A stretch of DNA of 64,000 nucleotides, from NCBI GenBank assembly GCA_963977015.1, contig CAXBMO010000012.1:64001-128000 (forward strand), written 5' to 3'. The DNA comes from an uncultured bacterium (GTDB taxonomy: Bacteria > Verrucomicrobiota > Verrucomicrobiia > Verrucomicrobiales > DEV007). The translations under genes and the position numbers were made by a program. Below the pieces are notes generated by a model. The model was not told the origin of the DNA, ran no database searches, and worked only from the letters and a program-made list of their open reading frames with translations. Within the stretch, counting starts at the first letter, position 1. The number at the start of each line of letters is the position of its first letter. Shown in pieces: positions 1 to 64,000 of this stretch.

Positions 1-630
1 TTCCGCAGAGATGTCATAGGGGACCGTGACCGCGTATTCTTCGGGCGGTTTGAGAAAGTGGACTGCGGCAAAAAACGCGGAAACGAAGAGCAAGGCACCG
101 AGTCGGCGGGTCTTGCGCAAACTGAGGCCGAGAAGGCAGCCCCGAAAGAAGAATTCCTCGGCAAAGGCGACCACCAGCGCCGTCAGCATCCATTGGTGAA
201 AGACCTTGAGGAGGTCCGGCGCATCGGTTTTAACCGAAAAGACATCAAAGCGCAGCAACGCCAACCCCACCACCAGCATCCACAGCGAGGCAATCGCGAA
301 CCCGAACCCGAAGTGCTTGAGCCGGTGTGGATTCTTTTTCAGCTGAAGCAGTTCTTTCGGTGAAATCTTCAACCACATGAACAGCGGAATCAGATAAACC
401 AGGGCGCTGAGTTGAATCGCGCGGTTCCAATAGCGGGGCAAACTCGCGCGCTTCAACTCGGAGTGCAGATCCACCTTCAGGACCGGAATCGGCTTTCCCT
501 CGAATCTCGCCTCCTCCACGGCTGTTTTTCCCCAGTCATAGAAAATCGGGGCGAGGTAGGATCCTGTCACGATGACGGCCGTCACATAGACAAGGACTTT
601 GAAGATGTCGCTTTGGAAGAGTTTGCTCAC
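1..630 (-). CDS. CPBP family (CAAX/Abi) intramembrane glutamic endopeptidase, 3' end runs off window
   Basis: Manual translation of the minus strand from GTG at 630: VSKLFQSDIFKVLVYVTAVIVTG...VVAFAEEFFFRGCLLG...SAFFAAVHF. Shows EExxxR and FxxxH motifs and several TM segments. Not in the ORF track because it has no stop in the window. Confidence 0.85.
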   Translation of the reverse strand, partial: MSKLFQSDIFKVLVYVTAVIVTGSYLAPIFYDWGKTAVEEARFEGKPIPVLKVDLHSELKRASLPRYWNRAIQLSALVYLIPLFMWLKISPKELLQLKKNPHRLKHFGFGFAIASLWMLVVGLALLRFDVFSVKTDAPDLLKVFHQWMLTALVVAFAEEFFFRGCLLGLSLRKTRRLGALLFVSAFFAAVHFLKPPEEYAVTVPYDISAE

Positions 631-679
631 GAACAACGAGCTTGTCGAACAAACGGTGAAGCGCGTCAAAGCGAAAAGT

Positions 680-842
680 GGAAGTTCTTCGTCAGGATTG
701 GCGCCCCTGTCGTCACCACAGGCGCGGCCGATTGCCGGGGCGGCCTCCTTCATGCCCGAGACCTCGAGGCTAACGAAGAACCTGGGTTTTTGATGGTCTC
801 GCCCGGCTCAACCGCCGGTTCATGCAATTCCCTCAGGATTCC
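680..842 (+). ncRNA. Candidate structured intergenic RNA or palindromic element (rod-like, 6S-like size)
   Basis: Ends pair (GGAA-G-UUCU 680-688 with AGGAUUCC 835-842; GGAUUG 695-700 with CAAUUC 825-830). Inner stems GCCGGG/CCCGGC and CGAGACC/GGUCUCG, plus a side hairpin at 701-725. G-U pairs favour the + strand. Family not established. Confidence 0.3.
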
Positions 843-852
843 GGACGATCAC

Positions 853-1650
853 TCACGCACCGTCCTGCGGCACCAGCGTCGTCAGCTCCTGCATGGTCGC
901 CGCGATATCGCCGCTTCGCATCAGCGTTTCACCGACCAGAATCGCGTCGGAGCCCCACTCGGCCACTTGCCGGGCATCCGCGCCGTTCTTGATCCCGCTT
1001 TCGCTCACCAAGACCATGTCCGGCGGCAATTCCTGGCTCAACAACTCCGTCGCGGCCAAATCCACCTGGAACGTCTTCAAATTGCGATTGTTCACCCCAA
1101 TGATGCGCGCCTCCGTCTCCAGCGCCCGCTCCATCTCCGGCAAATCATGCACCTCCATCAGCACGTCCAAATGGTGCGTGTGCGCGCAATCCAGCAGTTC
1201 CACCAGGCGGGATTGCTCCAAGGCCGCCACAATCAGCAGAACGGCATCGGCCCCGGCCACCACCGCCTCATAAATCTGGCATTCGTCGATGATGAAATCC
1301 TTCCGCAACACCGGAATCGACACCGCTTCGCGAATCTGGGTCAAATAGCTCAGGTGTCCCTGAAAATACTGTTCATCCGTCAGCACTGAAATCGCGCTCG
1401 CCCCTGCCGCCTCATACTCCGTCGCAATGTTCACCGGATCAAAATCTTCACAAATCACTCCGGCTGAGGGAGATGCCTTCTTCACTTCCGCGATCACGGA
1501 TAGTTCCTCGCGGTTGGTCGCCAAGGCATCAAACAACGACCGAAATTCATTTCGCTCCAGCGCAGCCAGCCGCAAATGCTCCGCTTTCGGCTTCAGGCGA
1601 TCCACCTCCTCGCGCTTCGTTTCCAGGATTTGCTTCAACTTATCGTTCAT
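853..1650 (-). CDS. trpC: Indole-3-glycerol phosphate synthase
   Basis: IAEVKKASPSAG, ISVLTD, LRKDFI, IGVNNRNL and SESGI motifs. Start placed at MNDKL (1650). Confidence 0.97.
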   Translation of the reverse strand: MNDKLKQILETKREEVDRLKPKAEHLRLAALERNEFRSLFDALATNREELSVIAEVKKASPSAGVICEDFDPVNIATEYEAAGASAISVLTDEQYFQGHLSYLTQIREAVSIPVLRKDFIIDECQIYEAVVAGADAVLLIVAALEQSRLVELLDCAHTHHLDVLMEVHDLPEMERALETEARIIGVNNRNLKTFQVDLAATELLSQELPPDMVLVSESGIKNGADARQVAEWGSDAILVGETLMRSGDIAATMQELTTLVPQDGA

Positions 1651-1699
1651 CGAGGTCCGCACTAAACGCCGAAATCTTGAAACTGAAACCACTTTCCAC

Positions 1700-1728
1700 T
1701 TGCAGAACGCGCTCCTCCGTCAGATAAT
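1700..1728 (+). promoter_or_regulatory. Sigma70-like promoter for tRNA-Gly
   Basis: TTGCAG-17 nt-GATAAT about 30 nt upstream of the tRNA. Confidence 0.55.
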
Positions 1729-1759
1729 CCCCGCCCGGCAAACGCCGGACTACCACAAA

Positions 1760-1831
1760 GCGGGTGTAGCTCAGTGGTAGAGCACTTCCTTGCCAAGGAA
1801 GATGTCGTGAGTTCGAATCTCATCACCCGCT
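1760..1831 (+). tRNA. tRNA-Gly (GCC)
   Basis: Acceptor stem GCGGGTG/CACCCGC, D arm AGCTCAGTGGTAGAGC, anticodon arm CTTCC-TTGCCAA-GGAAG, T loop GTTCGAATC. CCA not encoded. Confidence 0.97.
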
Positions 1832-2851
1832 CTTTTTTCTTCTCAGGCAGAGGCTACACCAAAGTTTGGGGTTGTTGTTTTTCATCCGCACTCCGCAATG
1901 ACTCGGAGGCGGCCCTGATCACGAACGAAGCCCAGTCGAGAACGGCTAACGGCTGCGTTTTTTGTCCGGGTTCTTGTTCCGATGGTTGTTCGACGACCTT
2001 CAACCGGTTTTCGAGGGGGCTAAGATTTGGCCACGCCAACTCAGTTTCCCGGTTTGCACCGGTATGTTGACATATTATCAACATGCTGGAGCGAATCGAA
2101 CTGTTTTTGAAGCCCAGGCGCTTGCCGGAAGTGGAGGCCTTGTCTTGATTTCGCGGAGTACGGCTCCGCGGCACCATGATCGACCGCAAACACCTCCTCA
2201 CCGACCTCCGCATCCCGTTGCTCTGAAGCTCCGGACCTAGGCAAACACCTTCGGGCGCAATATGTCGCGGCGAAAAAGGCCAAACGCACCGGTCACGCCC
2301 ACGAAACTTGGCGAGGGGACGCACTGACGCAGAACACGGTTAGAGGCAAGTCGCAGCCTTTTCTGAACACAGGAGGTGACACTAATCTTGTGTGTGTGAA
2401 ACGGACGTCCTGGAATGTCGTTCCCATTGGCCCAAGCTATTCGGAATCAGCTTCTCGAAAGTGACCTGCCACCACGATGAAATGAGGGCGGTCAGAAACA
2501 AGTGGTGGATTGAGACCCCGATTCCTAGAAAGTGGAATCGACTCCACTCGCCCCCCCAAATGCTGAAGATGGAGCGGTAGTATTGTGAAATTTTGCAGGC
2601 AGGTCTCTCAATCAGCTAATAGCCACTGCAATCGAAAGCGAGCCTGGAGTGTCTGCAGCAGGAGATGACTATGGGCTTCGATACTCGGGCAGCAAATCTA
2701 CCTCGGTGATTCGCGGACTGCTATGGTTCGTTGGAAGCTGATTAGGATGAGAGGGTCGAATTGGCCAGGAAATACGCCCCAGAACAATTCGCCCGGCTCA
2801 TGCAAACTATTTTTATATTGTATGATAATCAGTATAAATTAGAGTTCATCT

Positions 2852-3493
2852 ATGATTAAGAAAATCACCGATTCGGATTCAGCTCTCGAAGACTGGTTTT
2901 CGTTTCGAAACTTAGTTGGCACGATCCTCGCTGCTGCCTGTATTTTCGCTGGCTACGGTTGGCTCATGCACCGGTTCTTTGAAAATCCGGGTGCTGTGGG
3001 CGATGCTTTCGGTGCTTTGAATGCGTTCGTCGCGTTTCTGGCGTTTGCTGGCTTGGTCATTACCTTGACACTCCAGCGCCGCGATCTCCACCTTCAGAAA
3101 CAGAGCCTCGACGAACAAATCGCTGAGTCCCGAAAATCAGCTCAAGCACTTGAGAACCAAGTTCGCATCACTGCATTGTCCGCTCAGCTCAACAGTCTTC
3201 CTGAGTTGATCGCTGACAAGAATCGCGTGATCGGCACCATCTATTCGCACTTCCAGCTCAAATTCACTGACAAAAGTTCAAGAATCGGACGCCAACTAAA
3301 GAACGATTTCCCTGTTAATGTTACCTCCCGCCAAGTCAGAGAATTCAACACTCTCTTTACTGAGTTAGCCAAAACCCACACCGGACTTGAACACGATCTG
3401 GCTAAAGAGGCATCCGAAAACCTTGTGGCTTTGAAGAAGTTGAGAACTGAACTCAGCCTTCTTTACCAGCAAATAAAATTGCTTACCCAGTAA
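2852..3493 (+). CDS. Hypothetical membrane protein (2 TM + coiled coil)
   Basis: 213 aa with lower GC than the flanks. GAVGDAFGALNAF...LQRRDL..Q motif; AT-rich upstream region. Confidence 0.75.
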   Translation: MIKKITDSDSALEDWFSFRNLVGTILAAACIFAGYGWLMHRFFENPGAVGDAFGALNAFVAFLAFAGLVITLTLQRRDLHLQKQSLDEQIAESRKSAQALENQVRITALSAQLNSLPELIADKNRVIGTIYSHFQLKFTDKSSRIGRQLKNDFPVNVTSRQVREFNTLFTELAKTHTGLEHDLAKEASENLVALKKLRTELSLLYQQIKLLTQ

Positions 3494-3536
3494 ACCATGG
3501 CCACAGAACTCCTCGCGACATTTTCTGGCCTCGTCA

Positions 3537-3932
3537 TCACCGACTCGGCGGTTCCGCTCTCTCCTGCTTTCCGAGCCCAACCAGACACGGAAACATTTTC
3601 GAGTGTTCTTCACCTCTATTCCCCACCACCCCATATTCCTTCTCCAGCCGCTTCACCTCCCGTTCAAACGCCTTGACCAGGTGGGCGTTCTTCCCGATCT
3701 CCTCGAGCTCCCGGTTCGCCGCGAACAGCAAGTCCTAGCGCCGTTTCACGCTTTCTGGAGCATCAAGCCACACCTTCACCAACTTTTCCTCCGTCTGGAG
3801 AAGCCGCGGCCGTCCTGTCGGCTTAGAACCTTTTACGGCCCCATTCTTTTCCGCAGCCGGCAGTTCGACGATTTGATCGCGCTTGTTACCGCTGGTCTTA
3901 GTGAGTTGATCGAGGTTTCCCGTCAGTTTCAT
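3537..3932 (-). pseudogene. Small ParA-partner-like (plasmid partition/DNA-binding) gene interrupted by an in-frame stop
   Basis: ORFs 3735-3932 and 3537-3731 are in the same frame, separated by TAG at 3735-3737. GRPR motif; lies directly downstream of the parA remnant. Confidence 0.5.
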
Positions 3933-3999
3933 GGCTTCTTTTAGGAGGTAGGTTGTTTGCTCAGCCCCAAGTGCTCGAAGATCGCCTCAGATTGCTCGA

Positions 4000-4500
4000 T
4001 CAGATCCCGCATCTGATAGGCTTGGAGCTTGCCTTCTGGGCTTTTTCGTGCACCGATTCAGGCACGTTGATCACTTCCTGGATGTAGGCGGATTTGCGGA
4101 TCAGAAAGAACGGGTAGTCCGGAAATTCGTCAGCGAAAACTGACCGCAATTCCGCGGTTCGTTCTGCCCCTTCCTCCATGTTCCCCACAATGACGATCTT
4201 GGAATTGTGCTTCTCCAACTGGCGGATGGCGCGTTTGGCCCGTTTCACCTCCTCGATACCGTAAATGCACGGAATCAAGACCCAGTCGGCTTTCTCGACC
4301 GCGTCGATCACGACCGGCTCGTCAATCCCTGCTTTCCAATCAAAGACCACTCCGACGTTCTTGGGAATTTCCGGCAGCTTGGCTTCATTGCGCGTTTTCC
4401 AGACGCGGTTTTCCGCAAAGAACTCATCGACCGAGCTGTCGATGTCGTTGGTGATGACTCACAGCCCGAACTGATACGCGAGCGCGTGCGAAAGAGTTGA
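4000..4500 (-). pseudogene. ParA/MinD-family ATPase remnant
   Basis: Frame reads STLSHALAYQFGL*VITNDID...VVFDWKAG...ADWVLIP...IVIVGN. It begins just after where the Walker A GK would be and has an in-frame TGA at 4459-4461. Confidence 0.65.
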
Positions 4501-4710
4501 TCGCTTCTTCGTGGCTCAATTTGGATTGGGCTGCGCGCCGTTTGGCTTCTTCCACAGTGCTTTTGGCTTCGTCCCATTCGGCTTCGCCAGAGCGGTGCTT
4601 TCGCCTTTCCTGTAATTCGACCTGTTCGCGCACGAAGCGCTGCAGAGCCGCTCCATTCTCGGGGAATCTCCGTCGCAGACGACCTCTCACGATTAGCTGT
4701 TTATCTGGGA

Positions 4711-4968
4711 GACGAAGCAACAAAGGGCTACTTGTCACCCATCGGAGCCGGAACCTCTGACACCACCACATCCGTGTCCGGAGCTTCACCGGAATAAAAC
4801 GAGACGTAGTGGATATCCCCGATCACGGTGGCGTTGGCGTTGCCTGAATCCCATGCGATCGGACTGCCGATGGCGATGGCTTCGGATGCGGGCCAGCGGA
4901 GCGGGTGCTCGAAGGTGTCCTCCGGATCGGCGACCCGGCGGCGGAGGATTCCCCGGCCGCGCTCATAG
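4711..4968 (-). repeat. Orphan second copy of the 3' end of the BNR/sialidase-like gene (partner 5763-6021)
   Basis: 79-aa C-terminal segment with 64/79 identity by manual alignment. Offset 1053 nt; similarity extends about 20 nt past the stop codon. Confidence 0.9.
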
Positions 4969-5084
4969 AATTGGGGTAACCGGACAGAGCCAGATATTGC
5001 GCCGCAACACGGGCCGGGTTGGTAGCGTTCGCCAGGCAAGAGAGCAGTGATGCTTGCCAAGCTTTCATTTTCCGGCAATTCGGG

Positions 5085-5107
5085 TATGATCAGGGAAACT
5101 AAGTTTC
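5085..5107 (+). promoter_or_regulatory. -10 box and palindromic operator of TA operon
   Basis: TATGAT (5085-5090) followed by the inverted repeat GAAACT-A-AGTTTC (5095-5107) just before the antitoxin ATG. Confidence 0.45.
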
Positions 5108-5113
5108 GAAATC

Positions 5114-5350
5114 ATGAGCACCTCTGCTGCCCAAATCCTCGATCAGGCCATGGCTCTGCCGGAAGAAGACCGCGAACAGATCGGTCTGACTCTGTTGCAG
5201 TCCACGTCTTCTCACGATCTCAGCCGTTCTGAACGCGACGCCATCAACGCAGTTCTGATCGACCGTGTGGACGGCCCGTTCAAGCCGATCTCGGAAACCT
5301 GGGCCGAGGACGCCAAGGCTCGATTGCGAAAACACCAGAGCAATGGCTAA
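5114..5350 (+). CDS. Putative addiction module antitoxin (TIGR02574-like)
   Basis: 78 aa, ILDQAMALPEEDREQIGLTLLQS pattern. Stop overlaps the toxin start. Confidence 0.75.
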   Translation: MSTSAAQILDQAMALPEEDREQIGLTLLQSTSSHDLSRSERDAINAVLIDRVDGPFKPISETWAEDAKARLRKHQSNG

Positions 5351-5631
5351 TCTGCCATCCCGGCACGATGCTGTTGACTCCGATGTCGACGCCATTGCTC
5401 GCTTCATTTCCGGTCAAGGCTATCCCGAAGCCGCCGAGCGTCTATGAATCGGGGATTGCGCAGCTCGACGAACTTCCGATTCGCTCCCACACCGTTCCCT
5501 TCCCCGACCGGCCGAGCCGCCGGCCTTACAGTGTTTTTTACCGGGCCGATGGCGGACAAGTCCGTATCCTTTACGTCTACCGCACCTCTCGCAATGTTCC
5601 CGAACTAATGACTGAAGACGTGCGCACTTAG
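5343..5631 (+). pseudogene. RelE/ParE-family toxin, frameshifted
   Basis: MANLPSRHDAVDSDVDAIARFISGQGYPEAAERL* (to 5447) continues in another frame as YESGIAQL...PYSVFYRADGGQVRILYVYRTSRN, a typical ParE C-terminus. Confidence 0.7.
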
Positions 5632-5780
5632 AGCGGACTGCTTCAGACGGGCAATTTTCCTATCCCGTCTCCAGACCACCTTGTTTCTGCAACTGCTTCC
5701 CCGCCTTCAATTCGCGCATCATTTGGCCCGGTAAGAATCTCAGGATGCTCCACGATGAGCCGACGCATGGCAACGAAAGG

Positions 5781-7322
5781 CTACTGCCCCGCTTCCGGCG
5801 CCAGAACCTCCGAAACCACGACAGCCGTATCCGGAGCCTTACCGGAATAAAACGAGACGTAGTGGGTGTCCCCAATCACAGTCGCGTTTGCGTTGCCTGA
5901 ATCCAAGGCGATCGGGCTGCCGATGGCGACGGCTTCGGAGGAGGGCCAACGACGCGGATGCTCGAAGATGTCCTTCGGATCGACGACGCGACGGCGGAGG
6001 ATTCCCCGGCCACGTTCATAGTAATAGTTGCTCAGCAATCCGGTTTCGGAATCGAGGATCAGGCTTGGCGTGGAGGCGTTGATATCGCCGATGTTGGTTC
6101 GTTCCCGCGTCCAGGTTTGGCCGGAGTCCGTGGAGATCATCTGGAATTGGGTGGATCCGCCGCTTTCCGTCCGTCCGATGGCGAGAATGCGGCCGTCGCC
6201 GAGATAGACCGCGGCGGGCTCGGTTGGCCAGTCCGGCTTGGTCAACTCGGACTCGATCGTTTTCTGGGTCCAGGTGGTGCCGTCATCGCGACTCGTCATC
6301 ACGCCCCACGAGTGAACGGCTTCCTCGCTGTAGTTTCCGGCGAACCAGAGCGCCATGAGCCCGACCTCGGGAACGGCAAAGGCGTCGGTGATCTGCATGG
6401 GCTGCACTTCCAGTTCAGGTGTCGCCACGAGTTCGAACTTCACTCCGTCCGTGGTGCGGTAGAGATCGTGGTGCTTTCCCTTTCCCCACCGGCGCACCCA
6501 GAGGAGCATCGCGCCCTTGGAGTCGAGTCCCTTTCCGACCGTGACCTCACCATAACCCGGCGTGTCGGCAATCACCGTTTCGGGGGTCCATGTTTTTCCA
6601 CCGTCGGTGGAGGTGCGCGCGTAAACTGCGCGGGCGTCTTCGCCGATCGTGTGGGCTGAGCCGCGGCTGTAGGCGCAGACCAGTGTTTCGCCGATTGCCT
6701 GGATCATCGGCCACGAGTTGTAGCCGCTCACGTCCTGGACGATCTGCGGTTCGGGAGGGGCGTTCAAGGGCGTTACCTTGACCACGGCCAGGCCGGTGGG
6801 ACGGGTGAAGGTATCGGCAGGAAGACCCGGCTCGCGCTGAATCCGCACCCACAGCGGCGCGTCCGGCACCACCTCGTAGTAGGATTCCAACTCGATGGTC
6901 CGGGAGTGAAGCGGTCCGGTGGGAAGCGGGGTTCGGACGGGCTTGCCAAGCGCGTAGCGCTCCGTGAACGGGGCATCGTCCACCAATTGGGACAGGTGAA
7001 CCCGGTAGACATCCTCGAATTCAGGGCTGGTCGTCTGGTCCGTCGTCGTGACCACGATCTCGACCCTGACGGCGACACAATCACCGGGAAGGGCGCCCAC
7101 GACTCCGGCGACCGACTGACCCGGCGTGCCACCGGAAAGCGACCACACCGGAATGTGGGTCGAGCCCTGCGACATGTTGACCAGCGAGGGCTGGCCCGTT
7201 GCGATCGACAAATCGTGCGCGGTCAGGTAGAAGGGAGTTTGCAAGGAAGGGGCGCGATCGCCGGCATCGAGGCTCGTGACGAGGGCGACAAGCAGAGCAA
7301 TGGAAAAGAGGGGTTTTTGCAT
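5781..7322 (-). CDS. Secreted BNR/Asp-box repeat protein (exo-alpha-sialidase-like beta-propeller)
   Basis: Signal peptide MQKPLFSIALLVALVTSLDA. Asp-boxes STDGGKTW, SRDDGTTW and STDSGQTW. Confidence 0.85.
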   Translation of the reverse strand: MQKPLFSIALLVALVTSLDAGDRAPSLQTPFYLTAHDLSIATGQPSLVNMSQGSTHIPVWSLSGGTPGQSVAGVVGALPGDCVAVRVEIVVTTTDQTTSPEFEDVYRVHLSQLVDDAPFTERYALGKPVRTPLPTGPLHSRTIELESYYEVVPDAPLWVRIQREPGLPADTFTRPTGLAVVKVTPLNAPPEPQIVQDVSGYNSWPMIQAIGETLVCAYSRGSAHTIGEDARAVYARTSTDGGKTWTPETVIADTPGYGEVTVGKGLDSKGAMLLWVRRWGKGKHHDLYRTTDGVKFELVATPELEVQPMQITDAFAVPEVGLMALWFAGNYSEEAVHSWGVMTSRDDGTTWTQKTIESELTKPDWPTEPAAVYLGDGRILAIGRTESGGSTQFQMISTDSGQTWTRERTNIGDINASTPSLILDSETGLLSNYYYERGRGILRRRVVDPKDIFEHPRRWPSSEAVAIGSPIALDSGNANATVIGDTHYVSFYSGKAPDTAVVVSEVLAPEAGQ

Positions 7323-7411
7323 GGGCTGATTTCTGTTCAGCCAAGAGTGCTGCCTTGTCATCTATTCTTGTCAGTCTGAGCGGGGTTTGACTCGACTGGG
7401 AATTTGAACAC

Positions 7412-8341
7412 TCAATCCCTCAGATCAACGTCACGACAACGCGCTGCCAATGTCTCATAGATGCTTTCTACCTTGGTTACGGTCAGCTTCGGCGACTCAT
7501 CCGCGTTCACCGCTTGCTGAACGGCATCCGAGATCCCTTTGCCGCTCACGACTCTGGGTTGTCCCAACTTCTTTTCGACGACGTTCCAACCGGGGATGGC
7601 GACAACCTTCTTTACTGAAAGGTCAGCGTGGCACTCTTTCCGGAGAAAGGTTTGAACCCATTCTGCATTCTTCTGTACTTGCCAAAGCGTTTTGGTGTCG
7701 TTCTTAAACCGAGGCCAGGAGATGCGTTCTCCGTCGTAGAAGGCTTTGATCTCAATCCCTGGTTCGTATTCAGGTTTGCTCCGCATTTTCGTCTCGATCA
7801 CGGCAACGCCGGCTTCTCCAATCACAACATGATCGATGTTCGCTTTGAAACCTTCTCCTTCGATCGGTACATCGTGAAGAACATAGAATCCAGCTCGGAT
7901 GCATTTCCTTAGGTCTTCAGCGACGATGCACTCTCCAATCCAACCCAGAAGGAAGTTTACGCGGTCATCAAGGAGTTTCGCGACCTTTCGAATCACAACG
8001 AATGCGACGGCGAGACAGAGGGAAGCACCACTCGCGAGAAGGAACCAGGCATTGGATTCGGGAAACAGGTAAAGAATCGTCAGCGGTAAAATGGCGAGGA
8101 CAACCGTAATCATCGTGCCTCCCGCCGCTGTTTTGAGGATTGACTCCATGCACTTATCATAGTTTCGGCGAAGGGATTCACCGGGGCCGCGTAACGCCGT
8201 TTGCGTCTTGGGAGGTTGGAGGTTTTTGCCCTTTCTGCGTTTTTGGAAAAGAAAGAGAGGAACGAACAAATAAAGCCCGAAAAGGCTCAAAATGAATAAA
8301 GCCGTGATGATTGCTATATTTGGATCTGTGTTGCCTATCAT
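7412..8341 (-). CDS. Membrane-anchored NERD (nuclease-related domain) protein
   Basis: Three TM segments followed by GE..V...L...LHDV...NIDHVVIGEAGVAVIETK. Confidence 0.85.
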   Translation of the reverse strand: MIGNTDPNIAIITALFILSLFGLYLFVPLFLFQKRRKGKNLQPPKTQTALRGPGESLRRNYDKCMESILKTAAGGTMITVVLAILPLTILYLFPESNAWFLLASGASLCLAVAFVVIRKVAKLLDDRVNFLLGWIGECIVAEDLRKCIRAGFYVLHDVPIEGEGFKANIDHVVIGEAGVAVIETKMRSKPEYEPGIEIKAFYDGERISWPRFKNDTKTLWQVQKNAEWVQTFLRKECHADLSVKKVVAIPGWNVVEKKLGQPRVVSGKGISDAVQQAVNADESPKLTVTKVESIYETLAARCRDVDLRD

Positions 8342-8771
8342 CTTATTATTGAATGAACCGCTACAACGAACGCGGATAATCCGTGTAGAATGGTCTTATG
8401 ACCGATTCATTTGTCTCATTCCCTTAGCAGATAGCACCGCAGTCCGGGGCTGAACTGAAGAGGTGGAGCTTGTAACAAACTCGCAACTCTGGTCGCTCAG
8501 GGGGGAGGAGGAGGTCTTTTTGAGGGAACGGGATAGGGGCTGGTATTGGATGAACAAGGGTTGGAGTTGATTGAAGGAGGCCTCAACCGTGCATTCATCT
8601 GCCTATGGGTCGTTAGGTTGCTGCGATTGCTTGCCAAGCCAAAAGGCATGTTCCCGCGTATTCCGTCAATGCGAAATCCTGACAAAGTTCTAGAAAGGAG
8701 AGGCCCAGGAAGGAAGGTAGTTTGGGGCAAGGTTCCCAAGTAGGCGTTTGATTCGTGTGTGAATAAACGTG

Positions 8772-8990
8772 GTGGGCAAAGTGGGGCTGAAAGTCCCAAA
8801 GTACAAAGCCCACGGCGTTCACGCCTGGGGAGGCGTCGACCGAGAAAATGCAGCCTGACAGGTCGCGAGCGAAAGAGAATTCATGAGATTGCTGGCGACC
8901 TTGCAGTCCGCGTTTGTTGATGCGATCCATACCCGGGCGTGAACGCCCGAGCTTTGCGCTGTAGGGCCTTCAGCCCATTGGCGTTGCCAC
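8772..8990. repeat. REPIN-like long imperfect inverted repeat
   Basis: Left arm GGGCTGAAAGTCCCAAAGTACAAAGCCCACGGCGTTCACGCCTGGG mirrors right arm CCCGGGCGTGAACGCCCGAGCTTTGCGCTGTAGGGCCTTCAGCCC. Each arm holds a GGCG-x-CGCC hairpin. Confidence 0.75.
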
Positions 8991-9113
8991 TATTTTCATT
9001 GGCACTCTTTTCTCCAAGGAGATTGCGTCAGCTGCAAAACCGCTCCGCTCCAGTTGGCTGATTCAACGAAGAATGCAGTTGTGAAGGTACCGAATCACCG
9101 CATATCTGGTGGC

Positions 9114-9875
9114 ATGAGATTAAACGGTAAAATCGCGATCGTCACCGGCGCCGGATCGGGAATCGGAAATGCGACGGTTCGGAAGTTTTTGGCGGAGGGA
9201 GCGGAGGTTTTGGCGACGGACGTCAATGAGACTGCCCTGGAGTCGCTGGTTCAGGAGTTCCACTCCATCGAGAAGCGGACTGGCGATGTGAGCAAGCCGG
9301 AAGAGGTTGAAGCGATCGTCTCGGCAGCCACGAAGAAATGGGGACGGTTGGATATCCTCGTGAATTCGGCCGGGATCACGGCCCGCAATGTGGGAGCGGA
9401 CGCGAGCCTGGCGGAACGCTGGGACAAGGTCATGGAGGTGAACGTGAAAGGTTCCATGCTCATGGCCCACGCGGCGGCTCCGGCGATGAGGGAAGCGGGC
9501 GGCGGCGCGATCGTCAACCTGAGTTCGGTGATGGGGTTCACCGGTTATCCGACGGCGCTGGCATTTTCCGACGGTTTCAATCCTTACCCGAGCAGCAAGG
9601 GTGCGGTCAGCCAACTGACCCGCGACATGGGCGTTCGCCTTGCGGGGGAGGGGATTCGTGTCAACGCGGTGGCACCTGGTTTTGTTCACACCTCGCTTAC
9701 GGCGAATGTTACCCAGAATCCGGAGATTCTGGAGACGCTCAACGGTCTTCACCCTGCCGGTCGTATGGGAACCGCGGAAGAAGTGGCCAACGTCATCGCG
9801 TTTCTGGCGTCGGATGAGGCTTCGTTCGTGAATGGCGCGGTCTGGTTGGTCGATGGCGGCTACTCGGCGCAGTAG
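9114..9875 (+). CDS. SDR family NAD(P)-dependent oxidoreductase
   Basis: TGAGSGIG, NSAG, YPSSK (YxxxK) and IRVNAVAPG motifs. Confidence 0.95.
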   Translation: MRLNGKIAIVTGAGSGIGNATVRKFLAEGAEVLATDVNETALESLVQEFHSIEKRTGDVSKPEEVEAIVSAATKKWGRLDILVNSAGITARNVGADASLAERWDKVMEVNVKGSMLMAHAAAPAMREAGGGAIVNLSSVMGFTGYPTALAFSDGFNPYPSSKGAVSQLTRDMGVRLAGEGIRVNAVAPGFVHTSLTANVTQNPEILETLNGLHPAGRMGTAEEVANVIAFLASDEASFVNGAVWLVDGGYSAQ

Positions 9876-10009
9876 GCGTCCCTCGGCCCGGTTCTGCGCG
9901 TTTGTGGAAACAAAGAATGGCCTGGCGACCGATGCGGAAAGTTGAGCTTCTCGCAAAAAAAGAAAAAAATCGCTTAACACATCTCTTTCTGGCTTCATTT
10001 CCCTGTTGA

Positions 10010-10585
10010 ATGCCGGAAGAGTGCTCCAAAACCCCTGTCCCCAATGCTCCGATCGATTTTGATCGCGGGGAGCGGTTTGCGCGGTTGTTGCTGGAAACCC
10101 AGCCCCGCCTATTCGGGTTTGTTCTCTCTTTGACCCATGATCGACAGGCGTCGATGGACGTGACCCAGGAAGTCGGGGTGCTGCTTTGGCGAAAGTTCGA
10201 CGAGTTTGAGCCGGGCACGGATTTTGGGGCGTGGGCGCTGACGATCGCGCGCTACAAGGTGATGGAATGGCGACGGGCTCAGTCGAAACTGCCCATCGTG
10301 CTGGAAGACGAAACGCTGGAGCTTCTCGCTGGGGAAGTGGAGGCGTTGAGCGTCAATCAGAATGACAGGCTCGCGGCGCTCGACGCGTGTCTTGAGCGGC
10401 TTCCCGCCAAACAGCGTCAGGTCATCGATGAACGTTATGCCGATAAAAGCACCGTGGTCCGGATTGCCGAGCGTTGGAATCGCTCGCGGGTTGCGATGCA
10501 TCAGCTCCTCAAAAAGGCTCATCAGGCGCTCCGGTATTGCATTCGCGAACAACTCAGAAAGGAAAATCATCATTCTCCATCATGA
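10010..10585 (+). CDS. ECF sigma-70 factor (Rhodopirellula/Verrucomicrobium type)
   Basis: DVTQEV..LWRKFDEFEPGTDFGAWALTIARY (region 2) and CLERLPAKQRQVI (region 4). Confidence 0.92.
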   Translation: MPEECSKTPVPNAPIDFDRGERFARLLLETQPRLFGFVLSLTHDRQASMDVTQEVGVLLWRKFDEFEPGTDFGAWALTIARYKVMEWRRAQSKLPIVLEDETLELLAGEVEALSVNQNDRLAALDACLERLPAKQRQVIDERYADKSTVVRIAERWNRSRVAMHQLLKKAHQALRYCIREQLRKENHHSPS

Positions 10586-12108
10586 AACCGGAACCTGAGT
10601 ATGAAGGCATCGATTTTGATTTGCCGGAGGACGATGCGGCGATCAACGAGCGGCTGAAATCCGATCCCGAGTTTCGTCAGGAATTTGCCGAGCACTGGTT
10701 GTTGGTGGCGGCGCTGGATGAAACGCTCGGGCAACAGGACGAGGCGCCGGAGCAAAAAGCGGCCACCGTTTCCAGAAAGCCGAACGCGTCCGGAAAGGCG
10801 GCGTTGCTGCTTCATTATGGCGGATGGATGGTGGCGGCGGTTGTGATTCTGGGAATCTTCTTTTTTGGGGCGGATCCGGCTGAGGATGTCGAACCGGGAA
10901 GCGAAGTGAAGTTTACCAGTTTGGCTCAGGCCAGTTTCTTTGGTGAACTGACGCCGCCGATTGGCTCGACGCCGGAGTTGCAGCGCGACTACTCGCTCAT
11001 GTCGGGCTCGGTGGAATTGTCCTTTCCGGATGGAGCGGCGACGATCGTGGAAGCGCCCGCGGTGTTTCGCGTGGAATCCGACGATCGATTGGCGCTCGAT
11101 GTCGGGCGTTGTTCGGTGCATGCCCCGCCGGGAGCGGAGGGATTTCGCGTGGACACGCCGAACAGCCGGGTGGTGGACCGGGGCACACGCTTTTTTGTCA
11201 ACGTTTCCGAGTCGAACGAGACGGAAGTGCAGGTCGTGGAAGGCGCGGCGGACATCTTTCCCGAAGACGAGACCGCCGGAATGGTGCACTTGAAGAATGG
11301 CTCCGCGCGGCGGGTCGGAAACAACGGGCTCGTTCCCATGGATTTTTCCGCGGACTCCTATCGCAAGCAGGTGCCGGACCGGATCGTTTCGTTTGAAGCC
11401 ACAAACGGCCCGGACGGTCGGGCGCGGGTTCTCAGCAGCGTGACCGTGCAACGGGATGGGCTCATCCGACAATACGACGCCCAGAATTTGATTCCGATTG
11501 AGTTGGTCTCGTTTAACCCGGGCCGCAATTTGTCTCAGCTCCATGTGTTTGGAGATGTTCCCCTGCCGGAACGCCGGGCTTCCCTGCTGGAGGATTTGTC
11601 CTTGAATGGAGGAATCATCAATCCGGGAGCGAGCGCGTCTCCGCTGCAATCGGATTTCGACTTTCGGGAAACTCCCGGTTTCGGGATTCGGTTTTTGCGA
11701 CCGGTTCGGAATGGGCCGGGACCGGACGTCGTCTTTTTCGAAGTTCAGAACCCGATGCATCCGCCGGAGGGCGATGCATTTCATGTGAGCCCCCTGGTGT
11801 GGGAGGACGGCCGGCGTAGCCTCACGATTCGCCATTATGATCTGATGATGACGTCCTCGGAAGCCCTACCCGTATCGAGCTATCATCTCTACCACTCCGA
11901 GGAGCCGATTCGTTCCGCGGCAGTTTTGGAAACCGCGAAATTTTCCGCGAAACGTTCCCCTCTGAATTCCAAGGCACTCGCGGTGGGGATTGATCTCTCC
12001 GATCTCGGTTATCGGGATGGGGAAACGGTGACGGGATTGTTTTTCCAAGACGCCGATGATGATCGCAACCATATCGATCCGATCGTTATCCGAGGATTGC
12101 CGGATTGA
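10582..12108 (+). CDS. FecR-domain anti-sigma factor
   Basis: ATGA overlap with the sigma gene, single TM, and GFRVDTP...VVDRGTRFFV...EVQVVEG FecR signature. Confidence 0.88.
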   Translation: MKPEPEYEGIDFDLPEDDAAINERLKSDPEFRQEFAEHWLLVAALDETLGQQDEAPEQKAATVSRKPNASGKAALLLHYGGWMVAAVVILGIFFFGADPAEDVEPGSEVKFTSLAQASFFGELTPPIGSTPELQRDYSLMSGSVELSFPDGAATIVEAPAVFRVESDDRLALDVGRCSVHAPPGAEGFRVDTPNSRVVDRGTRFFVNVSESNETEVQVVEGAADIFPEDETAGMVHLKNGSARRVGNNGLVPMDFSADSYRKQVPDRIVSFEATNGPDGRARVLSSVTVQRDGLIRQYDAQNLIPIELVSFNPGRNLSQLHVFGDVPLPERRASLLEDLSLNGGIINPGASASPLQSDFDFRETPGFGIRFLRPVRNGPGPDVVFFEVQNPMHPPEGDAFHVSPLVWEDGRRSLTIRHYDLMMTSSEALPVSSYHLYHSEEPIRSAAVLETAKFSAKRSPLNSKALAVGIDLSDLGYRDGETVTGLFFQDADDDRNHIDPIVIRGLPD

Positions 12109-12127
12109 TCAAAAACCCTTTCAGACG

Positions 12128-15100
12128 ATGACCACGTTTTCTTATCTAGTAGCGACTTTTTCTATTCTCGGGTTGGTGCCTTTTGCCATGGCAGAGGAAT
12201 CTCCATCCGGTGAGGCGATGAAGTTTTTCGAATCGAAGATCCGGCCGCTTTTGGCGGAGGCATGTTACAGCTGCCACGGTGAAGAAAAGGCCAAAGGCAG
12301 CCTGCGGGTGGATCACATCGACGCGATCCTCAAAGGCGGAGACTCGGGACCTGCCCTGACCCCCGGCGAACCGGGAAATTCGCTGCTGATCGAAGCGGTT
12401 CTTCGAACTGATCCCGATTTCGTGATGCCTCCGAAGAAGGCGGACGCGCTTTCTGACGAGCAGGTCGCGGATCTGGAAAAATGGGTCGCGATGGGAGCGC
12501 CGTGGCCGAAGGAGGAGACGTTTGCCGATGCCGAGCGCGACGAACACGGCTTCACGGAGGAAGACCGTGCCTGGTGGGCGATTCAACCGGTCACCGAGCC
12601 AGCCGTTCCGTCCGAGGCCGGGAAGGATTGGGCGCGAAACGAGATCGATCATTTTGTCGATCGGAAGCTCAGAGAAAACGGGCTCTCTCCCGCGCCGGAA
12701 GCCTCGCCGCTTGAGCTGGTCCGACGCATCTATTTCGACCTTCATGGTTTGCCGCCGTTGCCGGAACAGGCGGATGCATTTGTGGCGGCCTATGAGAAGG
12801 ATCCGGAAGCCGCCATGGAGAACCTGATCGACGAGCTTCTCTCCAGCCCTCGCTATGGAGAACGCTGGGGGCAGTATTGGCTGGACGTCGTCCGATATGC
12901 GGAAAGCGACGGTTACAACCAGGATGCGTTTCGGCCGGGCGCGAAGGACTACCGCAACTATGTGATCGCCTCGTTCAACCAGGACAAGCCCTACTCGCAG
13001 TTTGTTCGCGAACAATTGGCTGGAGATCTCCTCGCGCCTGGTGATCCCGACGTGCTGATCGGCACCTCCTTTCTTCGGCAGGGGATTTACGAGTATAATC
13101 AGCACAATGTGCGGATGCATTGGGACATCATCCTGACGGACATGACCAATGTGACCGGCGAGGCATTCCTTGGGGTCAGCATCGGGTGTGCCCAGTGCCA
13201 CGACCACAAGTTCGACCCCATTCTGCAAAAGGATTTCTTCGCGTTGCAGTCCTTTCTCTCCACCACGTCCTGGCCATCGGACGTCCCTCTGGCGACGCCG
13301 GAAGAAATTGCGGAGTACGAGCGCAAGCTGAAAATCTGGGAGGACGCCACCGCGGAAATCCGGGCCGGGTTGGAAGAAATGAAGGCGGAACAGCTCGAAG
13401 CCAGACGCGTGAAAGAGGTGTCAATGTATCCGGAGGACATCCAGAAGATGGTTTACAAAGCGCCGGAGGATCGAGGCCCGTTCGAAGAGCAAATGGCGAT
13501 GCTGGTCGAACGCTTTTTCGACTATAACCGAACCCGAATTGACTATCAGAAGGCGTTTGAGAAGAAGCCGGAATTGTTGGAGAAATGGAAAAGCCTCAAT
13601 GCGCGATTGGCGGAGTTCAAGCATCTCAAGCCCGCGCCGCTTCCCAAAGGGTTTGTCGCGACGGATGTCAGCGCAACGCCGGTGACGCCGGTGATCAAGA
13701 AGCGGGACAAGGAAATTCCGGTTGAGCCTGCGTTCTTGACGTTGCTGGGGCATCCCGCTCCGGTGATTCAGCCGACGGAGAACAACACGGGACGTCGGCT
13801 CGCGCTGGCGGATTGGATCGCTTCGGAGGACAACCCGCTCTCCACCCGGGTGGTCACCAACCGGATCTGGCAGGGGCACTTCGGTGTCGGGCTGGTCGCG
13901 ACTCCGAACGATTTCGGCAATCTTGGCGAAGCGCCGAGCCATCCGGAATTGCTCGATTGGCTGACGAAACGGTTTTTGGAAAACGGTTGGAAGATGAAGG
14001 ACATGCACCGGCTGATCATGATGAGTTCCACCTACCGGATGTCGGCGAGGAAGGAGCCCGGTCCCATCGCAACACAGACGGATCCGTCGAACCGCCTGCT
14101 CTGGCGTTTTCCTCCCCGCAGACTCTCTTCCGAGGAAGTGCGCGACGCCATGCTCGTGGCTTCTGGGGAAATTCGTTTCCCGAAAAACGATCGCCCGGGC
14201 TCGGTTTCGGGAACCTCTGCCGATCGAAGTATCTACGTGAAGAAGTTGCGGAACAAACCCGACCCGTTGCTCGGCAGTTTTGACGCGCCCGCGGGGTTCC
14301 AATCCGCGCCCCGCCGATCTGAGACCACGACGCCAACCCAGTCGTTGCTGCTCATCAACAACTCGTGGCCCCTGGGGCGGGCCAAGGCGTTGGCGAAATC
14401 GCTGCCATTCGATGGGGAGTCGGAGCGGAGACAGGCCATTGCGGAAGCCTATCGGCGTGCCTTGTGCCGTCAGCCAAGTGAGTCGGAAATCGACAAGGCA
14501 CTGATCTTTATCGACTCTCTCGCCGCTACCCGGAGCAGCGTCAAACCGGTGCAAACGGATGAGGAAACGGGTCGTCGTCCCAACTCCGAAAAGTTTTCGG
14601 CGGTGCAGGGCGTGGACATCGGGACTCATGCGATTCGGCTTCAGCGATCGTCGCAATTCGAGCAGTTTGAATCTGCTGTGCCGCTGGAGAGAGACGACGA
14701 CGCCTTCACCATTGAAGCGGTGGCGCAACTCGATACGATTTACCCGAACGGAACCGTCAACACCCTCATACACCGATGGGACGAGAACCGCTCTTCCTCG
14801 GGATGGTTTCTCTGTGTCACGAGCACCGGGTCAAGCTACCAGCCTCGAAATATTCTCTTTGTCATGAATGGCGTCGATCAGGCGGGAGCGCCAAAATATG
14901 AAGTCGTAGCCGCAGATTTGCGGGTTCCCTTGGGAAAACCAGTCTACATCGCGGCGTCCGTCAGTGCCCAAGGCAATCAGCAAGGTGAAGTCACCTTTTA
15001 TCTGAAAGACTTGTCGGACCCAAAAGCGCCGATGCAGACCGCCACGGTCAAGCATTCGGTGGTCGGGAAGCTGAATGACTCCTCGTTTCCGGTCACGGTC

Positions 15101-15376
15101 GGAGGCCGGCGGAAAACCGGTCATCTCTGGGACGGACAAGTGTCGCGCCTGACGATTTCCAAAGGGTACCTTGCCGAGAATCAGCTCTTCCTTCACGAGC
15201 AGCCCGTCGCGCCGGAACGAATCGTCGATTGGAACTTCTCTGGTCGCATTGACGGAGGAATCCCCGTTCCGAATGCCAATTGGATTGGGCGCGAAGTCGT
15301 CAACCCGCGGCTCGATTCGATTACCGACTTTTGCCACCTGCTTTTCAATTCCAACGAGTTTCTCTACCTTTATTGA
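12128..15376 (+). CDS. Planctomycete cytochrome c / DUF1549 / DUF1553 (PSD1) protein with LamG-like insert
   Basis: Signal peptide, CYSCH and CAQCH haem motifs, YGERWGQYWLDVVRYAES, SHPELLDWL, C-terminal NSNEFLY, and a LamG-like segment (FTIEA...WDGQVSRL). Confidence 0.93.
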   Translation: MTTFSYLVATFSILGLVPFAMAEESPSGEAMKFFESKIRPLLAEACYSCHGEEKAKGSLRVDHIDAILKGGDSGPALTPGEPGNSLLIEAVLRTDPDFVMPPKKADALSDEQVADLEKWVAMGAPWPKEETFADAERDEHGFTEEDRAWWAIQPVTEPAVPSEAGKDWARNEIDHFVDRKLRENGLSPAPEASPLELVRRIYFDLHGLPPLPEQADAFVAAYEKDPEAAMENLIDELLSSPRYGERWGQYWLDVVRYAESDGYNQDAFRPGAKDYRNYVIASFNQDKPYSQFVREQLAGDLLAPGDPDVLIGTSFLRQGIYEYNQHNVRMHWDIILTDMTNVTGEAFLGVSIGCAQCHDHKFDPILQKDFFALQSFLSTTSWPSDVPLATPEEIAEYERKLKIWEDATAEIRAGLEEMKAEQLEARRVKEVSMYPEDIQKMVYKAPEDRGPFEEQMAMLVERFFDYNRTRIDYQKAFEKKPELLEKWKSLNARLAEFKHLKPAPLPKGFVATDVSATPVTPVIKKRDKEIPVEPAFLTLLGHPAPVIQPTENNTGRRLALADWIASEDNPLSTRVVTNRIWQGHFGVGLVATPNDFGNLGEAPSHPELLDWLTKRFLENGWKMKDMHRLIMMSSTYRMSARKEPGPIATQTDPSNRLLWRFPPRRLSSEEVRDAMLVASGEIRFPKNDRPGSVSGTSADRSIYVKKLRNKPDPLLGSFDAPAGFQSAPRRSETTTPTQSLLLINNSWPLGRAKALAKSLPFDGESERRQAIAEAYRRALCRQPSESEIDKALIFIDSLAATRSSVKPVQTDEETGRRPNSEKFSAVQGVDIGTHAIRLQRSSQFEQFESAVPLERDDDAFTIEAVAQLDTIYPNGTVNTLIHRWDENRSSSGWFLCVTSTGSSYQPRNILFVMNGVDQAGAPKYEVVAADLRVPLGKPVYIAASVSAQGNQQGEVTFYLKDLSDPKAPMQTATVKHSVVGKLNDSSFPVTVGGRRKTGHLWDGQVSRLTISKGYLAENQLFLHEQPVAPERIVDWNFSGRIDGGIPVPNANWIGREVVNPRLDSITDFCHLLFNSNEFLYLY

Positions 15377-15383
15377 GATCGAT

Positions 15384-16793
15384 ATGAATCCTTCACGCCG
15401 AAAATTTCTCTCCACCGCCGGTGCCGGCTTCGGAACCGTGGCGCTGTCTGCGTTGATGGGCGAAAATCTCATCGCCGGTTCCACGGCCGATACCAGCGCT
15501 TCGCGGAAAATCCCCCACCACTTCGGCAAGGCGAAGAGTGTGATCTTCCTGTTCATGGAGGGAGGGCCGAGCCATCTCGATTTGTTCGATCCCAAACCGC
15601 TCCTGCGGAAGTTGGCGGGCCAGAAGCTTCCCGACAGCTTTGAAACTCCGGTTACCGCGGCGGGTGAAGTGTATTCCCCGCTCCTGTCCGACAAACGCAA
15701 ATGGGCGCAGCACGGAGAAAGCGGGCTCTGGATTTCCGATTGGTTACCCAACCATTCGCGCATCGCCGACGAACTCTGTATGATCCGCTCCTGCGTCACG
15801 GACGGGATCAATCACGCGGGCGGAGTCTGTCAGATGAATACCGGCGCCGTCTTTGCAGGGCGTCCTTCCCTGGGTTCCTGGGTGTCTTACGGACTTGGCT
15901 CGGAGAGCCGGAACCTCCCTGACTTTGTCGTCCTCAAAGACAGCAACTCCATGGTCGTGAATGGCGTCAACGCCTGGGGCTCGGGATTTATTCCTTCGAC
16001 CCACCAGGGCGTCCTCCTGGAATCAAACGACCCGCCCATTTCGAACCTCAACAATCCGGCCAGCGTTCCCGGGGACGTTCAAAAGCAGAAGCTGGCGTTT
16101 CTGAACGAGATGAATCGGAGCCACCAGGCAAGCCGTTCCTCCCACAGCGATCTGGAGGCCCGAATCAAGAGCTACGAACTCGCCTTCCGGATGCAGGCCA
16201 ACGCCCCGGAAGCGATCGACATCGACAACGAATCCGAGGCCACCAAATCGCTCTATGGAATGGACCATGACGAAACAAGAACCTACGGTCGTCAATGTTT
16301 GCTTGCGAGGCGGCTCGTGGAGCGGGGCGTGCGCTTCATCCAGCTCTACCACGGGGCCGGCAGCAAGTGGGATGCTCACAGCGGCATCGAGGGGAATCAC
16401 TCCAAACTCTGTCGCAGCATGGATCAACCGGTTGTCGGCTTGATTACCGATTTGAAACGGCGCGGACTCCTCGACGAAACGCTCGTGATTTGGGGAGGGG
16501 AATTTGGGCGGACTCCGATGAGCGAAAAAGGAAGTGGGCGAGACCACAATTCGACCGGATTCACCATGTGGATGGCCGGTGGCGGCGTCAAAGGCGGCCA
16601 GACCATCGGGGCCACCGATGAACTGGGTCTATACGCGACCGAGGACAAGCTTCACGTTCACGATCTCCACGCCACAGTCATGGCGTTGATGGGCTTGGAT
16701 CACACGAAAGTGATCTATCCCCACAAAGGCCGCCCTGAGCGAATCGACCTGAATGAAGGGCATGTTCACAGTGGTATTGTGAGTGGCGTTTAG
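15384..16793 (+). CDS. DUF1501 domain protein (Tat-exported, sulfatase-like fold)
   Basis: SRRKFL Tat motif, FMEGGPSHLDLFDPKP, WDAH and GEFGRTP. Confidence 0.93.
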   Translation: MNPSRRKFLSTAGAGFGTVALSALMGENLIAGSTADTSASRKIPHHFGKAKSVIFLFMEGGPSHLDLFDPKPLLRKLAGQKLPDSFETPVTAAGEVYSPLLSDKRKWAQHGESGLWISDWLPNHSRIADELCMIRSCVTDGINHAGGVCQMNTGAVFAGRPSLGSWVSYGLGSESRNLPDFVVLKDSNSMVVNGVNAWGSGFIPSTHQGVLLESNDPPISNLNNPASVPGDVQKQKLAFLNEMNRSHQASRSSHSDLEARIKSYELAFRMQANAPEAIDIDNESEATKSLYGMDHDETRTYGRQCLLARRLVERGVRFIQLYHGAGSKWDAHSGIEGNHSKLCRSMDQPVVGLITDLKRRGLLDETLVIWGGEFGRTPMSEKGSGRDHNSTGFTMWMAGGGVKGGQTIGATDELGLYATEDKLHVHDLHATVMALMGLDHTKVIYPHKGRPERIDLNEGHVHSGIVSGV

Positions 16794-17112
16794 GCCGTTA
16801 CCGAGAGGTTCGGGTCATTTTTCTCTTTCGCCGAAGTCGGCGTTTGCTTGGGAGAATTTCACGCGATTCCAAGCGCATTCATCTTGCGAACCTGACGCGC
16901 CACAACTGACGCGCGTTCAGCATGTTGGCGCCGTTGAGCGGCGTCACGCGGAAGGGGTGCGATCCCTGCGCTGGGACGGGGAGTAGTTGCGATTCTGCAA
17001 AACCTCCCGGATTTGAAAGTCAGATTCATGGAACAGGTTGGCCATGGGTTTACGAACGAGGCTGGAGTGCGTGCGGTTGCTCATTGGAGAGAATTAGAGC
17101 ATGGATGAACCG

Positions 17113-17206
17113 CTTATATAATTAAGGTTAATTAAATATATTGCTAGATACTATGTTAAGCTGGGCTAATTTGAGTGTTTATAGTTGTAAATATTAATAG
17201 AGTCAT
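17113..17206 (+). promoter_or_regulatory. Very AT-rich promoter region of the giant gene
   Basis: TTATATAATTAAGGTTAATTAAATATATT...TAAATATTAATAG in a GC-rich background. Confidence 0.6.
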
Positions 17207-20200
17207 ATGACTGATAGAAAGCGTTTCTCTCTGCGACAGCGACTTCGGAATCTTAAGAGCCGTCTGAAGGATGGTTCGGAGGAAGATCGCGTAAGGTTTG
17301 AACCCTTGGAGCCGCGGCTGTTGTTCTCCGCTTCTCCAGTTCCAACCGAAGTAGAGCCGGAACCTTCGCAAGAACCGCCTGCAGTTGAAATTGCTCCGGA
17401 AGGTGAGGCGGTGAGTGAGGATCAGATTCCAGAGAACGCTCCATCGGAAGTTCCGGAAGAAGCGGCCCCGGATCCAGTAGAAGAGACGATTCCTGATTCG
17501 GTTGCAGAAGCGACCCACTTTGAGATCGAGGGCGAAGCGGCTCTAGAGGACTTGATCAATCTGGAAGGCGGAGAGCAGGGAGTTCCCGAAAAAATTGTCG
17601 TATATGGAAGCGATGAGACCGACGACTTTCTGCGGATCGACCTGGGTCAGACCGATCAGATTTTGGACCTGACCTATCATGGCGGCGCCGGGGGCTACGA
17701 TACGATGGAGATCACCGGGGTGGCGATTGGCTCATACACGCCGGGCGCGGTTTATGGCGACGGGATCATCACGGCGGGCAAGAGCATTTTCCGGTTCACG
17801 GGGCTCGAGCCAGTCATCATCGATGGATCGGGATTGGCGGACAGCTCCTTCACGTTTACCACTCCAGGTGGTGCTGATGATCTGGTGATCGACAACCCGG
17901 CGGAGGGCCAGAACCGGATTCGCGGCTTGAGCGGAGGAACGCCGTTCGAGGAGATCATTTTCAGCAACGTCAAGAATCTCACGATCGACGCGGCGAGCAA
18001 CGACGTCGCCGGAGACCAGGATGATTCGATCACGTTCAGCGGCCCCCTTGTGGCGACGGGCCTGCAGACAGTGACGGTCCAAACCGGGGCGGGGAATGAC
18101 ACGATTACGGTTCAATCTGATTTTGTGAGCGCGAACGGAAACACCGTCGCGGTCACGCTCGATGCCGGTGACGGCGAGGACACGATCCTGGGGCCATCGC
18201 TCGACACGGTCTGGACCGTGAACGGCCGGAACGCCGGCGAAGTGGCGGGAATCGAATTTTCAAACGTGGAGAACCTGACCGGCGCGGCGGACAACGAGGA
18301 CGTCTTCGTCTTCACCGAATCCGGGAGCCTTTCGGGCGTGATTGCCGGGGGCGATCGCGGATTCGACACCCTGGAACTGGATGGCGGCACCTTTGATTCC
18401 GTAACGTTTACCGCGTTCAGTCCGGATGCGGGAACCGTGGAACGGGACTCGGACCTGATCACCTACGTCGGTCTCGAGCCGATCACTGACAACACCTCGA
18501 CGACCGATCGCGTGATCGGAATGAGCAACGACGCGGACACCGACGCGGTGCTGACCGGAACCGCGACGACGATGACGTTGGATGGATCGACGTTCGAAGG
18601 AATCACCTTCCTCAATCCGTCCAGTTCGTTGACGATTCAGGGGCTGGACGGCGAGGACACCATCACGATCAATTCGTTCAGCAGCGGGTTCATGGGCGAC
18701 CTGACGATCGAAGCTGAGCACATCGTGGTCTCCTCGGCGGCAACGATCAACACCGCAGGCAACGTGACCTTGCGCGCCGCGGCGCAGAACAGCGGCAGCA
18801 CGGTGATGTCAGCCAGCGTCAGCGTGGAAGGCTCGATCACGGCCGCCGCGCTTGAGATCAGTGCCGCGACCGATGGCAGCATTACCCTTGGATCCAGTAC
18901 CGATCTTGTGGCGACCAACACCTACGCCGAAAGCGCGACTGCGACGATCAGCGGGGGGACGATCAACGCGAATTCGTTGGTGCTCAGCGCGACAACGAGC
19001 ACGGATTACACCGCAACGGCGTTCGCCGCGCAGAACGTCATCACCGGTGCGGTAACCGCATCGATTGAGAACAGCAGTAGCGTCACCACCAGTGGCGCGG
19101 TGAGCGTGAGCGCGACGGACGAATCCTTTCTCACCGCTTCGGCGCCGGAACGCCTCATCGATGTCAGCGGCGGACTTCCCGCTTCAGTTGAAATCGCTGC
19201 GGCGCGCAACAGCCTGACCCGCGATGTGACCGCCTACGTTTCGGCGAGCACGGTGACGGCCAACAATGGCGACATCACGGTCGAGGCGACGAAATCCGCG
19301 AAAGCCAGCGCCAAGGCGGAGACGATCGCGCTTTCCTCCGGCGTCCCGGTCGTCATCCCGGATTCGCTGAGTTTCGGCGGCACCTATTCCTCCAATACCC
19401 TGTTGGGAGACACCAAAGCCTACGTCACCCTGGGTTCGACCCTGGAAACGACGGTGGCGGGCGACATTGCCGTCAGCGCCCGAGACGAATCCGCAGCCGA
19501 CTCGCGTTCCGGAGCCAGCGCCACCGCGCAAACCGCGAGCGTCTCCCTTGACGGAGTTGGCGGGTCGGTTGGCGCGTCGATTGCGTTTAACGCGATCGGC
19601 TGGGACACCGGAGCCGGGTTCATGACGCTGGACGCGTTGTTGGGAACCGGTCTGGGTACGGAATCGACGAACGAGGTCCAGGCTTACGTGACCGATTCCG
19701 ATGTCGATTCGGCCGACGATGTTTCCATCTCCGCGGAGGCTGCGACCCTGATCAACGCCACGGTGAGCAACGCCGCTGAGACGACCGCGTCCTCCCTTTT
19801 CGGGTCGAGCGGATCCGCCACCAGCGCGGTTGTGGCCAGCAACAAGATCAGTATCAGCAGTGAAGCCTTCATCGCAGATCAAGTCGACGGCGGAACCACC
19901 GAGGTGGACGCGGGCGGCGATCTGACGGTTCAGGCGACCGACAATTCGGGGATTCTTTCCAACGCGCGAGTTGTTTCCTCATCGATCACCACGAGCGACG
20001 GCGGAGCGGACGTGCTTCAAGGCATGATGCGCGATTTGCTCGATGCCGATTTCGAACCGGTTTCTGCGCCGACGAATGTGCAGGCGATCGCGTTTGGCGA
20101 AAAGGTCAGGCTGGCCGACGACTTTGCGACGCCGGATTTTCAGAGCGACGCCTTCGGGTTGCAGAACGTCGAAGCGGGTGACGTGGTGCAGTTGGCGGAT

Positions 20201-23200
20201 GATTTTGATGGAAGCGGAACCGCCGGTGCGACCTATCGCTATACGGGAACCACGGATGATCTGGATCTCGGCTCGGAGGATTACGACACGGCGAACTGGA
20301 TCGGAATTTCCGGGACCAACAGCAGCGTTTACGAGTATCTGGGGCAGGACGCGAGCCTGGATTTGAACGGGCAGCGCTACACGAACCTGGATACCTGGAA
20401 GGAAGTGGTTGGCACGAACCTGATCCCACAGGGATTCAGCCTGACCGAGTCCAATTCCTACGCGATCGGCGGCCTGGTGGTGCTCAATGAGTTGACCGCG
20501 GAAGTTGAGGCTTACGTTTCCAAGGCCAGCGCCGACGCCGGAGGCGATTTCTCGATCACCGCGACGGAAAACGCGACGATTCGCGCCACGGCCGACAGTT
20601 CGGCTTCGGTGACCGGAGGAAGTGCGTTTGGTGGCGGAACGGCGATGGCGGTGAACGGGACGATCGCGACGAACCTCGTCCTCAGTTCATCGAACGCCTA
20701 TATTTCCGAGGGGGAGGTGACGAGCGGAGGCGATCTAAGTATCAGTGCGAGCAATACGTCTGTCATTAACGCCATTACCAAACAATCGACTTCGACCGGC
20801 GCGGATGGAACGGGGATTTTGCTGGCGTTCAACACGATCGGCTGGGAAGCGCAGGACGTTTTCACGCGAACGCTCGACGCGCTCCTCCGAACCAGCATCG
20901 GCACGGAGGACGCGGCCGTTACATCGGCCTACATCGAAAAATCCGATGTCGATGCGACGGGCGATCTTTCCGTCACCGCGACTTCCGAGGCGCAGCTGAC
21001 CGCCAAAGTAAGCAACGATTCCACTGCCGCAGCGGGAGCGCTGTTCGGGGCGGATGCCTCGACGGTCACCGGAGTGTTGGCGAGCAACATGGTTAATACC
21101 GAGGCAAGTGCCACGATCGACAACGACGCGGCCAACCCTGCTTTCGAGATCGGCGCGGGAGGGGGAATCACGGTCAGCGCGAGCGACGACGCAGAGATTC
21201 TGGCCAACACCGGGCTCAAGGCCACCGCATCGGCGACGAACCTGGGAGGAACCGGCATTTTGAACGACCTCGCGTCGCAGTTGATGGGCGACTATGACTA
21301 CACCTCCAACTCCGGCTCTCAAAACGTGGAGTTCGGCGATTTGGTACGTTTGGCAGGAGGCGAGGGGGGCACGACCGATTACGCAGGAGGTGGCGAAGCC
21401 GGCGCGATTTATGAGTTCATGGGAACGGCGGCTCTCGGAACGGCGCTGAATCTGGGAACGACCGATTACACCAACAAGCGGCTCTGGAAGAAGTTGAACA
21501 CGGACAACGTCATTCCGAAAGATATTGCCCAAACGGCGCTGAGAGCGGCGGGATTGGGAATCGGCGAAGCCGATGCCTTGAGCGGCTTGATCTCGCGCAA
21601 CGACGTAAGAAGCGCCGTCACCGCCACGATTCAAAACGCGACCGTGAACGCGGCCGATGGCGATATCCAGGTTCTGGCCACGGAAGAAGCCTCCATCGAC
21701 GCAACGGATACCAGCGTGATCCAGGCAAAAACCGGAAAGGGTGGCGTGATTGTGACCAACCTGGTTCTGAGCAGCGCCAACGCTTCAATCGTAGACTCCA
21801 CGATCAACAACACCAGCACCGCCGGAGACGTCATCGTCCAAGCGGAGAATAGCGCCCGAATTGACGCCACCGCGACCAGCCAGGTTTCCGGCGCCAAAGA
21901 AACTGTGGGTTTTGTGGTCTCAATGAACACGGTGGGCTGGGAAGCCCAGGATTTGTTGACCGGCACCTTCGACACTCTCATCGGCAGCCCCGCAACTGCG
22001 ACGTTGTTTGGGTTGGAAACGCCGGTCGAAGCTCGCGCGTTCGTGACCGATTCCACGGTGACGGCGACAGGTGATCTTTCAGTCACGGCGACGAACGAAG
22101 CCCAGCTCAACGCCACCACGGGCAACGAGTCCAGCACCTCCACCACGAACTCCTTCGCCATCGACGCAAAATTTGGCAAAAAGGGCATGGCTGCTGGCGG
22201 GATTTTGGCCAGCAACAAGGTTAGTAGTGGAGCCTACGCCTACATCAGCGAGACGCTTTCGGGAACGACCGTGATCAACGTGAACGGCGACGTGACGGTG
22301 AGTTCGCAGGATTTGGCCGGAGTCGATTCCAACAGTGAAGTATCGGTTCAATCAGTCACCACGAACAACCTGGACGCTCTCAGGGATGCGGCTGGAATCC
22401 TGGGGCTGGATGATTATCAATACACCACCGGTTCCGGAACCCAGACGGTCAGCGATGGACTCCGTGTCTTTGTCGAAGACGGATACGGCGGCGTTTCCGA
22501 CGGAGAAGGAGTTTACGTTTACGTCGGAGACGATGTGGAATTGGATCTCTCCACCGCCGATTACGATGAGGCCTCAGGCTGGTCGAAAATGGAGCAGGCC
22601 GATTTCGAAGATCTCTTGTTCCCGAATCTCGGTAACCTGACTGACTCTGATTCCCGCGCCTATGGCGGCATGGTCGTTTACAACGAAGTTCGTAGCGATG
22701 TCGATGCCTACATCGCGGATGCGACGGTCACCACGCAGAATGGTGACGTTAGCGTTACGGCCACGGAAAATGCGCAACTCCGGGCGTTCGCAGAAACCAA
22801 CATCCAATCTTCTGGCGGCAGTTTCATCGGAAGCGGCGATTCGATCGCGCGCAATATCCAGATTGTGACGAACGCGATGCTCAGCTCTGCGGATGCGCAC
22901 ATTTCCGACAGCGTGATCACCACTGCTGTTAGTGGTGATGTGATCGTGGATGCCAGCAATATTTCCGGTATCGACGCCACGATTCTCAGTTCCACCACCA
23001 CCGGTGACGAAACGGAAAGCCTGACCGTGGGATTCAACACGATGGGTTACCTTCCCTTGGGAATTCTCTTCAATACGGTCGAGGCATTGATCGGCGACCC
23101 GGTTGTTTCCGATGCGTTTGCCCAGACTCCGGCCGAAGTGAAAGCGTCGATTACTGATTCCGACGTCAACGCGGCGGACGACGTCACGGTTACGGCCGAA

Positions 23201-26200
23201 GGCGCCGCGCAGCTCAATGCCACCGTGAGCAACGCCGCGACTTCAGAGGCCTCCGCGCTCTTCAATGCCGAAGGTAAAGGGTATGGCGGAACGCTGGCCT
23301 CCAACAAGGTGAGCACTTCGACCGAGGCCTTTATCGATAATGCGGATGCGCCGGGAGGTTATGCGATTGATGCCGGAAAAAGCGTAACGGTAACGGCGGA
23401 GGATAACGCCGGAATGTTCGCCAACACCAAGATTGTTGTCGCTTCCTCGACGTCCAACGATGGCGGAGCCGCCGTGATTCAGGAAACGATCAATGATGTC
23501 GTTCCCGCAGATTACGAATCCGACCCTGACGACACGCTTACGACGAAGATTCGTTCCCTGGAATTGGGCAAGCGGGTTCGGCTTGCGGACGACTACGGCA
23601 CGGCGGATCTGAGCATGAGCGGCGACCCGGTGGCCGTATCTACGGGTAGCGTCGTTCAATTGCCCGACGACTTTGCCGGGGACGGAAGCCCGGGAGCAAA
23701 GTATCGCTATGTTGGTTCGGGAGATACCGTGACGCTTACCGATGTGGATTACGACACCGACGCGGATTGGGTGGAAATCAACGGAGATGCGGGAAGCGTC
23801 TACGAATATCTGGGCAACGAGGTGATCGGAGCGAATCAAGATCTCAATGCGCAGCGCTACGAAAACCTGGATATCTGGAAAGAAGTCCCCATCAGTAACT
23901 TGCTGCCACAAGGGAATAATATAACACCATCGAACTCCCGGGCAGTGGGTGGCTTGATCGTCGCCAACCAGGTTCGCGGCGAAGCCAATGCCTACATCAC
24001 GGATGCCACCGTTAGTGCCGCGGATGGCGACATCACCGTTTCGGCGACGGAGAACGCCGAGATGATTGCGAATGTCGATAACACGGCAACGTCATCGGGC
24101 GGCAGCGCGTTTGGCGAAGGCGAATCCCTCGCGATCAACGGAACCATCGCCACGAACGTGGTTTTGAGCAGCGCGACCGCCCACATCACGGACAGCACGG
24201 TAACCGCGTCCGATGCTGACGCCGGTGACGGGGAAGCGCTCGGAAACGTCACCGTCAGTGCGACGCAAAGCTCCACGCTCGATGCGGAAACGATGAGCAT
24301 GCTTTCGACCGGCGACACCGGCTATGGCTTCGTGCTCGCCTTCAACTCGATGGGCTGGAATCCGCAGAATGTGCTTTTCAACACGATCGACGCCCTGCTC
24401 GGTGATCCGCTGATCTCGGATGCGTTCGATGGCCAGACGCCGGCCAAGGCGAAGGCCTACATCACCAACTCCACGATCAACGCGGCGGAAGAAGTCGAGG
24501 TTTCTGCGGTGAACGTCGCGCAGCTCGATGCGGAAGTCGGTAACGAATCGACCTCGGCGGCTTCGGCGCTATTCGACGCCAGCGGCAAGGTCGTGGCCGG
24601 AATGCTGACCAGCAACAAAGTCAGCAGCGGCGCGGAAGCCTACATCGATCACGCATCGACCCGGGTGATCTCGGGAGGTGGTCTGACGGTAACCGCGGAT
24701 GACAACGCTTCGATTGTCAGCACCAATTCCCTGAAGGCGCTGTCCAGCACCAGCAACGACGGCGGTCTCAGCATCGCGGCGGATCTGGCGCTGTCGATTC
24801 TGGGCGATTACAATTACACCTCGAACTCCGGAACGGTCACGTTGCAGACGGGCGACGAGGTTCGGCTCTCCGGTGGCGATGGCGGAACGGCAGACTATGC
24901 CAACGGCGGAAACGCAGGCTCGGTTTATCGCTATACCGGTGACGCGGCTTCGATCAATCTGGGAACCACCAATTACAGCACCGGCCCGTGGACGGAACTG
25001 ATCGACTACGCCGCGATCATGCAGGAGTTCACGGATACCGTCGGCGAGTTTGTGCCCTTGAACGTGACGTCTTCCGATTCGGAAGGTTATGGAGGCTTGG
25101 TCGTAATGAACGATGTGCGCAGTGATGTGGTGAGTTACATCGAAAGCGCGGATGTCGACGTCGCCGGCATGCTCACGGTCGAAGCCCGAGAGCGGTCGAC
25201 CATTGAAGCGACGAACAATAGCACGGTCACTTCTGATGGCGGCAGCATTACTGGCGAAGGTTCCTCAATCGCGGTCAGCGGAATTATCGCCACGAACGTG
25301 GTTTTGAGTTCGGCGGTCGCCCATATCGGAAACGGCGCGGATGTCGTAACTACGGATGGCGGAGACGTTGTGGTGGAAGCGGAGAACACGTCCACGCTGA
25401 ATTCATCGGTCGAGAACATCACCGAATCGAAGGGAACGTCCGTTGGAGTCACCTTGGCGTTCAACACAATCGGGATCGAATCCCAGAACTTCCTGTTTAA
25501 TACAGTCGATACGCTCTTCGGCACGGACATCGCTGAAGAAGATCCGGCAGAGGTCAGAGCCTATATCGACAACGCCAGCGTGGTTGCCGCAGGTGGCATT
25601 CGCATCGACACGTCCGCCGAAACCGACATCGATGCCACGACCGAAAACTCGGCAAGGTCGATTGTCGCCAGCCTGGGCGAAAACACGACGATCAGCATCG
25701 GCGCGGTGGTTAGCCTGAACAAGCTCAGCACGCTGAACCAGGCCTATGTCGATAATTCGGAAACCATCCAGGCGAATGGCGGCGACATCACCTTGAGCGC
25801 CGAGGATATTTCCGCGATCGACTCGACGGTGGAAGCGACGTCCATCGCCGTTGCCGCTGGCGTCGATTCTTCAACCTCGGTCGCGGTAGGCTTGAGCGTG
25901 GCGCGGAACGAAATCCGCAACGACCTGAGCGCGTTCATTGACAACTCGGGCACCGTGGGAACTCCCGTGATTGCCAGCGGCGGGCTTAGCGTAAGTGCGA
26001 ATCAGTCGGCTACGATCGATGCGACCTCGAAGGCGACGGCAGTGGCGGTGGCGGCTAGTCTTTCAGATTCTGCGTTGGGCTTCAGTGCAGGAGGCGCCAC
26101 TGCAGTTAACGTGATTTTGGGTGGTGGCAACGCCTACGTTTCCAATAGTTTTCTGCAGACCGCCGGCGCGGTTGGTCTCAGCGCGATTCATACCTCCTCG

Positions 26201-29200
26201 ATTGATTCCAAGGTCGCGGCGACTGCCGTTTCGGTCGCTCTTGGAAGTGGGAACGCACCCGCGATTGCGATCGGATTCTCCCTGGCGCGAAATTTGATCG
26301 GATGGAGTGATCTCGACACCAGCGATCCTTTGGAAGTCCTCGCCTACCTCGAAAACACGACCCTGACGGCGGGTGGCGGACTGACGGTGACGAGTTCCTC
26401 GACGGCAATGATCACCTCTGAAATTGAAGCAACCTCGGTCGCTGTTGCGGGATCGGCGAAGAGCGCGGCAGCCCTGACTGCAGCGGGATTGGAAACGACG
26501 AACAAGATTTCATCCCTGATCAAAGCCTACATCGATGGAGGCGCCGCAGTGGAAGCTGCAAACATCACGATGTCGGCCACGGATTCCTCCACGATTACGG
26601 CCGATGCTCAGGCTGCAGCCGTCGGCGCCAGCCTGTCCGGCAAGAGCGGCGGCGCGTTGTCGATCGGTGTGTCACTGGCCCGAAATACGATCGAGAACGA
26701 AGTCGAAGCTTATATCAAGGACACGGGCAGTGTGGTTACGAACGGAGGTAACCTGGAGCTGACCGCAAGCGAAAATGCGGACATTGAGGCGACTTCCGTG
26801 GCTGCCGCGATTTCAGTTGGAATCGCCGCGGGTGGCACGGGTTTCGCCCTGAGCGGTGGTGGAGCGGAGTCGACCAACGTTATTCTCTCACGCGCCAACG
26901 CTTATTTGGAAGGCACCGTATTGGGCAGTTCCGGAAACAAGGTGGGCGACGTGACCCTGACCACGAGCAGCAACTCAGCCATCACCGCAACGGTGGCGGC
27001 GGTGGCGGCTTCTGTTACCTTTGGTTCTTCGGCCGGGGTTGGCGCCTCGATTGGAGCATCGGTGGCAAGGAATACGATCGGGTGGCGTTCCAGTTCCATT
27101 GCCGCGACCTACGATAGTCACGAGGACGAGCCAGCCACGTTGACCACGCTCGACACCGTCGAAATCACGGACGGACCGCGTGCCGGTGATGTGTATCGTT
27201 ACCTCGGGCCGACCAAGTCCGGGATCATCGATTTGACGACGGAGGACTATTCGGATGGCGATGTCTGGGAGCGGATCGGTCTCAATAAATCCGCCGCCGA
27301 AATTCGGTCCTACGTCGATGACAGCACGATCTTCTCCGCCGGCGACCTGACTCTGGACGCTGATTCGACCCAAAGCATCGACGCCACGGTTCTGGCTGGT
27401 TCGGCGGCGCTCGCCGCTGGAGGAAGAGCCGGGGTTGCCCTGAGCGGTGCGTTTGTCAGCGCCGACAACAAGATCGCGACGGATGTGAAGGCATTCGTCG
27501 ACGGCGATGGAACGGGCGGAATCGAAGCGGCGAGCGCGACGCTAACGGCGGACGATGCGTCCGGGATTTCCGCGTTTGCCGGAGCCGCTTCGCTGGCCGC
27601 ATCGGTTGGCGGCAATGCCGGGGTTTCGGTCTCGATCGGTCTCTCCATCGCGAACAACGAAGTCGACAACGACGTTGCCGCCTATATCGCGAATGCCGGT
27701 GATGGGTTCACCACGACCGCCGGTGACGTGAGCGTCCAGGCAACCTCACAGGGCAATCATCTCTTCGACCTGGATCTGAGTGGCACGTCGTTTTCCGCCG
27801 CGGATCTGGACGACGCGTCCAAAGCCGACCAGGATGACCCCGAAACGGGCACGGACGAATTCGACGTCGACGCCACCGCCGACACCGCCATCTTGAACGC
27901 GGTCCGCAGCGAGTTCTCGACCGAGGGCGTGACCCTGAACGGCGAACTGAAAATCTCCGCGCTTGCCGAAGGAAACGACACGGGGAACAGCGGCTGGGTT
28001 CTGGTTGACGAAGACGGCGAGTCCTATTTTCTGACCAAGTCCGGCTCGACCCTTTCTGTTTCGCAATCCACGATCAACGCCGTTTCCGCCGCCGCCTCAG
28101 TCGCGGCCGGATTCGGAGGAACAGCCGGGATCGCCTTCAGCGGAGCCGGCGCGGTTGCGACCAACGTGGTCCTGACCAAGACGAATGCCTACCTCGACAG
28201 CAGCAGCGTCGAGAGTTTCGACGACGTCATCATCACCGCGGGCAGCACGTCCACGATTTCATCGACGATTGTGGCGGCGTCCCTCGCGGTCGGCGGAGGC
28301 GGCAGTGCCGGGGTTGGTGCCTCGATCGGCGTCGCCGTGGCGCGCAACTTCATTGGGTATGACGGCGACGGCGACAAGGACGCGGCCCAGGTCCGGGCTT
28401 ACATCGCGGATTCCAGCGTCGATGCCGGTGGAAACCTGACTCAAACCGCGGTGGCGGGTCAATCGATCAGCGCGCTGGTGCTTTCCGGATCGGTCGCGGT
28501 CGGCGCGGGTGGTTCGGCCGGAGTCGGCATCAGCGGATCCGGCGTTTACGCGGAAAACCGGATTGGCGTGGACGTGAAATCGTTCATCGACGGCGACGGA
28601 GCCGAAGGGATCAAGGCGGACATCGTCAGTCTGTCAGCCACGGATTCGTCGACCATTTCGGCCTTTGCCGGCGCGGCGTCACTCGCGGCCTCCTTCGGGG
28701 GTTCGGCCGGAGTGAGCTTTTCGGTTGGTGTTTCGCTCGCGAAGAACACCATCACCAGCGAGATCGAAGCGGGCATTCTCAACGCCGACACCGGTGTCGA
28801 GTCCCGGACTGGCGGCATCACCCTGACGGCGGACGAATCCGCGACCATCAGCGTGGTTTCGGCCGCGGCTTCCCTTGCGGCCGGGTTCGGCGGATCGGTT
28901 GGTCTTGCCGTGAGTGGTGCGGGGGCGGAATCGACCAACTACATCATGTCGAAGACGAATGCCTACCTGACGGACAGCATTCTGGACAGCGCGGGCAACG
29001 TCCTGCTCGACGCGGAAAATTCGGCGACGATCAACTCCTTTGTCCTTGCTGCTTCCTTCTCCGCGTCAGTTGGCGGCACGGCCGGAATCGGCGCGTCGAT
29101 CGGCGTCGCGATCGCCCGAAACCTCATCGGTTGGGATCCGGATTCATCCTCGATCACGCCAACCTACACCACGGATGAAGACACGGCTACGCTGGCGACG

Positions 29201-32200
29201 AACCAGACCGTCAAGATCGCGCGAGGCGCGCGGGCCGGAGACGTTTACAAGTATATTGGGTCGAACATCACGGATGGCGATCCGTCCGAGGACGGAAACC
29301 AGGAAGTCGATCTCAGCCTGCAGAATTACCAGGACACCTCGCTCTGGGAGCAGATCAATTTGAGCAGTGCTCCAATGGAAGTGCTGGCTTACGTTGAGGA
29401 TTCCAGCATCGACGCAGAAGGCGATTTGACCCAGACGGCGACTTCCACCCAAAAAATCGACACCACGGTCTTTGCCGGATCGGCGGCGATTTCCGGTGGC
29501 GGTGTGGCCGGAGTCGGTTTGAGCGGCGCGGGCGCGAGCGCGGAGAACAAGATCGGCGCCAACGTGAAGGCCTACATCAGCGGGGTCGATCCCGCAGGTG
29601 CCGGAGCAAGCGGAATCGAAGCCGACAACGTGACCCTGACCGCGATCGACGGCTCGACGATCGAGGCAACGGTGGGCACGGCTTCGCTGGCGGCGGGGAT
29701 CGGCGGAATCGCTGGAGTTGCGGTTTCGGTCGGTGTTTCACTCGCGCTCAACGAGATCAGCAACGAGGTCGAAGCCTTCATTGAAGATGCGCAGAAAAAC
29801 GCGAACGAAGGGGTGACGGCGCGGGCCGGCGACATCAGCCTTTCCGCGACGGAGAACGCCACGATCGACGCGACGTCGGTGGCGGTTTCTGCGGCGGTGG
29901 GAGCCGGGTTTGTCGGAGTCGGCTTCAGCGCGGCGGGAGCGGACGCGATCAACGTCATCAACACGAAGACGAACAGCTACGCAGAGGACAGTCACCTGAT
30001 TGCCTTCCGGGATGTGATTTTGGATGCCGAGAACACGGCATCGATTGACGCAACGGTTCGTGGTGTTTCCGCGGCAGTGGGTGGGGGAGCCGTGGGGGTT
30101 GGCGTCGCCATTGGAACCGCCTTGGCGGAAAACTATCTGGGTTGGGGTGACGACGGTGACGATCCTTTGGCCGAGATTCAAAGTTTCATACATGATTCCA
30201 GCGTCTATGCCGGAAGGGACCTCACCTTGTCCGCCGACGCGGAAGCCACCATTAATGCTGAGGTCAATGTCGATTCCGTGGCCCTTGGAGGTGGCCTGGT
30301 GGGAGTGGCTGCGGCGGGAGCCGGTGCCGACGTCGATAACAAACTGTCGGCGGCCGTTCGTTCCTATATTGAAGGGAACCTGGGGCTCGGGATTTCCGCC
30401 GGAGACGAGATCACGTTAAGCGCGGTGGATGATTCGACGATCACCTCGTTTGCCCAGGCCTCTTCCATTGCCGGTTCCTTTGGAGCCTTTGGTGGATCGG
30501 CATCGATTGGCGTATCCCTGGCGGACAACACGATTCGCAACCAGGTGGAAGCCTACATTGAGGATGCGGAGATTGGCTCCCTGGAGAAAGATGTTGAATT
30601 CTTCGTCGGGGAGTTTGGGCTTTCGACGAGCGAATTCGATACGGTCACGGAAACGCATGGCCTTCTCACCGGGAATTTTGAGCTGGTGACGAGAGATTAT
30701 CTCGCCCTGATCAGCGATGAACTGGACTCGCTGGCGGAAGATTATGGTCTGTCCCAGGACGAGCAGAACCTCTTTGACATTACGGCGAGCAACTATGCCT
30801 TGTTTGGTCTTAGCGAAGAACAGTTTGACGATCTTGAAGCCAGTTTGGCGCTGATCGTCTCAAATCTGGGCCTGACCCAATCGGAGTTTGACGGCATTGT
30901 GGCGGAGTATGATGCCATTGTCGCACAGATCGACTTCCTCTCGGGCGACGTCAGCCTCAATGCAGGTGAAACCGCTACCATCACGTCGCGCTCTCAGGCA
31001 ACGGCGGTCGCGGGAAGCGTCAGTCTTGGCGTGACGTTAGCCGGAGGCGGGGCCAATTCATCGGCCACGGTGCTAACCGGAACCCGGGCCTACATTGATA
31101 ACAGCACCTTGGTGGCAGGTGGCGATTTGGATGTCGTGGCGACGACGGACTCGAGCTCCAGTTCCCGGGTGGAGACCACTTCAGCCAGCTTTGGATTGAT
31201 CGCGGCAGCCGCTTCCGGTTCCGTTGCGAATGCGACGGTCAATCCTGAGACGGAAGCCTACCTGAGTGACAGTGATATTACCGCGGAAGCGATCCAAGTA
31301 GCGGCCAACTCCACTCCGGAAGCCGTGACCAATGCGCGTGGTTTTACGGTGAGCACAGGTGTTTCGGTAGGAGTCTCCAAGGCCACCTCGACGGTCTCAT
31401 CCACCGTCAACAGTTACGTGGGGGGCGCTGGAAACACGATCACGGGGGATAGTCTCAGCATTCTTTCCACCAATTCTCTGCCTTCCTCCGGAACTTCGGC
31501 GAACGCGGAGGCGGTCGGATCAGCCGGTGGTCTACTTCTTGGAGTCGATGCCACGGTTTCCTCGGTGAGCAATTCCAGTCAGGTGCGCTCCTATGTCGTG
31601 AATGGAACCGACCTGGTCATTTCCGGGGCCACAGTCTTGCAGGCAAGCAATCAGACGAAGCAGTACGGCAACGCCAGCAGTGACGCCTATGGACTCATAG
31701 CCGCCGGAATCACCAAGGCAACGGCGACGGCCAATACCACCACGGAGGCTTACCTCGGTTCGGGCGTGGATTTGACGGGTGGAAGTCTTTCGATCGTCGC
31801 GACAAGTACGGACAACAATTACGCCGAAACCACGGCGGGAGCCGGTGGGGTGGTGTCAGGCGCTGCCGCTGAACCCAAGACCGTGAACAACGCCACGGTC
31901 ACCGCTGAGATTCGGGATGGTTCAGCGGGTCGCGAAATTGATCTGACGGGAAGTGGGACCGGTGAACTTGAGATCAGTGCGTCGCATACCGCGACCTTCA
32001 ATTCCCGCGTCAAAACGACTGCCGCCGGGTTCCTATCCGGAGCGGGTGCGGATAGCGATCACGACATCGTTTCCATGGTGACCGCCGCCATCGGCGATGA
32101 CGCTACGGTTACCGCAAAAGGCGTCATGATGGATGCCGTCAACCTGATTGACAAGCCCGCGGTGGCTTCTTCGGGAAGTGCTGGAGACTCGAACCTCTAT

Positions 32201-35200
32201 GGCACCGCGAAGGCGCTCGTGGCCGGGGCCGGGGCGGACAGCGATACCGATCTGAGTCTTGTCACCCACGTTAATATCGGAGACGACGCGTCTGTCACGG
32301 TGGTTGGAGAGTCGAGCAATGACGACGTTTTCAACCTGCGTGCCTACAACCAGATCAATGCGCAGGATAAGGTTACGTTTGCGGCTTCCGGCCTCGCTGC
32401 CGGCGCCAGTGCCACAACGACGATTCGAACTCTGGTTGATGAGGCCAAGATCGTGATTGGTGAAGGTGCTGAGTTGACCAGTTCGGGCCGGATTGAGATG
32501 TCCGCTCGTGGCTCGGGCACGGTGGTGGTGAGAACCAACGCCGAAGGAAATGGCGGAGTGGGAGTTGTGGCAGGATCCTCGCGTGTCGATATCAAGCCGC
32601 ACAATGAGGTGTCGATCGAAGCCGGAGCCCATTTGTTGGCGGATGGCGATATTCGCCTTTCTGCGGGACGAAGTGGAGATTTCGAATCTGATTTCTATAC
32701 CCTGATTTCGCGTTTCGACTCCTATTCGTCCGCTGCCATTCCGGTGGATGACATCAACGCCTACTCGTTCATTCTTCAGGACAACCTGATTACGGTTGAT
32801 ACGGGAGCGCTCCTCCAAACTGCGCGGGAAGCGCGGTTGCATGCGGAGCGGCTCGGCTTCAACAGCATGGAGGTCGGAGCCGTGGGCCATAGTTGGGCCG
32901 CGAACGCCTTTAATGCGGCGCTTGCCTTTGACGATGGAGAATCGCACTCGGAAGCACATGCTACCGTGAGGATGGATGGAACGGTTGAGACGGGGATTCA
33001 ACGGATTCAGTCACTGACTCTGGACGGTTGGGACTCTGAAACCGGGGAGATCACGGATTCCACGGTTGTTGGAAATGTTAGTTTCACCGTATCTCAGGAA
33101 GTCTTGGAAAGTTCGTTGGTTCGGGAACTCCAGTTTGCCCAAGACCAGATTGCGCAATACCCGAACAACACGACGCTCGTGACGTTCTATCAGAGCGAGG
33201 TGAACCGGATTTCGGCGGAGTTGGCGAGTTTGGGATTGTTGGATCTGGATGCTCCGGAAGGCGTCATTTCGTCCAACGAACAGTATGTCATGACGGTGAC
33301 GGTTGATCCGGTTTATGCAGAGGCTGGCAAGATCGACATTCGCACGGACCAGACGACGGGAAGTGGAACGTGGATCGCTCCCGGTGACGCCAGTGTAACG
33401 ATCACGAACAACACGCCCGCCTTCCTGAAGATCAAAGGGGTCACTATTCCGGAAGAGAACGGGGGCCTCTTTATCAACGGTGAAGAGGTTGCCGATAACG
33501 ACGATATCGTGGATTGGAACAACCGCTCTGCGACTGACGATAATCTCTTCAACCAATTTGAGGGCAACGTCACGCCGGCGACGGCCACGTTTGCTGCCGT
33601 CCCGGACAATGAAGAATCGACGCCGACGATCACGATCGAGAATGCGTTGAACGTGAATACGGTGGAGACGACTGATGAGTCCTATCCCTGGCCGGATGTG
33701 ACGATTGTTGGAGCCAGTGAAGGTGGAATCGGGATTTCCGCTCCGCGAGCGCATCTGACGCTCTCAACCCACCCACTTCCCGGCAATGGGGATATTATCA
33801 TTAACAATGAAATCATCACCGCAACGCAAACCATCATTGCCGGTGGAACCCTGACCATTGATGGAGTTTCTCAGCAGAACGTCGAGGGCGCTCCTTACAC
33901 CGCCTGGGCTGCTGCGACGAATGGTCCTTACGGAGTCGATTCCGAAGGGCATGCGGCAGGCTACGCGGACTGGGTCACTGCAGCGAGCGGAACGGAAGTG
34001 GCCAGCGTCTTTGGTCAGGAGCCGAATTCGAACTTCGGCCTCTACGCCGACAAGATCTACATCCGGGCGGAATACTTGAACGTCAATGGAATCATCCAGA
34101 GCGGGTACGAGGATTTTTCGTTGACGTTGGATGGCGATACCGAGACGGAGATCGCGAGTCTTCGCAGTCAGGGTGGAGATCGGATCTACCTTCCGGATGC
34201 GTCTGCCGCCAGCAAGCACTTCTCCGTGTTCTATATCAAGTCGACCGACACGATCCAGGTTGAAGAACTTGTGGTGAGCGGTGGTTATATTGATCTGGAG
34301 GGTCACATCCTCAACACCGCGAATGGAAAGATTCGATTGCTGGGTGGATATGGAAAGATTGAGGTAACCAACAATACCGATCACAACCTGCAGATCGAGG
34401 AACTGGATGCCTCCAAGCGGGGCGCTGGAACCCTGATCATCAAGGACAAGGCGAAGGGAACTTCGTCGGATCCCCACGTTACCATCTATACCAAGGATGA
34501 GAACGGAATCACCGTTCAGCAGGACGATGGGAGCGTGGCCACGGGTAGCAGCCTCGCCAGCCTCACGGTGAGTGGCGGTGGAACCAGCGATTTCTCCCAG
34601 TACCAGACCGAAGGCGGTTGGCGCTTTGGTTGGGCGGTTGGTCTGACCCAGTTGGAAATCTCCCGTGCGGTGAAGAAGTCCAGCAGCTGGCTGTTTATTC
34701 CGCTTGGGTCCAGTTTCTCCGGGCCGTGGCAGTCGGTGGAAGTCGAGGGACAACCGACGTTGAAGGAACAGAGTGGTTACTTCTTCAGAGATACCGGTAT
34801 CACAGAAGCCTACACCTACGGCAAGGTAACGATCAATGATCCGCAGCCGGTCCAGATGACCCAGACCACCCATACGACGTGGTATGGCAAGAAGACGATC
34901 ACGGCTTATTACTCCCAGAAAGTCGGTCAGGATATTACCCACACCCACACGATCGATGCGGATCGCCCCATCGACATTGAGTTCATGGGGTATGATGAAG
35001 GTGAAGTGACCGTGACGTCGACCGGATCCGGTTCCGTGGATGTTCGCGGAGCGATTGCAAATGCGTCCGGTGAAACCACCATCACATCAGAAGGAGCCAT
35101 CACCACGACGGGGAGTGGTGCCTATATTGGGGGGCGTCGCGTCGAGCTCTCGGCAGAGACAGGGATTGGTGAGGCGGAAGAAGCTCCTTTGCAGACCCGG

Positions 35201-38200
35201 GTGACCGATACACCAAGCCAAAGTTTCAACGGAGGTCTGATCTTCGACTCCGTGGACAGCGGGTTGGATACCATTACCCGTGCGGGCAGTTGGTTGATCG
35301 ATGGCTTTGCTGCGGGGCAAACGCTGACCATTTCCGGCTCAAACCTGAATGACGGGATCTACACAATCGAAAGCGTAGCGGGAAGTATTCTCACCGTGGC
35401 AGCGGGGAATTCTCTCCAGGATGAATCAAACAGTGATGTGTCTGCCTTGGCGGTGGGAGATATTCCAGACAGCCTGCCTTCCAGTTTGAAAGCGACGACG
35501 ACCGAAGGTGGGATCTTCATCGCGGAACAGTTGGGAGACATCGCGATCGATCAGGTCGTGACGGGGTCCGGAAATGTTGTGATTCAATCCAATGGAGCGA
35601 TCACGGTTGGTAAACAGAACAGCAGCACGTTCTACGAAGGATTGGTCCAGGGGGATAGTGTGACGCTTGAAGCGGACAATGGTGGGGTCGGAAACGGAGA
35701 GGCCAGGCCATTGGTCATCGACTCCGCGATCTCAGGCGGGCTGAACGACAAGGTGAACGTCACCGCTGCGGACGATGTATTCCTCAAGGAAAAGTCTGGG
35801 GATCTCCGGATTGAGAAAATAACCTCGCAAGGGGATGTCTACCTGGAAGTCACGTCAGGGGACCTGGTGGATCTCAATGAAGATGAGACCCGCGATGAGC
35901 GAACCTACAATGAATTGAAGGGAGGCGTTTGGGCCGATCTTTCTCTGACGGCGGATGGAGGAGCGTTGGAGAAAATCGAAGCGGCGAAGGTGGAGCAGGC
36001 ATCCTTCCGGGAAAGCGAATACCGCACCTATTGGCAGTTCCGCGATACGCAGAGCGATTCCTCGACCTACGACGCAGCTCATGTCGTTTCCCTCACTGCG
36101 GAGGAAGATACCTTTTACCGCACGGAGTTGGGATATGACGATGCGGCGATCGAGACGTTAGAAAATTCGCGGACGACCCAGTATCATCAACTGAACGATT
36201 TTTATGGCGCGTTTGGAGACACCTTCGATGCTGACTTCACCTACACTCTGAGTGCTGCTGAAGATTCGGCATTGGAAAGCGGGTTCAAGGTCTGGACCGA
36301 GGAAGAGCTCCTTTACAGCATCAGCTCAGGACTTCTCAAGACCGTCACGGACACCACGGTCTCCGAAGAAGATCCCAACATCGTCGCCAACGACATCAAG
36401 CTGGTGGTCGGCGGTGGTGTGGGCCAAACCAATGGAACCATGGATATCGACATGGAAGTTCTGCGGACAGCTCCGGCAGAGGGCAGCATGTCGTTCTCCG
36501 GGGATACCCTCAGCTTTTCCGGAAGTTCGTGGGATGCGCTTGGGTTTGCCGTTGGTCAGCAAATTTTCATTGAAGGAAGCGATTCAAACAACGGCGCCTA
36601 CCTCATTGAGAGTGTCGCCGGCGATACCCTGAACCTGAACTACACCGATGATGATGGCGTGGTCCAGGATGCGAGTTTTACAGCTGAGACGGATGATCTT
36701 CGGGTAGCGATCACGCTGACGGATGAACAGCGCGTTACGCTCGCGGCTTCCGAGCGAACCGACGTCAGCTATCTGGCAAGCGCTCCGATCAATGCGGTGG
36801 TGACATTCGTTGCCAATTCCGGTTCGGGAGCAACCATCACCCGCGTCTCCGGCGAAGACTTCTCAGGATTCTCTGCGGGAGATGTGATTGCGATTAGTGG
36901 GAACTCCGGCAATTCGACGGAAGGTCTCCAGACCTATGAGATCGACAGCGTGGCGGGCGACGTGATCACCTTTGCCTCAGCCGTTGATTTCGTGGCGGAG
37001 AGTGCGGTTTCGATTGAAATGTCCAACATCATTCTCGATCCCGAAACGGATGGGGACTCGATCGCCATTGGCCGGATCAATCTGGTTGAGGACATCGATA
37101 TCCAGGCGTCGGGCACGGTCACGGTGGATGCCGATGAGCAGGTCTTCCTCGGATCGGAATCCAACGTCAGCGTGCAAAGCATCGAAGCTGGAGACGCCAC
37201 CACGGGTGACGAGATTCGAGTCAAGACGGGTCTCAGCATTCTTTCCGCAGATCAGAGCGTCACCAATGTTCGCGGTGGTGAGGTGATTCTGGAGGCTGCA
37301 GAAGGGGCAATTGGTGTGGAGGATGGAGAGGTTCGAACCAATCTTGTCGGAGATGGAAATCTCACGGCGAGAGCTTCGGAAGACATTCGCATCGTGGAAG
37401 TGGAAGGCGATCTGCCGGTCGGAAGTATCTACTCGAAAACCGGGGGCGCATATCTCCGCGCAACAGATGGTTCCATCATTGATGGGTATGACCATGAATT
37501 CACGAACATCCAATCGAATCTCGTGGAACTCAGCGCGAGCGAGGGCATTGGCGAGGAGGACAATTCACTGGATATCAACGTCGCTGTTTCTCCCGGCGAT
37601 ACGGTCGATGCGATCGGCACCGGAACGATCAAGGCAACTGCCGATTCGGATATTTACCTGACGGAGACCAACGGAAGTATGAATGTGCGGAACATTCTTT
37701 CCGAATCGGGTGACGTCGAGTTGCGGGCGGATGCCTTCATCGTCGATGCCGTCGATCTGGTGGACCCGAGCGATCCGGACTCGGCGCATGACGACGGTCC
37801 GGACAGCAATCCACGGGCTGACGTGATTGGTAACCATGTGACCTTGATCGCGGGATTGGGCGGCGCCGGCGGGATTGGAATCGCGGGCAACGATCTGGAT
37901 ATCGACACGTCGTATTCCGGAACCGGTTCGCTGACGGCTTCGAGTCAGCTCAACAATATTTACCTGATCGAAACGGCCGCAGACGGAGATGGCACGCTGG
38001 ATGAAGATCTCGTGCTTTACGAGATCGCTGCAAACGGAGTGGATACCGACGATTTTGTCGAAACCGCATTCATCACCGCGCCGCTTGGCCGCATTCTCAA
38101 CGGGAATCCCTCGGGAGCCAATGTGACGTCCGGCAAGATCTGGCTCTTCGCGACGATGGACGTAGGCGAAGTGGACAATCGGATCAGCACGGTCGCCCAG

Positions 38201-41200
38201 GCGATCGAAGGGAAGTCGACATCGGGTAGTTTCATTGTGAACAACACCGGCGCGATTGAGGTTGGCGGCGTCGTCAGCGGACCGGTGGCCGGCTACAGCG
38301 CTTCCGGCCTGGAAGCGGGCGGCTCGGTGCTCTTCACTGCGGCCAGTCCGGTGACGGTATCCGAGAACGTCACTGCAGGTGGGGAAATCATCATTGAAGC
38401 CCATGACGATGATGATGCCGAGGCCGATGACCTGACGGTTCAGGACGGCATTACGGTTTCGTCCACGGGGGATCGCGTTGTCCTGCGTGGTGGCGATGAC
38501 GTTCTGATCGAGGAAGGCGCCAGCATCAGTGCGTTCACCGGAATCGAGATTTACGGGGACTACGGCAACGCCGATGCCGGTGAAGGCAGCACGGTGCGAA
38601 TCGACGGTTCGCTCTCCGCGCCGACGATCCAGATTTCAGGCAATACCGATGACGACACCTTCAACTTCTCGCCGAGCACTTTGAGCGGCGATGTCACGAT
38701 TCTGGGTGGGGACGGTGTCGATCAGTTCCTGCTTCACGATCTGCCGAACCTGGACGTGGTGAACCGCAACGAGACTGACCGTCAGACCATCTCTCTGGAC
38801 GGTCAGGAAGGTTCCGATCAATACACCGTCAACCTGGTGGGTGAGGATGTTGATTATGTCATCAACGTCTCGGATTCCGGATCGGTCACGGATATCGATT
38901 CGATGATCATCAATGCCACCGACGAGGCGGACACGATCCTGCTGCGCAAGAACTTCGTCGCCTCGCTGAATGGGAATGCTGCGGATGGCTTCACCGACGA
39001 CGTGGAGCGAATCAACTATGATTCCACGATCAACGCGCGTCTCCGGATCAATCTGGCGGGCGGGGATGACAACTTTGTCAGCGACGACAACAGCACGCTC
39101 ACGACGGTCGATGGCGGCAGCGGCGCGGACACGTTCCAGATCGGTCAGGTGTTCGCCAACGACCGGGTTGCGCCGAACGTGGCGGCTGGCGATGAAATCG
39201 AGACGATCGAAGTGACGCGCGGATTCCTCACCAAAGGCATCTCGGTGCCGATGACAATTTACGGCGGCGACGGGGACGATGTTTTCTCGGTCTACAGCAA
39301 CCAGGCTCCGCTGCGGATGGAAGGGGAAGACGGGAACGACGAATTCATTATCCGCGCCTTTGTTCGGGCCGATGACGACAGCAGCACGTCCACGGAAGAG
39401 GCACTGGTCGAAGGTGGCGGCGGGGACGACCTGATCCACTACAACATCAACGCCAACGTCAGCATCAACGGTGGCACCGGCTTCGACAAGGTCGTCGCGA
39501 TTGGCACCGAACTTGCGGACCACTTCGTCATCACCGAGAACGGGATTTTCGGCGCGGGGCTGAACATCACGGTTTCCAACGTGGAGGAGGCGATTGAGGT
39601 CGACGGCCTGGAAGGCGACGATACGTTCTTCGTCCAGAGCACCGCGGCCGGCGTGGTCACCACCCTGATCGGCGGACTGGGTAGCGACACCTTCAACGTG
39701 ACCGGCGACGTCAATGCGACGATCCACGCAGCCGAAGCCGAGGGGCGCTCCGGCGTGATCAACCACGTGGCGGACAGTGACGATCCGTCTTACGAAGGGA
39801 TCGCCGCTCCCGGCATCCAGCTCAATGTGGCGGATTCCGCGACGACCAAGGTCGTGATCGAGAAATCCGGGTCTTCCACCACCGTTTCCGAGGACGTCGA
39901 TGGTTCGGTCGACACTTACGAGATTTACCTGAACGAGGCGCTCCCTGATGCCGGTGCTGAAGCTTCCATCACGGTTTCCGCAGCGCAGTCCGCGTCCAAG
40001 GAATTGGCCGAGGGCGGGCAGACCGTGGAGATTTCCACCGATGGCGTGAACTTTGCCGCCGCGCTGGTTCTCACCTTCAATGCGGGCAACTGGACGACTC
40101 ACCGCACCATCCATGTGCGGGCCGGGTCCGATACGGTGAAGGAGGGCGAGAAAAACGTCATCGTGAGTCACAGTATCGAGAGTAATCGCGATGTCTTGGA
40201 CGGAATTTCCATCGCCAACATGGAGGTTGCGGTGTTCGACGACGACAAGGACGAGCTCATCATCACGGAAAGCGGTCCATCGACCAGCGTGACCGAAAAT
40301 GGGGCGACCGACACCTACACCGTGGCCCTGACCCACGAACCTGCGCCGGGCGAAACCGTCACGGTGACGTTGAATCACGACGACACCCAACTGACGCTTT
40401 CGGACGATACCCTGACTTTCGGCGACGAGGATTCCGCGAACCCGTGGAACGTGCCGCAGACTGTGACGGTGACGGCGTTCAACGACGACGTGGTTGAGAA
40501 TACAATCCGGGAACTGATCACCCATGATGTGACCAGCACCGGAACGTTCAGCGTGAGCGAAGCGCCGACGATCAATGTGAGTGTGACCGATGACGACATT
40601 GGCGGAGTCATCGTGGAAGAGTCGGGCGGCTCGACCGTGGTGGTCGACGGCGGTGCGGGCGATAGCTACACGCTCCGCTTGAGCAAAGAACCGGAGAATC
40701 CGGTCACGGTCAATGTTCTGGCCGATGACCAGACCCTGGTTTCGAGCGCTGATGTCCGTTTCACGGCTGCCGTGGGCGACAACCCGCCGATGATCACCTT
40801 TGACCATACGAATTGGAATTTGGCGGTGACCGTCGATGTCGAGGCCAACCCGGATTTCGAAGGCGGCGATGCCCAGACGATCAAGTTCGCGGTTCAGCCG
40901 CACCTGACCAACCGGATTCAAGGACCGTTGGTGATCGAGGGAGGAACCGGCTCCGGACCGGACCGCACTCTGGCCATACCGGTGACGTTGCCGACCGAGG
41001 ACAACGCGCCGCCGGCTGATCTCGACCTGACCGAGGACGAATCGCTGAACCGCGATACCGTCAACGTCTTCAACGATGACAGCGTGGCCGACGACACTGG
41101 CGTCCTGACCGAAGACAACCTTTCCGGGCTCGGCATGGGGTCGGATTCGATCGTTGTTCCGGGGACTGGCGGGGGACCGGATGTAACCATCCAGGATGGG

Positions 41201-43849
41201 ATCACGTATCGCGATGTGGAGCAGCTCAATGTGAATCTGGGCAGCGGCAGCGACACCTTCACCATCAATTCGGTGGGCGCGGATCTGCTGCTCGATCTCG
41301 GCGACGGGGACGACCAGGTCGACATCCTCAACGACAGCGGCGCGATCACCGATTCAATCACGATTCTCGGCCAGGACGGCGACGACGACGTGATTGGCGA
41401 TACCGCGACGATGGTCGATACCTTCACCTTCGACGGCGGAGAGGGGATCGATGATCTGGAGCTGACCAACTTCACGATCACCGGAGCGGCCGGCGATGTG
41501 GACGAAGCGAGCGGCGACGGGATCTACGGATTGAATCTTCAAAACGTCACCATCACGGAAAGTTCCTTCAGCGAAAGCACGGTCGCCGGGATTCGGCTCG
41601 AAACGATCGGCGGCGACGTCGAGATCACCGATACCACGGTCGAGTTGAACGGCGAGCAGGGAATTTCGATGGAGGACGTTACCGGTGACGTGACCCTCAC
41701 CACGGTCCAGGCGCTGGAGAATGGCACGGCTCTGGAAGAGATGCGGAAGGACGGAGTTTACATCCTGAATCTGGACGGCACGTTGACGGTCGACGATAGC
41801 GAATTTTCGGACAACGAGGGCCACGGTCTCTACGTCGAGAATGGCACGTCCATCATCGTCTCAGGCACGCTTGCCTCTGGAAACGCCGAAGACGGGTTCA
41901 ACTTCCTGAACGTGGGGTCGGTTGAATTCGATACGGTCGAAACGCAGGGCAACCAGAACGGAGTTTACATCGAGAACGCCTCGTCGTTCCGCGATTCCAG
42001 CGGGCGCCACGATTCCAACCGGGAAGACGGCATCTCGCTGATGTCGGTCAGCGGTTCGGTTGCGTTCAACAACACCACCGCGTCCGGCAATTTGTCGAAC
42101 GGCGTTTACGCGACGAACGTGGGCGGCGTTAATCTTCAAGGCGTCACGTTGAGTGGGAACGGCAGCCGGGGCCTCCTCGTGGAAGGCGGCGGAAACGTGG
42201 ACATTTCCAAGAGCAGCGCCAGCGGCAATGGCGAAGTCGGGTTCGAACTGCAGGATGTCAGCGACATTACCCTCAAGAACGTGGAAGCGACGAAGAACGG
42301 CACCGGACTTCTCGTCGAGAGCGCGCGCTCGCTCGAGGACGTCGGAGGGAGCTATGAGGCGAACCGGAAAGACGGGATGAACCTGCGGAAGCTGCGGTCC
42401 GTGGAGCTGACCCAGACCACTGCGAGTGGCAATGGCGGCAACGGGATTCAGATCTCCAACCTCAGCGGTGATCTGACCGTGTTGCAGGGCACCTTTATCG
42501 GGAACAGCCTCACCGGCCTTGCCGTCAGTGGGGTTCGCGGGATTCGTATCTCCAATACCCAATCGACCGGCAACGGTTCGAAAGGCTACGATTTGGGGAA
42601 CGCAAGCAGCGTCAATCTGGTTAGTGTCGTCGGCAGTCAGAACGGTTATATCGGTCTCGTTGTTGAGAACGCGGGCAGCTTCTCCGACCTCAACGGTGAC
42701 TATAATTTCAACGGAGTCGGGGGCGTGTTCCTCATGAACATCCCGGTCGCGGATCTGACCGGAACGTCGTTCGTCGGCAATGGAGTCTTCCCGATTCAGA
42801 TGATTAACGTGGGGCTTGCCACCTTCCTCGACGTGGAGTGGGACGACGAACTGGAAGGCGCCAGGGTCGGCACCATCGTCCTGGGGCCGGGCGATTACCG
42901 GATCGAAGATTTTGAGAACGTCGGTGTCGATGAAATCGAGCTGCTGGATGGAGCGACGTTGCTCGGCAATGGTGAGACCAGCGCCACGATCACCACTCAC
43001 GAAGGTTCTCGTCTGGCGCCAGGAATTTACGAGCCGGGGATTATTCGTTCGCACGGCGTCACCTTTGAGAAAGGCTCCACCTTTGAAGTCCAGATTGGTG
43101 GGCTTACCGCCGGAGTTGGGGCAGGATTCCACGATCAACTTCAAGTGGTAGGTTCGGTCGTGATCGAGAACGCAACCCTCGAGCTGTTGGCCTTTGGTGG
43201 ATTCCAACCTTCGTTCGGACAGGATTACGTGATCATCGACAACGATGGCTCTGACGCTGTGAAGGGGAATTTCGAGGGACTTGAAGAAGGAGCCTCGATT
43301 TCGCAGTTCCTCGGATCGAGGATCAGTGCCCGAATCAGCTACGAAGGTGGCGACGGAAACGATGTCGTTGTTTCAACGCTCGTCCCCGGAGAGCTGATGC
43401 GTTATCTGGAGGAAGAAGGGTTTGATCGTTTCGATCTGTTGGGGAGAAATGATTTGCTGAGCGACCGCTGGATGTCCGGTAACATTTTTGCTGGATTTGC
43501 CGCTTACGGATCGCTTGGGATTCAATCTCCGCTCTTGGCTGGAGCGGTCGCTCCCGGCACCTCGGTATATATTACCCTTTACGGCGAAAATGGGATGATC
43601 GTGGGACAGCAGTTGGCGACGGCCGACGCTTCTGGAAACTGGGTTGCCGTGATGCATGGAGCAAACGTCTCCGGGCAGGTTACGAGAGCCTCGATTCAGA
43701 CGACTTCAGCCGATGGCGCCTTGGTCTACTTCGATTCTTACTTCGTGAATTTCGGGACGAACTCAAATGGATCGGCCTTCTCCGTGGGGGATCTGGATAT
43801 TACCGGAAGACTGGTGAGTCCAGTTGACCAGGCCCTCGATAACGGGTGA
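17207..43849 (+). CDS. Giant (8880 aa) LEPR-xLL-motif secreted adhesin/surface protein
   Basis: Basic N-terminus with no hydrophobic signal, FEPLEPRLLFSA at aa 31-42, then a P/E linker. Followed by long A/S/T/G/D-rich beta-helical repeats, GGxGxD RTX-like repeats (~38700-39700, ~41230-41460), three Calx-beta-like domains (~39870-40860), right-handed beta-helix repeats (~41500-42830) and an autotransporter-passenger-like domain (~42950-43380). No Cys seen by eye. Confidence 0.95.
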   Translation: MTDRKRFSLRQRLRNLKSRLKDGSEEDRVRFEPLEPRLLFSASPVPTEVEPEPSQEPPAVEIAPEGEAVSEDQIPENAPSEVPEEAAPDPVEETIPDSVAEATHFEIEGEAALEDLINLEGGEQGVPEKIVVYGSDETDDFLRIDLGQTDQILDLTYHGGAGGYDTMEITGVAIGSYTPGAVYGDGIITAGKSIFRFTGLEPVIIDGSGLADSSFTFTTPGGADDLVIDNPAEGQNRIRGLSGGTPFEEIIFSNVKNLTIDAASNDVAGDQDDSITFSGPLVATGLQTVTVQTGAGNDTITVQSDFVSANGNTVAVTLDAGDGEDTILGPSLDTVWTVNGRNAGEVAGIEFSNVENLTGAADNEDVFVFTESGSLSGVIAGGDRGFDTLELDGGTFDSVTFTAFSPDAGTVERDSDLITYVGLEPITDNTSTTDRVIGMSNDADTDAVLTGTATTMTLDGSTFEGITFLNPSSSLTIQGLDGEDTITINSFSSGFMGDLTIEAEHIVVSSAATINTAGNVTLRAAAQNSGSTVMSASVSVEGSITAAALEISAATDGSITLGSSTDLVATNTYAESATATISGGTINANSLVLSATTSTDYTATAFAAQNVITGAVTASIENSSSVTTSGAVSVSATDESFLTASAPERLIDVSGGLPASVEIAAARNSLTRDVTAYVSASTVTANNGDITVEATKSAKASAKAETIALSSGVPVVIPDSLSFGGTYSSNTLLGDTKAYVTLGSTLETTVAGDIAVSARDESAADSRSGASATAQTASVSLDGVGGSVGASIAFNAIGWDTGAGFMTLDALLGTGLGTESTNEVQAYVTDSDVDSADDVSISAEAATLINATVSNAAETTASSLFGSSGSATSAVVASNKISISSEAFIADQVDGGTTEVDAGGDLTVQATDNSGILSNARVVSSSITTSDGGADVLQGMMRDLLDADFEPVSAPTNVQAIAFGEKVRLADDFATPDFQSDAFGLQNVEAGDVVQLADDFDGSGTAGATYRYTGTTDDLDLGSEDYDTANWIGISGTNSSVYEYLGQDASLDLNGQRYTNLDTWKEVVGTNLIPQGFSLTESNSYAIGGLVVLNELTAEVEAYVSKASADAGGDFSITATENATIRATADSSASVTGGSAFGGGTAMAVNGTIATNLVLSSSNAYISEGEVTSGGDLSISASNTSVINAITKQSTSTGADGTGILLAFNTIGWEAQDVFTRTLDALLRTSIGTEDAAVTSAYIEKSDVDATGDLSVTATSEAQLTAKVSNDSTAAAGALFGADASTVTGVLASNMVNTEASATIDNDAANPAFEIGAGGGITVSASDDAEILANTGLKATASATNLGGTGILNDLASQLMGDYDYTSNSGSQNVEFGDLVRLAGGEGGTTDYAGGGEAGAIYEFMGTAALGTALNLGTTDYTNKRLWKKLNTDNVIPKDIAQTALRAAGLGIGEADALSGLISRNDVRSAVTATIQNATVNAADGDIQVLATEEASIDATDTSVIQAKTGKGGVIVTNLVLSSANASIVDSTINNTSTAGDVIVQAENSARIDATATSQVSGAKETVGFVVSMNTVGWEAQDLLTGTFDTLIGSPATATLFGLETPVEARAFVTDSTVTATGDLSVTATNEAQLNATTGNESSTSTTNSFAIDAKFGKKGMAAGGILASNKVSSGAYAYISETLSGTTVINVNGDVTVSSQDLAGVDSNSEVSVQSVTTNNLDALRDAAGILGLDDYQYTTGSGTQTVSDGLRVFVEDGYGGVSDGEGVYVYVGDDVELDLSTADYDEASGWSKMEQADFEDLLFPNLGNLTDSDSRAYGGMVVYNEVRSDVDAYIADATVTTQNGDVSVTATENAQLRAFAETNIQSSGGSFIGSGDSIARNIQIVTNAMLSSADAHISDSVITTAVSGDVIVDASNISGIDATILSSTTTGDETESLTVGFNTMGYLPLGILFNTVEALIGDPVVSDAFAQTPAEVKASITDSDVNAADDVTVTAEGAAQLNATVSNAATSEASALFNAEGKGYGGTLASNKVSTSTEAFIDNADAPGGYAIDAGKSVTVTAEDNAGMFANTKIVVASSTSNDGGAAVIQETINDVVPADYESDPDDTLTTKIRSLELGKRVRLADDYGTADLSMSGDPVAVSTGSVVQLPDDFAGDGSPGAKYRYVGSGDTVTLTDVDYDTDADWVEINGDAGSVYEYLGNEVIGANQDLNAQRYENLDIWKEVPISNLLPQGNNITPSNSRAVGGLIVANQVRGEANAYITDATVSAADGDITVSATENAEMIANVDNTATSSGGSAFGEGESLAINGTIATNVVLSSATAHITDSTVTASDADAGDGEALGNVTVSATQSSTLDAETMSMLSTGDTGYGFVLAFNSMGWNPQNVLFNTIDALLGDPLISDAFDGQTPAKAKAYITNSTINAAEEVEVSAVNVAQLDAEVGNESTSAASALFDASGKVVAGMLTSNKVSSGAEAYIDHASTRVISGGGLTVTADDNASIVSTNSLKALSSTSNDGGLSIAADLALSILGDYNYTSNSGTVTLQTGDEVRLSGGDGGTADYANGGNAGSVYRYTGDAASINLGTTNYSTGPWTELIDYAAIMQEFTDTVGEFVPLNVTSSDSEGYGGLVVMNDVRSDVVSYIESADVDVAGMLTVEARERSTIEATNNSTVTSDGGSITGEGSSIAVSGIIATNVVLSSAVAHIGNGADVVTTDGGDVVVEAENTSTLNSSVENITESKGTSVGVTLAFNTIGIESQNFLFNTVDTLFGTDIAEEDPAEVRAYIDNASVVAAGGIRIDTSAETDIDATTENSARSIVASLGENTTISIGAVVSLNKLSTLNQAYVDNSETIQANGGDITLSAEDISAIDSTVEATSIAVAAGVDSSTSVAVGLSVARNEIRNDLSAFIDNSGTVGTPVIASGGLSVSANQSATIDATSKATAVAVAASLSDSALGFSAGGATAVNVILGGGNAYVSNSFLQTAGAVGLSAIHTSSIDSKVAATAVSVALGSGNAPAIAIGFSLARNLIGWSDLDTSDPLEVLAYLENTTLTAGGGLTVTSSSTAMITSEIEATSVAVAGSAKSAAALTAAGLETTNKISSLIKAYIDGGAAVEAANITMSATDSSTITADAQAAAVGASLSGKSGGALSIGVSLARNTIENEVEAYIKDTGSVVTNGGNLELTASENADIEATSVAAAISVGIAAGGTGFALSGGGAESTNVILSRANAYLEGTVLGSSGNKVGDVTLTTSSNSAITATVAAVAASVTFGSSAGVGASIGASVARNTIGWRSSSIAATYDSHEDEPATLTTLDTVEITDGPRAGDVYRYLGPTKSGIIDLTTEDYSDGDVWERIGLNKSAAEIRSYVDDSTIFSAGDLTLDADSTQSIDATVLAGSAALAAGGRAGVALSGAFVSADNKIATDVKAFVDGDGTGGIEAASATLTADDASGISAFAGAASLAASVGGNAGVSVSIGLSIANNEVDNDVAAYIANAGDGFTTTAGDVSVQATSQGNHLFDLDLSGTSFSAADLDDASKADQDDPETGTDEFDVDATADTAILNAVRSEFSTEGVTLNGELKISALAEGNDTGNSGWVLVDEDGESYFLTKSGSTLSVSQSTINAVSAAASVAAGFGGTAGIAFSGAGAVATNVVLTKTNAYLDSSSVESFDDVIITAGSTSTISSTIVAASLAVGGGGSAGVGASIGVAVARNFIGYDGDGDKDAAQVRAYIADSSVDAGGNLTQTAVAGQSISALVLSGSVAVGAGGSAGVGISGSGVYAENRIGVDVKSFIDGDGAEGIKADIVSLSATDSSTISAFAGAASLAASFGGSAGVSFSVGVSLAKNTITSEIEAGILNADTGVESRTGGITLTADESATISVVSAAASLAAGFGGSVGLAVSGAGAESTNYIMSKTNAYLTDSILDSAGNVLLDAENSATINSFVLAASFSASVGGTAGIGASIGVAIARNLIGWDPDSSSITPTYTTDEDTATLATNQTVKIARGARAGDVYKYIGSNITDGDPSEDGNQEVDLSLQNYQDTSLWEQINLSSAPMEVLAYVEDSSIDAEGDLTQTATSTQKIDTTVFAGSAAISGGGVAGVGLSGAGASAENKIGANVKAYISGVDPAGAGASGIEADNVTLTAIDGSTIEATVGTASLAAGIGGIAGVAVSVGVSLALNEISNEVEAFIEDAQKNANEGVTARAGDISLSATENATIDATSVAVSAAVGAGFVGVGFSAAGADAINVINTKTNSYAEDSHLIAFRDVILDAENTASIDATVRGVSAAVGGGAVGVGVAIGTALAENYLGWGDDGDDPLAEIQSFIHDSSVYAGRDLTLSADAEATINAEVNVDSVALGGGLVGVAAAGAGADVDNKLSAAVRSYIEGNLGLGISAGDEITLSAVDDSTITSFAQASSIAGSFGAFGGSASIGVSLADNTIRNQVEAYIEDAEIGSLEKDVEFFVGEFGLSTSEFDTVTETHGLLTGNFELVTRDYLALISDELDSLAEDYGLSQDEQNLFDITASNYALFGLSEEQFDDLEASLALIVSNLGLTQSEFDGIVAEYDAIVAQIDFLSGDVSLNAGETATITSRSQATAVAGSVSLGVTLAGGGANSSATVLTGTRAYIDNSTLVAGGDLDVVATTDSSSSSRVETTSASFGLIAAAASGSVANATVNPETEAYLSDSDITAEAIQVAANSTPEAVTNARGFTVSTGVSVGVSKATSTVSSTVNSYVGGAGNTITGDSLSILSTNSLPSSGTSANAEAVGSAGGLLLGVDATVSSVSNSSQVRSYVVNGTDLVISGATVLQASNQTKQYGNASSDAYGLIAAGITKATATANTTTEAYLGSGVDLTGGSLSIVATSTDNNYAETTAGAGGVVSGAAAEPKTVNNATVTAEIRDGSAGREIDLTGSGTGELEISASHTATFNSRVKTTAAGFLSGAGADSDHDIVSMVTAAIGDDATVTAKGVMMDAVNLIDKPAVASSGSAGDSNLYGTAKALVAGAGADSDTDLSLVTHVNIGDDASVTVVGESSNDDVFNLRAYNQINAQDKVTFAASGLAAGASATTTIRTLVDEAKIVIGEGAELTSSGRIEMSARGSGTVVVRTNAEGNGGVGVVAGSSRVDIKPHNEVSIEAGAHLLADGDIRLSAGRSGDFESDFYTLISRFDSYSSAAIPVDDINAYSFILQDNLITVDTGALLQTAREARLHAERLGFNSMEVGAVGHSWAANAFNAALAFDDGESHSEAHATVRMDGTVETGIQRIQSLTLDGWDSETGEITDSTVVGNVSFTVSQEVLESSLVRELQFAQDQIAQYPNNTTLVTFYQSEVNRISAELASLGLLDLDAPEGVISSNEQYVMTVTVDPVYAEAGKIDIRTDQTTGSGTWIAPGDASVTITNNTPAFLKIKGVTIPEENGGLFINGEEVADNDDIVDWNNRSATDDNLFNQFEGNVTPATATFAAVPDNEESTPTITIENALNVNTVETTDESYPWPDVTIVGASEGGIGISAPRAHLTLSTHPLPGNGDIIINNEIITATQTIIAGGTLTIDGVSQQNVEGAPYTAWAAATNGPYGVDSEGHAAGYADWVTAASGTEVASVFGQEPNSNFGLYADKIYIRAEYLNVNGIIQSGYEDFSLTLDGDTETEIASLRSQGGDRIYLPDASAASKHFSVFYIKSTDTIQVEELVVSGGYIDLEGHILNTANGKIRLLGGYGKIEVTNNTDHNLQIEELDASKRGAGTLIIKDKAKGTSSDPHVTIYTKDENGITVQQDDGSVATGSSLASLTVSGGGTSDFSQYQTEGGWRFGWAVGLTQLEISRAVKKSSSWLFIPLGSSFSGPWQSVEVEGQPTLKEQSGYFFRDTGITEAYTYGKVTINDPQPVQMTQTTHTTWYGKKTITAYYSQKVGQDITHTHTIDADRPIDIEFMGYDEGEVTVTSTGSGSVDVRGAIANASGETTITSEGAITTTGSGAYIGGRRVELSAETGIGEAEEAPLQTRVTDTPSQSFNGGLIFDSVDSGLDTITRAGSWLIDGFAAGQTLTISGSNLNDGIYTIESVAGSILTVAAGNSLQDESNSDVSALAVGDIPDSLPSSLKATTTEGGIFIAEQLGDIAIDQVVTGSGNVVIQSNGAITVGKQNSSTFYEGLVQGDSVTLEADNGGVGNGEARPLVIDSAISGGLNDKVNVTAADDVFLKEKSGDLRIEKITSQGDVYLEVTSGDLVDLNEDETRDERTYNELKGGVWADLSLTADGGALEKIEAAKVEQASFRESEYRTYWQFRDTQSDSSTYDAAHVVSLTAEEDTFYRTELGYDDAAIETLENSRTTQYHQLNDFYGAFGDTFDADFTYTLSAAEDSALESGFKVWTEEELLYSISSGLLKTVTDTTVSEEDPNIVANDIKLVVGGGVGQTNGTMDIDMEVLRTAPAEGSMSFSGDTLSFSGSSWDALGFAVGQQIFIEGSDSNNGAYLIESVAGDTLNLNYTDDDGVVQDASFTAETDDLRVAITLTDEQRVTLAASERTDVSYLASAPINAVVTFVANSGSGATITRVSGEDFSGFSAGDVIAISGNSGNSTEGLQTYEIDSVAGDVITFASAVDFVAESAVSIEMSNIILDPETDGDSIAIGRINLVEDIDIQASGTVTVDADEQVFLGSESNVSVQSIEAGDATTGDEIRVKTGLSILSADQSVTNVRGGEVILEAAEGAIGVEDGEVRTNLVGDGNLTARASEDIRIVEVEGDLPVGSIYSKTGGAYLRATDGSIIDGYDHEFTNIQSNLVELSASEGIGEEDNSLDINVAVSPGDTVDAIGTGTIKATADSDIYLTETNGSMNVRNILSESGDVELRADAFIVDAVDLVDPSDPDSAHDDGPDSNPRADVIGNHVTLIAGLGGAGGIGIAGNDLDIDTSYSGTGSLTASSQLNNIYLIETAADGDGTLDEDLVLYEIAANGVDTDDFVETAFITAPLGRILNGNPSGANVTSGKIWLFATMDVGEVDNRISTVAQAIEGKSTSGSFIVNNTGAIEVGGVVSGPVAGYSASGLEAGGSVLFTAASPVTVSENVTAGGEIIIEAHDDDDAEADDLTVQDGITVSSTGDRVVLRGGDDVLIEEGASISAFTGIEIYGDYGNADAGEGSTVRIDGSLSAPTIQISGNTDDDTFNFSPSTLSGDVTILGGDGVDQFLLHDLPNLDVVNRNETDRQTISLDGQEGSDQYTVNLVGEDVDYVINVSDSGSVTDIDSMIINATDEADTILLRKNFVASLNGNAADGFTDDVERINYDSTINARLRINLAGGDDNFVSDDNSTLTTVDGGSGADTFQIGQVFANDRVAPNVAAGDEIETIEVTRGFLTKGISVPMTIYGGDGDDVFSVYSNQAPLRMEGEDGNDEFIIRAFVRADDDSSTSTEEALVEGGGGDDLIHYNINANVSINGGTGFDKVVAIGTELADHFVITENGIFGAGLNITVSNVEEAIEVDGLEGDDTFFVQSTAAGVVTTLIGGLGSDTFNVTGDVNATIHAAEAEGRSGVINHVADSDDPSYEGIAAPGIQLNVADSATTKVVIEKSGSSTTVSEDVDGSVDTYEIYLNEALPDAGAEASITVSAAQSASKELAEGGQTVEISTDGVNFAAALVLTFNAGNWTTHRTIHVRAGSDTVKEGEKNVIVSHSIESNRDVLDGISIANMEVAVFDDDKDELIITESGPSTSVTENGATDTYTVALTHEPAPGETVTVTLNHDDTQLTLSDDTLTFGDEDSANPWNVPQTVTVTAFNDDVVENTIRELITHDVTSTGTFSVSEAPTINVSVTDDDIGGVIVEESGGSTVVVDGGAGDSYTLRLSKEPENPVTVNVLADDQTLVSSADVRFTAAVGDNPPMITFDHTNWNLAVTVDVEANPDFEGGDAQTIKFAVQPHLTNRIQGPLVIEGGTGSGPDRTLAIPVTLPTEDNAPPADLDLTEDESLNRDTVNVFNDDSVADDTGVLTEDNLSGLGMGSDSIVVPGTGGGPDVTIQDGITYRDVEQLNVNLGSGSDTFTINSVGADLLLDLGDGDDQVDILNDSGAITDSITILGQDGDDDVIGDTATMVDTFTFDGGEGIDDLELTNFTITGAAGDVDEASGDGIYGLNLQNVTITESSFSESTVAGIRLETIGGDVEITDTTVELNGEQGISMEDVTGDVTLTTVQALENGTALEEMRKDGVYILNLDGTLTVDDSEFSDNEGHGLYVENGTSIIVSGTLASGNAEDGFNFLNVGSVEFDTVETQGNQNGVYIENASSFRDSSGRHDSNREDGISLMSVSGSVAFNNTTASGNLSNGVYATNVGGVNLQGVTLSGNGSRGLLVEGGGNVDISKSSASGNGEVGFELQDVSDITLKNVEATKNGTGLLVESARSLEDVGGSYEANRKDGMNLRKLRSVELTQTTASGNGGNGIQISNLSGDLTVLQGTFIGNSLTGLAVSGVRGIRISNTQSTGNGSKGYDLGNASSVNLVSVVGSQNGYIGLVVENAGSFSDLNGDYNFNGVGGVFLMNIPVADLTGTSFVGNGVFPIQMINVGLATFLDVEWDDELEGARVGTIVLGPGDYRIEDFENVGVDEIELLDGATLLGNGETSATITTHEGSRLAPGIYEPGIIRSHGVTFEKGSTFEVQIGGLTAGVGAGFHDQLQVVGSVVIENATLELLAFGGFQPSFGQDYVIIDNDGSDAVKGNFEGLEEGASISQFLGSRISARISYEGGDGNDVVVSTLVPGELMRYLEEEGFDRFDLLGRNDLLSDRWMSGNIFAGFAAYGSLGIQSPLLAGAVAPGTSVYITLYGENGMIVGQQLATADASGNWVAVMHGANVSGQVTRASIQTTSADGALVYFDSYFVNFGTNSNGSAFSVGDLDITGRLVSPVDQALDNG
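19560..30150 (+). repeat. Higher-order internal repeats of the giant protein
   Basis: Anchor motif (A/G)FNxxG(W/Y/I) or a close variant at ~19585, 20826, 21923, 23030, 24340 and 25458 (period 1.1-1.3 kb). A(R/E)NxxG(W/Y) at ~26285, 27066, 28340, 29113 and 30125. Confidence 0.85.
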
Positions 43850-43861
43850 TAGGTGATCCTG

Positions 43862-44890
43862 ATGGAACACCCGTATCTCTGCGTTGATGAGTTTTTGACC
43901 GGTGTGGTCGAGACCAGAGCCCTCGTAACTGCATTTGAGGAGGGAGTGGTGGATGCGTTGGTGGCGAGCTCGCAACCCGTTCCTGTTGACGAACTGCGCC
44001 CCAGGAAACTGCGGGATCCGAAAGGGCTGGGTCTCTTGCTCGATATTTTGCGGGCAAATCGAGTGGTGACGATTGATTCCGATGGCGTAAGCCTGACGGC
44101 GTCGTTTCGCAACGCGTTGAAGTTTCGGGATCTCCTTGAGGTGAAAGCCGAATTTGCCCTCTTTTTTGCGTCGGACTGGGTCGACCGGTTTGATCTGCTT
44201 CTTGGCGATCCCGCAAAATTGATGGAGCAGTCTCAAGTGATGAAGCTTTTCGATTACGCAAAAGCCTTCAACGATACCCCGCAAAACTACGAGCACACCC
44301 GCCGCTGGATGCGGTTGACGACGACCCTGACACGCTACGAAGCTGAGGTGATCGCCCCAACCCTGGCCTTGGATTCCTTCCGTGAAATGCTCGATGTCGG
44401 GGGGAATAGCGGTGAATTTGCTCTTCGCTGCTGTAAGCGGGCCCCAACGCTGCGCGCCACGGTGTTTGACCTTCCCTTGGTCTGTCAGATCGGGAGGGAA
44501 CACGTTGCCCGCCATGAGGAGGCCGACCGGATCCAATTCCTCAACGCAAAGAGCCTGAGCGATTTGCGGCCGAAGCAATACGATCTGGTCACGTTCAAAT
44601 CGATGTTGCATGATTGGCCCAATGCGGAGGCAAAAGATTGGCTGCAAAGCGCGGTCGAATGCCTTCAGCCGGGTGGAACACTCCTCATCTTTGAGCGGGT
44701 TGCCTGGAATCTGGAGGCGCGGCACCTGGGGTTTTCCATGATCCCCATCCTGCTGTTTCATCGCTTTTATCGGGAGGCCACGTTTTACGAGGAATTTCTC
44801 GTCCAGCAAGGCTTGACGGACTTGGAATGCCGCATCGTGAATCTGGATACGCCTTTTCTGTGTCTTACGGCGAAAAAACAGGAAAACTAA
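43862..44890 (+). CDS. Class I SAM-dependent O-methyltransferase (methyltransf_2-like)
   Basis: MLDVGGNSG, VFDLP, FKSMLHDWP and LQPGG motifs. ATG 12 nt after the giant gene stop with AGGTGA RBS (alternative GTG at 43853). Confidence 0.9.
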   Translation: MEHPYLCVDEFLTGVVETRALVTAFEEGVVDALVASSQPVPVDELRPRKLRDPKGLGLLLDILRANRVVTIDSDGVSLTASFRNALKFRDLLEVKAEFALFFASDWVDRFDLLLGDPAKLMEQSQVMKLFDYAKAFNDTPQNYEHTRRWMRLTTTLTRYEAEVIAPTLALDSFREMLDVGGNSGEFALRCCKRAPTLRATVFDLPLVCQIGREHVARHEEADRIQFLNAKSLSDLRPKQYDLVTFKSMLHDWPNAEAKDWLQSAVECLQPGGTLLIFERVAWNLEARHLGFSMIPILLFHRFYREATFYEEFLVQQGLTDLECRIVNLDTPFLCLTAKKQEN

Positions 44891-45002
44891 AATCGTCATA
44901 AGTTTCATTTTTCCAATTTGGAGATTTGTTAGAAAGTCTCAGTTTCCCTGACTTGGTAAATGTTAGGGAATTCTTACGAATGCGATTGCATTTTGTGAAA
45001 AC

Positions 45003-47009
45003 ATGTTAGGGTGGCCCCAAAGCATGACAGCACGACAAAGGGTTCAACTTTGGAAGGCGGGCGATTTTTTCGTTGCCCTCCTGATTTTCCTAACACTATC
45101 AGTATCAACGCTGATGGCCGAGGAAGCGTCTACAAAGGCCGCTGCTTCTGAGGATCGGGGGCTTTCGGCGTGGATGGCAAAGCGATTTCAGCGAAAGGGC
45201 GGAGAATCTGCCCCAGCGACAGGGGAAACGGAAACACTCAAGGCGTCGGCAGAAGTTGAAGCCGTAGAACCGCCGCTTACCACCGAACTTTATCCGGCAA
45301 AACCATCGAGCACCAACTACAAGGGCACGCGATTCGAAAGGGACGTTGAAGAGGTTTTGGAAGGCCTGTATGAGGGGCTGGAAACCCGAGCGGAACAGAT
45401 CGATGATCCTGAGTTGCTGACTGGAAATTTGTCCGGCGTGTTGGATGAATCCGGCAAGTTTGACGCGGTTTGGAATGATCTTATCCGGCAGGGTTTTTGG
45501 CCGGCCCAGAAGCAGGTCACCCGAAGCGTTGACGAGACCTATGCCTTGTCTCTGCTTCACTCGAACCAGGTTCGATCCGCCACCAAGACTCCCTTGATCC
45601 GGGAAACCGCGTTGGTTGAGGCCGGGGAAACGTATGCCTTGGAGGCGTTCGCGGAAGGGGATATCCAACATTCCGACGAGCCAACGGGATCCTTGCTGTC
45701 GACTGGAAGCACCGGGCGGTTTGTTCAGGACGACAAGAATGGCGAAGTTGGCGTTCGAAAGCGGTTTTTGACGGGAACGGAACTTCGCCTCTCGAATCAA
45801 TTGGGCACGCTCGACAACAATTCTGACTTCTTGGATCCCAATCCCCAAACCAGCTCGGAAGTCGGGATTTCACTGATTCAGCCTATTTTTCGTGGGGGAG
45901 GCTACCAGTATCACCAGTCGATTTTCCGGCTCGCCGAGTTGGATAGTGAGGTTGCATCGGTCGGTTTTCTGCGTGGATTGGAAGGGCATTTACTGACGGT
46001 GAACCAAGCCTATTGGGGAGTCTATCTGGCTCGGGCCGCCTATCTCCAGCGAAAGGAGATGGTGAAGGAGACCCGGGACATTCTCGCGAAAATGGATGAT
46101 CGAGCGAGATTGGATGCCGACGCCACGGCTTCGGAACGGCTTCGTGCTCAAGCCACGTTGAAGAAGCGGGAAGCGGATTTGGCCCGCACCAAGATGCAGA
46201 TCAAGATTGCGGAGGAAAGGCTTCGTGCCCTCGTCAATGATCCTGACATGCCCATGGGATCCACCGGTGAAATGATTCCGGTGACTCGTCCTCAGCTGTC
46301 GCTTCCGCATGAAGACGTCCGTTTGGCGGTGGTCATGGCTCTCAACAATCGAGGAGAAGTCGTCCAAAGTGCGTTGGCGGTTCGCGCGGCCGTGATCCGA
46401 TGGAATCAAGCCGTCAAGGATCTCAAGCCTCAGCTGGATATCGTTGCTGAAGTCGGAGTCTCGGCATTGGATCGGGATCGAGATCTGGGAGGTGCCTATA
46501 GTGACCTCTCCGGACAGGATCCAGCCTGGAGGGCGGGGATTCGTTTCAGCCAGCCTCTGGAACGTCGATTTGTTCGCGCCAAGGTTCAACGCAGGGAGTT
46601 GGAATATCAGCAGGCGGTGGATAATTTCATGATTCGGGCCGACCAGATCATGTTGGAATCGTTGGTCAGCTATCGGGAAATGTTGGCCTCCTATCGTGAT
46701 ATGACAGGAAAATACGAGGCGGTAACGGCGTCTCGCGAAGACCTGCATCAACTGAGGGATCGTCTCAATATTGATGCCGATGGCAATCGCAACACGGTCT
46801 CCTATCAACTGCAATTGATCTTGGATGCAATGGACCGGAACAAGCAGGCTGAGGAAGAGTTCCTCGTCAGCGTCGTTACCTACAATACGGCTCTGGCTGC
46901 GTTGGAGCAGTCCAAAGGAACCTTTCTCCAATATAACAACGTCGAGATTTTGAGGGAAGAGACCGATGACGTGCTCGAGTCCGACTCCCTGAAGGTTCAG
47001 ATGCGTTAA
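45003..47009 (+). CDS. TolC family outer membrane efflux protein
   Basis: N-terminal hydrophobic segment and two OEP repeats (ISLIQPIFRG; PQLDI...IRFSQPL) with long coiled helices. Confidence 0.9.
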   Translation: MLGWPQSMTARQRVQLWKAGDFFVALLIFLTLSVSTLMAEEASTKAAASEDRGLSAWMAKRFQRKGGESAPATGETETLKASAEVEAVEPPLTTELYPAKPSSTNYKGTRFERDVEEVLEGLYEGLETRAEQIDDPELLTGNLSGVLDESGKFDAVWNDLIRQGFWPAQKQVTRSVDETYALSLLHSNQVRSATKTPLIRETALVEAGETYALEAFAEGDIQHSDEPTGSLLSTGSTGRFVQDDKNGEVGVRKRFLTGTELRLSNQLGTLDNNSDFLDPNPQTSSEVGISLIQPIFRGGGYQYHQSIFRLAELDSEVASVGFLRGLEGHLLTVNQAYWGVYLARAAYLQRKEMVKETRDILAKMDDRARLDADATASERLRAQATLKKREADLARTKMQIKIAEERLRALVNDPDMPMGSTGEMIPVTRPQLSLPHEDVRLAVVMALNNRGEVVQSALAVRAAVIRWNQAVKDLKPQLDIVAEVGVSALDRDRDLGGAYSDLSGQDPAWRAGIRFSQPLERRFVRAKVQRRELEYQQAVDNFMIRADQIMLESLVSYREMLASYRDMTGKYEAVTASREDLHQLRDRLNIDADGNRNTVSYQLQLILDAMDRNKQAEEEFLVSVVTYNTALAALEQSKGTFLQYNNVEILREETDDVLESDSLKVQMR

Positions 47010-47053
47010 TTGTTTTTAGCTGCGAAAGGTTTTTTTGAAGGTATGCTGGGCTG

Positions 47054-47974
47054 ATGGGATACTTCCGGCATGATGAGTATGTTGAACTGACAATGCACTT
47101 CAAATGCAATCTGAAGTGTGAGCATTGCATGATTGAAGGGACCATGAATTGGCTCAAACCGGAGTCGATTCAGCAGTTCCACTCGGTGTTGGAATTGAAC
47201 GCGCGCGAGAAGCGTTGGAAGGGAGTCATCTTTACCGGGGCAGAGGTCACGTTGTGCAAGGATCTGACGCAATGGGCTCGTCAGGCTCATCAAAACGGTT
47301 TTGAGAACGTCCGCATTCAAACGCATGGGATGAAATTGGCGGACCCGGACTACTGCGAGTCATTGGTCGATGCGGGGATCAATGAATATTTCATCAGCGT
47401 CACGGCTGCCGATGGTGAGACGCATGACGAAATCACCGGAGTTCCAGGTTCATGGGAAAAGACCATGGCAGGGATGGAGAATCTGAATCGATTCTCCGAT
47501 ATTGTGATGCACACCAACACGGTCATTACGCAACGCAGCTATCGTCAGCTTTCCCAGGTCATTCAGAGACTGCATCAATTGGAAAAGTTGGTTCAATTTG
47601 AGTTTTGGAACTATTGGCCCATGAGCGAATCGGATGGGAAGGATTTGATCGTGCCGCACGCGGAGGCGCTTCCCGAGATACGAAAAGCAATCCAACTGGC
47701 TGACCAATTAGGTAAAGAGATTGAAATTAAAAACTTTCCCGAATGCCTCTTGGGAAGGGACTCTGCGGCACTCAATAATTCGCAGCCCAAGCTGATCATC
47801 GATCCCGCCTTCTGGACGGAATTCAATCGCAATGGATTTCATCAATGCCGGCACCGCAGCTCCTGTCAAAGCACGCAGTGCCTCGGTCTCAATACGGCTT
47901 ATATAAATCGATATGGCTGGGAGGCTGATATGCTAACGCCAATCGCAGCGAAGGACGATGGAATCCCGTCTTGA
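47054..47974 (+). CDS. Radical SAM protein with C-terminal Cys cluster (HxsC-like maturase appearance)
   Basis: CNLKCEHC (CxxxCxxC), FTGAE, IQTHG, NFPECLL and C-terminal CRHRSSCQSTQCLG. Confidence 0.9.
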   Translation: MGYFRHDEYVELTMHFKCNLKCEHCMIEGTMNWLKPESIQQFHSVLELNAREKRWKGVIFTGAEVTLCKDLTQWARQAHQNGFENVRIQTHGMKLADPDYCESLVDAGINEYFISVTAADGETHDEITGVPGSWEKTMAGMENLNRFSDIVMHTNTVITQRSYRQLSQVIQRLHQLEKLVQFEFWNYWPMSESDGKDLIVPHAEALPEIRKAIQLADQLGKEIEIKNFPECLLGRDSAALNNSQPKLIIDPAFWTEFNRNGFHQCRHRSSCQSTQCLGLNTAYINRYGWEADMLTPIAAKDDGIPS

Positions 47975-48761
47975 GATTGAAGCTCCAAGCGGCACTCGGC
48001 GGTTATTCCAACGGATTGAATCGTTAGGAGTTCCGTTCATCCATGAGCGGTCGATTCGGTTTTCCCGAGGCTATATGGGGACCAAACGTTGCCTTTTGAG
48101 TATTGATCCGCAAAAGTTGGGGTCGCATTCCGGCGAAGTCATCCCGGCGGTTTGTCAGGAGCTGGGGATGCCGCATTCGCTTTCTGAAACGGTTCTTCAC
48201 TGGCTCCCGGAGGCAACGTTTGTCCATTTTGGGTTCGAAGATGACAGGAATCAATCCCGCTATAAAGTCTACTTTGAACAGCAGCGAAAACCGAATCAAG
48301 CCGGTGAACCGATCCTGCTTCATGTTGCTTTCAAGTGGAAGGTCCCATCATCCGAGCAATGGGTTGAATCCCGTTATTTTTGGTATCCGGACCAAACGCC
48401 GTCAGATCTCTGCCACAAGATCGGAGGCTACCATCGTGACCCTGAGAGCCCTTTGCTTGAGAGCATCAGAAGCATGATCAAACACGCTGGTTCGGCCGAA
48501 CTTCTGGAAGTCAGGGAGGAGAGGGGAGGGCGTTTTTCCTATGATCTCAATTTTTACGACAGCAATGTGGGAGTCCAATCCATTCGCGACGAGTTGGGAA
48601 TGGTGGGAGATTACTTCGGGATCCCGGAAGACGTAATCGAGACGTTGCTATCACGGATAGGGAGCGAAGATCTTGGGCATATTGCTAGCGGCCTGCATCG
48701 TGATGGAGAAGAGTTCCTTACTCTTTATTTTGGAGCGAGAATTCACCATGGACATTGTTGA
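47958..48761 (+). CDS. Hypothetical protein, possible ABBA/PT-barrel fold
   Basis: 267 aa, overlaps both neighbours; five predicted beta-hairpins. The fold call is inference. Confidence 0.8.
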   Translation: MESRLEIEAPSGTRRLFQRIESLGVPFIHERSIRFSRGYMGTKRCLLSIDPQKLGSHSGEVIPAVCQELGMPHSLSETVLHWLPEATFVHFGFEDDRNQSRYKVYFEQQRKPNQAGEPILLHVAFKWKVPSSEQWVESRYFWYPDQTPSDLCHKIGGYHRDPESPLLESIRSMIKHAGSAELLEVREERGGRFSYDLNFYDSNVGVQSIRDELGMVGDYFGIPEDVIETLLSRIGSEDLGHIASGLHRDGEEFLTLYFGARIHHGHC

Positions 48762-49608
48762 ACAAGCCACCCCGCAGGACTATTACTACAACTACTGTTG
48801 GTGGCCGTATCAACCGCAGGCTCCGACTGATGGAAAGATTCGGGCATCAAGCCTGCTGTTTCATTCGTTTGCATTGACAGGCGTTTTTGCGCCAGCCCGG
48901 CAGATTTGCGAAACGATGCGCACCGAGATCGGCTGTTTTCGAACCGTGTATGGAGTAAAATGGGCCGAAGGAAAACTCTCCTGGGAATACTATCTCTATG
49001 ATTACAAACGGGAGAATCGTAACGTTTCGATGTCGCGAGTCTTTCAGGCCCTACAGCCTCATCTTGAATGTTCTGTTCCGTTCCCGGAAGATCGACCCTA
49101 TTTCATGTTCTCATTTGATCTTGATCCGGATCTCATGAAAACCACTCCGAGGGTCGACAAGGTCAATATGTACATCGGAAATCCGGGGAGTACGGTTTCA
49201 TCAGGAATCTCCTATGGATTAACGCCCGAAAAGACGGAGATGGAGAATCTCTACTTCTTTTTTGACGCGAGATCCCAGATGTCTGAGGTGCTTGAGAAGC
49301 TCAGGTGCTCCGCCTTTCATCGTGGCGATGATTTTGTGATCGAAAATGTACTACACAAGGAGCTTCGGAACTGCCACACCATTTGTCTCGCGAACAAGCG
49401 CAATCGCGATACGGTCTACTATTCAGGAGTGGGTGTACAGCAACTGCGCTGGTTTCTGGAAGCGTTCAACTATCCTGCCGAAATCACGGATTTCGTGGCG
49501 GCGCATCAACATCAGTTGGATCACCTTCTCTTTGACGTCGGCTTTGACTATCAGGTGGTTGATGGGCGGGCGAAGGCGGTCAAAAGTGGTTTCTACGCCG
49601 TTTTTTAA
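48748..49608 (+). CDS. Hypothetical protein, aromatic-rich, possible ABBA/PT-barrel fold
   Basis: 286 aa from ATG 48748 (GGAG upstream), overlaps the previous gene. The fold call is inference. Confidence 0.8.
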   Translation: MDIVEQATPQDYYYNYCWWPYQPQAPTDGKIRASSLLFHSFALTGVFAPARQICETMRTEIGCFRTVYGVKWAEGKLSWEYYLYDYKRENRNVSMSRVFQALQPHLECSVPFPEDRPYFMFSFDLDPDLMKTTPRVDKVNMYIGNPGSTVSSGISYGLTPEKTEMENLYFFFDARSQMSEVLEKLRCSAFHRGDDFVIENVLHKELRNCHTICLANKRNRDTVYYSGVGVQQLRWFLEAFNYPAEITDFVAAHQHQLDHLLFDVGFDYQVVDGRAKAVKSGFYAVF

Positions 49609-51128
49609 AGAGGAGGGCGGTGGATCGTTTCCAGCAGTTCCCGGTGAGTGGGGAGCGAATCGGCCAACGATTGATGACGCTGCCGAATTTGATCGAAGAT
49701 CGGCAGGACTTTCTCGAAGTTGGAAACATCAGCGCGAGTCGCGTGACGACGGGGAAGCTGGTCTGCGGCGGCGAAGAGAGAATACCACGTTGCGTCAGGA
49801 GCGAAGTCGCTCAAATGAGGTTCAATCCTTCCGTTCTCCAGATAGGTTTGCAGGCCCTGGTCCAGCGTGCTGGAAAGGGGCGCCTTTCGGCACTGTTCCC
49901 AGACGGCGCCTGGTCGGCGGCTCAAGCGATAGTGTGCCTGGGCAAAGTCGCGTGCCGCCTGGTAGGACTTTCCAACCATCTCATTGTATTGGGAAGAGAG
50001 CGTGGGATTGAATTCGCGGTCCGGAAAATAATCCAGCAGGAGGCCAAGACTTCGTTGTAACAACGAAACAGGAGGGCTGAGCAAGGGATCGATAAAACCG
50101 GCAGCGCTTCCGAGTGACACGCAATTGGCAGACCAAAACCGGGTTCGCCGACCGTTCTTATATTGGAAATGGATCGGCTCAGCACTTCGCCCCTTGATGG
50201 AGAAGTCCTGACTGACGTTCTCATGAAGAGCGGCAAACGTCTGGTCCGGCAGAGTGTGCTGGCTGGAGGTAAGGGATCCCCATTGAAGGCGATGACTGAG
50301 CGGCAACTTCCAGTCCCAACCCTCGTTGGTGGCCATGACGGTGGTAAAAGGAGGTGACTGCTCGTCGCGAGGCAACCGCAGAAAGACGGCCTGATCCAGA
50401 GGAAGGGCGTCGGACCAACTTTGCCAGGGATCTCCCAACGCTTTCTCAATCAAGGTGCCGGATGAACCTGTGCAATCGAGATACAGATCGGCGGTGAAGG
50501 TCCGGCCTTGAGAGGTTTGGACGCTTTCGATTGAGCCATTAGCTCGCAGAGTCGGCTCGACAACACTGTCAAAGACTTGCTCAACGCCTTCTCCAATGGC
50601 GAGGGTGGTGAGGAAGTTTTTGAAGGCGGTGACGTCGACGTGATAGGAGATGGCTCCGGATTGGATGACCGGTGACTCTCCTTGAAAGGGCCGCGGTGCC
50701 TTGGATTGTTCACAAAGCAGCGCGTGGAGCGAGTAGTCGGTATAGTTGCCTTTCGATTGGCCGCAATGCAGGGCTTTGAGCCAAAATTGAAAGAGGTCGA
50801 GCCCATCGATGGAACTATTGAGTCCTCCGATAGGCTCCCAGAATCGGGAACCGTCCTGGACCCAGTTTTGGAACTGGGTTGCGACCTTGTAGGTGGCGTT
50901 GGATTGGCGCATGAAATGCGCCTCATCCAATCGCATGGCGAAAAGATACTGAAGGAGCGGCGCGGAAGAGCAGACTTCATCCGGATCAGGCTCGACGGAG
51001 TCAAGCAGGGTGATCTGGCAGCCTGTTTTCCCCAGCGTACGATTCAAGTACGCCGCCGACATCCAGCCGGTCAGGCCGCCACCGGCGATCAGGATCTTTT
51101 CTATCCGGCCTGAAGTTTGCGTGGGCAA
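49605..51128 (-). CDS. Tryptophan halogenase-family flavoprotein (divergent)
   Basis: IAGGGLTG, ATYK (catalytic Lys position), ADLYLDCTG, GWDWKLP and NCVSLG. TTG start; stop overlaps the convergent gene. Confidence 0.9.
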   Translation of the reverse strand: MPTQTSGRIEKILIAGGGLTGWMSAAYLNRTLGKTGCQITLLDSVEPDPDEVCSSAPLLQYLFAMRLDEAHFMRQSNATYKVATQFQNWVQDGSRFWEPIGGLNSSIDGLDLFQFWLKALHCGQSKGNYTDYSLHALLCEQSKAPRPFQGESPVIQSGAISYHVDVTAFKNFLTTLAIGEGVEQVFDSVVEPTLRANGSIESVQTSQGRTFTADLYLDCTGSSGTLIEKALGDPWQSWSDALPLDQAVFLRLPRDEQSPPFTTVMATNEGWDWKLPLSHRLQWGSLTSSQHTLPDQTFAALHENVSQDFSIKGRSAEPIHFQYKNGRRTRFWSANCVSLGSAAGFIDPLLSPPVSLLQRSLGLLLDYFPDREFNPTLSSQYNEMVGKSYQAARDFAQAHYRLSRRPGAVWEQCRKAPLSSTLDQGLQTYLENGRIEPHLSDFAPDATWYSLFAAADQLPRRHATRADVSNFEKVLPIFDQIRQRHQSLADSLPTHRELLETIHRPPL

Positions 51129-51139
51129 AGGCAGCGGTC

Positions 51140-51466
51140 CTATTCAGTCGCGGCGGGTTCCGCACTTTCCGAGCCACCAGCTCCTTTGCTGATCTGGCGC
51201 AGTACTCCGGCAAGGGTGTTTACCAGATTGGCGGCGCTACTCGGAGTCATCGCAATTCGTGATTGGATGGGCAGAACGTGATTGTTGCTGGACTGATCTG
51301 AAATGATTCCCGTCGAAAAATCGAGGATGATTTGGTCGCGTCCACTGTTGACGATGACCTGATTGGCAAAAACGGCAGAGGTTTCCTCATAAAGAATACG
51401 GACATTTGGTTTTCCGTGTTGTTCGAGTTGAACTGGATCAGTAGCAGGCGTGGTTGAATCACTCAT
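51140..51466 (-). CDS. DUF3467 domain protein (paralog 1)
   Basis: FANQVIVNSGRDQIILDFS...SRIAMTPSSAANL. Confidence 0.85.
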   Translation of the reverse strand: MSDSTTPATDPVQLEQHGKPNVRILYEETSAVFANQVIVNSGRDQIILDFSTGIISDQSSNNHVLPIQSRIAMTPSSAANLVNTLAGVLRQISKGAGGSESAEPAATE

Positions 51467-51513
51467 AATTGAATATAATAGAGAATATAATAAGGGAGTG
51501 TGATGGTAGATTG

Positions 51514-51894
51514 TTATTCCGTTTCAGAAGACGGTGGAGACAGAATTTGATGAAGGGTAGTAATAAGATTTTGAGCCGTCTGTGGAGTCATGGCTACGCG
51601 TTCCTGGATCGGAAGAATATGACTACCGGAACCATGATCGGAAATTAACCCGGTTGAAAAATCCAGGATGATCTGTCCCCCTCCGGCGTTGGCGATAAAA
51701 CGATTGGCAAAGAGCGCGGATGTCTTCTCATAGAGAATGCGGACATCCGGTTTGCTGTGTTGCTCCAGAACCGGTGGCTCGGCGATGGTTTCTGAAACGA
51801 CTTCACTGGTTGCTTCGGGCAACTCTGGAGTGGCTTCGATGGCGACTTCTGGTTCCTTCTTCGGCTTAGGGGCCGTCTTTTTCCTTCCAAACAT
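51514..51894 (-). CDS. DUF3467 domain protein (paralog 2)
   Basis: FANRFIANAGGGQIILDFS...ERVAMTPQTAQNL. Start placed at MFGRKK (51894). Confidence 0.85.
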   Translation of the reverse strand: MFGRKKTAPKPKKEPEVAIEATPELPEATSEVVSETIAEPPVLEQHSKPDVRILYEKTSALFANRFIANAGGGQIILDFSTGLISDHGSGSHILPIQERVAMTPQTAQNLITTLHQILSPPSSETE

Positions 51895-52050
51895 GGGTCC
51901 AAGGTCAATGGCTGAGTAACATGGGCCAACAGCTTTGGCGAAGCGCAAGCTACTTTGTCGTTTTGTTAGGATTGTAGCTTTGGCGCACTGGTCGTCAAGC
52001 TTCACAATGGGATCTTTGTGGGCTTATTTGGCATCAATCCTTTGTTGCTT

Positions 52051-52090
52051 GTTTAAATATTATGAATATTATGCAAAAATTAACTAATTG
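52051..52090. promoter_or_regulatory. AT-rich divergent promoter with tandem 9-mer AATATTATG x2
   Basis: AATATTATG at 52056-52064 and 52065-52073, between the divergent operons. Confidence 0.5.
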
Positions 52091-52116
52091 GATGAAGTCC
52101 GCTTCATTCTGTTTTC

Positions 52117-53985
52117 ATGAGTACCACTTCCCTTCCCGCCGAATCCCATCTTCAGGCGTTGGGTGCATCCAATGCCCAACCGCAGGATTGGTCTGCTGAA
52201 ATTCAGTCGATCCTGGGACTTGGAAGTGATGATGAGTTTCTTGCCGCCGTCGTGTCGCTGGTGGCAAGTGTGACGAAAGCCGGTGGGAGTTTTCTGTTTG
52301 TTCCCAACGGTCCGGAGGGGCGGCCCCAGTGTGCCGTGAGCCGGATGTTGACCGGCGTAAGCCTTGAGTTGTTGAACTCCGAGCGGGTTCAGGGCGGGAT
52401 TTCTCAAACGATTCGAGATGGAAAGATTACGCAGATCGAAGTCGTCAATCACGGGAAGCCTTCGGTGTGGATCAATGTTCCGAGCCCAAGTCTCTCTACC
52501 GGCCGGTGGAGTTTGTCGGCATTGGTGGAGAATACCGATCGATCCCGGTTGGAGGACGCCACTTCGCTTTTGCAGATGGTGACGCTTTTGCTGGATCAAC
52601 GAAGGCGCTTGGGAAATACAGGAAAGCTGAAGGCCGGATTCAGCCAGGCCACTCTGTTTCTGGAGCTTTTGTGCCGGACCGGAACGGATGTGGAGTTGGA
52701 GCGCTCGGTGGCGACCCTCGCCAATGACCTGAAGGGGTTTGTCGACTGCCATCAGGTTGCCATTGGAATTGGGAACCGCCGAAGCTGCCGCGCCAGCGCA
52801 ATTTCAGGAGCGGGTCGATTCGATCGCCGTGCGCAACCGGCCATCCATCTTCGCGCCTTCATGGAGGAGGCGATCGGAGTGGATTCGGCAATCTGTTGGC
52901 CCTATACCAAAGATCTGCCCCGAGAGGTGATGGTGAGTGGAAATCACGATCGGTTGCTGGAGGTTCTGGACATCAAGTTTGCGATGGCGATTCCCCTCAA
53001 GACGGAAGAGGGCGATACCGTCGGGGCCGTGGTGTTTCTCGATCAGGCAGGGAGTTCATCACTGGTTCGACGTTGGGAACTTCTTCAGGCAATGTCGCCT
53101 CACGTCGCCGCCGTGACGCGGTTGATGGCGTCCAGTAAACCGCGCGGAAAATGGGCCGTGATCCGGCGGAAACTGAAAGAGAAATCCGGCGCGAAACGGT
53201 TGGTGATCGGGTTGTTGGTTGCCGCCTCGATGGCAGCCATGTGGATACCCGTTCCCTATTCCATTTCAGCAAGATGCCAGTTGGAACCTGTGGTGACCCG
53301 GCAGATTGCGGCTCCCTTTGACGGGGTGCTGGCTCGTCCCGAAGTGAAGCCTGGCGCGATGGTGGTGGAAGGCCAGTTGCTCGCAACGTTGGACGGAAAA
53401 GAGATTGGCTGGAGGCTGGCCGAAGCGGTGTCGAAACATGACATTGCCTTGAAACGCCGGGCCCAGGGAATTGCCAACGATGATATTCAATCCGCTCAAT
53501 TGGCGGATCTGGAGGTGAAGGCCAAGGCTCTTGAAGTCAAGATCTTGCGGCATCATCAGCTGAACCTTGAGGTCCTTGCCCCGATTGACGGCATGGTCCT
53601 CAGTGGCGATCTCAAGCAATCAGAGGGGGTGCCCGTTTCGAAGGGTCAACAGCTGTTCGAAATCGCAAAAATTGACCAGTTGCGGGTGGAGATCGGGGTC
53701 CCCGATTCCGAGGTCAGTCACATCCGTACCGGGATGAAGGTAAATCTCCGACTGGACTCCCAAGTGCAAAGTCATCTGGAGACGGAGGTGGACTCCATCA
53801 GCCCCGCCTCGACCGCAAAAGACAATCGCAATGTGTTCGTCTGTCATGCCTCAATCGGGAATGAAGCGGGATTGTTGCGACCTGGAATGCAGGGAAAGGC
53901 GAGGATCTGGTCCGATCATCGGAAGTTGGGCTGGATAGTCTTCCATAAACCCTGGGAAACGATTCGGCGCTACCTTTGGTTCTAA
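52117..53985 (+). CDS. GAF-domain-fused HlyD/membrane fusion protein
   Basis: Cytoplasmic GAF-like region (AMAIPLKTEEGDTVGAVVF), a TM, IAAPFDGVL..VKPGAMVVEGQLL and APIDGMV lipoyl halves, and LLRPGMQGKARI. Confidence 0.9.
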   Translation: MSTTSLPAESHLQALGASNAQPQDWSAEIQSILGLGSDDEFLAAVVSLVASVTKAGGSFLFVPNGPEGRPQCAVSRMLTGVSLELLNSERVQGGISQTIRDGKITQIEVVNHGKPSVWINVPSPSLSTGRWSLSALVENTDRSRLEDATSLLQMVTLLLDQRRRLGNTGKLKAGFSQATLFLELLCRTGTDVELERSVATLANDLKGFVDCHQVAIGIGNRRSCRASAISGAGRFDRRAQPAIHLRAFMEEAIGVDSAICWPYTKDLPREVMVSGNHDRLLEVLDIKFAMAIPLKTEEGDTVGAVVFLDQAGSSSLVRRWELLQAMSPHVAAVTRLMASSKPRGKWAVIRRKLKEKSGAKRLVIGLLVAASMAAMWIPVPYSISARCQLEPVVTRQIAAPFDGVLARPEVKPGAMVVEGQLLATLDGKEIGWRLAEAVSKHDIALKRRAQGIANDDIQSAQLADLEVKAKALEVKILRHHQLNLEVLAPIDGMVLSGDLKQSEGVPVSKGQQLFEIAKIDQLRVEIGVPDSEVSHIRTGMKVNLRLDSQVQSHLETEVDSISPASTAKDNRNVFVCHASIGNEAGLLRPGMQGKARIWSDHRKLGWIVFHKPWETIRRYLWF

Positions 53986-53993
53986 GCAAAGCA

Positions 53994-56234
53994 ATGACCA
54001 CGGGAAAACCAGATTATGCCGTTCGAGATTGGATCGCGTCGAAACCCAGAATTCGGGACCAGGTTCGGTTTCATTATCAGGACGACAACGGAACGGCCAT
54101 TTACGTTTTAGAGGATCTCGTCAATCGCAGTTATATCCAGATTGGAGTTCCGGAATACCGATTTCTCCGTGGGCTTGATGGCAGCCGAACGGTGGCGCAA
54201 CTGCTTTCCAGCAGCGCCGGGAAACAGGGTGAGGAGGGATTGAGCGAGGACGATGTTTCCAGTTTGTTGCGGTGGCTTCTTGATCAACAGCTCCTCGAAC
54301 CTGAAGACGGTGAGCAGGGCGAACGCAGGTTTCTTCATCACGAAAGCCAGTCCTCTCCGCAACGAGGGAGCCCTCTCATGAAGCTGTTGTTTTGGAGGAT
54401 CTCGCTGGGGAGTCCTGATCGATTTTTCCATGCGTTAAACCGACTTTTTGGCTGGTTCTTTTCGCTTCCTGCCATGCTGGTCTGGTTGGGGACGATTGGC
54501 TACGCAGCGTACCTGGCGTCGACCCATTGGCGGGCGTTGGTGGATGCCGGGTCCAGGGCAGTCTTGCCGGGCAACTGGCTTTCTCTCATTTTGGTCTACG
54601 TGGTCCTGAAGGTGTTTCATGAGTTTGGTCATGGCATCGCGACGAAGCGGTTTCGCGGGGTTGTTCCGGAATGGGGAGTTCAACTGATCGCGTTTGTGAC
54701 TCCGTTGACGTATGTGGATGCAACCGCCAGTTGGGCGTTTCGCTCACGTCGGAAACGTCTGATCGTCGCGTTCGCGGGAATCTACGTGGAACTGTTTCTC
54801 GCTGCGATTGCGCTCTTTGTCTGGAGTCGAACGGATCCCGGAACCGTGCAAACCATGGCGGCCAATATCGCGATAGCGGCGTCGTCGATTACCCTCTTGT
54901 TTAATGCGAATCCGTTGATGCGTTTTGACGGATATTATATGCTCAGTGATCTGTTGGGTCTTCGCAATCTGGCTCCGCGGGGACAACAGTTGATGCAGTG
55001 GTTGGGGCGCAAAGTGTTTTTCGGGGCGAAAGGGCCGATGCCTCGTGGTACCCGCCGCCAGACCGGGATTCTCTTTTTCTACGGTTCCCTTGCCGCAATG
55101 TGGCGGGTTCTCATCTTTGTCGGGATCATGGCGTTGGTTAGTCAGATGTTCCAGGGCGCCGGTCTGCTGTTGGTGGGAATTGGAATCCTCATCGGCGTTG
55201 CGACGCTTCTTTATTCGTTGATCAAGCTCCTGATTGAGGATCATGCCACGTTCCTGAGAGCGGCGGTGAGGATGGTTGTGATTTTGGGGCTGGCCGGATG
55301 CGCCCTTTGGGTGGTTCAGGTTAGCCCTGCGCCGACCGCTCTGGCGTTGGTTGAATTTCCAGACAAGGCGATTCTTCGTGCCGAGGCACCCGGATTCGTT
55401 TCTCAGGTGCTCTGTCAAGATGGAGATCGCGTGGCCAAGGGAGACCTGCTGGCCATTCTGGAAAACGAGGAAGAAAAAGGATTGCTGGAGCAGTTGGAGT
55501 TGGATCTGAAACGCTCTCGACAGCAAGCGCTCCAGTATTTGGATCAGGAACAGGTATCCTCTTATCAAGCTGAATTGGACGTGCAAATGGGGTTGGAGGA
55601 GCGGTTGTCCACGCAGCGGCAGAGAGTTGCGTCCCTCGAGTTTCGTTCGCCCATAGCGGGAATTGTTCGCGAGGCGAAACTGGATTCAAAACCCGGGCGA
55701 TATTTGCGGACCGGCGAACGCTTTCTGTCGGTATATCCGGACGTGGCACCTCAGTTGCTGATCTCAGCCCGGCAAGATGATGCCGAGGCGTTGGGAGAGA
55801 CCGCGCCGCGGATTCGTTGCAGACTTCGAGGCCGCCCCAATGAGATGGTCGCCGTCATTCATCGAATCGAAAAGCGGGCAACGGTCGCGGTTCCACACTG
55901 GGCCCTGGCCGCGAGTTCGGGAGGTCCCCTTCCGGTTCGAGAGGTTTCTCAAGGGAATGAGAAGGAACAGGGGCTTGCGGCGAAGGCGTCAGGCAGTGAG
56001 GCCCTCAATCACTTTCGTGGAGTGCGCCCGGAAATGGAAGGGATGTCTCAAGAACTTTCTCGTCCCCGGATGGTCGCTTATGCAACGCTGGAATCCGTTC
56101 AGGAAGCCATGGCGCTTCGAGAAGGTGAGTGGGGCCACGCGAAGCTCACGCACGGAAATCGCGAGCGTCTGGGGAGTTGGATCTATCGGAAGACGTTCAA
56201 CTATCTGCGAAGCCGATTCGAACAGCGTATCTGA
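53994..56234 (+). CDS. PqqD/RRE-like + site-2 protease (M50) + HlyD fusion
   Basis: N-terminal YVLEDL...YRFLRGLDGSRTVAQL...LLRWLLDQQLL (RRE pattern), HEFGH and NANPLMRFDGY zinc motifs, multiple TMs, and a C-terminal lipoyl/hairpin MFP domain. Confidence 0.9.
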   Translation: MTTGKPDYAVRDWIASKPRIRDQVRFHYQDDNGTAIYVLEDLVNRSYIQIGVPEYRFLRGLDGSRTVAQLLSSSAGKQGEEGLSEDDVSSLLRWLLDQQLLEPEDGEQGERRFLHHESQSSPQRGSPLMKLLFWRISLGSPDRFFHALNRLFGWFFSLPAMLVWLGTIGYAAYLASTHWRALVDAGSRAVLPGNWLSLILVYVVLKVFHEFGHGIATKRFRGVVPEWGVQLIAFVTPLTYVDATASWAFRSRRKRLIVAFAGIYVELFLAAIALFVWSRTDPGTVQTMAANIAIAASSITLLFNANPLMRFDGYYMLSDLLGLRNLAPRGQQLMQWLGRKVFFGAKGPMPRGTRRQTGILFFYGSLAAMWRVLIFVGIMALVSQMFQGAGLLLVGIGILIGVATLLYSLIKLLIEDHATFLRAAVRMVVILGLAGCALWVVQVSPAPTALALVEFPDKAILRAEAPGFVSQVLCQDGDRVAKGDLLAILENEEEKGLLEQLELDLKRSRQQALQYLDQEQVSSYQAELDVQMGLEERLSTQRQRVASLEFRSPIAGIVREAKLDSKPGRYLRTGERFLSVYPDVAPQLLISARQDDAEALGETAPRIRCRLRGRPNEMVAVIHRIEKRATVAVPHWALAASSGGPLPVREVSQGNEKEQGLAAKASGSEALNHFRGVRPEMEGMSQELSRPRMVAYATLESVQEAMALREGEWGHAKLTHGNRERLGSWIYRKTFNYLRSRFEQRI

Positions 56235-56247
56235 TCCCTTTTTGCCG

Positions 56248-58149
56248 ATGACGATGCTCACCAAATCTCCAGCCACCTCTCCACCGCTGCGCAGTCCTCG
56301 CCCCTACAAAAAGTGGCTTCTGGAGATCGACCGCCAAGGCCAGTGGATGGCGGATCAGTCGACCGAGGCATTGCGGGAAAAGGTGGCGGACTGGCAGGAA
56401 CAACTGCGCTTTCGGCGCATCTCGCGGGAACAAATCCGGATTCCCGCCTTCGCCCTGGCCCGGGAAGTTGCGTTTCGCACGACTGGTCTTCGAGCCTACC
56501 CGGAACAACTCTTCGGAGCACTGGCCTTGACGAAAGGGGCGGTTGCCGAATTGGCCACGGGAGAAGGAAAGACGTTGGTGGCGATGTTGGCGGCATTCCT
56601 GTTTGCGCTGGAGGGAAGGGGCGTTCATGTGGTGACGGTCAATTCCTATCTTGCCGAGCGCGACGAAGCCTTTGCCCGCTCTTTCTTCGATTCTCTGGGG
56701 TTGACGGTCGGGCTTTTACCGGAGCGGGGAAATCCCGCCGCGAAGCGGGAAGCCTATGGCAAGGATGTTACCTATGGGGTGGGTTATGAGTTTGGGTTCG
56801 ACTATCTACGGGATCAGTTGGCCTTGATCCGTCAGCCGAAATTGCGTCCCACAAAGAAGCTCGAGCGTCTGTTTCTGAATCAATCTGTCGTACAAGAGGT
56901 AACGGTGCAGCGTCGTCTTGCGTTTGCCATTATTGATGAGATTGACAGTGTGTTGATTGATGAGGCAGGGTCGCCACTTGTCGTGGCAGAGGCATCCCGG
57001 AACACAGGTGCATTGGCCCGGCCCTACGAATTGGCCCATCAGGTTGCCGGCCAATTGGAGAAGGGGATTCACTATCAGAATGGCAGTTCCGGCAGGACTC
57101 CAGCCTTCACCCGGGAAGGGAAACGACGCATTGACGAGGTTCCGGATGTTCCCTGGGATCTTCTGAAACGGCCCTGGCCTTACTATGTAGCGAATTCACT
57201 GGTTGCAAGGGAGGGATATCACAAGGAGGAGCATTATATTATTCAGGATGGCAAAATCGTGATCGTGGATGAATTCACCGGCCGGGCCCACGAAGAGCGT
57301 TCCTGGCAACGAGGCCTTCACCAAGCCGTCGAGGTCAAGGAGTCAGTCACCGTGCAACCGGAGATGGAGTCTGCCGCAAGCATTACCCGGCAACGGTGCT
57401 TTGGGCTCTATCAACAGATCTGCGGCTTGACCGGAACCGCGTCCGAATCGGCACATGAATTTCGCTATTTTTTCAAGCTCCCTGTTCTCCGGGTTCCCCT
57501 TCATCGCCCTAACCAACGTGAAAGCCTGAAGGATCGTGTCTTTGTGAACCAGGAAGCGATGTTGAATGCGGTCGTTGAGGAAATTGCGCAGCGTCACGCC
57601 ACCGGTCAACCGGTTCTTCTCGGAACACGGACGATCCAGGTGAGTCAGGAAATTTCGAAACGATTGACCGAACGACAGATCTCGCACCAGATTTTGACGG
57701 CGAAGCAGGACGAAGAGGAAAGTGCCATCGTTGAAAGTGCGGGGAGTCCGGGAAAGGTTTTGGTCGCGACAAATATGGCAGGGCGGGGCACCCACATTCC
57801 GGTTCCGCAGGAATCCCTGGAGCTGGGCGGCCTTCATGTCATCGGGGTTGAGCGAAATGAGTCCGTCCGGATCGATCGCCAATTGATCGGCCGGACGGCG
57901 CGTCAGGGGCAACCGGGTAGTTCGCAGTTTTTCATCAGTGCCGACGATGCCCTATTGACGGTCTTTGCGCCGCGCGTATCGGCGGAATGGAAGAACATGC
58001 CTTGCAAAGCAAACGGACAACTACCCGGCCATCTGGCGCGCATCTACCGCCAGGTTCAGCGCAAAGCGGAAAAGCAACGCTATCAGCAACGGATCCTGAC
58101 CGCGAAACGCGATGAATGGATCGATCAAACTCGCCGCATCCTGGGCTAA
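56248..58149 (+). CDS. Accessory SecA-like ATPase (SecA_DEAD), C-terminally truncated
   Basis: ELATGEGKT, VTVNSYLAERD, FGFDYLRD, IIDEIDSVLID, GLHQAVEVKE, ATNMAGRGT and RIDRQLIGRTARQGQPG. 633 aa, ends shortly after NBD2. Confidence 0.93.
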   Translation: MTMLTKSPATSPPLRSPRPYKKWLLEIDRQGQWMADQSTEALREKVADWQEQLRFRRISREQIRIPAFALAREVAFRTTGLRAYPEQLFGALALTKGAVAELATGEGKTLVAMLAAFLFALEGRGVHVVTVNSYLAERDEAFARSFFDSLGLTVGLLPERGNPAAKREAYGKDVTYGVGYEFGFDYLRDQLALIRQPKLRPTKKLERLFLNQSVVQEVTVQRRLAFAIIDEIDSVLIDEAGSPLVVAEASRNTGALARPYELAHQVAGQLEKGIHYQNGSSGRTPAFTREGKRRIDEVPDVPWDLLKRPWPYYVANSLVAREGYHKEEHYIIQDGKIVIVDEFTGRAHEERSWQRGLHQAVEVKESVTVQPEMESAASITRQRCFGLYQQICGLTGTASESAHEFRYFFKLPVLRVPLHRPNQRESLKDRVFVNQEAMLNAVVEEIAQRHATGQPVLLGTRTIQVSQEISKRLTERQISHQILTAKQDEEESAIVESAGSPGKVLVATNMAGRGTHIPVPQESLELGGLHVIGVERNESVRIDRQLIGRTARQGQPGSSQFFISADDALLTVFAPRVSAEWKNMPCKANGQLPGHLARIYRQVQRKAEKQRYQQRILTAKRDEWIDQTRRILG

Positions 58150-58164
58150 AACCACAACCATCCT

Positions 58165-58983
58165 ATGACTCGACTCCTTGTTGCCCTTTTCCTGTTCACC
58201 AGCCCCTTGATCGCTCAAGACGGCCATTTCGAAGTTCTCACGACCCTGCGACCTTACCAGAGTATTGAACTTTCGACGACCGAACGCGGCGTGATTCGTG
58301 AAATCCTGGCTCAACCGGGTGACGAGGTCGTGGCTGGCCAGGTTCTCATCAAGTTGAATGCGGAAACCATCGCTGCGCGATTGGCTCAAGCCAAGATTCA
58401 AGCCAAGCACAGCGGTCTCGTTGTCGCTGCAGAAGCCGGATACAATCTCTCCAAAGACCGGTTCGAAATTGTTTCTCAACTCAAGAAGCGAGGAACCGCG
58501 AATGCCGCTGAACTGGATCGGGAGTTGGCGACGTTCAAGGCGCGCGAAGGCGAGTTGATGGCGGCCCGTGAACAGCAGGAGCTTTTCGGGTATCAAGTTC
58601 AACAGATTGAGGCGGAGCTGGAACAGCGATTTTTGCGAAGCCCGATCGATGGTGTGGTCACCGATGTCGCGAAGGATGTTGCTGAAGCCGTCGGGCAGAA
58701 CCTGGCGTCTGAGTCGCCCTATCTGATTCGTGTTGTGAATCTCGACCAGCTCTCGTCCAAAGCTCACATCCCCTATGTTCACGCTCAAAATCTCCAACTC
58801 GGTCAGGTCCTCAAAATCCGCCTGGAAGACGGGAGGCAGACCGAGGCCGAGGCGGAAATTGAATTCATTTCCCCAATTGTTGAGCCGGCCACCGGAACCG
58901 TTGAGGTTCGGCTGGTGGTGCAGAATCTGGAGCGCAGGTATGTCAGTGGACTTCCGTCCAGGTTGCTCGTTCCCATCAAGTAA
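58165..58983 (+). CDS. Periplasmic adaptor (RND/HlyD MFP) with cleavable signal peptide
   Basis: Signal peptide, GVIREILAQPGDEVVAGQVL, LRSPIDGVV and FISPIVEPATGTVEVR. Confidence 0.9.
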   Translation: MTRLLVALFLFTSPLIAQDGHFEVLTTLRPYQSIELSTTERGVIREILAQPGDEVVAGQVLIKLNAETIAARLAQAKIQAKHSGLVVAAEAGYNLSKDRFEIVSQLKKRGTANAAELDRELATFKAREGELMAAREQQELFGYQVQQIEAELEQRFLRSPIDGVVTDVAKDVAEAVGQNLASESPYLIRVVNLDQLSSKAHIPYVHAQNLQLGQVLKIRLEDGRQTEAEAEIEFISPIVEPATGTVEVRLVVQNLERRYVSGLPSRLLVPIK

Positions 58984-59077
58984 ACCTGGTTGCGGCGAAT
59001 CTGGAACATCGGGAGGAACTTTTGGGGGTGATGAGAATGTTCATTGGAAGGATTGAGGTTTTGGTGCGTGTTCAAAA

Positions 59078-59809
59078 GTGGTGACCCCATTCCGGCAATT
59101 CCCAATTTCAGATGCAGCTTCAGCGACCCTTTTTGTGTTGGGCCTCGCTGTGTTCGGGATGGGGTCCGCTTTTGCGGAAGAACGTGCCGATGGGCTGGCT
59201 TCCGGACTGGCGGCGTCTGCGTTTGCTCCGGAGCCGGTCACAGAGGAGGATTTTGCGGAGTTGAAAGAGCATTCGCCCTTTCTCCGTCCCCTCGATCTCT
59301 CGCAATCATTGGTCCTCACGGGATTGGCTGAGGTTGATGGGAAGCTGATCGCGACCCTCCGCCACCGCAAAACCAAGGAAACCCACGTCGTTTCAGGTTC
59401 GAGCAGTGCCAACGCACTTGGCTGGCAACTGGTCGGCGTTGAAGGGGATCAGAACGATCTCCAGACCCTGAGTGCCCGGATTTCGGTTGGGAGAGGGGAG
59501 GTCGTTTCGATCGGTTTCGATGATCAGCAGCTTCGTCCCCGCACCGTCCTGATCGGGCCGAAGGTCCCTGCTTCCGAAGCCAAGAGGATCGCGAAAGAGG
59601 CGCAGAATTATCGAAGGGGGATCTCGGCAGACGGCTTTTCGGGGGCGCCCCCACGGGAGTTGGCGGACAAGCTGTCGAGGTTGAGCGAAGAACAGCGTGG
59701 TCGTCTTATCTACCAAGTTAGTGAGATGCGAAAGAAGGGGGTGAGCAGCGAGGAACGCCGCAAGGTTTTTGTTCGCATGGTGGATCAGGCGCTACCCAAA
59801 GGACGGTAG
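59078..59809 (+). CDS. Hypothetical exported protein
   Basis: Hydrophobic N-terminal segment ending AFA; plausible composition. Start uncertain. Confidence 0.7.
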   Translation: MVTPFRQFPISDAASATLFVLGLAVFGMGSAFAEERADGLASGLAASAFAPEPVTEEDFAELKEHSPFLRPLDLSQSLVLTGLAEVDGKLIATLRHRKTKETHVVSGSSSANALGWQLVGVEGDQNDLQTLSARISVGRGEVVSIGFDDQQLRPRTVLIGPKVPASEAKRIAKEAQNYRRGISADGFSGAPPRELADKLSRLSEEQRGRLIYQVSEMRKKGVSSEERRKVFVRMVDQALPKGR

Positions 59810-59828
59810 CCACTTTTTACCGGGCCGC

Positions 59829-60326
59829 CTACTCCCGTTCGAACTTCACAAAACCCTTCAACGTGGTTTGGCCGAGGGCGCTCACGAACTCGAAGTTGAC
59901 CTCGTAGATGTCACCACGAATCGCCTTTTGCAATCGGATGAGGGTTCCGCCGGGGAACGGTTCGAGCGTGGCTGTGAGAGCGGCTTGATCGATGCTGACT
60001 TGAAACTCGGACACGTTTTCGGGCGAAGATGCCGTGACGTATTCTCCCCGATACAGTCCCTCCAGCTCGTGGGCAGTGTAGGTCCAGGAATACTCGACGG
60101 GATTGTCATTCGCCACGAGGTTTCCCTGGATCGTGAAAACATCTCCTTCGCTGGAAAAGGACGCCACGATCCGGTTGGTGAGCTGGGCGGTTTCGAAGTT
60201 GGCGTCGGTCATTTCTCCGGCGCCAGTCCAGGTTCCCTCCAGCGCTTTAAAAAACGCGTTCTCCCGCAGATCCTCCGCGAAGGTTGGCAGGAGTAAGGCA
60301 AGCCAGATCAGTAGAACCCGATTCAT
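59829..60326 (-). CDS. Hypothetical exported protein (beta-barrel/lipocalin-like GxW start)
   Basis: Signal peptide MNRVLLIWLALLLPTFA; LEGTWTG. Confidence 0.75.
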   Translation of the reverse strand: MNRVLLIWLALLLPTFAEDLRENAFFKALEGTWTGAGEMTDANFETAQLTNRIVASFSSEGDVFTIQGNLVANDNPVEYSWTYTAHELEGLYRGEYVTASSPENVSEFQVSIDQAALTATLEPFPGGTLIRLQKAIRGDIYEVNFEFVSALGQTTLKGFVKFERE

Positions 60327-60410
60327 TGCTTCATCCTATCATTTCGAAGGCTCTGACCAAGCTTAAGTTGCTCGCAACGCAATTCCGCAGCGCAAGTGAT
60401 GACGCCGCGA

Positions 60411-60439
60411 TTGACAAGCCAAGCCATGGTTCCTAAGCT
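60411..60439 (+). promoter_or_regulatory. Sigma70-like promoter
   Basis: TTGACA-17 nt-TAAGCT upstream of the esterase ATG. Confidence 0.55.
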
Positions 60440-60459
60440 GCGCCTCGTTGAAAACCCCC

Positions 60460-61392
60460 ATGAAAAAGACCCTCATCCTGGCCTTCATTTTTGCCAATAG
60501 CATCAGTTGGCTCACCGCCCAGCAGGAAGAAACTGCGCCGGCTCCCGAGCCGCCCACTCACGCCGATGTCGCCTACGGTCCACACACGCCCAACGTGCTC
60601 GACATCTGGATCGCCGAAGGCGAAGGACCGCGGCCGCTTCACGTTTACATTCATGGCGGCGGCTGGACTAGCGGCGACAAGTTCAAGAAAGGAAATCCTC
60701 AGAACGCGTGGCTCGCCAAGGGCATTTCCTATGCGGCCATCAACTATCGTCACACGCCTGGGGCTCCACTCCCGGCCCCGGTTCACGACGCGGCCCGCGC
60801 CATCCAGTTTCTTCGCTCCAACGCAGAAGCGTGGAACATCGACAAGGAGAAAATCTGTCTCAGCGGGGGAAGCGCCGGGGCCTGCACCTCCATGTGGTTG
60901 CTCACCCATGACGATCTCGCCGACTCCGACGCCGAAGATCCGGTGATGCGCGAATCGACCCGGGTTTCGGGCGCCGCCGTCTCCTCGGGACAGACCTCCA
61001 TCGATCCCAAGCAGATCGAGCCTTGGCTGGGGCCCATGGTGCTCCAGCATCGAATGATCAATATGGCCGTTGGTGAGGAGACGATCGAGGGTGCGTTGAA
61101 GAACTACGAAACCCACAAGGCCCTGTATCAGGAATTTTCGGCCTACAATCACGTTAGCAAAGACGATCCGCCGCTCTTCATGACCTACGGCAGAGACATG
61201 ACGCTCCCTTCCAAGAGTGCCGGTCACGGGATTCATCACCCGGTCTACGGCGTGAAAATGAAAGAGAAAGCCGACCGTGTGGGGATGGAATGCCATCTCC
61301 TCATCGGCGGTGGCACCGTCTCCAAGTCTGAAACATACAAGAACGCGGACGCGTTTATCACCGCGATCCTGTTGGGGACTGACGAATCCTAG
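60460..61392 (+). CDS. Secreted alpha/beta hydrolase (HSL-like esterase)
   Basis: Signal peptide, HGGGW oxyanion motif and GGSAG nucleophile elbow. Confidence 0.92.
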   Translation: MKKTLILAFIFANSISWLTAQQEETAPAPEPPTHADVAYGPHTPNVLDIWIAEGEGPRPLHVYIHGGGWTSGDKFKKGNPQNAWLAKGISYAAINYRHTPGAPLPAPVHDAARAIQFLRSNAEAWNIDKEKICLSGGSAGACTSMWLLTHDDLADSDAEDPVMRESTRVSGAAVSSGQTSIDPKQIEPWLGPMVLQHRMINMAVGEETIEGALKNYETHKALYQEFSAYNHVSKDDPPLFMTYGRDMTLPSKSAGHGIHHPVYGVKMKEKADRVGMECHLLIGGGTVSKSETYKNADAFITAILLGTDES

Positions 61393-61458
61393 CCGGGCAT
61401 CGAATTTTCCGCCCCATACGCGGGGTTGCGTTTCCACCGTCCTGCGGGTTAGTCGGCC

Positions 61459-63213
61459 ATGCTCCTCCGATTAACCCCCGCTCTTCTCTGCGCACTCTTC
61501 GGAGCGTCGCACCTCGCGAACGCCGACGTTCTTGAAGTCCTCGGCACGCCGTGCCAGGTGCTGCCATCCTCTCAACAAGTCTCGATCCAGCCCGAATCGG
61601 ATTCCGTCGTCGGGGTCACCACAGCGCCGGGCAAGGACGGCTATCCCGGTGTTCGCATTGGTCCCGGCAACGGCAAAACTCTCGATGCGTCCGCCTTCAG
61701 CCACCTGGCGGCGACGGTTCGCAACACCGGCGCTGAGCCGTTCACCATTCACCTGCGCATCGACAATCCGGGTGATTGGAGAAAGTCGCCGTGGAATGTC
61801 GAAAAACTGCGCGTTGAGCCCGGCGAAGCTGCCGTCGTGCGAACCTTTTTCGGGTATCAGCACGGGTTCAAGAAAGGCTATGCCCTCGACCCCGCCCGCA
61901 TTTCGGAGATCCAACTCTTCACCGGCAAAGCCGACGAAACCCCCATCAGCTTTCGCCTCGAATCCCTCTCCGCCGCCGGAACTCCGGGAGAGTCGCCGCG
62001 TCTCGCCGAGGCGATCCTCAACACGATTGAACCGCAGGACGGAATTCTCTATCAAGCCGGCGTCACCGATCCAAACCAAGTCAACATCACCCGATCTGGT
62101 GAGCAATTTCAGGTCCGACCCGTCGAGGGACAATGGAACCTGCGCAACTACAACCAGATCACCGTCACCCTGCGCGATGGAACGCAGGTGAACGTCCGCG
62201 CCATCGACCACGGAAATCGCGGCACCGCCTTGATGCCATCCCCCGTGCTCTTTCGTCGCGACGAAGTCTGGCACGGACACATCGGCAAGGGGGCTTCCGA
62301 ATCGCATCCCGTCTTCGACAGCCGCCGTGTCAAAGCGATCGAAATCAGTGGCGGCCCGAACGGAGCCGAAATCGAATCCATCATCGCCGGTGTCCACGTT
62401 TTTCAACGTCCCGACTGGTTCGGCAAACGACCCCCCATTCCCGGCGAATGGAAACTCACCCTCGAAGACGAATTCGACCAACCTGCGATCGACGCCCGAA
62501 CCTGGAACGTCGCCGGTCCCAACTACTGGGGCGCCAAAGAACTCACCCATTGGAGCCGCGAAAACGTCATCCTCAAAGACGGCACCGCTTCGCTCTGCAT
62601 GGAAAAGAAATTCGGCCATCACAACGACGACACCAGCCAACACACCAGTCCCTACACCGGCGGCTACCTCGATACCTACGACAACTGGCGCCAACGCTAC
62701 GGCTACTTCGAGGCCCGTATGAAACTTCCCACCGCCGACGGACTCTGGCCCGCCTTCTGGCTCATGCCCGACGCCGGTCGCGAACTCGGCCCCATGTGGA
62801 AACGCCAGAAGACCGAACCGCACGGCATGGAATTCGACATCCTCGAGCATCTCACCGGCTGGGGCCCCTACCGCTACCACATCGCCATGCACTGGGATGG
62901 CTACGGCAAAAACCATCAATCCACCGGCGCCTCCAGCATCTACTTCTCGCCGGATGAAGACGGCTTCGTCACCTCCGGCCTTTTGTGGGAACCCGGCCGC
63001 GCCGTCTACTACGTCAACGGTCGCGAAATTGGCCGTGTTGAAAGCGATCGCATCTCCGACATCCCCGGCATGATCATCTTCACCCTCCCCATTGGTGGCT
63101 GGGACAATCGCCCCCTCAACGACGCCCAACTCCCCGCCCACTTCACCATCGACTACGTCAGAGTCTGGCAACGAAACGACCTCGCCTCCGAGGCCGATGG
63201 CCACTACGAGTGA
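61459..63213 (+). CDS. Glycoside hydrolase family 16 protein with N-terminal CBM-like domain
   Basis: Signal peptide, YGYFEARMK, WPAFWL, EFDILE (ExDxxE) and IDYVRVWQ. Confidence 0.92.
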   Translation: MLLRLTPALLCALFGASHLANADVLEVLGTPCQVLPSSQQVSIQPESDSVVGVTTAPGKDGYPGVRIGPGNGKTLDASAFSHLAATVRNTGAEPFTIHLRIDNPGDWRKSPWNVEKLRVEPGEAAVVRTFFGYQHGFKKGYALDPARISEIQLFTGKADETPISFRLESLSAAGTPGESPRLAEAILNTIEPQDGILYQAGVTDPNQVNITRSGEQFQVRPVEGQWNLRNYNQITVTLRDGTQVNVRAIDHGNRGTALMPSPVLFRRDEVWHGHIGKGASESHPVFDSRRVKAIEISGGPNGAEIESIIAGVHVFQRPDWFGKRPPIPGEWKLTLEDEFDQPAIDARTWNVAGPNYWGAKELTHWSRENVILKDGTASLCMEKKFGHHNDDTSQHTSPYTGGYLDTYDNWRQRYGYFEARMKLPTADGLWPAFWLMPDAGRELGPMWKRQKTEPHGMEFDILEHLTGWGPYRYHIAMHWDGYGKNHQSTGASSIYFSPDEDGFVTSGLLWEPGRAVYYVNGREIGRVESDRISDIPGMIIFTLPIGGWDNRPLNDAQLPAHFTIDYVRVWQRNDLASEADGHYE

Positions 63214-63243
63214 CCGGTTGGGGAACCGCAGATGGGAATCTTT

Positions 63244-63290
63244 GGACTGCGGAAGCCTGCTGCCGCTATTTCAGAAAGCAGCCCTGCTGC
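63244..63290. repeat. REP element (left of RAYT)
   Basis: GGACTGCGGAAGCCTGCTGCCGC hairpin + GCAGCCCTGCTGC; inverted relative to 63959-64000. Confidence 0.75.
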
Positions 63291-63348
63291 TGGACCAATT
63301 CCAAATACGGATTCAACTTCTGACAACGTAAAACGGCCCCTTATCCCG

Positions 63349-63942
63349 ATGATTAACCAGCCTGCTTCACTTCCAACGAATGAACAATCAGGCACGGGTT
63401 CCCGCGATTGGCCTCACGCCCCACCACATCGATTGGGTGGAGCCGGCGTTTACTTTGTGACGGCTCGCGCCCGCGATCAGCGTCATATCCTCGCTGATGA
63501 CACGATGAAATCCTGGTTTCAGAAACTCCTGTTTGTCGTGGTTGATGAGTTTGGTTGGAAACTTGAGGTATGGGCCATTCTATCCAATCACTATCACTTC
63601 GTTGCGCATAGTCCCGAGAATGGAGAGGATGGTAAAACGCTGAGCCCGTGCCTGCGAAAGCTTCATAGCCTGACGACGAAGGAGTTGAACCGTCGAGAGA
63701 ACCAGTCAGGCCGAACTCGCCTTTGGCAGAACTACCGCGAAACTCACCTGACGTATCAACGAAGTTATCTGGCGCGGTTGAATTATGTCCACCAAAACGC
63801 GGTTCATCACGGTTTGGTGACGGACGGGATTGACTATCCGTGGTGCAGTGCCGCGAAGTTTATGGATTCAGTGACTCCCGCCTGGAGCAAAACCGTTGCG
63901 AGTTTTAGGTATGATGAAATTGCGAAGGAGGACGGCGAGTAA
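63349..63942 (+). mobile_element. REP-associated tyrosine transposase (RAYT, IS200/Y1 HUH family)
   Basis: YFVT, SNHYHF (HUH), LWQ, YVHQNAV and YPWCS motifs; flanked by inverted REPs. Confidence 0.9.
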
Positions 63943-63958
63943 GGCTTGCCCTGATGGG

Positions 63959-64000
63959 GCGGCAGCAGGGCTGCCTGCTTGAAGGCGGCAGCAGGCTGCA
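63959..64000. repeat. REP element (right of RAYT), truncated by window end
   Basis: Reverse complement reads AGCCTGCTGCCGCC...GCAGCCCTGCTGC, matching the left element. Confidence 0.75.

Follow-up and report, generated by a model that had tools for sequence, protein, structure and literature searches.

Does a gene cluster that joins a giant protein, SecA-like export genes and peptide-style modifying enzymes encode one system, and if so, what do the enzymes modify? The question is raised by a 42-kb cluster at positions 17207-58983 of the window, i.e., the whole 64,000-nt stretch of DNA analysed here, which comes from an uncultured Verrucomicrobiales bacterium (DEV007; assembly GCA_963977015.1, contig CAXBMO010000012.1, positions 64,001-128,000) and whose coordinates are used throughout. 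On balance, we think it probable that the three modules of this cluster, namely cargo, exporter and tailoring arm, form one functional locus.

Gene content and layout of the locus

Genes were taken from an ORF list and their products were searched against Pfam and NCBIfam (Table 1). The results confirmed all of the gene content and positions claimed in a first-pass annotation of this DNA, the interpretation of which is partly supported by the present analysis. The giant gene is followed by the genes of an O-methyltransferase, a TolC-family protein, a radical SAM enzyme, unkA and unkB, then by a convergent halogenase with two DUF3467 genes, and finally by the run HlyD adaptor, M50-HlyD fusion, SecA-like ATPase and short HlyD-type protein.

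Table 1. Features of the cluster, in window coordinates.
Feature	Position	Strand	Basis and remarks
Giant, proposed cargo	17207..43849	+	8880 aa, no internal stop; NF012209 LEPR-8K
O-methyltransferase, COMT-like	43853..44890	+	Methyltransf_2 6.8e-21 and Dimerisation domain
TolC-family outer-membrane channel	45003..47009	+	OEP 1.1e-13
Radical SAM enzyme, 306 aa	47054..47974	+	Pfam 1.4e-16; CX3CX2C at Cys 18/22/25
unkA	47958..48761	+	No Pfam/NCBIfam match; ABBA (PT-barrel) fold in AF2 model
unkB	~48748..49608	+	Conserved; no Pfam/NCBIfam match; start 48673, 48700 or 48748
Flavin-dependent halogenase, tryptophan-halogenase family	49605..51128	-	Trp_halogenase 4e-105
DUF3467 copy a, 108 aa	51140..51466	-	Pfam 1.1e-6; proposed adaptor
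DUF3467 copy b	51514..51894	-	Paralogue of copy a; start uncertain, frame open to 52005
HlyD adaptor ("GAF-HlyD" in the literature)	52117..53985	+	HlyD_3 1.1e-18, HlyD_D23
M50-HlyD fusion	53976..56234	+	N-terminal cytoplasmic domain, M50-type HExxH intramembrane protease, HlyD adaptor
Truncated SecA-like ATPase, 633 aa	56248..58149	+	SecA_DEAD 1.1e-87, SecA_PP_bind, P-loop_SecA
Short membrane-fusion protein, 272 aa	58165..58983	+	RND_mfp 6.1e-28 (over cut-off), HlyD_D23; signal-like N-terminus

The cluster is compact. All intergenic gaps in 43.8-59.1 kb are shorter than 115 nt, save for a divergent region of ~220 nt at 51895-52116, and those within the plus-strand enzyme run, amid which the TolC gene is placed, measure 3-113 nt. 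The TGA of the giant gene ends at 43849 and the start codon of the O-methyltransferase is either GTG 43853 or ATG 43862, leaving a gap of 3-12 nt that agrees with the 12 nt given at first pass; the halogenase and unkB genes converge with overlapping stop codons. As also annotated before, no ABC, NRPS or PKS family was detected by Pfam among the 14 locus ORFs scanned. The only free small ORF in 43.8-59.1 kb encodes 26 aa and is not conserved, and a short precursor gene with leader and core, as in RiPP pathways, was not found at the locus. The earlier statement that no small precursor gene is present holds for free ORFs; the DUF3467 genes are conserved small ORFs, but their features favour an adaptor role.

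The giant protein and its putative exporter

With 8880 aa, the giant is among the largest bacterial proteins. NF012209 LEPR-8K matched it with 26.3 bits (cut-off 17) at aa 30-47 (nt 17294-17347; FEPLEPRLLFSASP), which makes it a LEPR-XLL protein at the curated cut-off, and a genome-wide search scored the same motif at 29.8 bits. The motif is preceded by a basic stretch; further on, the protein carries GGxGxD-type repeats and a Beta_helix/NosD region near aa 8200-8430.

The genes at 52117-58983 form the core cassette of a putative exporter. According to hydropathy, the first adaptor consists of a cytoplasmic N-terminal domain of ~350 aa, a single hydrophobic segment at aa 359-377 and a periplasmic HlyD part. 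It is homologous to the "GAF" gene of Methylorubrum (27-28% identity), and no Pfam match to a GAF domain was obtained at E ≤ 1 in its aa 1-380, although it had been labelled GAF at first pass. In the M50-HlyD protein, labelled RRE at first pass, aa 1-200 likewise gave no Pfam match to a PqqD/RRE domain at E ≤ 1; the stretch "FLRGLDGSRTVAQLL...VSSLLRWLLDQQLL" has a PqqD-like look. Its M50 label fell short of the Pfam cut-off (22.2 vs 27.2 bits) but is supported by HEFGH at residue 215, five hydrophobic segments and similarity to the daptide M50-type leader protease family NF041824 (daptide_HExxH), which is its best NCBIfam match (5.4e-44, 150.8 bits; below the 300-bit cut-off). Paralogues of M50-HlyD occur in the same genome at C7 (44% identity) and C11 (34-35%), and paralogues of the TolC protein, which matched TIGR01844 under its cut-off (4.2e-13), at C3 and C11. 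No candidate membrane pore component was identified at the locus.

The SecA-like protein had been called truncated, and the alignment bears this out: it covers positions 16-611 of the 789-position SecA model and ends there, comprising NBD1, the preprotein cross-linking domain and NBD2 without the C-terminal scaffold, wing and tail. Its scores lie below those of canonical SecA (563.5 vs 862 bits for PRK09200; 557.9 vs 800 for TIGR00963), and a full-length SecA is encoded elsewhere in the genome (1079-aa frame at C3). A SecA_DEAD protein without C-terminal domains beside a full-length SecA, adjacent to M50-HlyD and a small HlyD/biotin-lipoyl protein, is the content of the "secondary SecA_DEAD" conserved locus, the biological role of which was described as completely unknown (Kamneva, Poudel & Ward 2015, PLoS One, PMC4452313). 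As far as the available text of that paper goes, its locus corresponds to the window cassette, with a HlyD protein bearing a cytoplasmic domain, an M50-like HlyD fusion, a truncated SecA_DEAD protein and a small HlyD/biotin-lipoyl protein, and sometimes OEP/TolC nearby.

To what extent the cassette accompanies LEPR-XLL proteins was counted in two samples, both of which hold related genomes, so that the counts overstate independence. Among 151 genomes of the window's phylum, an M50-HlyD homologue was found in 37 and LEPR-XLL in 11, and these 11 LEPR-XLL genomes occupied ranks 1-11 when sorted by best M50-HlyD E-value; the two genes lie <3 kb apart in three of the genomes (G099, G123 and G096). 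Among 121 genomes of an alphaproteobacterial family, M50-HlyD was found in 34 and LEPR-XLL in 15, and the top 14 M50-HlyD ranks were all LEPR-positive (14/15). In the window's own genome, a LEPR-XLL giant and M50-HlyD are adjacent at C12, and a 3761-aa protein beginning HFEPLEPRILFDA is situated within the cassette at C11.

The tailoring arm and its candidate substrate

The enzyme arm has a narrower distribution. In the phylum sample it was found in none of the other 10 LEPR genomes, and in the family sample in 7 of the 15 (not found in 8/15); it is an optional add-on rather than a general part of LEPR loci. Where it occurs, it keeps the company of the other modules: unkA was present in 7/121 family genomes, all seven of them LEPR-positive and cassette-positive, and lay ≤5 kb from a LEPR start in six of the seven. 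A neighbourhood survey of enzyme homologues, as proposed at first pass, revealed their co-occurrence with LEPR giants, SecA-like and M50-HlyD genes in Methylorubrum/Methylobacterium loci. In five of these (L001-L004 and L006), one strand carries HlyD, SecA-like, M50-HlyD and HlyD adaptor genes, all pointing leftwards, and the other carries, rightwards, the O-methyltransferase, a halogenase-unkA fusion, unkB and the radical SAM enzyme, followed by the LEPR giant; in L004, a DUF3467 ORF precedes the adaptor gene. Of these genomes, three were checked, and each encodes exactly one M50-HlyD and exactly one giant, the frames of which span 14,241-15,371 aa. The cassettes of the window and of Methylorubrum share 25-43% identity.

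The metagenome set, found via a DUF3467-unkA fusion, comprised 80 loci, 30 of them ≥10 kb. An open frame of at least 1000 aa, a LEPR start or a cassette gene was held by 27 of the 30 long loci, and a frame of at least 2000 aa by 16. Frames of at least 1000 aa may be spurious in GC-rich DNA; L004, for example, has a 1310-aa antisense frame. The possibility raised at first pass, that the enzyme genes occur mostly without the giant and the secretion genes, is thus contradicted by 7/7 family genomes, the Methylorubrum synteny and 27/30 long metagenome loci. Nor is the enzyme set a chance neighbour, the same arrangement being found in organisms as far apart as marine Verrucomicrobia and Methylorubrum. 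That an enzyme island was inserted by accident beside the giant gene and the exporter would fit the G+C content, which is lower at 44-52 kb (0.52-0.53) than in the flanks (0.55-0.63), and the description of the matching Methylorubrum extorquens AM1 region as a strain-specific genomic island in the accessible text of PMC2680597. However, the same genes are found together in two phyla and in the majority of the long metagenome loci, and these synteny counts contradict an accident, which we consider extremely improbable.

The individual enzymes were assigned as follows. The O-methyltransferase carries an LDVGGNSG motif and has homologues in the Methylorubrum loci (39-42% identity) and in 17 of the 30 long metagenome loci. 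The radical SAM enzyme, 53-55% identical to the Methylorubrum copies, has four C-terminal Cys residues (231, 265, 271 and 276), and none of the SPASM families of NCBIfam attained its cut-off on it. The halogenase belongs to PF04820 (352.7 bits vs 21), with GGGLTG at residue 16 and WDWKLP as a variant of WxWxIP; it has no second close copy in the genome, and a halogenase was seen in 0/80 metagenome loci. unkB has orthologues in the Methylorubrum and metagenome loci (40-43% identity), shows no profile similarity to unkA and no match to PDB sequences; an Atlas feature provides a lead that it might be prenyltransferase-like.

For unkA, an AF2 model with a pLDDT of 93.6 has the ABBA/PT-barrel fold of aromatic prenyltransferases. 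A Foldseek search of the PDB gave 98 matches at E ≤ 1e-3 and, among the matches listed, aromatic and peptide prenyltransferases (6zs0, 7vmw, 5tu6, 8ye0 and 4bg2), with TM-scores to solved prenyltransferases of only 0.5-0.63; the same fold is shared by the RiPP peptide prenyltransferases PagF, LimF, KgpF and PatF. The sequence gave no Pfam match, including PTase_Orf2 and Trp_DMAT, and no match to PDB sequences. The family has 777 representatives, in which unkA-type domains are elsewhere fused to DUF3467, halogenase, methyltransferase, flavoenzyme/sulfotransferase and other domains. Residues invariant in 40 members include R44, K103, R192, Y140, Y257, E30, E94 and E107; those situated on strands alternate as expected if they face the barrel, where they may line an active site. 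One could take the low TM-scores and the want of a sequence match to known prenyltransferases in Pfam or to PDB sequences as signs that the barrel proteins are non-enzymatic holdases or chaperones, which keep part of the giant unfolded while the other enzymes act elsewhere. The invariant basic, tyrosine and acidic residues and the fusions to halogenase, methyltransferase and flavoenzyme/sulfotransferase domains point to chemistry instead, and we hold a holdase role to be quite unlikely.

What these enzymes modify is suggested in part by the giants themselves. Residues 1-8400 of the window giant are essentially unlike the remaining 12 giants of the same genome, to which only aa 8401-8800 are similar. 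The same residues resemble giants from loci with the enzymes, where identity reaches 50-54% over aa 7201-7600, and the window giant is collinear with a Methylorubrum giant of a 15,371-aa frame at 30-41% identity. By these sequence comparisons, the enzyme-linked giants form a separate family. Their leaders read LLEPLEPRxLLSAD without a conserved aromatic residue, and an obvious target of the halogenase or prenyltransferase is therefore not located in the leader.

The alternative, in part put forward at first pass, is that the arm yields a small aromatic metabolite, derived from an amino acid or indole by prenylation, halogenation and methylation, which leaves by the TolC/adaptor conduit or works alongside the giant surface protein, the giant itself being unmodified. 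COMT-type methyltransferases, the Trp-halogenase family and ABBA prenyltransferases mostly act on small-molecule substrates and are typical of small-molecule tailoring. The want of a conserved aromatic residue in the leaders would agree with such a product, and the halogenase-unkA fusion suggests consecutive steps on a single small substrate. On the other side, no scaffold-forming or activating enzyme was found at the window locus or in seven mapped metagenome loci, the DUF3467 domain that is fused to barrel enzymes serves enzyme-less exporters too, the enzyme-linked giants are a family of their own, and the enzyme genes adjoin the 3′ or 5′ end of the giant gene in locus after locus. We regard a metabolite as a rather doubtful product of the arm.

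DUF3467 and a proposed mechanism

The two DUF3467 proteins may link the enzymes to the exporter. The first-pass count of two copies stood for copy a on Pfam evidence; copy b gave no Pfam match at E ≤ 0.01, but is 55-64% identical to copy a and matched profile A3 at 3e-43. The core of copy a is 60-87% identical in Verrucomicrobiales records, flanked by variable, acidic N- and C-terminal tails without a conserved aromatic residue, and was modelled as a small beta-sheet plus a long helix at a middling pLDDT of 71. DUF3467 is N-terminally fused to unkA-type domains in 8 of 25 family members scanned. Of the 14 alphaproteobacterial family genomes with DUF3467, 11 have it ~2 kb upstream of M50-HlyD, whether enzymes are present or not, and it is also found there at the enzyme-less C7 locus of the window's genome and in the genome G005. 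In the phylum sample, neither the Pfam model nor a custom profile detected DUF3467 in the other 10 LEPR genomes, and it is therefore not a universal exporter part.

As small conserved ORFs (100-126 aa) heading the exporter operon, in the window as two tandem copies in the halogenase operon, the DUF3467 proteins might be taken for the true substrates, i.e., a precursor or scaffold that is tailored, cut by M50 and exported in a RiPP-like manner, with the giant as a separate cargo or neighbour; the similarity of the M50 domain to a RiPP leader protease family would suit this. The conserved core with variable acidic tails lacking a conserved aromatic residue is the opposite of a leader/core layout, though, and the proteins also occur in enzyme-less loci, are found as N-terminal domains of the enzymes in fusions and model as a folded domain, at middling confidence. 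A substrate role is accordingly improbable in our estimation. Because of the conserved core, the variable tails and the N-terminal fusion to barrel enzymes elsewhere, DUF3467 may rather be an adaptor.

With the giant as substrate, we propose the following mechanism. The giant would be recognised in the cytoplasm by its basic and LEPR-XLL N-terminus, which would serve as a leader for export. The exporter would be an ABC-less, envelope-spanning, type-I-like machine composed of two DUF3467 proteins, the single-pass HlyD adaptor, M50-HlyD, the truncated SecA-like ATPase, the short secreted adaptor and TolC. The SecA-like motor would drive the giant, unfolded and with its N-terminus leading, through a pore of protease and adaptor membrane segments into the adaptor-TolC tunnel, and the M50 protease would cut off the leader. 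The tailoring arm (O-methyltransferase, radical SAM enzyme, unkA, unkB and halogenase) would most likely modify giants of this family before or during export, with the DUF3467 adaptor passing the substrate to enzymes and exporter alike. The full proposal, in which a LEPR-XLL giant subfamily is prenylated, methylated and radical-SAM modified (and halogenated in some lineages), DUF3467 recruits the enzymes as a novel type of substrate-recognition element, and export proceeds N-terminus first through SecA, M50, three adaptors and TolC, is a tentative one. If true, proteins would be secreted here by a new route, and this would be the first case in which a leader guides natural-product-style tailoring of a chain of thousands of residues.

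Comparison with known systems

No experimental study of this gene arrangement and no paper joining the exporter to the enzyme arm was found in the literature. The type I secretion of giant RTX adhesins (HlyBD-TolC, LapBCE; PMC8277102), as outlined in the text available, has in common with the window locus a HlyD-type adaptor, TolC and a very large protein with GGxGxD-type repeats. Unlike those systems, the window locus has no ABC transporter and instead a SecA-like ATPase and an M50 protease, three adaptors rather than one, and a conserved signal that is N-terminal (LEPR-XLL) and not only C-terminal. RiPP pathways follow a similar logic of leader, tailoring enzymes, protease and export, whereas the candidate substrate here has 8880 aa instead of being a short peptide, unkA and unkB fall outside Pfam and NCBIfam, and Pfam detected no RRE in the N-terminal part of M50-HlyD. 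In the Omnitrophota, a SecA motor without scaffold and wing is tied to giants and proposed as their exporter (bioRxiv 10.1101/2023.11.21.568195); going by the accessible text of that preprint, in which the terms HlyD, TolC, LEPR and halogenase do not appear, the motor is a domain within the giant with type II secretion-like neighbours, whereas the window encodes a separate 633-aa protein with a HlyD/TolC cassette.

The first-pass annotation referred to a SecA_DEAD locus from PVC genomics that was linked to T1SS-like genes and large proteins. Such a paper exists (PMC4452313); the terms "giant", "large protein", "halogenase", "methyltransferase", "radical SAM" and "DUF3467" are absent from its main text in the form available. 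The links of the secondary SecA_DEAD cassette to LEPR-XLL cargo, DUF3467 and the enzyme arm come from the present counts. Among the loci of Kamneva et al. is META1p2399-2402, an operon of M. extorquens AM1 that by gene numbers adjoins a 62-kb strain-specific island, META1_2402-2415, around the 15,831-aa repeat protein META1_2412 (Vuilleumier et al. 2009, PMC2680597). In the portion of the latter paper at hand, META1_2412 is termed only a hypothetical giant gene, with no exporter or enzymes proposed. The loci that we compared directly belong to related Methylorubrum/Methylobacterium, and the giants of these Methylorubrum species are collinear with the window giant.

Gene content of the locus and its exporter

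Analysis of the ORF list with Pfam and NCBIfam showed that the gene list of the first-pass annotation holds across the locus, whose features are located in the table; the window corresponds to positions 64001-128000 of contig C12 of the source genome (G000). The giant is an uninterrupted 8880-codon ORF that opens with a basic stretch and FEPLEPRLLFSASP, and it scored 26.3 bits against NCBIfam NF012209 (LEPR-XLL; cut-off 17). The O-methyltransferase gene that follows has two possible starts and precedes, on the same strand, TolC, a 306-aa radical SAM enzyme and two ORFs without a family, here called unkA and unkB. A gene of the tryptophan halogenase family (4e-105) and two DUF3467 genes converge on this enzyme run, and divergent from the DUF3467 genes lie a large HlyD adaptor, an M50-HlyD fusion, a truncated SecA-like ATPase and a short adaptor, which form the exporter cassette. 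Some of the domain labels fared less well. Pfam returned neither the GAF domain assigned to the large adaptor nor the PqqD/RRE domain assigned to the M50-HlyD protein, even at E<=1. The M50 label is backed by an HEFGH motif at residue 215 and five hydrophobic segments, whereas the Pfam match fell under the cut-off; the same protein matched a daptide protease family at 5.4e-44, under the cut-off of that family. One DUF3467 gene was recognized directly, and the second only as its 55-64% paralogue.

Location of features in the window and in related loci
Feature	Location	Strand	Remarks
FecR-type anti-sigma, PSCyt1/PSCyt2/PSD1 and DUF1501 genes	window 10010-16793		upstream of the giant
Giant LEPR-XLL protein	window 17207-43849	+	TGA ends at 43849
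C-terminal part of the giant, aa 8401-8880	window 42407-43846		
O-methyltransferase	window, start 43853 or 43862		GTG or ATG start
TolC	window 45003-47009		
unkA	window 47958-48761		
unkB	window ~48748-49608		
Halogenase	window 49605-51128	-	
26-codon ORF	window 52007-52087	+	
Exporter cassette	window 52117-58983		four genes
ORFs of 243 and 175 aa	window 59078-60296		just past the last adaptor gene
Second cassette of the source genome	G000:C11:105678-125918		
AraC-type regulator and SapC-family genes	L004:14279-16946		between enzyme genes and giant start
160-180-aa protein	L034:9482-9970, L062:9433-9972, L055:6713-7357		directly upstream of DUF3467-unkA
~205-aa P-loop protein	L015:9141-9752, L055:10609-11277, L067:20345-20968		

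Unlike RiPP clusters, this cluster contains no short precursor gene, as had been stated before. The AT-rich, promoter-like DNA between the second DUF3467 gene and the divergent first adaptor gene contains an ORF of 26 codons, many of them for Tyr, Trp, Phe or Cys; a search of the genome and of 90 loci returned no homologue, and the ORF was judged spurious. A scan for promoters and terminators gave sites no more numerous than in shuffled sequence. On the far side of the cassette, the 243-aa and 175-aa ORFs matched no Pfam or NCBIfam family, and the former has a 40% identical paralogue on contig C8. Upstream of the giant, the FecR-type gene is accompanied by a gene for a 1106-aa PSCyt1/PSCyt2/PSD1 protein paired with a DUF1501 protein, a pair typical for Planctomycetes and Verrucomicrobia, and nothing indicates that these genes belong to the giant-protein locus.

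To our knowledge, beyond ABC-driven type I systems little has been learned about how bacteria carry proteins of 5,000-20,000 residues through two membranes. The locus offers a concrete alternative machine together with a defined cargo signal, LEPR-XLL. The exporter would work like type I secretion, yet it falls outside that class because it has no ABC transporter, and its SecA-like protein differs from canonical SecA. As described in the main text of Kamneva, Poudel and Ward (2015; PMC4452313), the cassette is identical to a computationally described locus of PVC bacteria, Proteobacteria, Nitrospirae and Chlorobi, of which the exporter is thus a member; there, the SecA_DEAD protein was proposed as the ATPase replacing the ABC transporter, and the biological role of the cassette was called completely unknown. 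The first-pass annotation had referred to PVC comparative genomics for a link of SecA_DEAD with T1SS-like genes and large proteins. In the main text of the 2015 paper, the words 'giant', 'large protein', 'halogenase', 'methyltransferase', 'radical SAM' and 'DUF3467' do not occur. Our literature search, which covered that main text, retrieved no paper linking LEPR-XLL giants, cassette and enzymes, and no experimental study of the system; the only relevant prior descriptions it returned were Kamneva et al. (2015) and an Omnitrophota preprint (bioRxiv 10.1101/2023.11.21.568195).

Association of exporter, LEPR-XLL proteins and enzyme genes

The source genome itself contains 12 matches to NF012209, in frames of 2361-12,571 aa. 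One more LEPR-type protein, bringing the number to 13, has 3761 aa, starts with HFEPLEPRILFDA and was absent from the NF012209 search results at E<=1e-3. It is encoded inside a second cassette, where it and a following TolC gene are inserted between the M50-HlyD and SecA-like genes, and a third cassette is divided between contigs C7 and C3. Together, the 13 frames total ~84,300 codons, or ~3.7% of the 6.89-Mb assembly, and therefore represent a major investment for the cell. Four of these frames lie within one 70-kb stretch of C3.

Among 151 genomes sampled from the same phylum, an M50-HlyD homologue (E<=1e-20) was found in 37 and LEPR-XLL in 11, and these 11 were exactly ranks 1-11 by M50-HlyD E-value. 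The LEPR start lay no more than 3 kb from M50-HlyD in three of them (G099, G123 and G096), and in the other seven the two were far apart or on separate contigs. An independent sample of 121 genomes from the alphaproteobacterial family around Methylorubrum contained LEPR-XLL in 15 genomes and M50-HlyD in 34, with the top 14 M50-HlyD ranks all LEPR-positive; the fifteenth LEPR genome, G439, carries its LEPR frame at ~2,800 on contig C265, and M50-HlyD was not found there. Since the sampled genomes are related, they are not independent trials; nevertheless, the same pattern appeared in two phyla. Ranks are reported in place of Fisher tests because of this relatedness and because the threshold for a strong match had been set with the data in view.

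The first-pass annotation had also placed the enzyme genes with the giant and the exporter. A relative of unkA recorded from Methylorubrum populi proved to be a halogenase-unkA fusion, and a genome search with it yielded seven Methylorubrum/Methylobacterium loci. Comparison with the window's proteins by tblastn revealed one common layout in L001-L004 and L006, in which short adaptor, SecA-like, M50-HlyD and large adaptor genes occupy the minus strand (L003 without a short-adaptor match) and O-methyltransferase, halogenase-unkA, unkB and radical SAM genes the plus strand, the radical SAM enzymes of these loci being 53-55% identical to the window copy. In L004, a 107-aa DUF3467 ORF stands at the head of the minus-strand operon, and AraC-type and SapC genes precede a giant ORF that opens with LIFDPLEPRVLLDG. 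In three of these genomes, the LEPR giant (frames of 15,371, 14,241 and 15,161 aa) and the M50-HlyD gene of this locus are the sole ones of their kind. Furthermore, an unkA profile detected 7 of the 121 family-sample genomes, all seven positive for LEPR-XLL and cassette, with unkA 3-5 kb from the LEPR start in six and the seventh, G426, fragmented. In a class-level alphaproteobacterial sample, unkA was found in one genome of 251, the centre genome itself. The SapC-family protein of L004 (Pfam 1e-71) is absent from the window.

Metagenomes were scanned with an alignment of DUF3467-unkA-unkA fusions, which gave 261 relatives; from these, 80 loci were retained, and features were counted in the 30 loci of at least 10 kb, with LEPR-type starts called by our own regular expression. 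Open frames of at least 1000 aa and at least 2000 aa were present in 23 and 16 of these 30, a LEPR-type start in 8 and at least one cassette gene in 11, so that 27 had a long frame, a LEPR start or a cassette gene and three (L050, L054 and L061) had none of them. Radical SAM and O-methyltransferase genes occurred in 18/30 and 17/30, and a halogenase gene in 0/30. Mapping of seven loci revealed the recurrent order giant, DUF3467-unkA(-unkA), radical SAM, unkB and O-methyltransferase, next to which come further genes, e.g. for a 205-aa P-loop protein or a second radical SAM enzyme, before the operons reach a LEPR giant or, in L026, a whole cassette. Several of the metagenome giants stop 50-350 nt ahead of the fusion gene, and the window giant stops 3-12 nt ahead of the methyltransferase.

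The synteny in Methylorubrum/Methylobacterium, the seven unkA genomes and the 27 metagenome loci uphold the proposed linkage. The system is real, and its conservation extends over two phyla and many metagenome loci. The genome counts connect the exporter machine to enzymes whose other known substrates are small peptides and metabolites. Not every LEPR genome has the enzyme arm, which was found in 7 of 15 in the family sample and, apart from the source genome, in none of 10 in the phylum sample; the arm is therefore optional. Two further families recur in the metagenome loci, namely a 160-180-aa protein (81-93% identity between loci) and a ~205-aa P-loop protein (~51% identity between loci); the window encodes no equivalent of either.

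Vuilleumier et al. (2009; PMC2680597) described in M. extorquens AM1 a 62-kb strain-specific island, META1_2402-2415, around the 15,831-aa gene META1_2412. Going by gene numbers in the texts of the two papers, this island adjoins Kamneva's operon META1p2399-2402 (PMC4452313), and on that basis this laboratory strain seems to have the locus as well.

Composition of the giant protein

Pfam found nothing in residues 1-4000 of the giant, and matches to Beta_helix and NosD near residues 8200-8430. The giant was cut into 400-residue pieces, each of which was compared with giants from its own genome, from Methylorubrum and from the metagenome loci. Residues 1-8400 matched the Methylorubrum giant and giants of enzyme-bearing metagenome loci, with peak identity to such giants of 50-54% at residues 7201-7600, and had only one weak match among the other giants of the own genome; the host-like part was confined to residues 8401-8800 (32-37% identity). 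The window and Methylorubrum giants are collinear over five long blocks of 30-41% identity. The conserved region aa 7132-8020 had no Pfam match and no PDB sequence match, and inspection by eye suggested calcium-type GGxGxD and Calx-beta-like repeats.

The exporter proteins showed the opposite relationship, with 44-52% identity to same-genome paralogues versus 25-43% to Methylorubrum, and G+C falls to 0.52-0.53 across the enzyme genes. Because the giant matches enzyme-locus giants, the exporter matches host paralogues and G+C dips, the locus looks like a mosaic of an acquired giant-plus-enzymes unit, a lineage-typical exporter and a host-type C-terminal end on the giant. These C-terminal ~480 residues may constitute a host-matched anchoring or late-export module.

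Host giants on contigs C6, C37 and C14 share a C-terminal motif, GGILP...LxLGDIFGMIID..PEEA, of which the window giant has a diverged version, FSVGDLDITGRLVSPVDQAL. Giants of L027, L059, L066, L037, L029 and L011, which end before enzyme genes, have in common a motif resembling those of zinc proteases, HExxHxxGxxD (DLLTVVMHELGHVLGY), ~80 residues before the C-terminus and a terminal W[LIV]xx[FY]L...PNxxIxIxL with conserved Trp; the window giant has neither in that form.

Putative roles of the enzymes and DUF3467

The AlphaFold model of unkA (pLDDT 93.6) gave 98 Foldseek matches in the PDB at E<=1e-3, and the matches listed were ABBA/PT-barrel prenyltransferases (TM-score 0.5-0.63), some of them dimethylallyl-tryptophan synthases of bacteria and others, namely LimF, PagF, KgpF and PatF, acting on peptides. 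No sequence-level match was found in Pfam or the PDB. UnkA is thus predicted by its model to have a prenyltransferase fold, outside all prenyltransferase sequence families. The family comprises 777 representatives at E<=1e-3 in a 50%-clustered library; a word-index search with unkA returned just two proteins, and the single protein P0010 as metagenome query returned zero relatives. Among 25 members picked by length and scanned for extra domains, eight had an N-terminal DUF3467, three a tryptophan halogenase, and one each a methyltransferase, an FAD-binding plus sulfotransferase combination and a P-loop domain (11 had none). Fusions of this kind place unkA, DUF3467, the halogenase and a methyltransferase in a single process.

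What this process acts on was weighed between two main readings. The mechanism of the first-pass annotation, a protein-scale RiPP-like system in which the enzymes act on the giant before its cleavage and export, is plausible. The leaders of enzyme-linked giants consist of a basic stretch followed by LLEPLEPRxLLSAD and hold no conserved aromatic residue, so that a classical target of a halogenase or prenyltransferase is not evident in the leader. Since the enzyme arm is also optional, a small-molecule product of the enzymes, which had been named as the alternative, stays a serious rival; we nevertheless consider it the less probable reading, as the locus has no scaffold-forming enzyme, the enzymes are fused to protein domains, and they are specific to the giant family. 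Should the giant be their substrate, prenylation or halogenation at protein scale would add a new chemistry to bacterial surfaces, and the question would be directly testable if AM1, a harmless model organism, has the locus; in related Methylorubrum species, giant, cassette and enzyme set are each present just once.

DUF3467 exceeded the Pfam cut-off in 14 family-sample genomes, all of them LEPR-positive. In 11 of the 14 (12 loci), it precedes M50-HlyD by ~2 kb in the same orientation, whether enzymes are present or not; in G422 it lies 2-3 kb beyond the 3' end of each giant. The same upstream position was seen in the enzyme-less C7 locus and in the genome G005. In the phylum sample, by contrast, searches of the 10 LEPR genomes besides the source genome, with the Pfam model and with our own profile, detected no DUF3467, which counts against a universal role. 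The domain thus occurs either free beside exporters or fused N-terminally to barrel enzymes. Recognition elements of peptide (RiPP) pathways are distributed likewise, free or fused to enzymes, and by this analogy we infer that DUF3467 may be an adaptor. The idea that DUF3467 is itself the true substrate is unlikely, given that its core is conserved (60-87% identical across Verrucomicrobiales records) while its N- and C-terminal tails are variable and acidic with no conserved aromatic, that it is present in enzyme-less loci, and that it is fused N-terminally to enzymes. Near-identical DUF3467 proteins are on record from Verrucomicrobiales, which suggests this order for the window. The DUF3467 model (pLDDT 71) has a long helix against which a small sheet is packed, with weak structural likeness to COMM, PC4 and Pur-alpha oligomerisation domains (Z <=5.5, VIA-align). 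A SecB-like chaperone role was not supported, as Foldseek gave no PDB match at E<=1e-3 and SecB was not among the VIA-align matches listed.

UnkB is a separate conserved family, with 40-43% identity among the window, Methylorubrum and metagenome loci. A paralogous relationship to unkA was rejected (hhalign probability 0.4-0.5%, no profile similarity), and an Atlas feature provides a weak lead that unkB may be prenyltransferase-like. The P-loop domain fused to unkA occurs in protein P0099.
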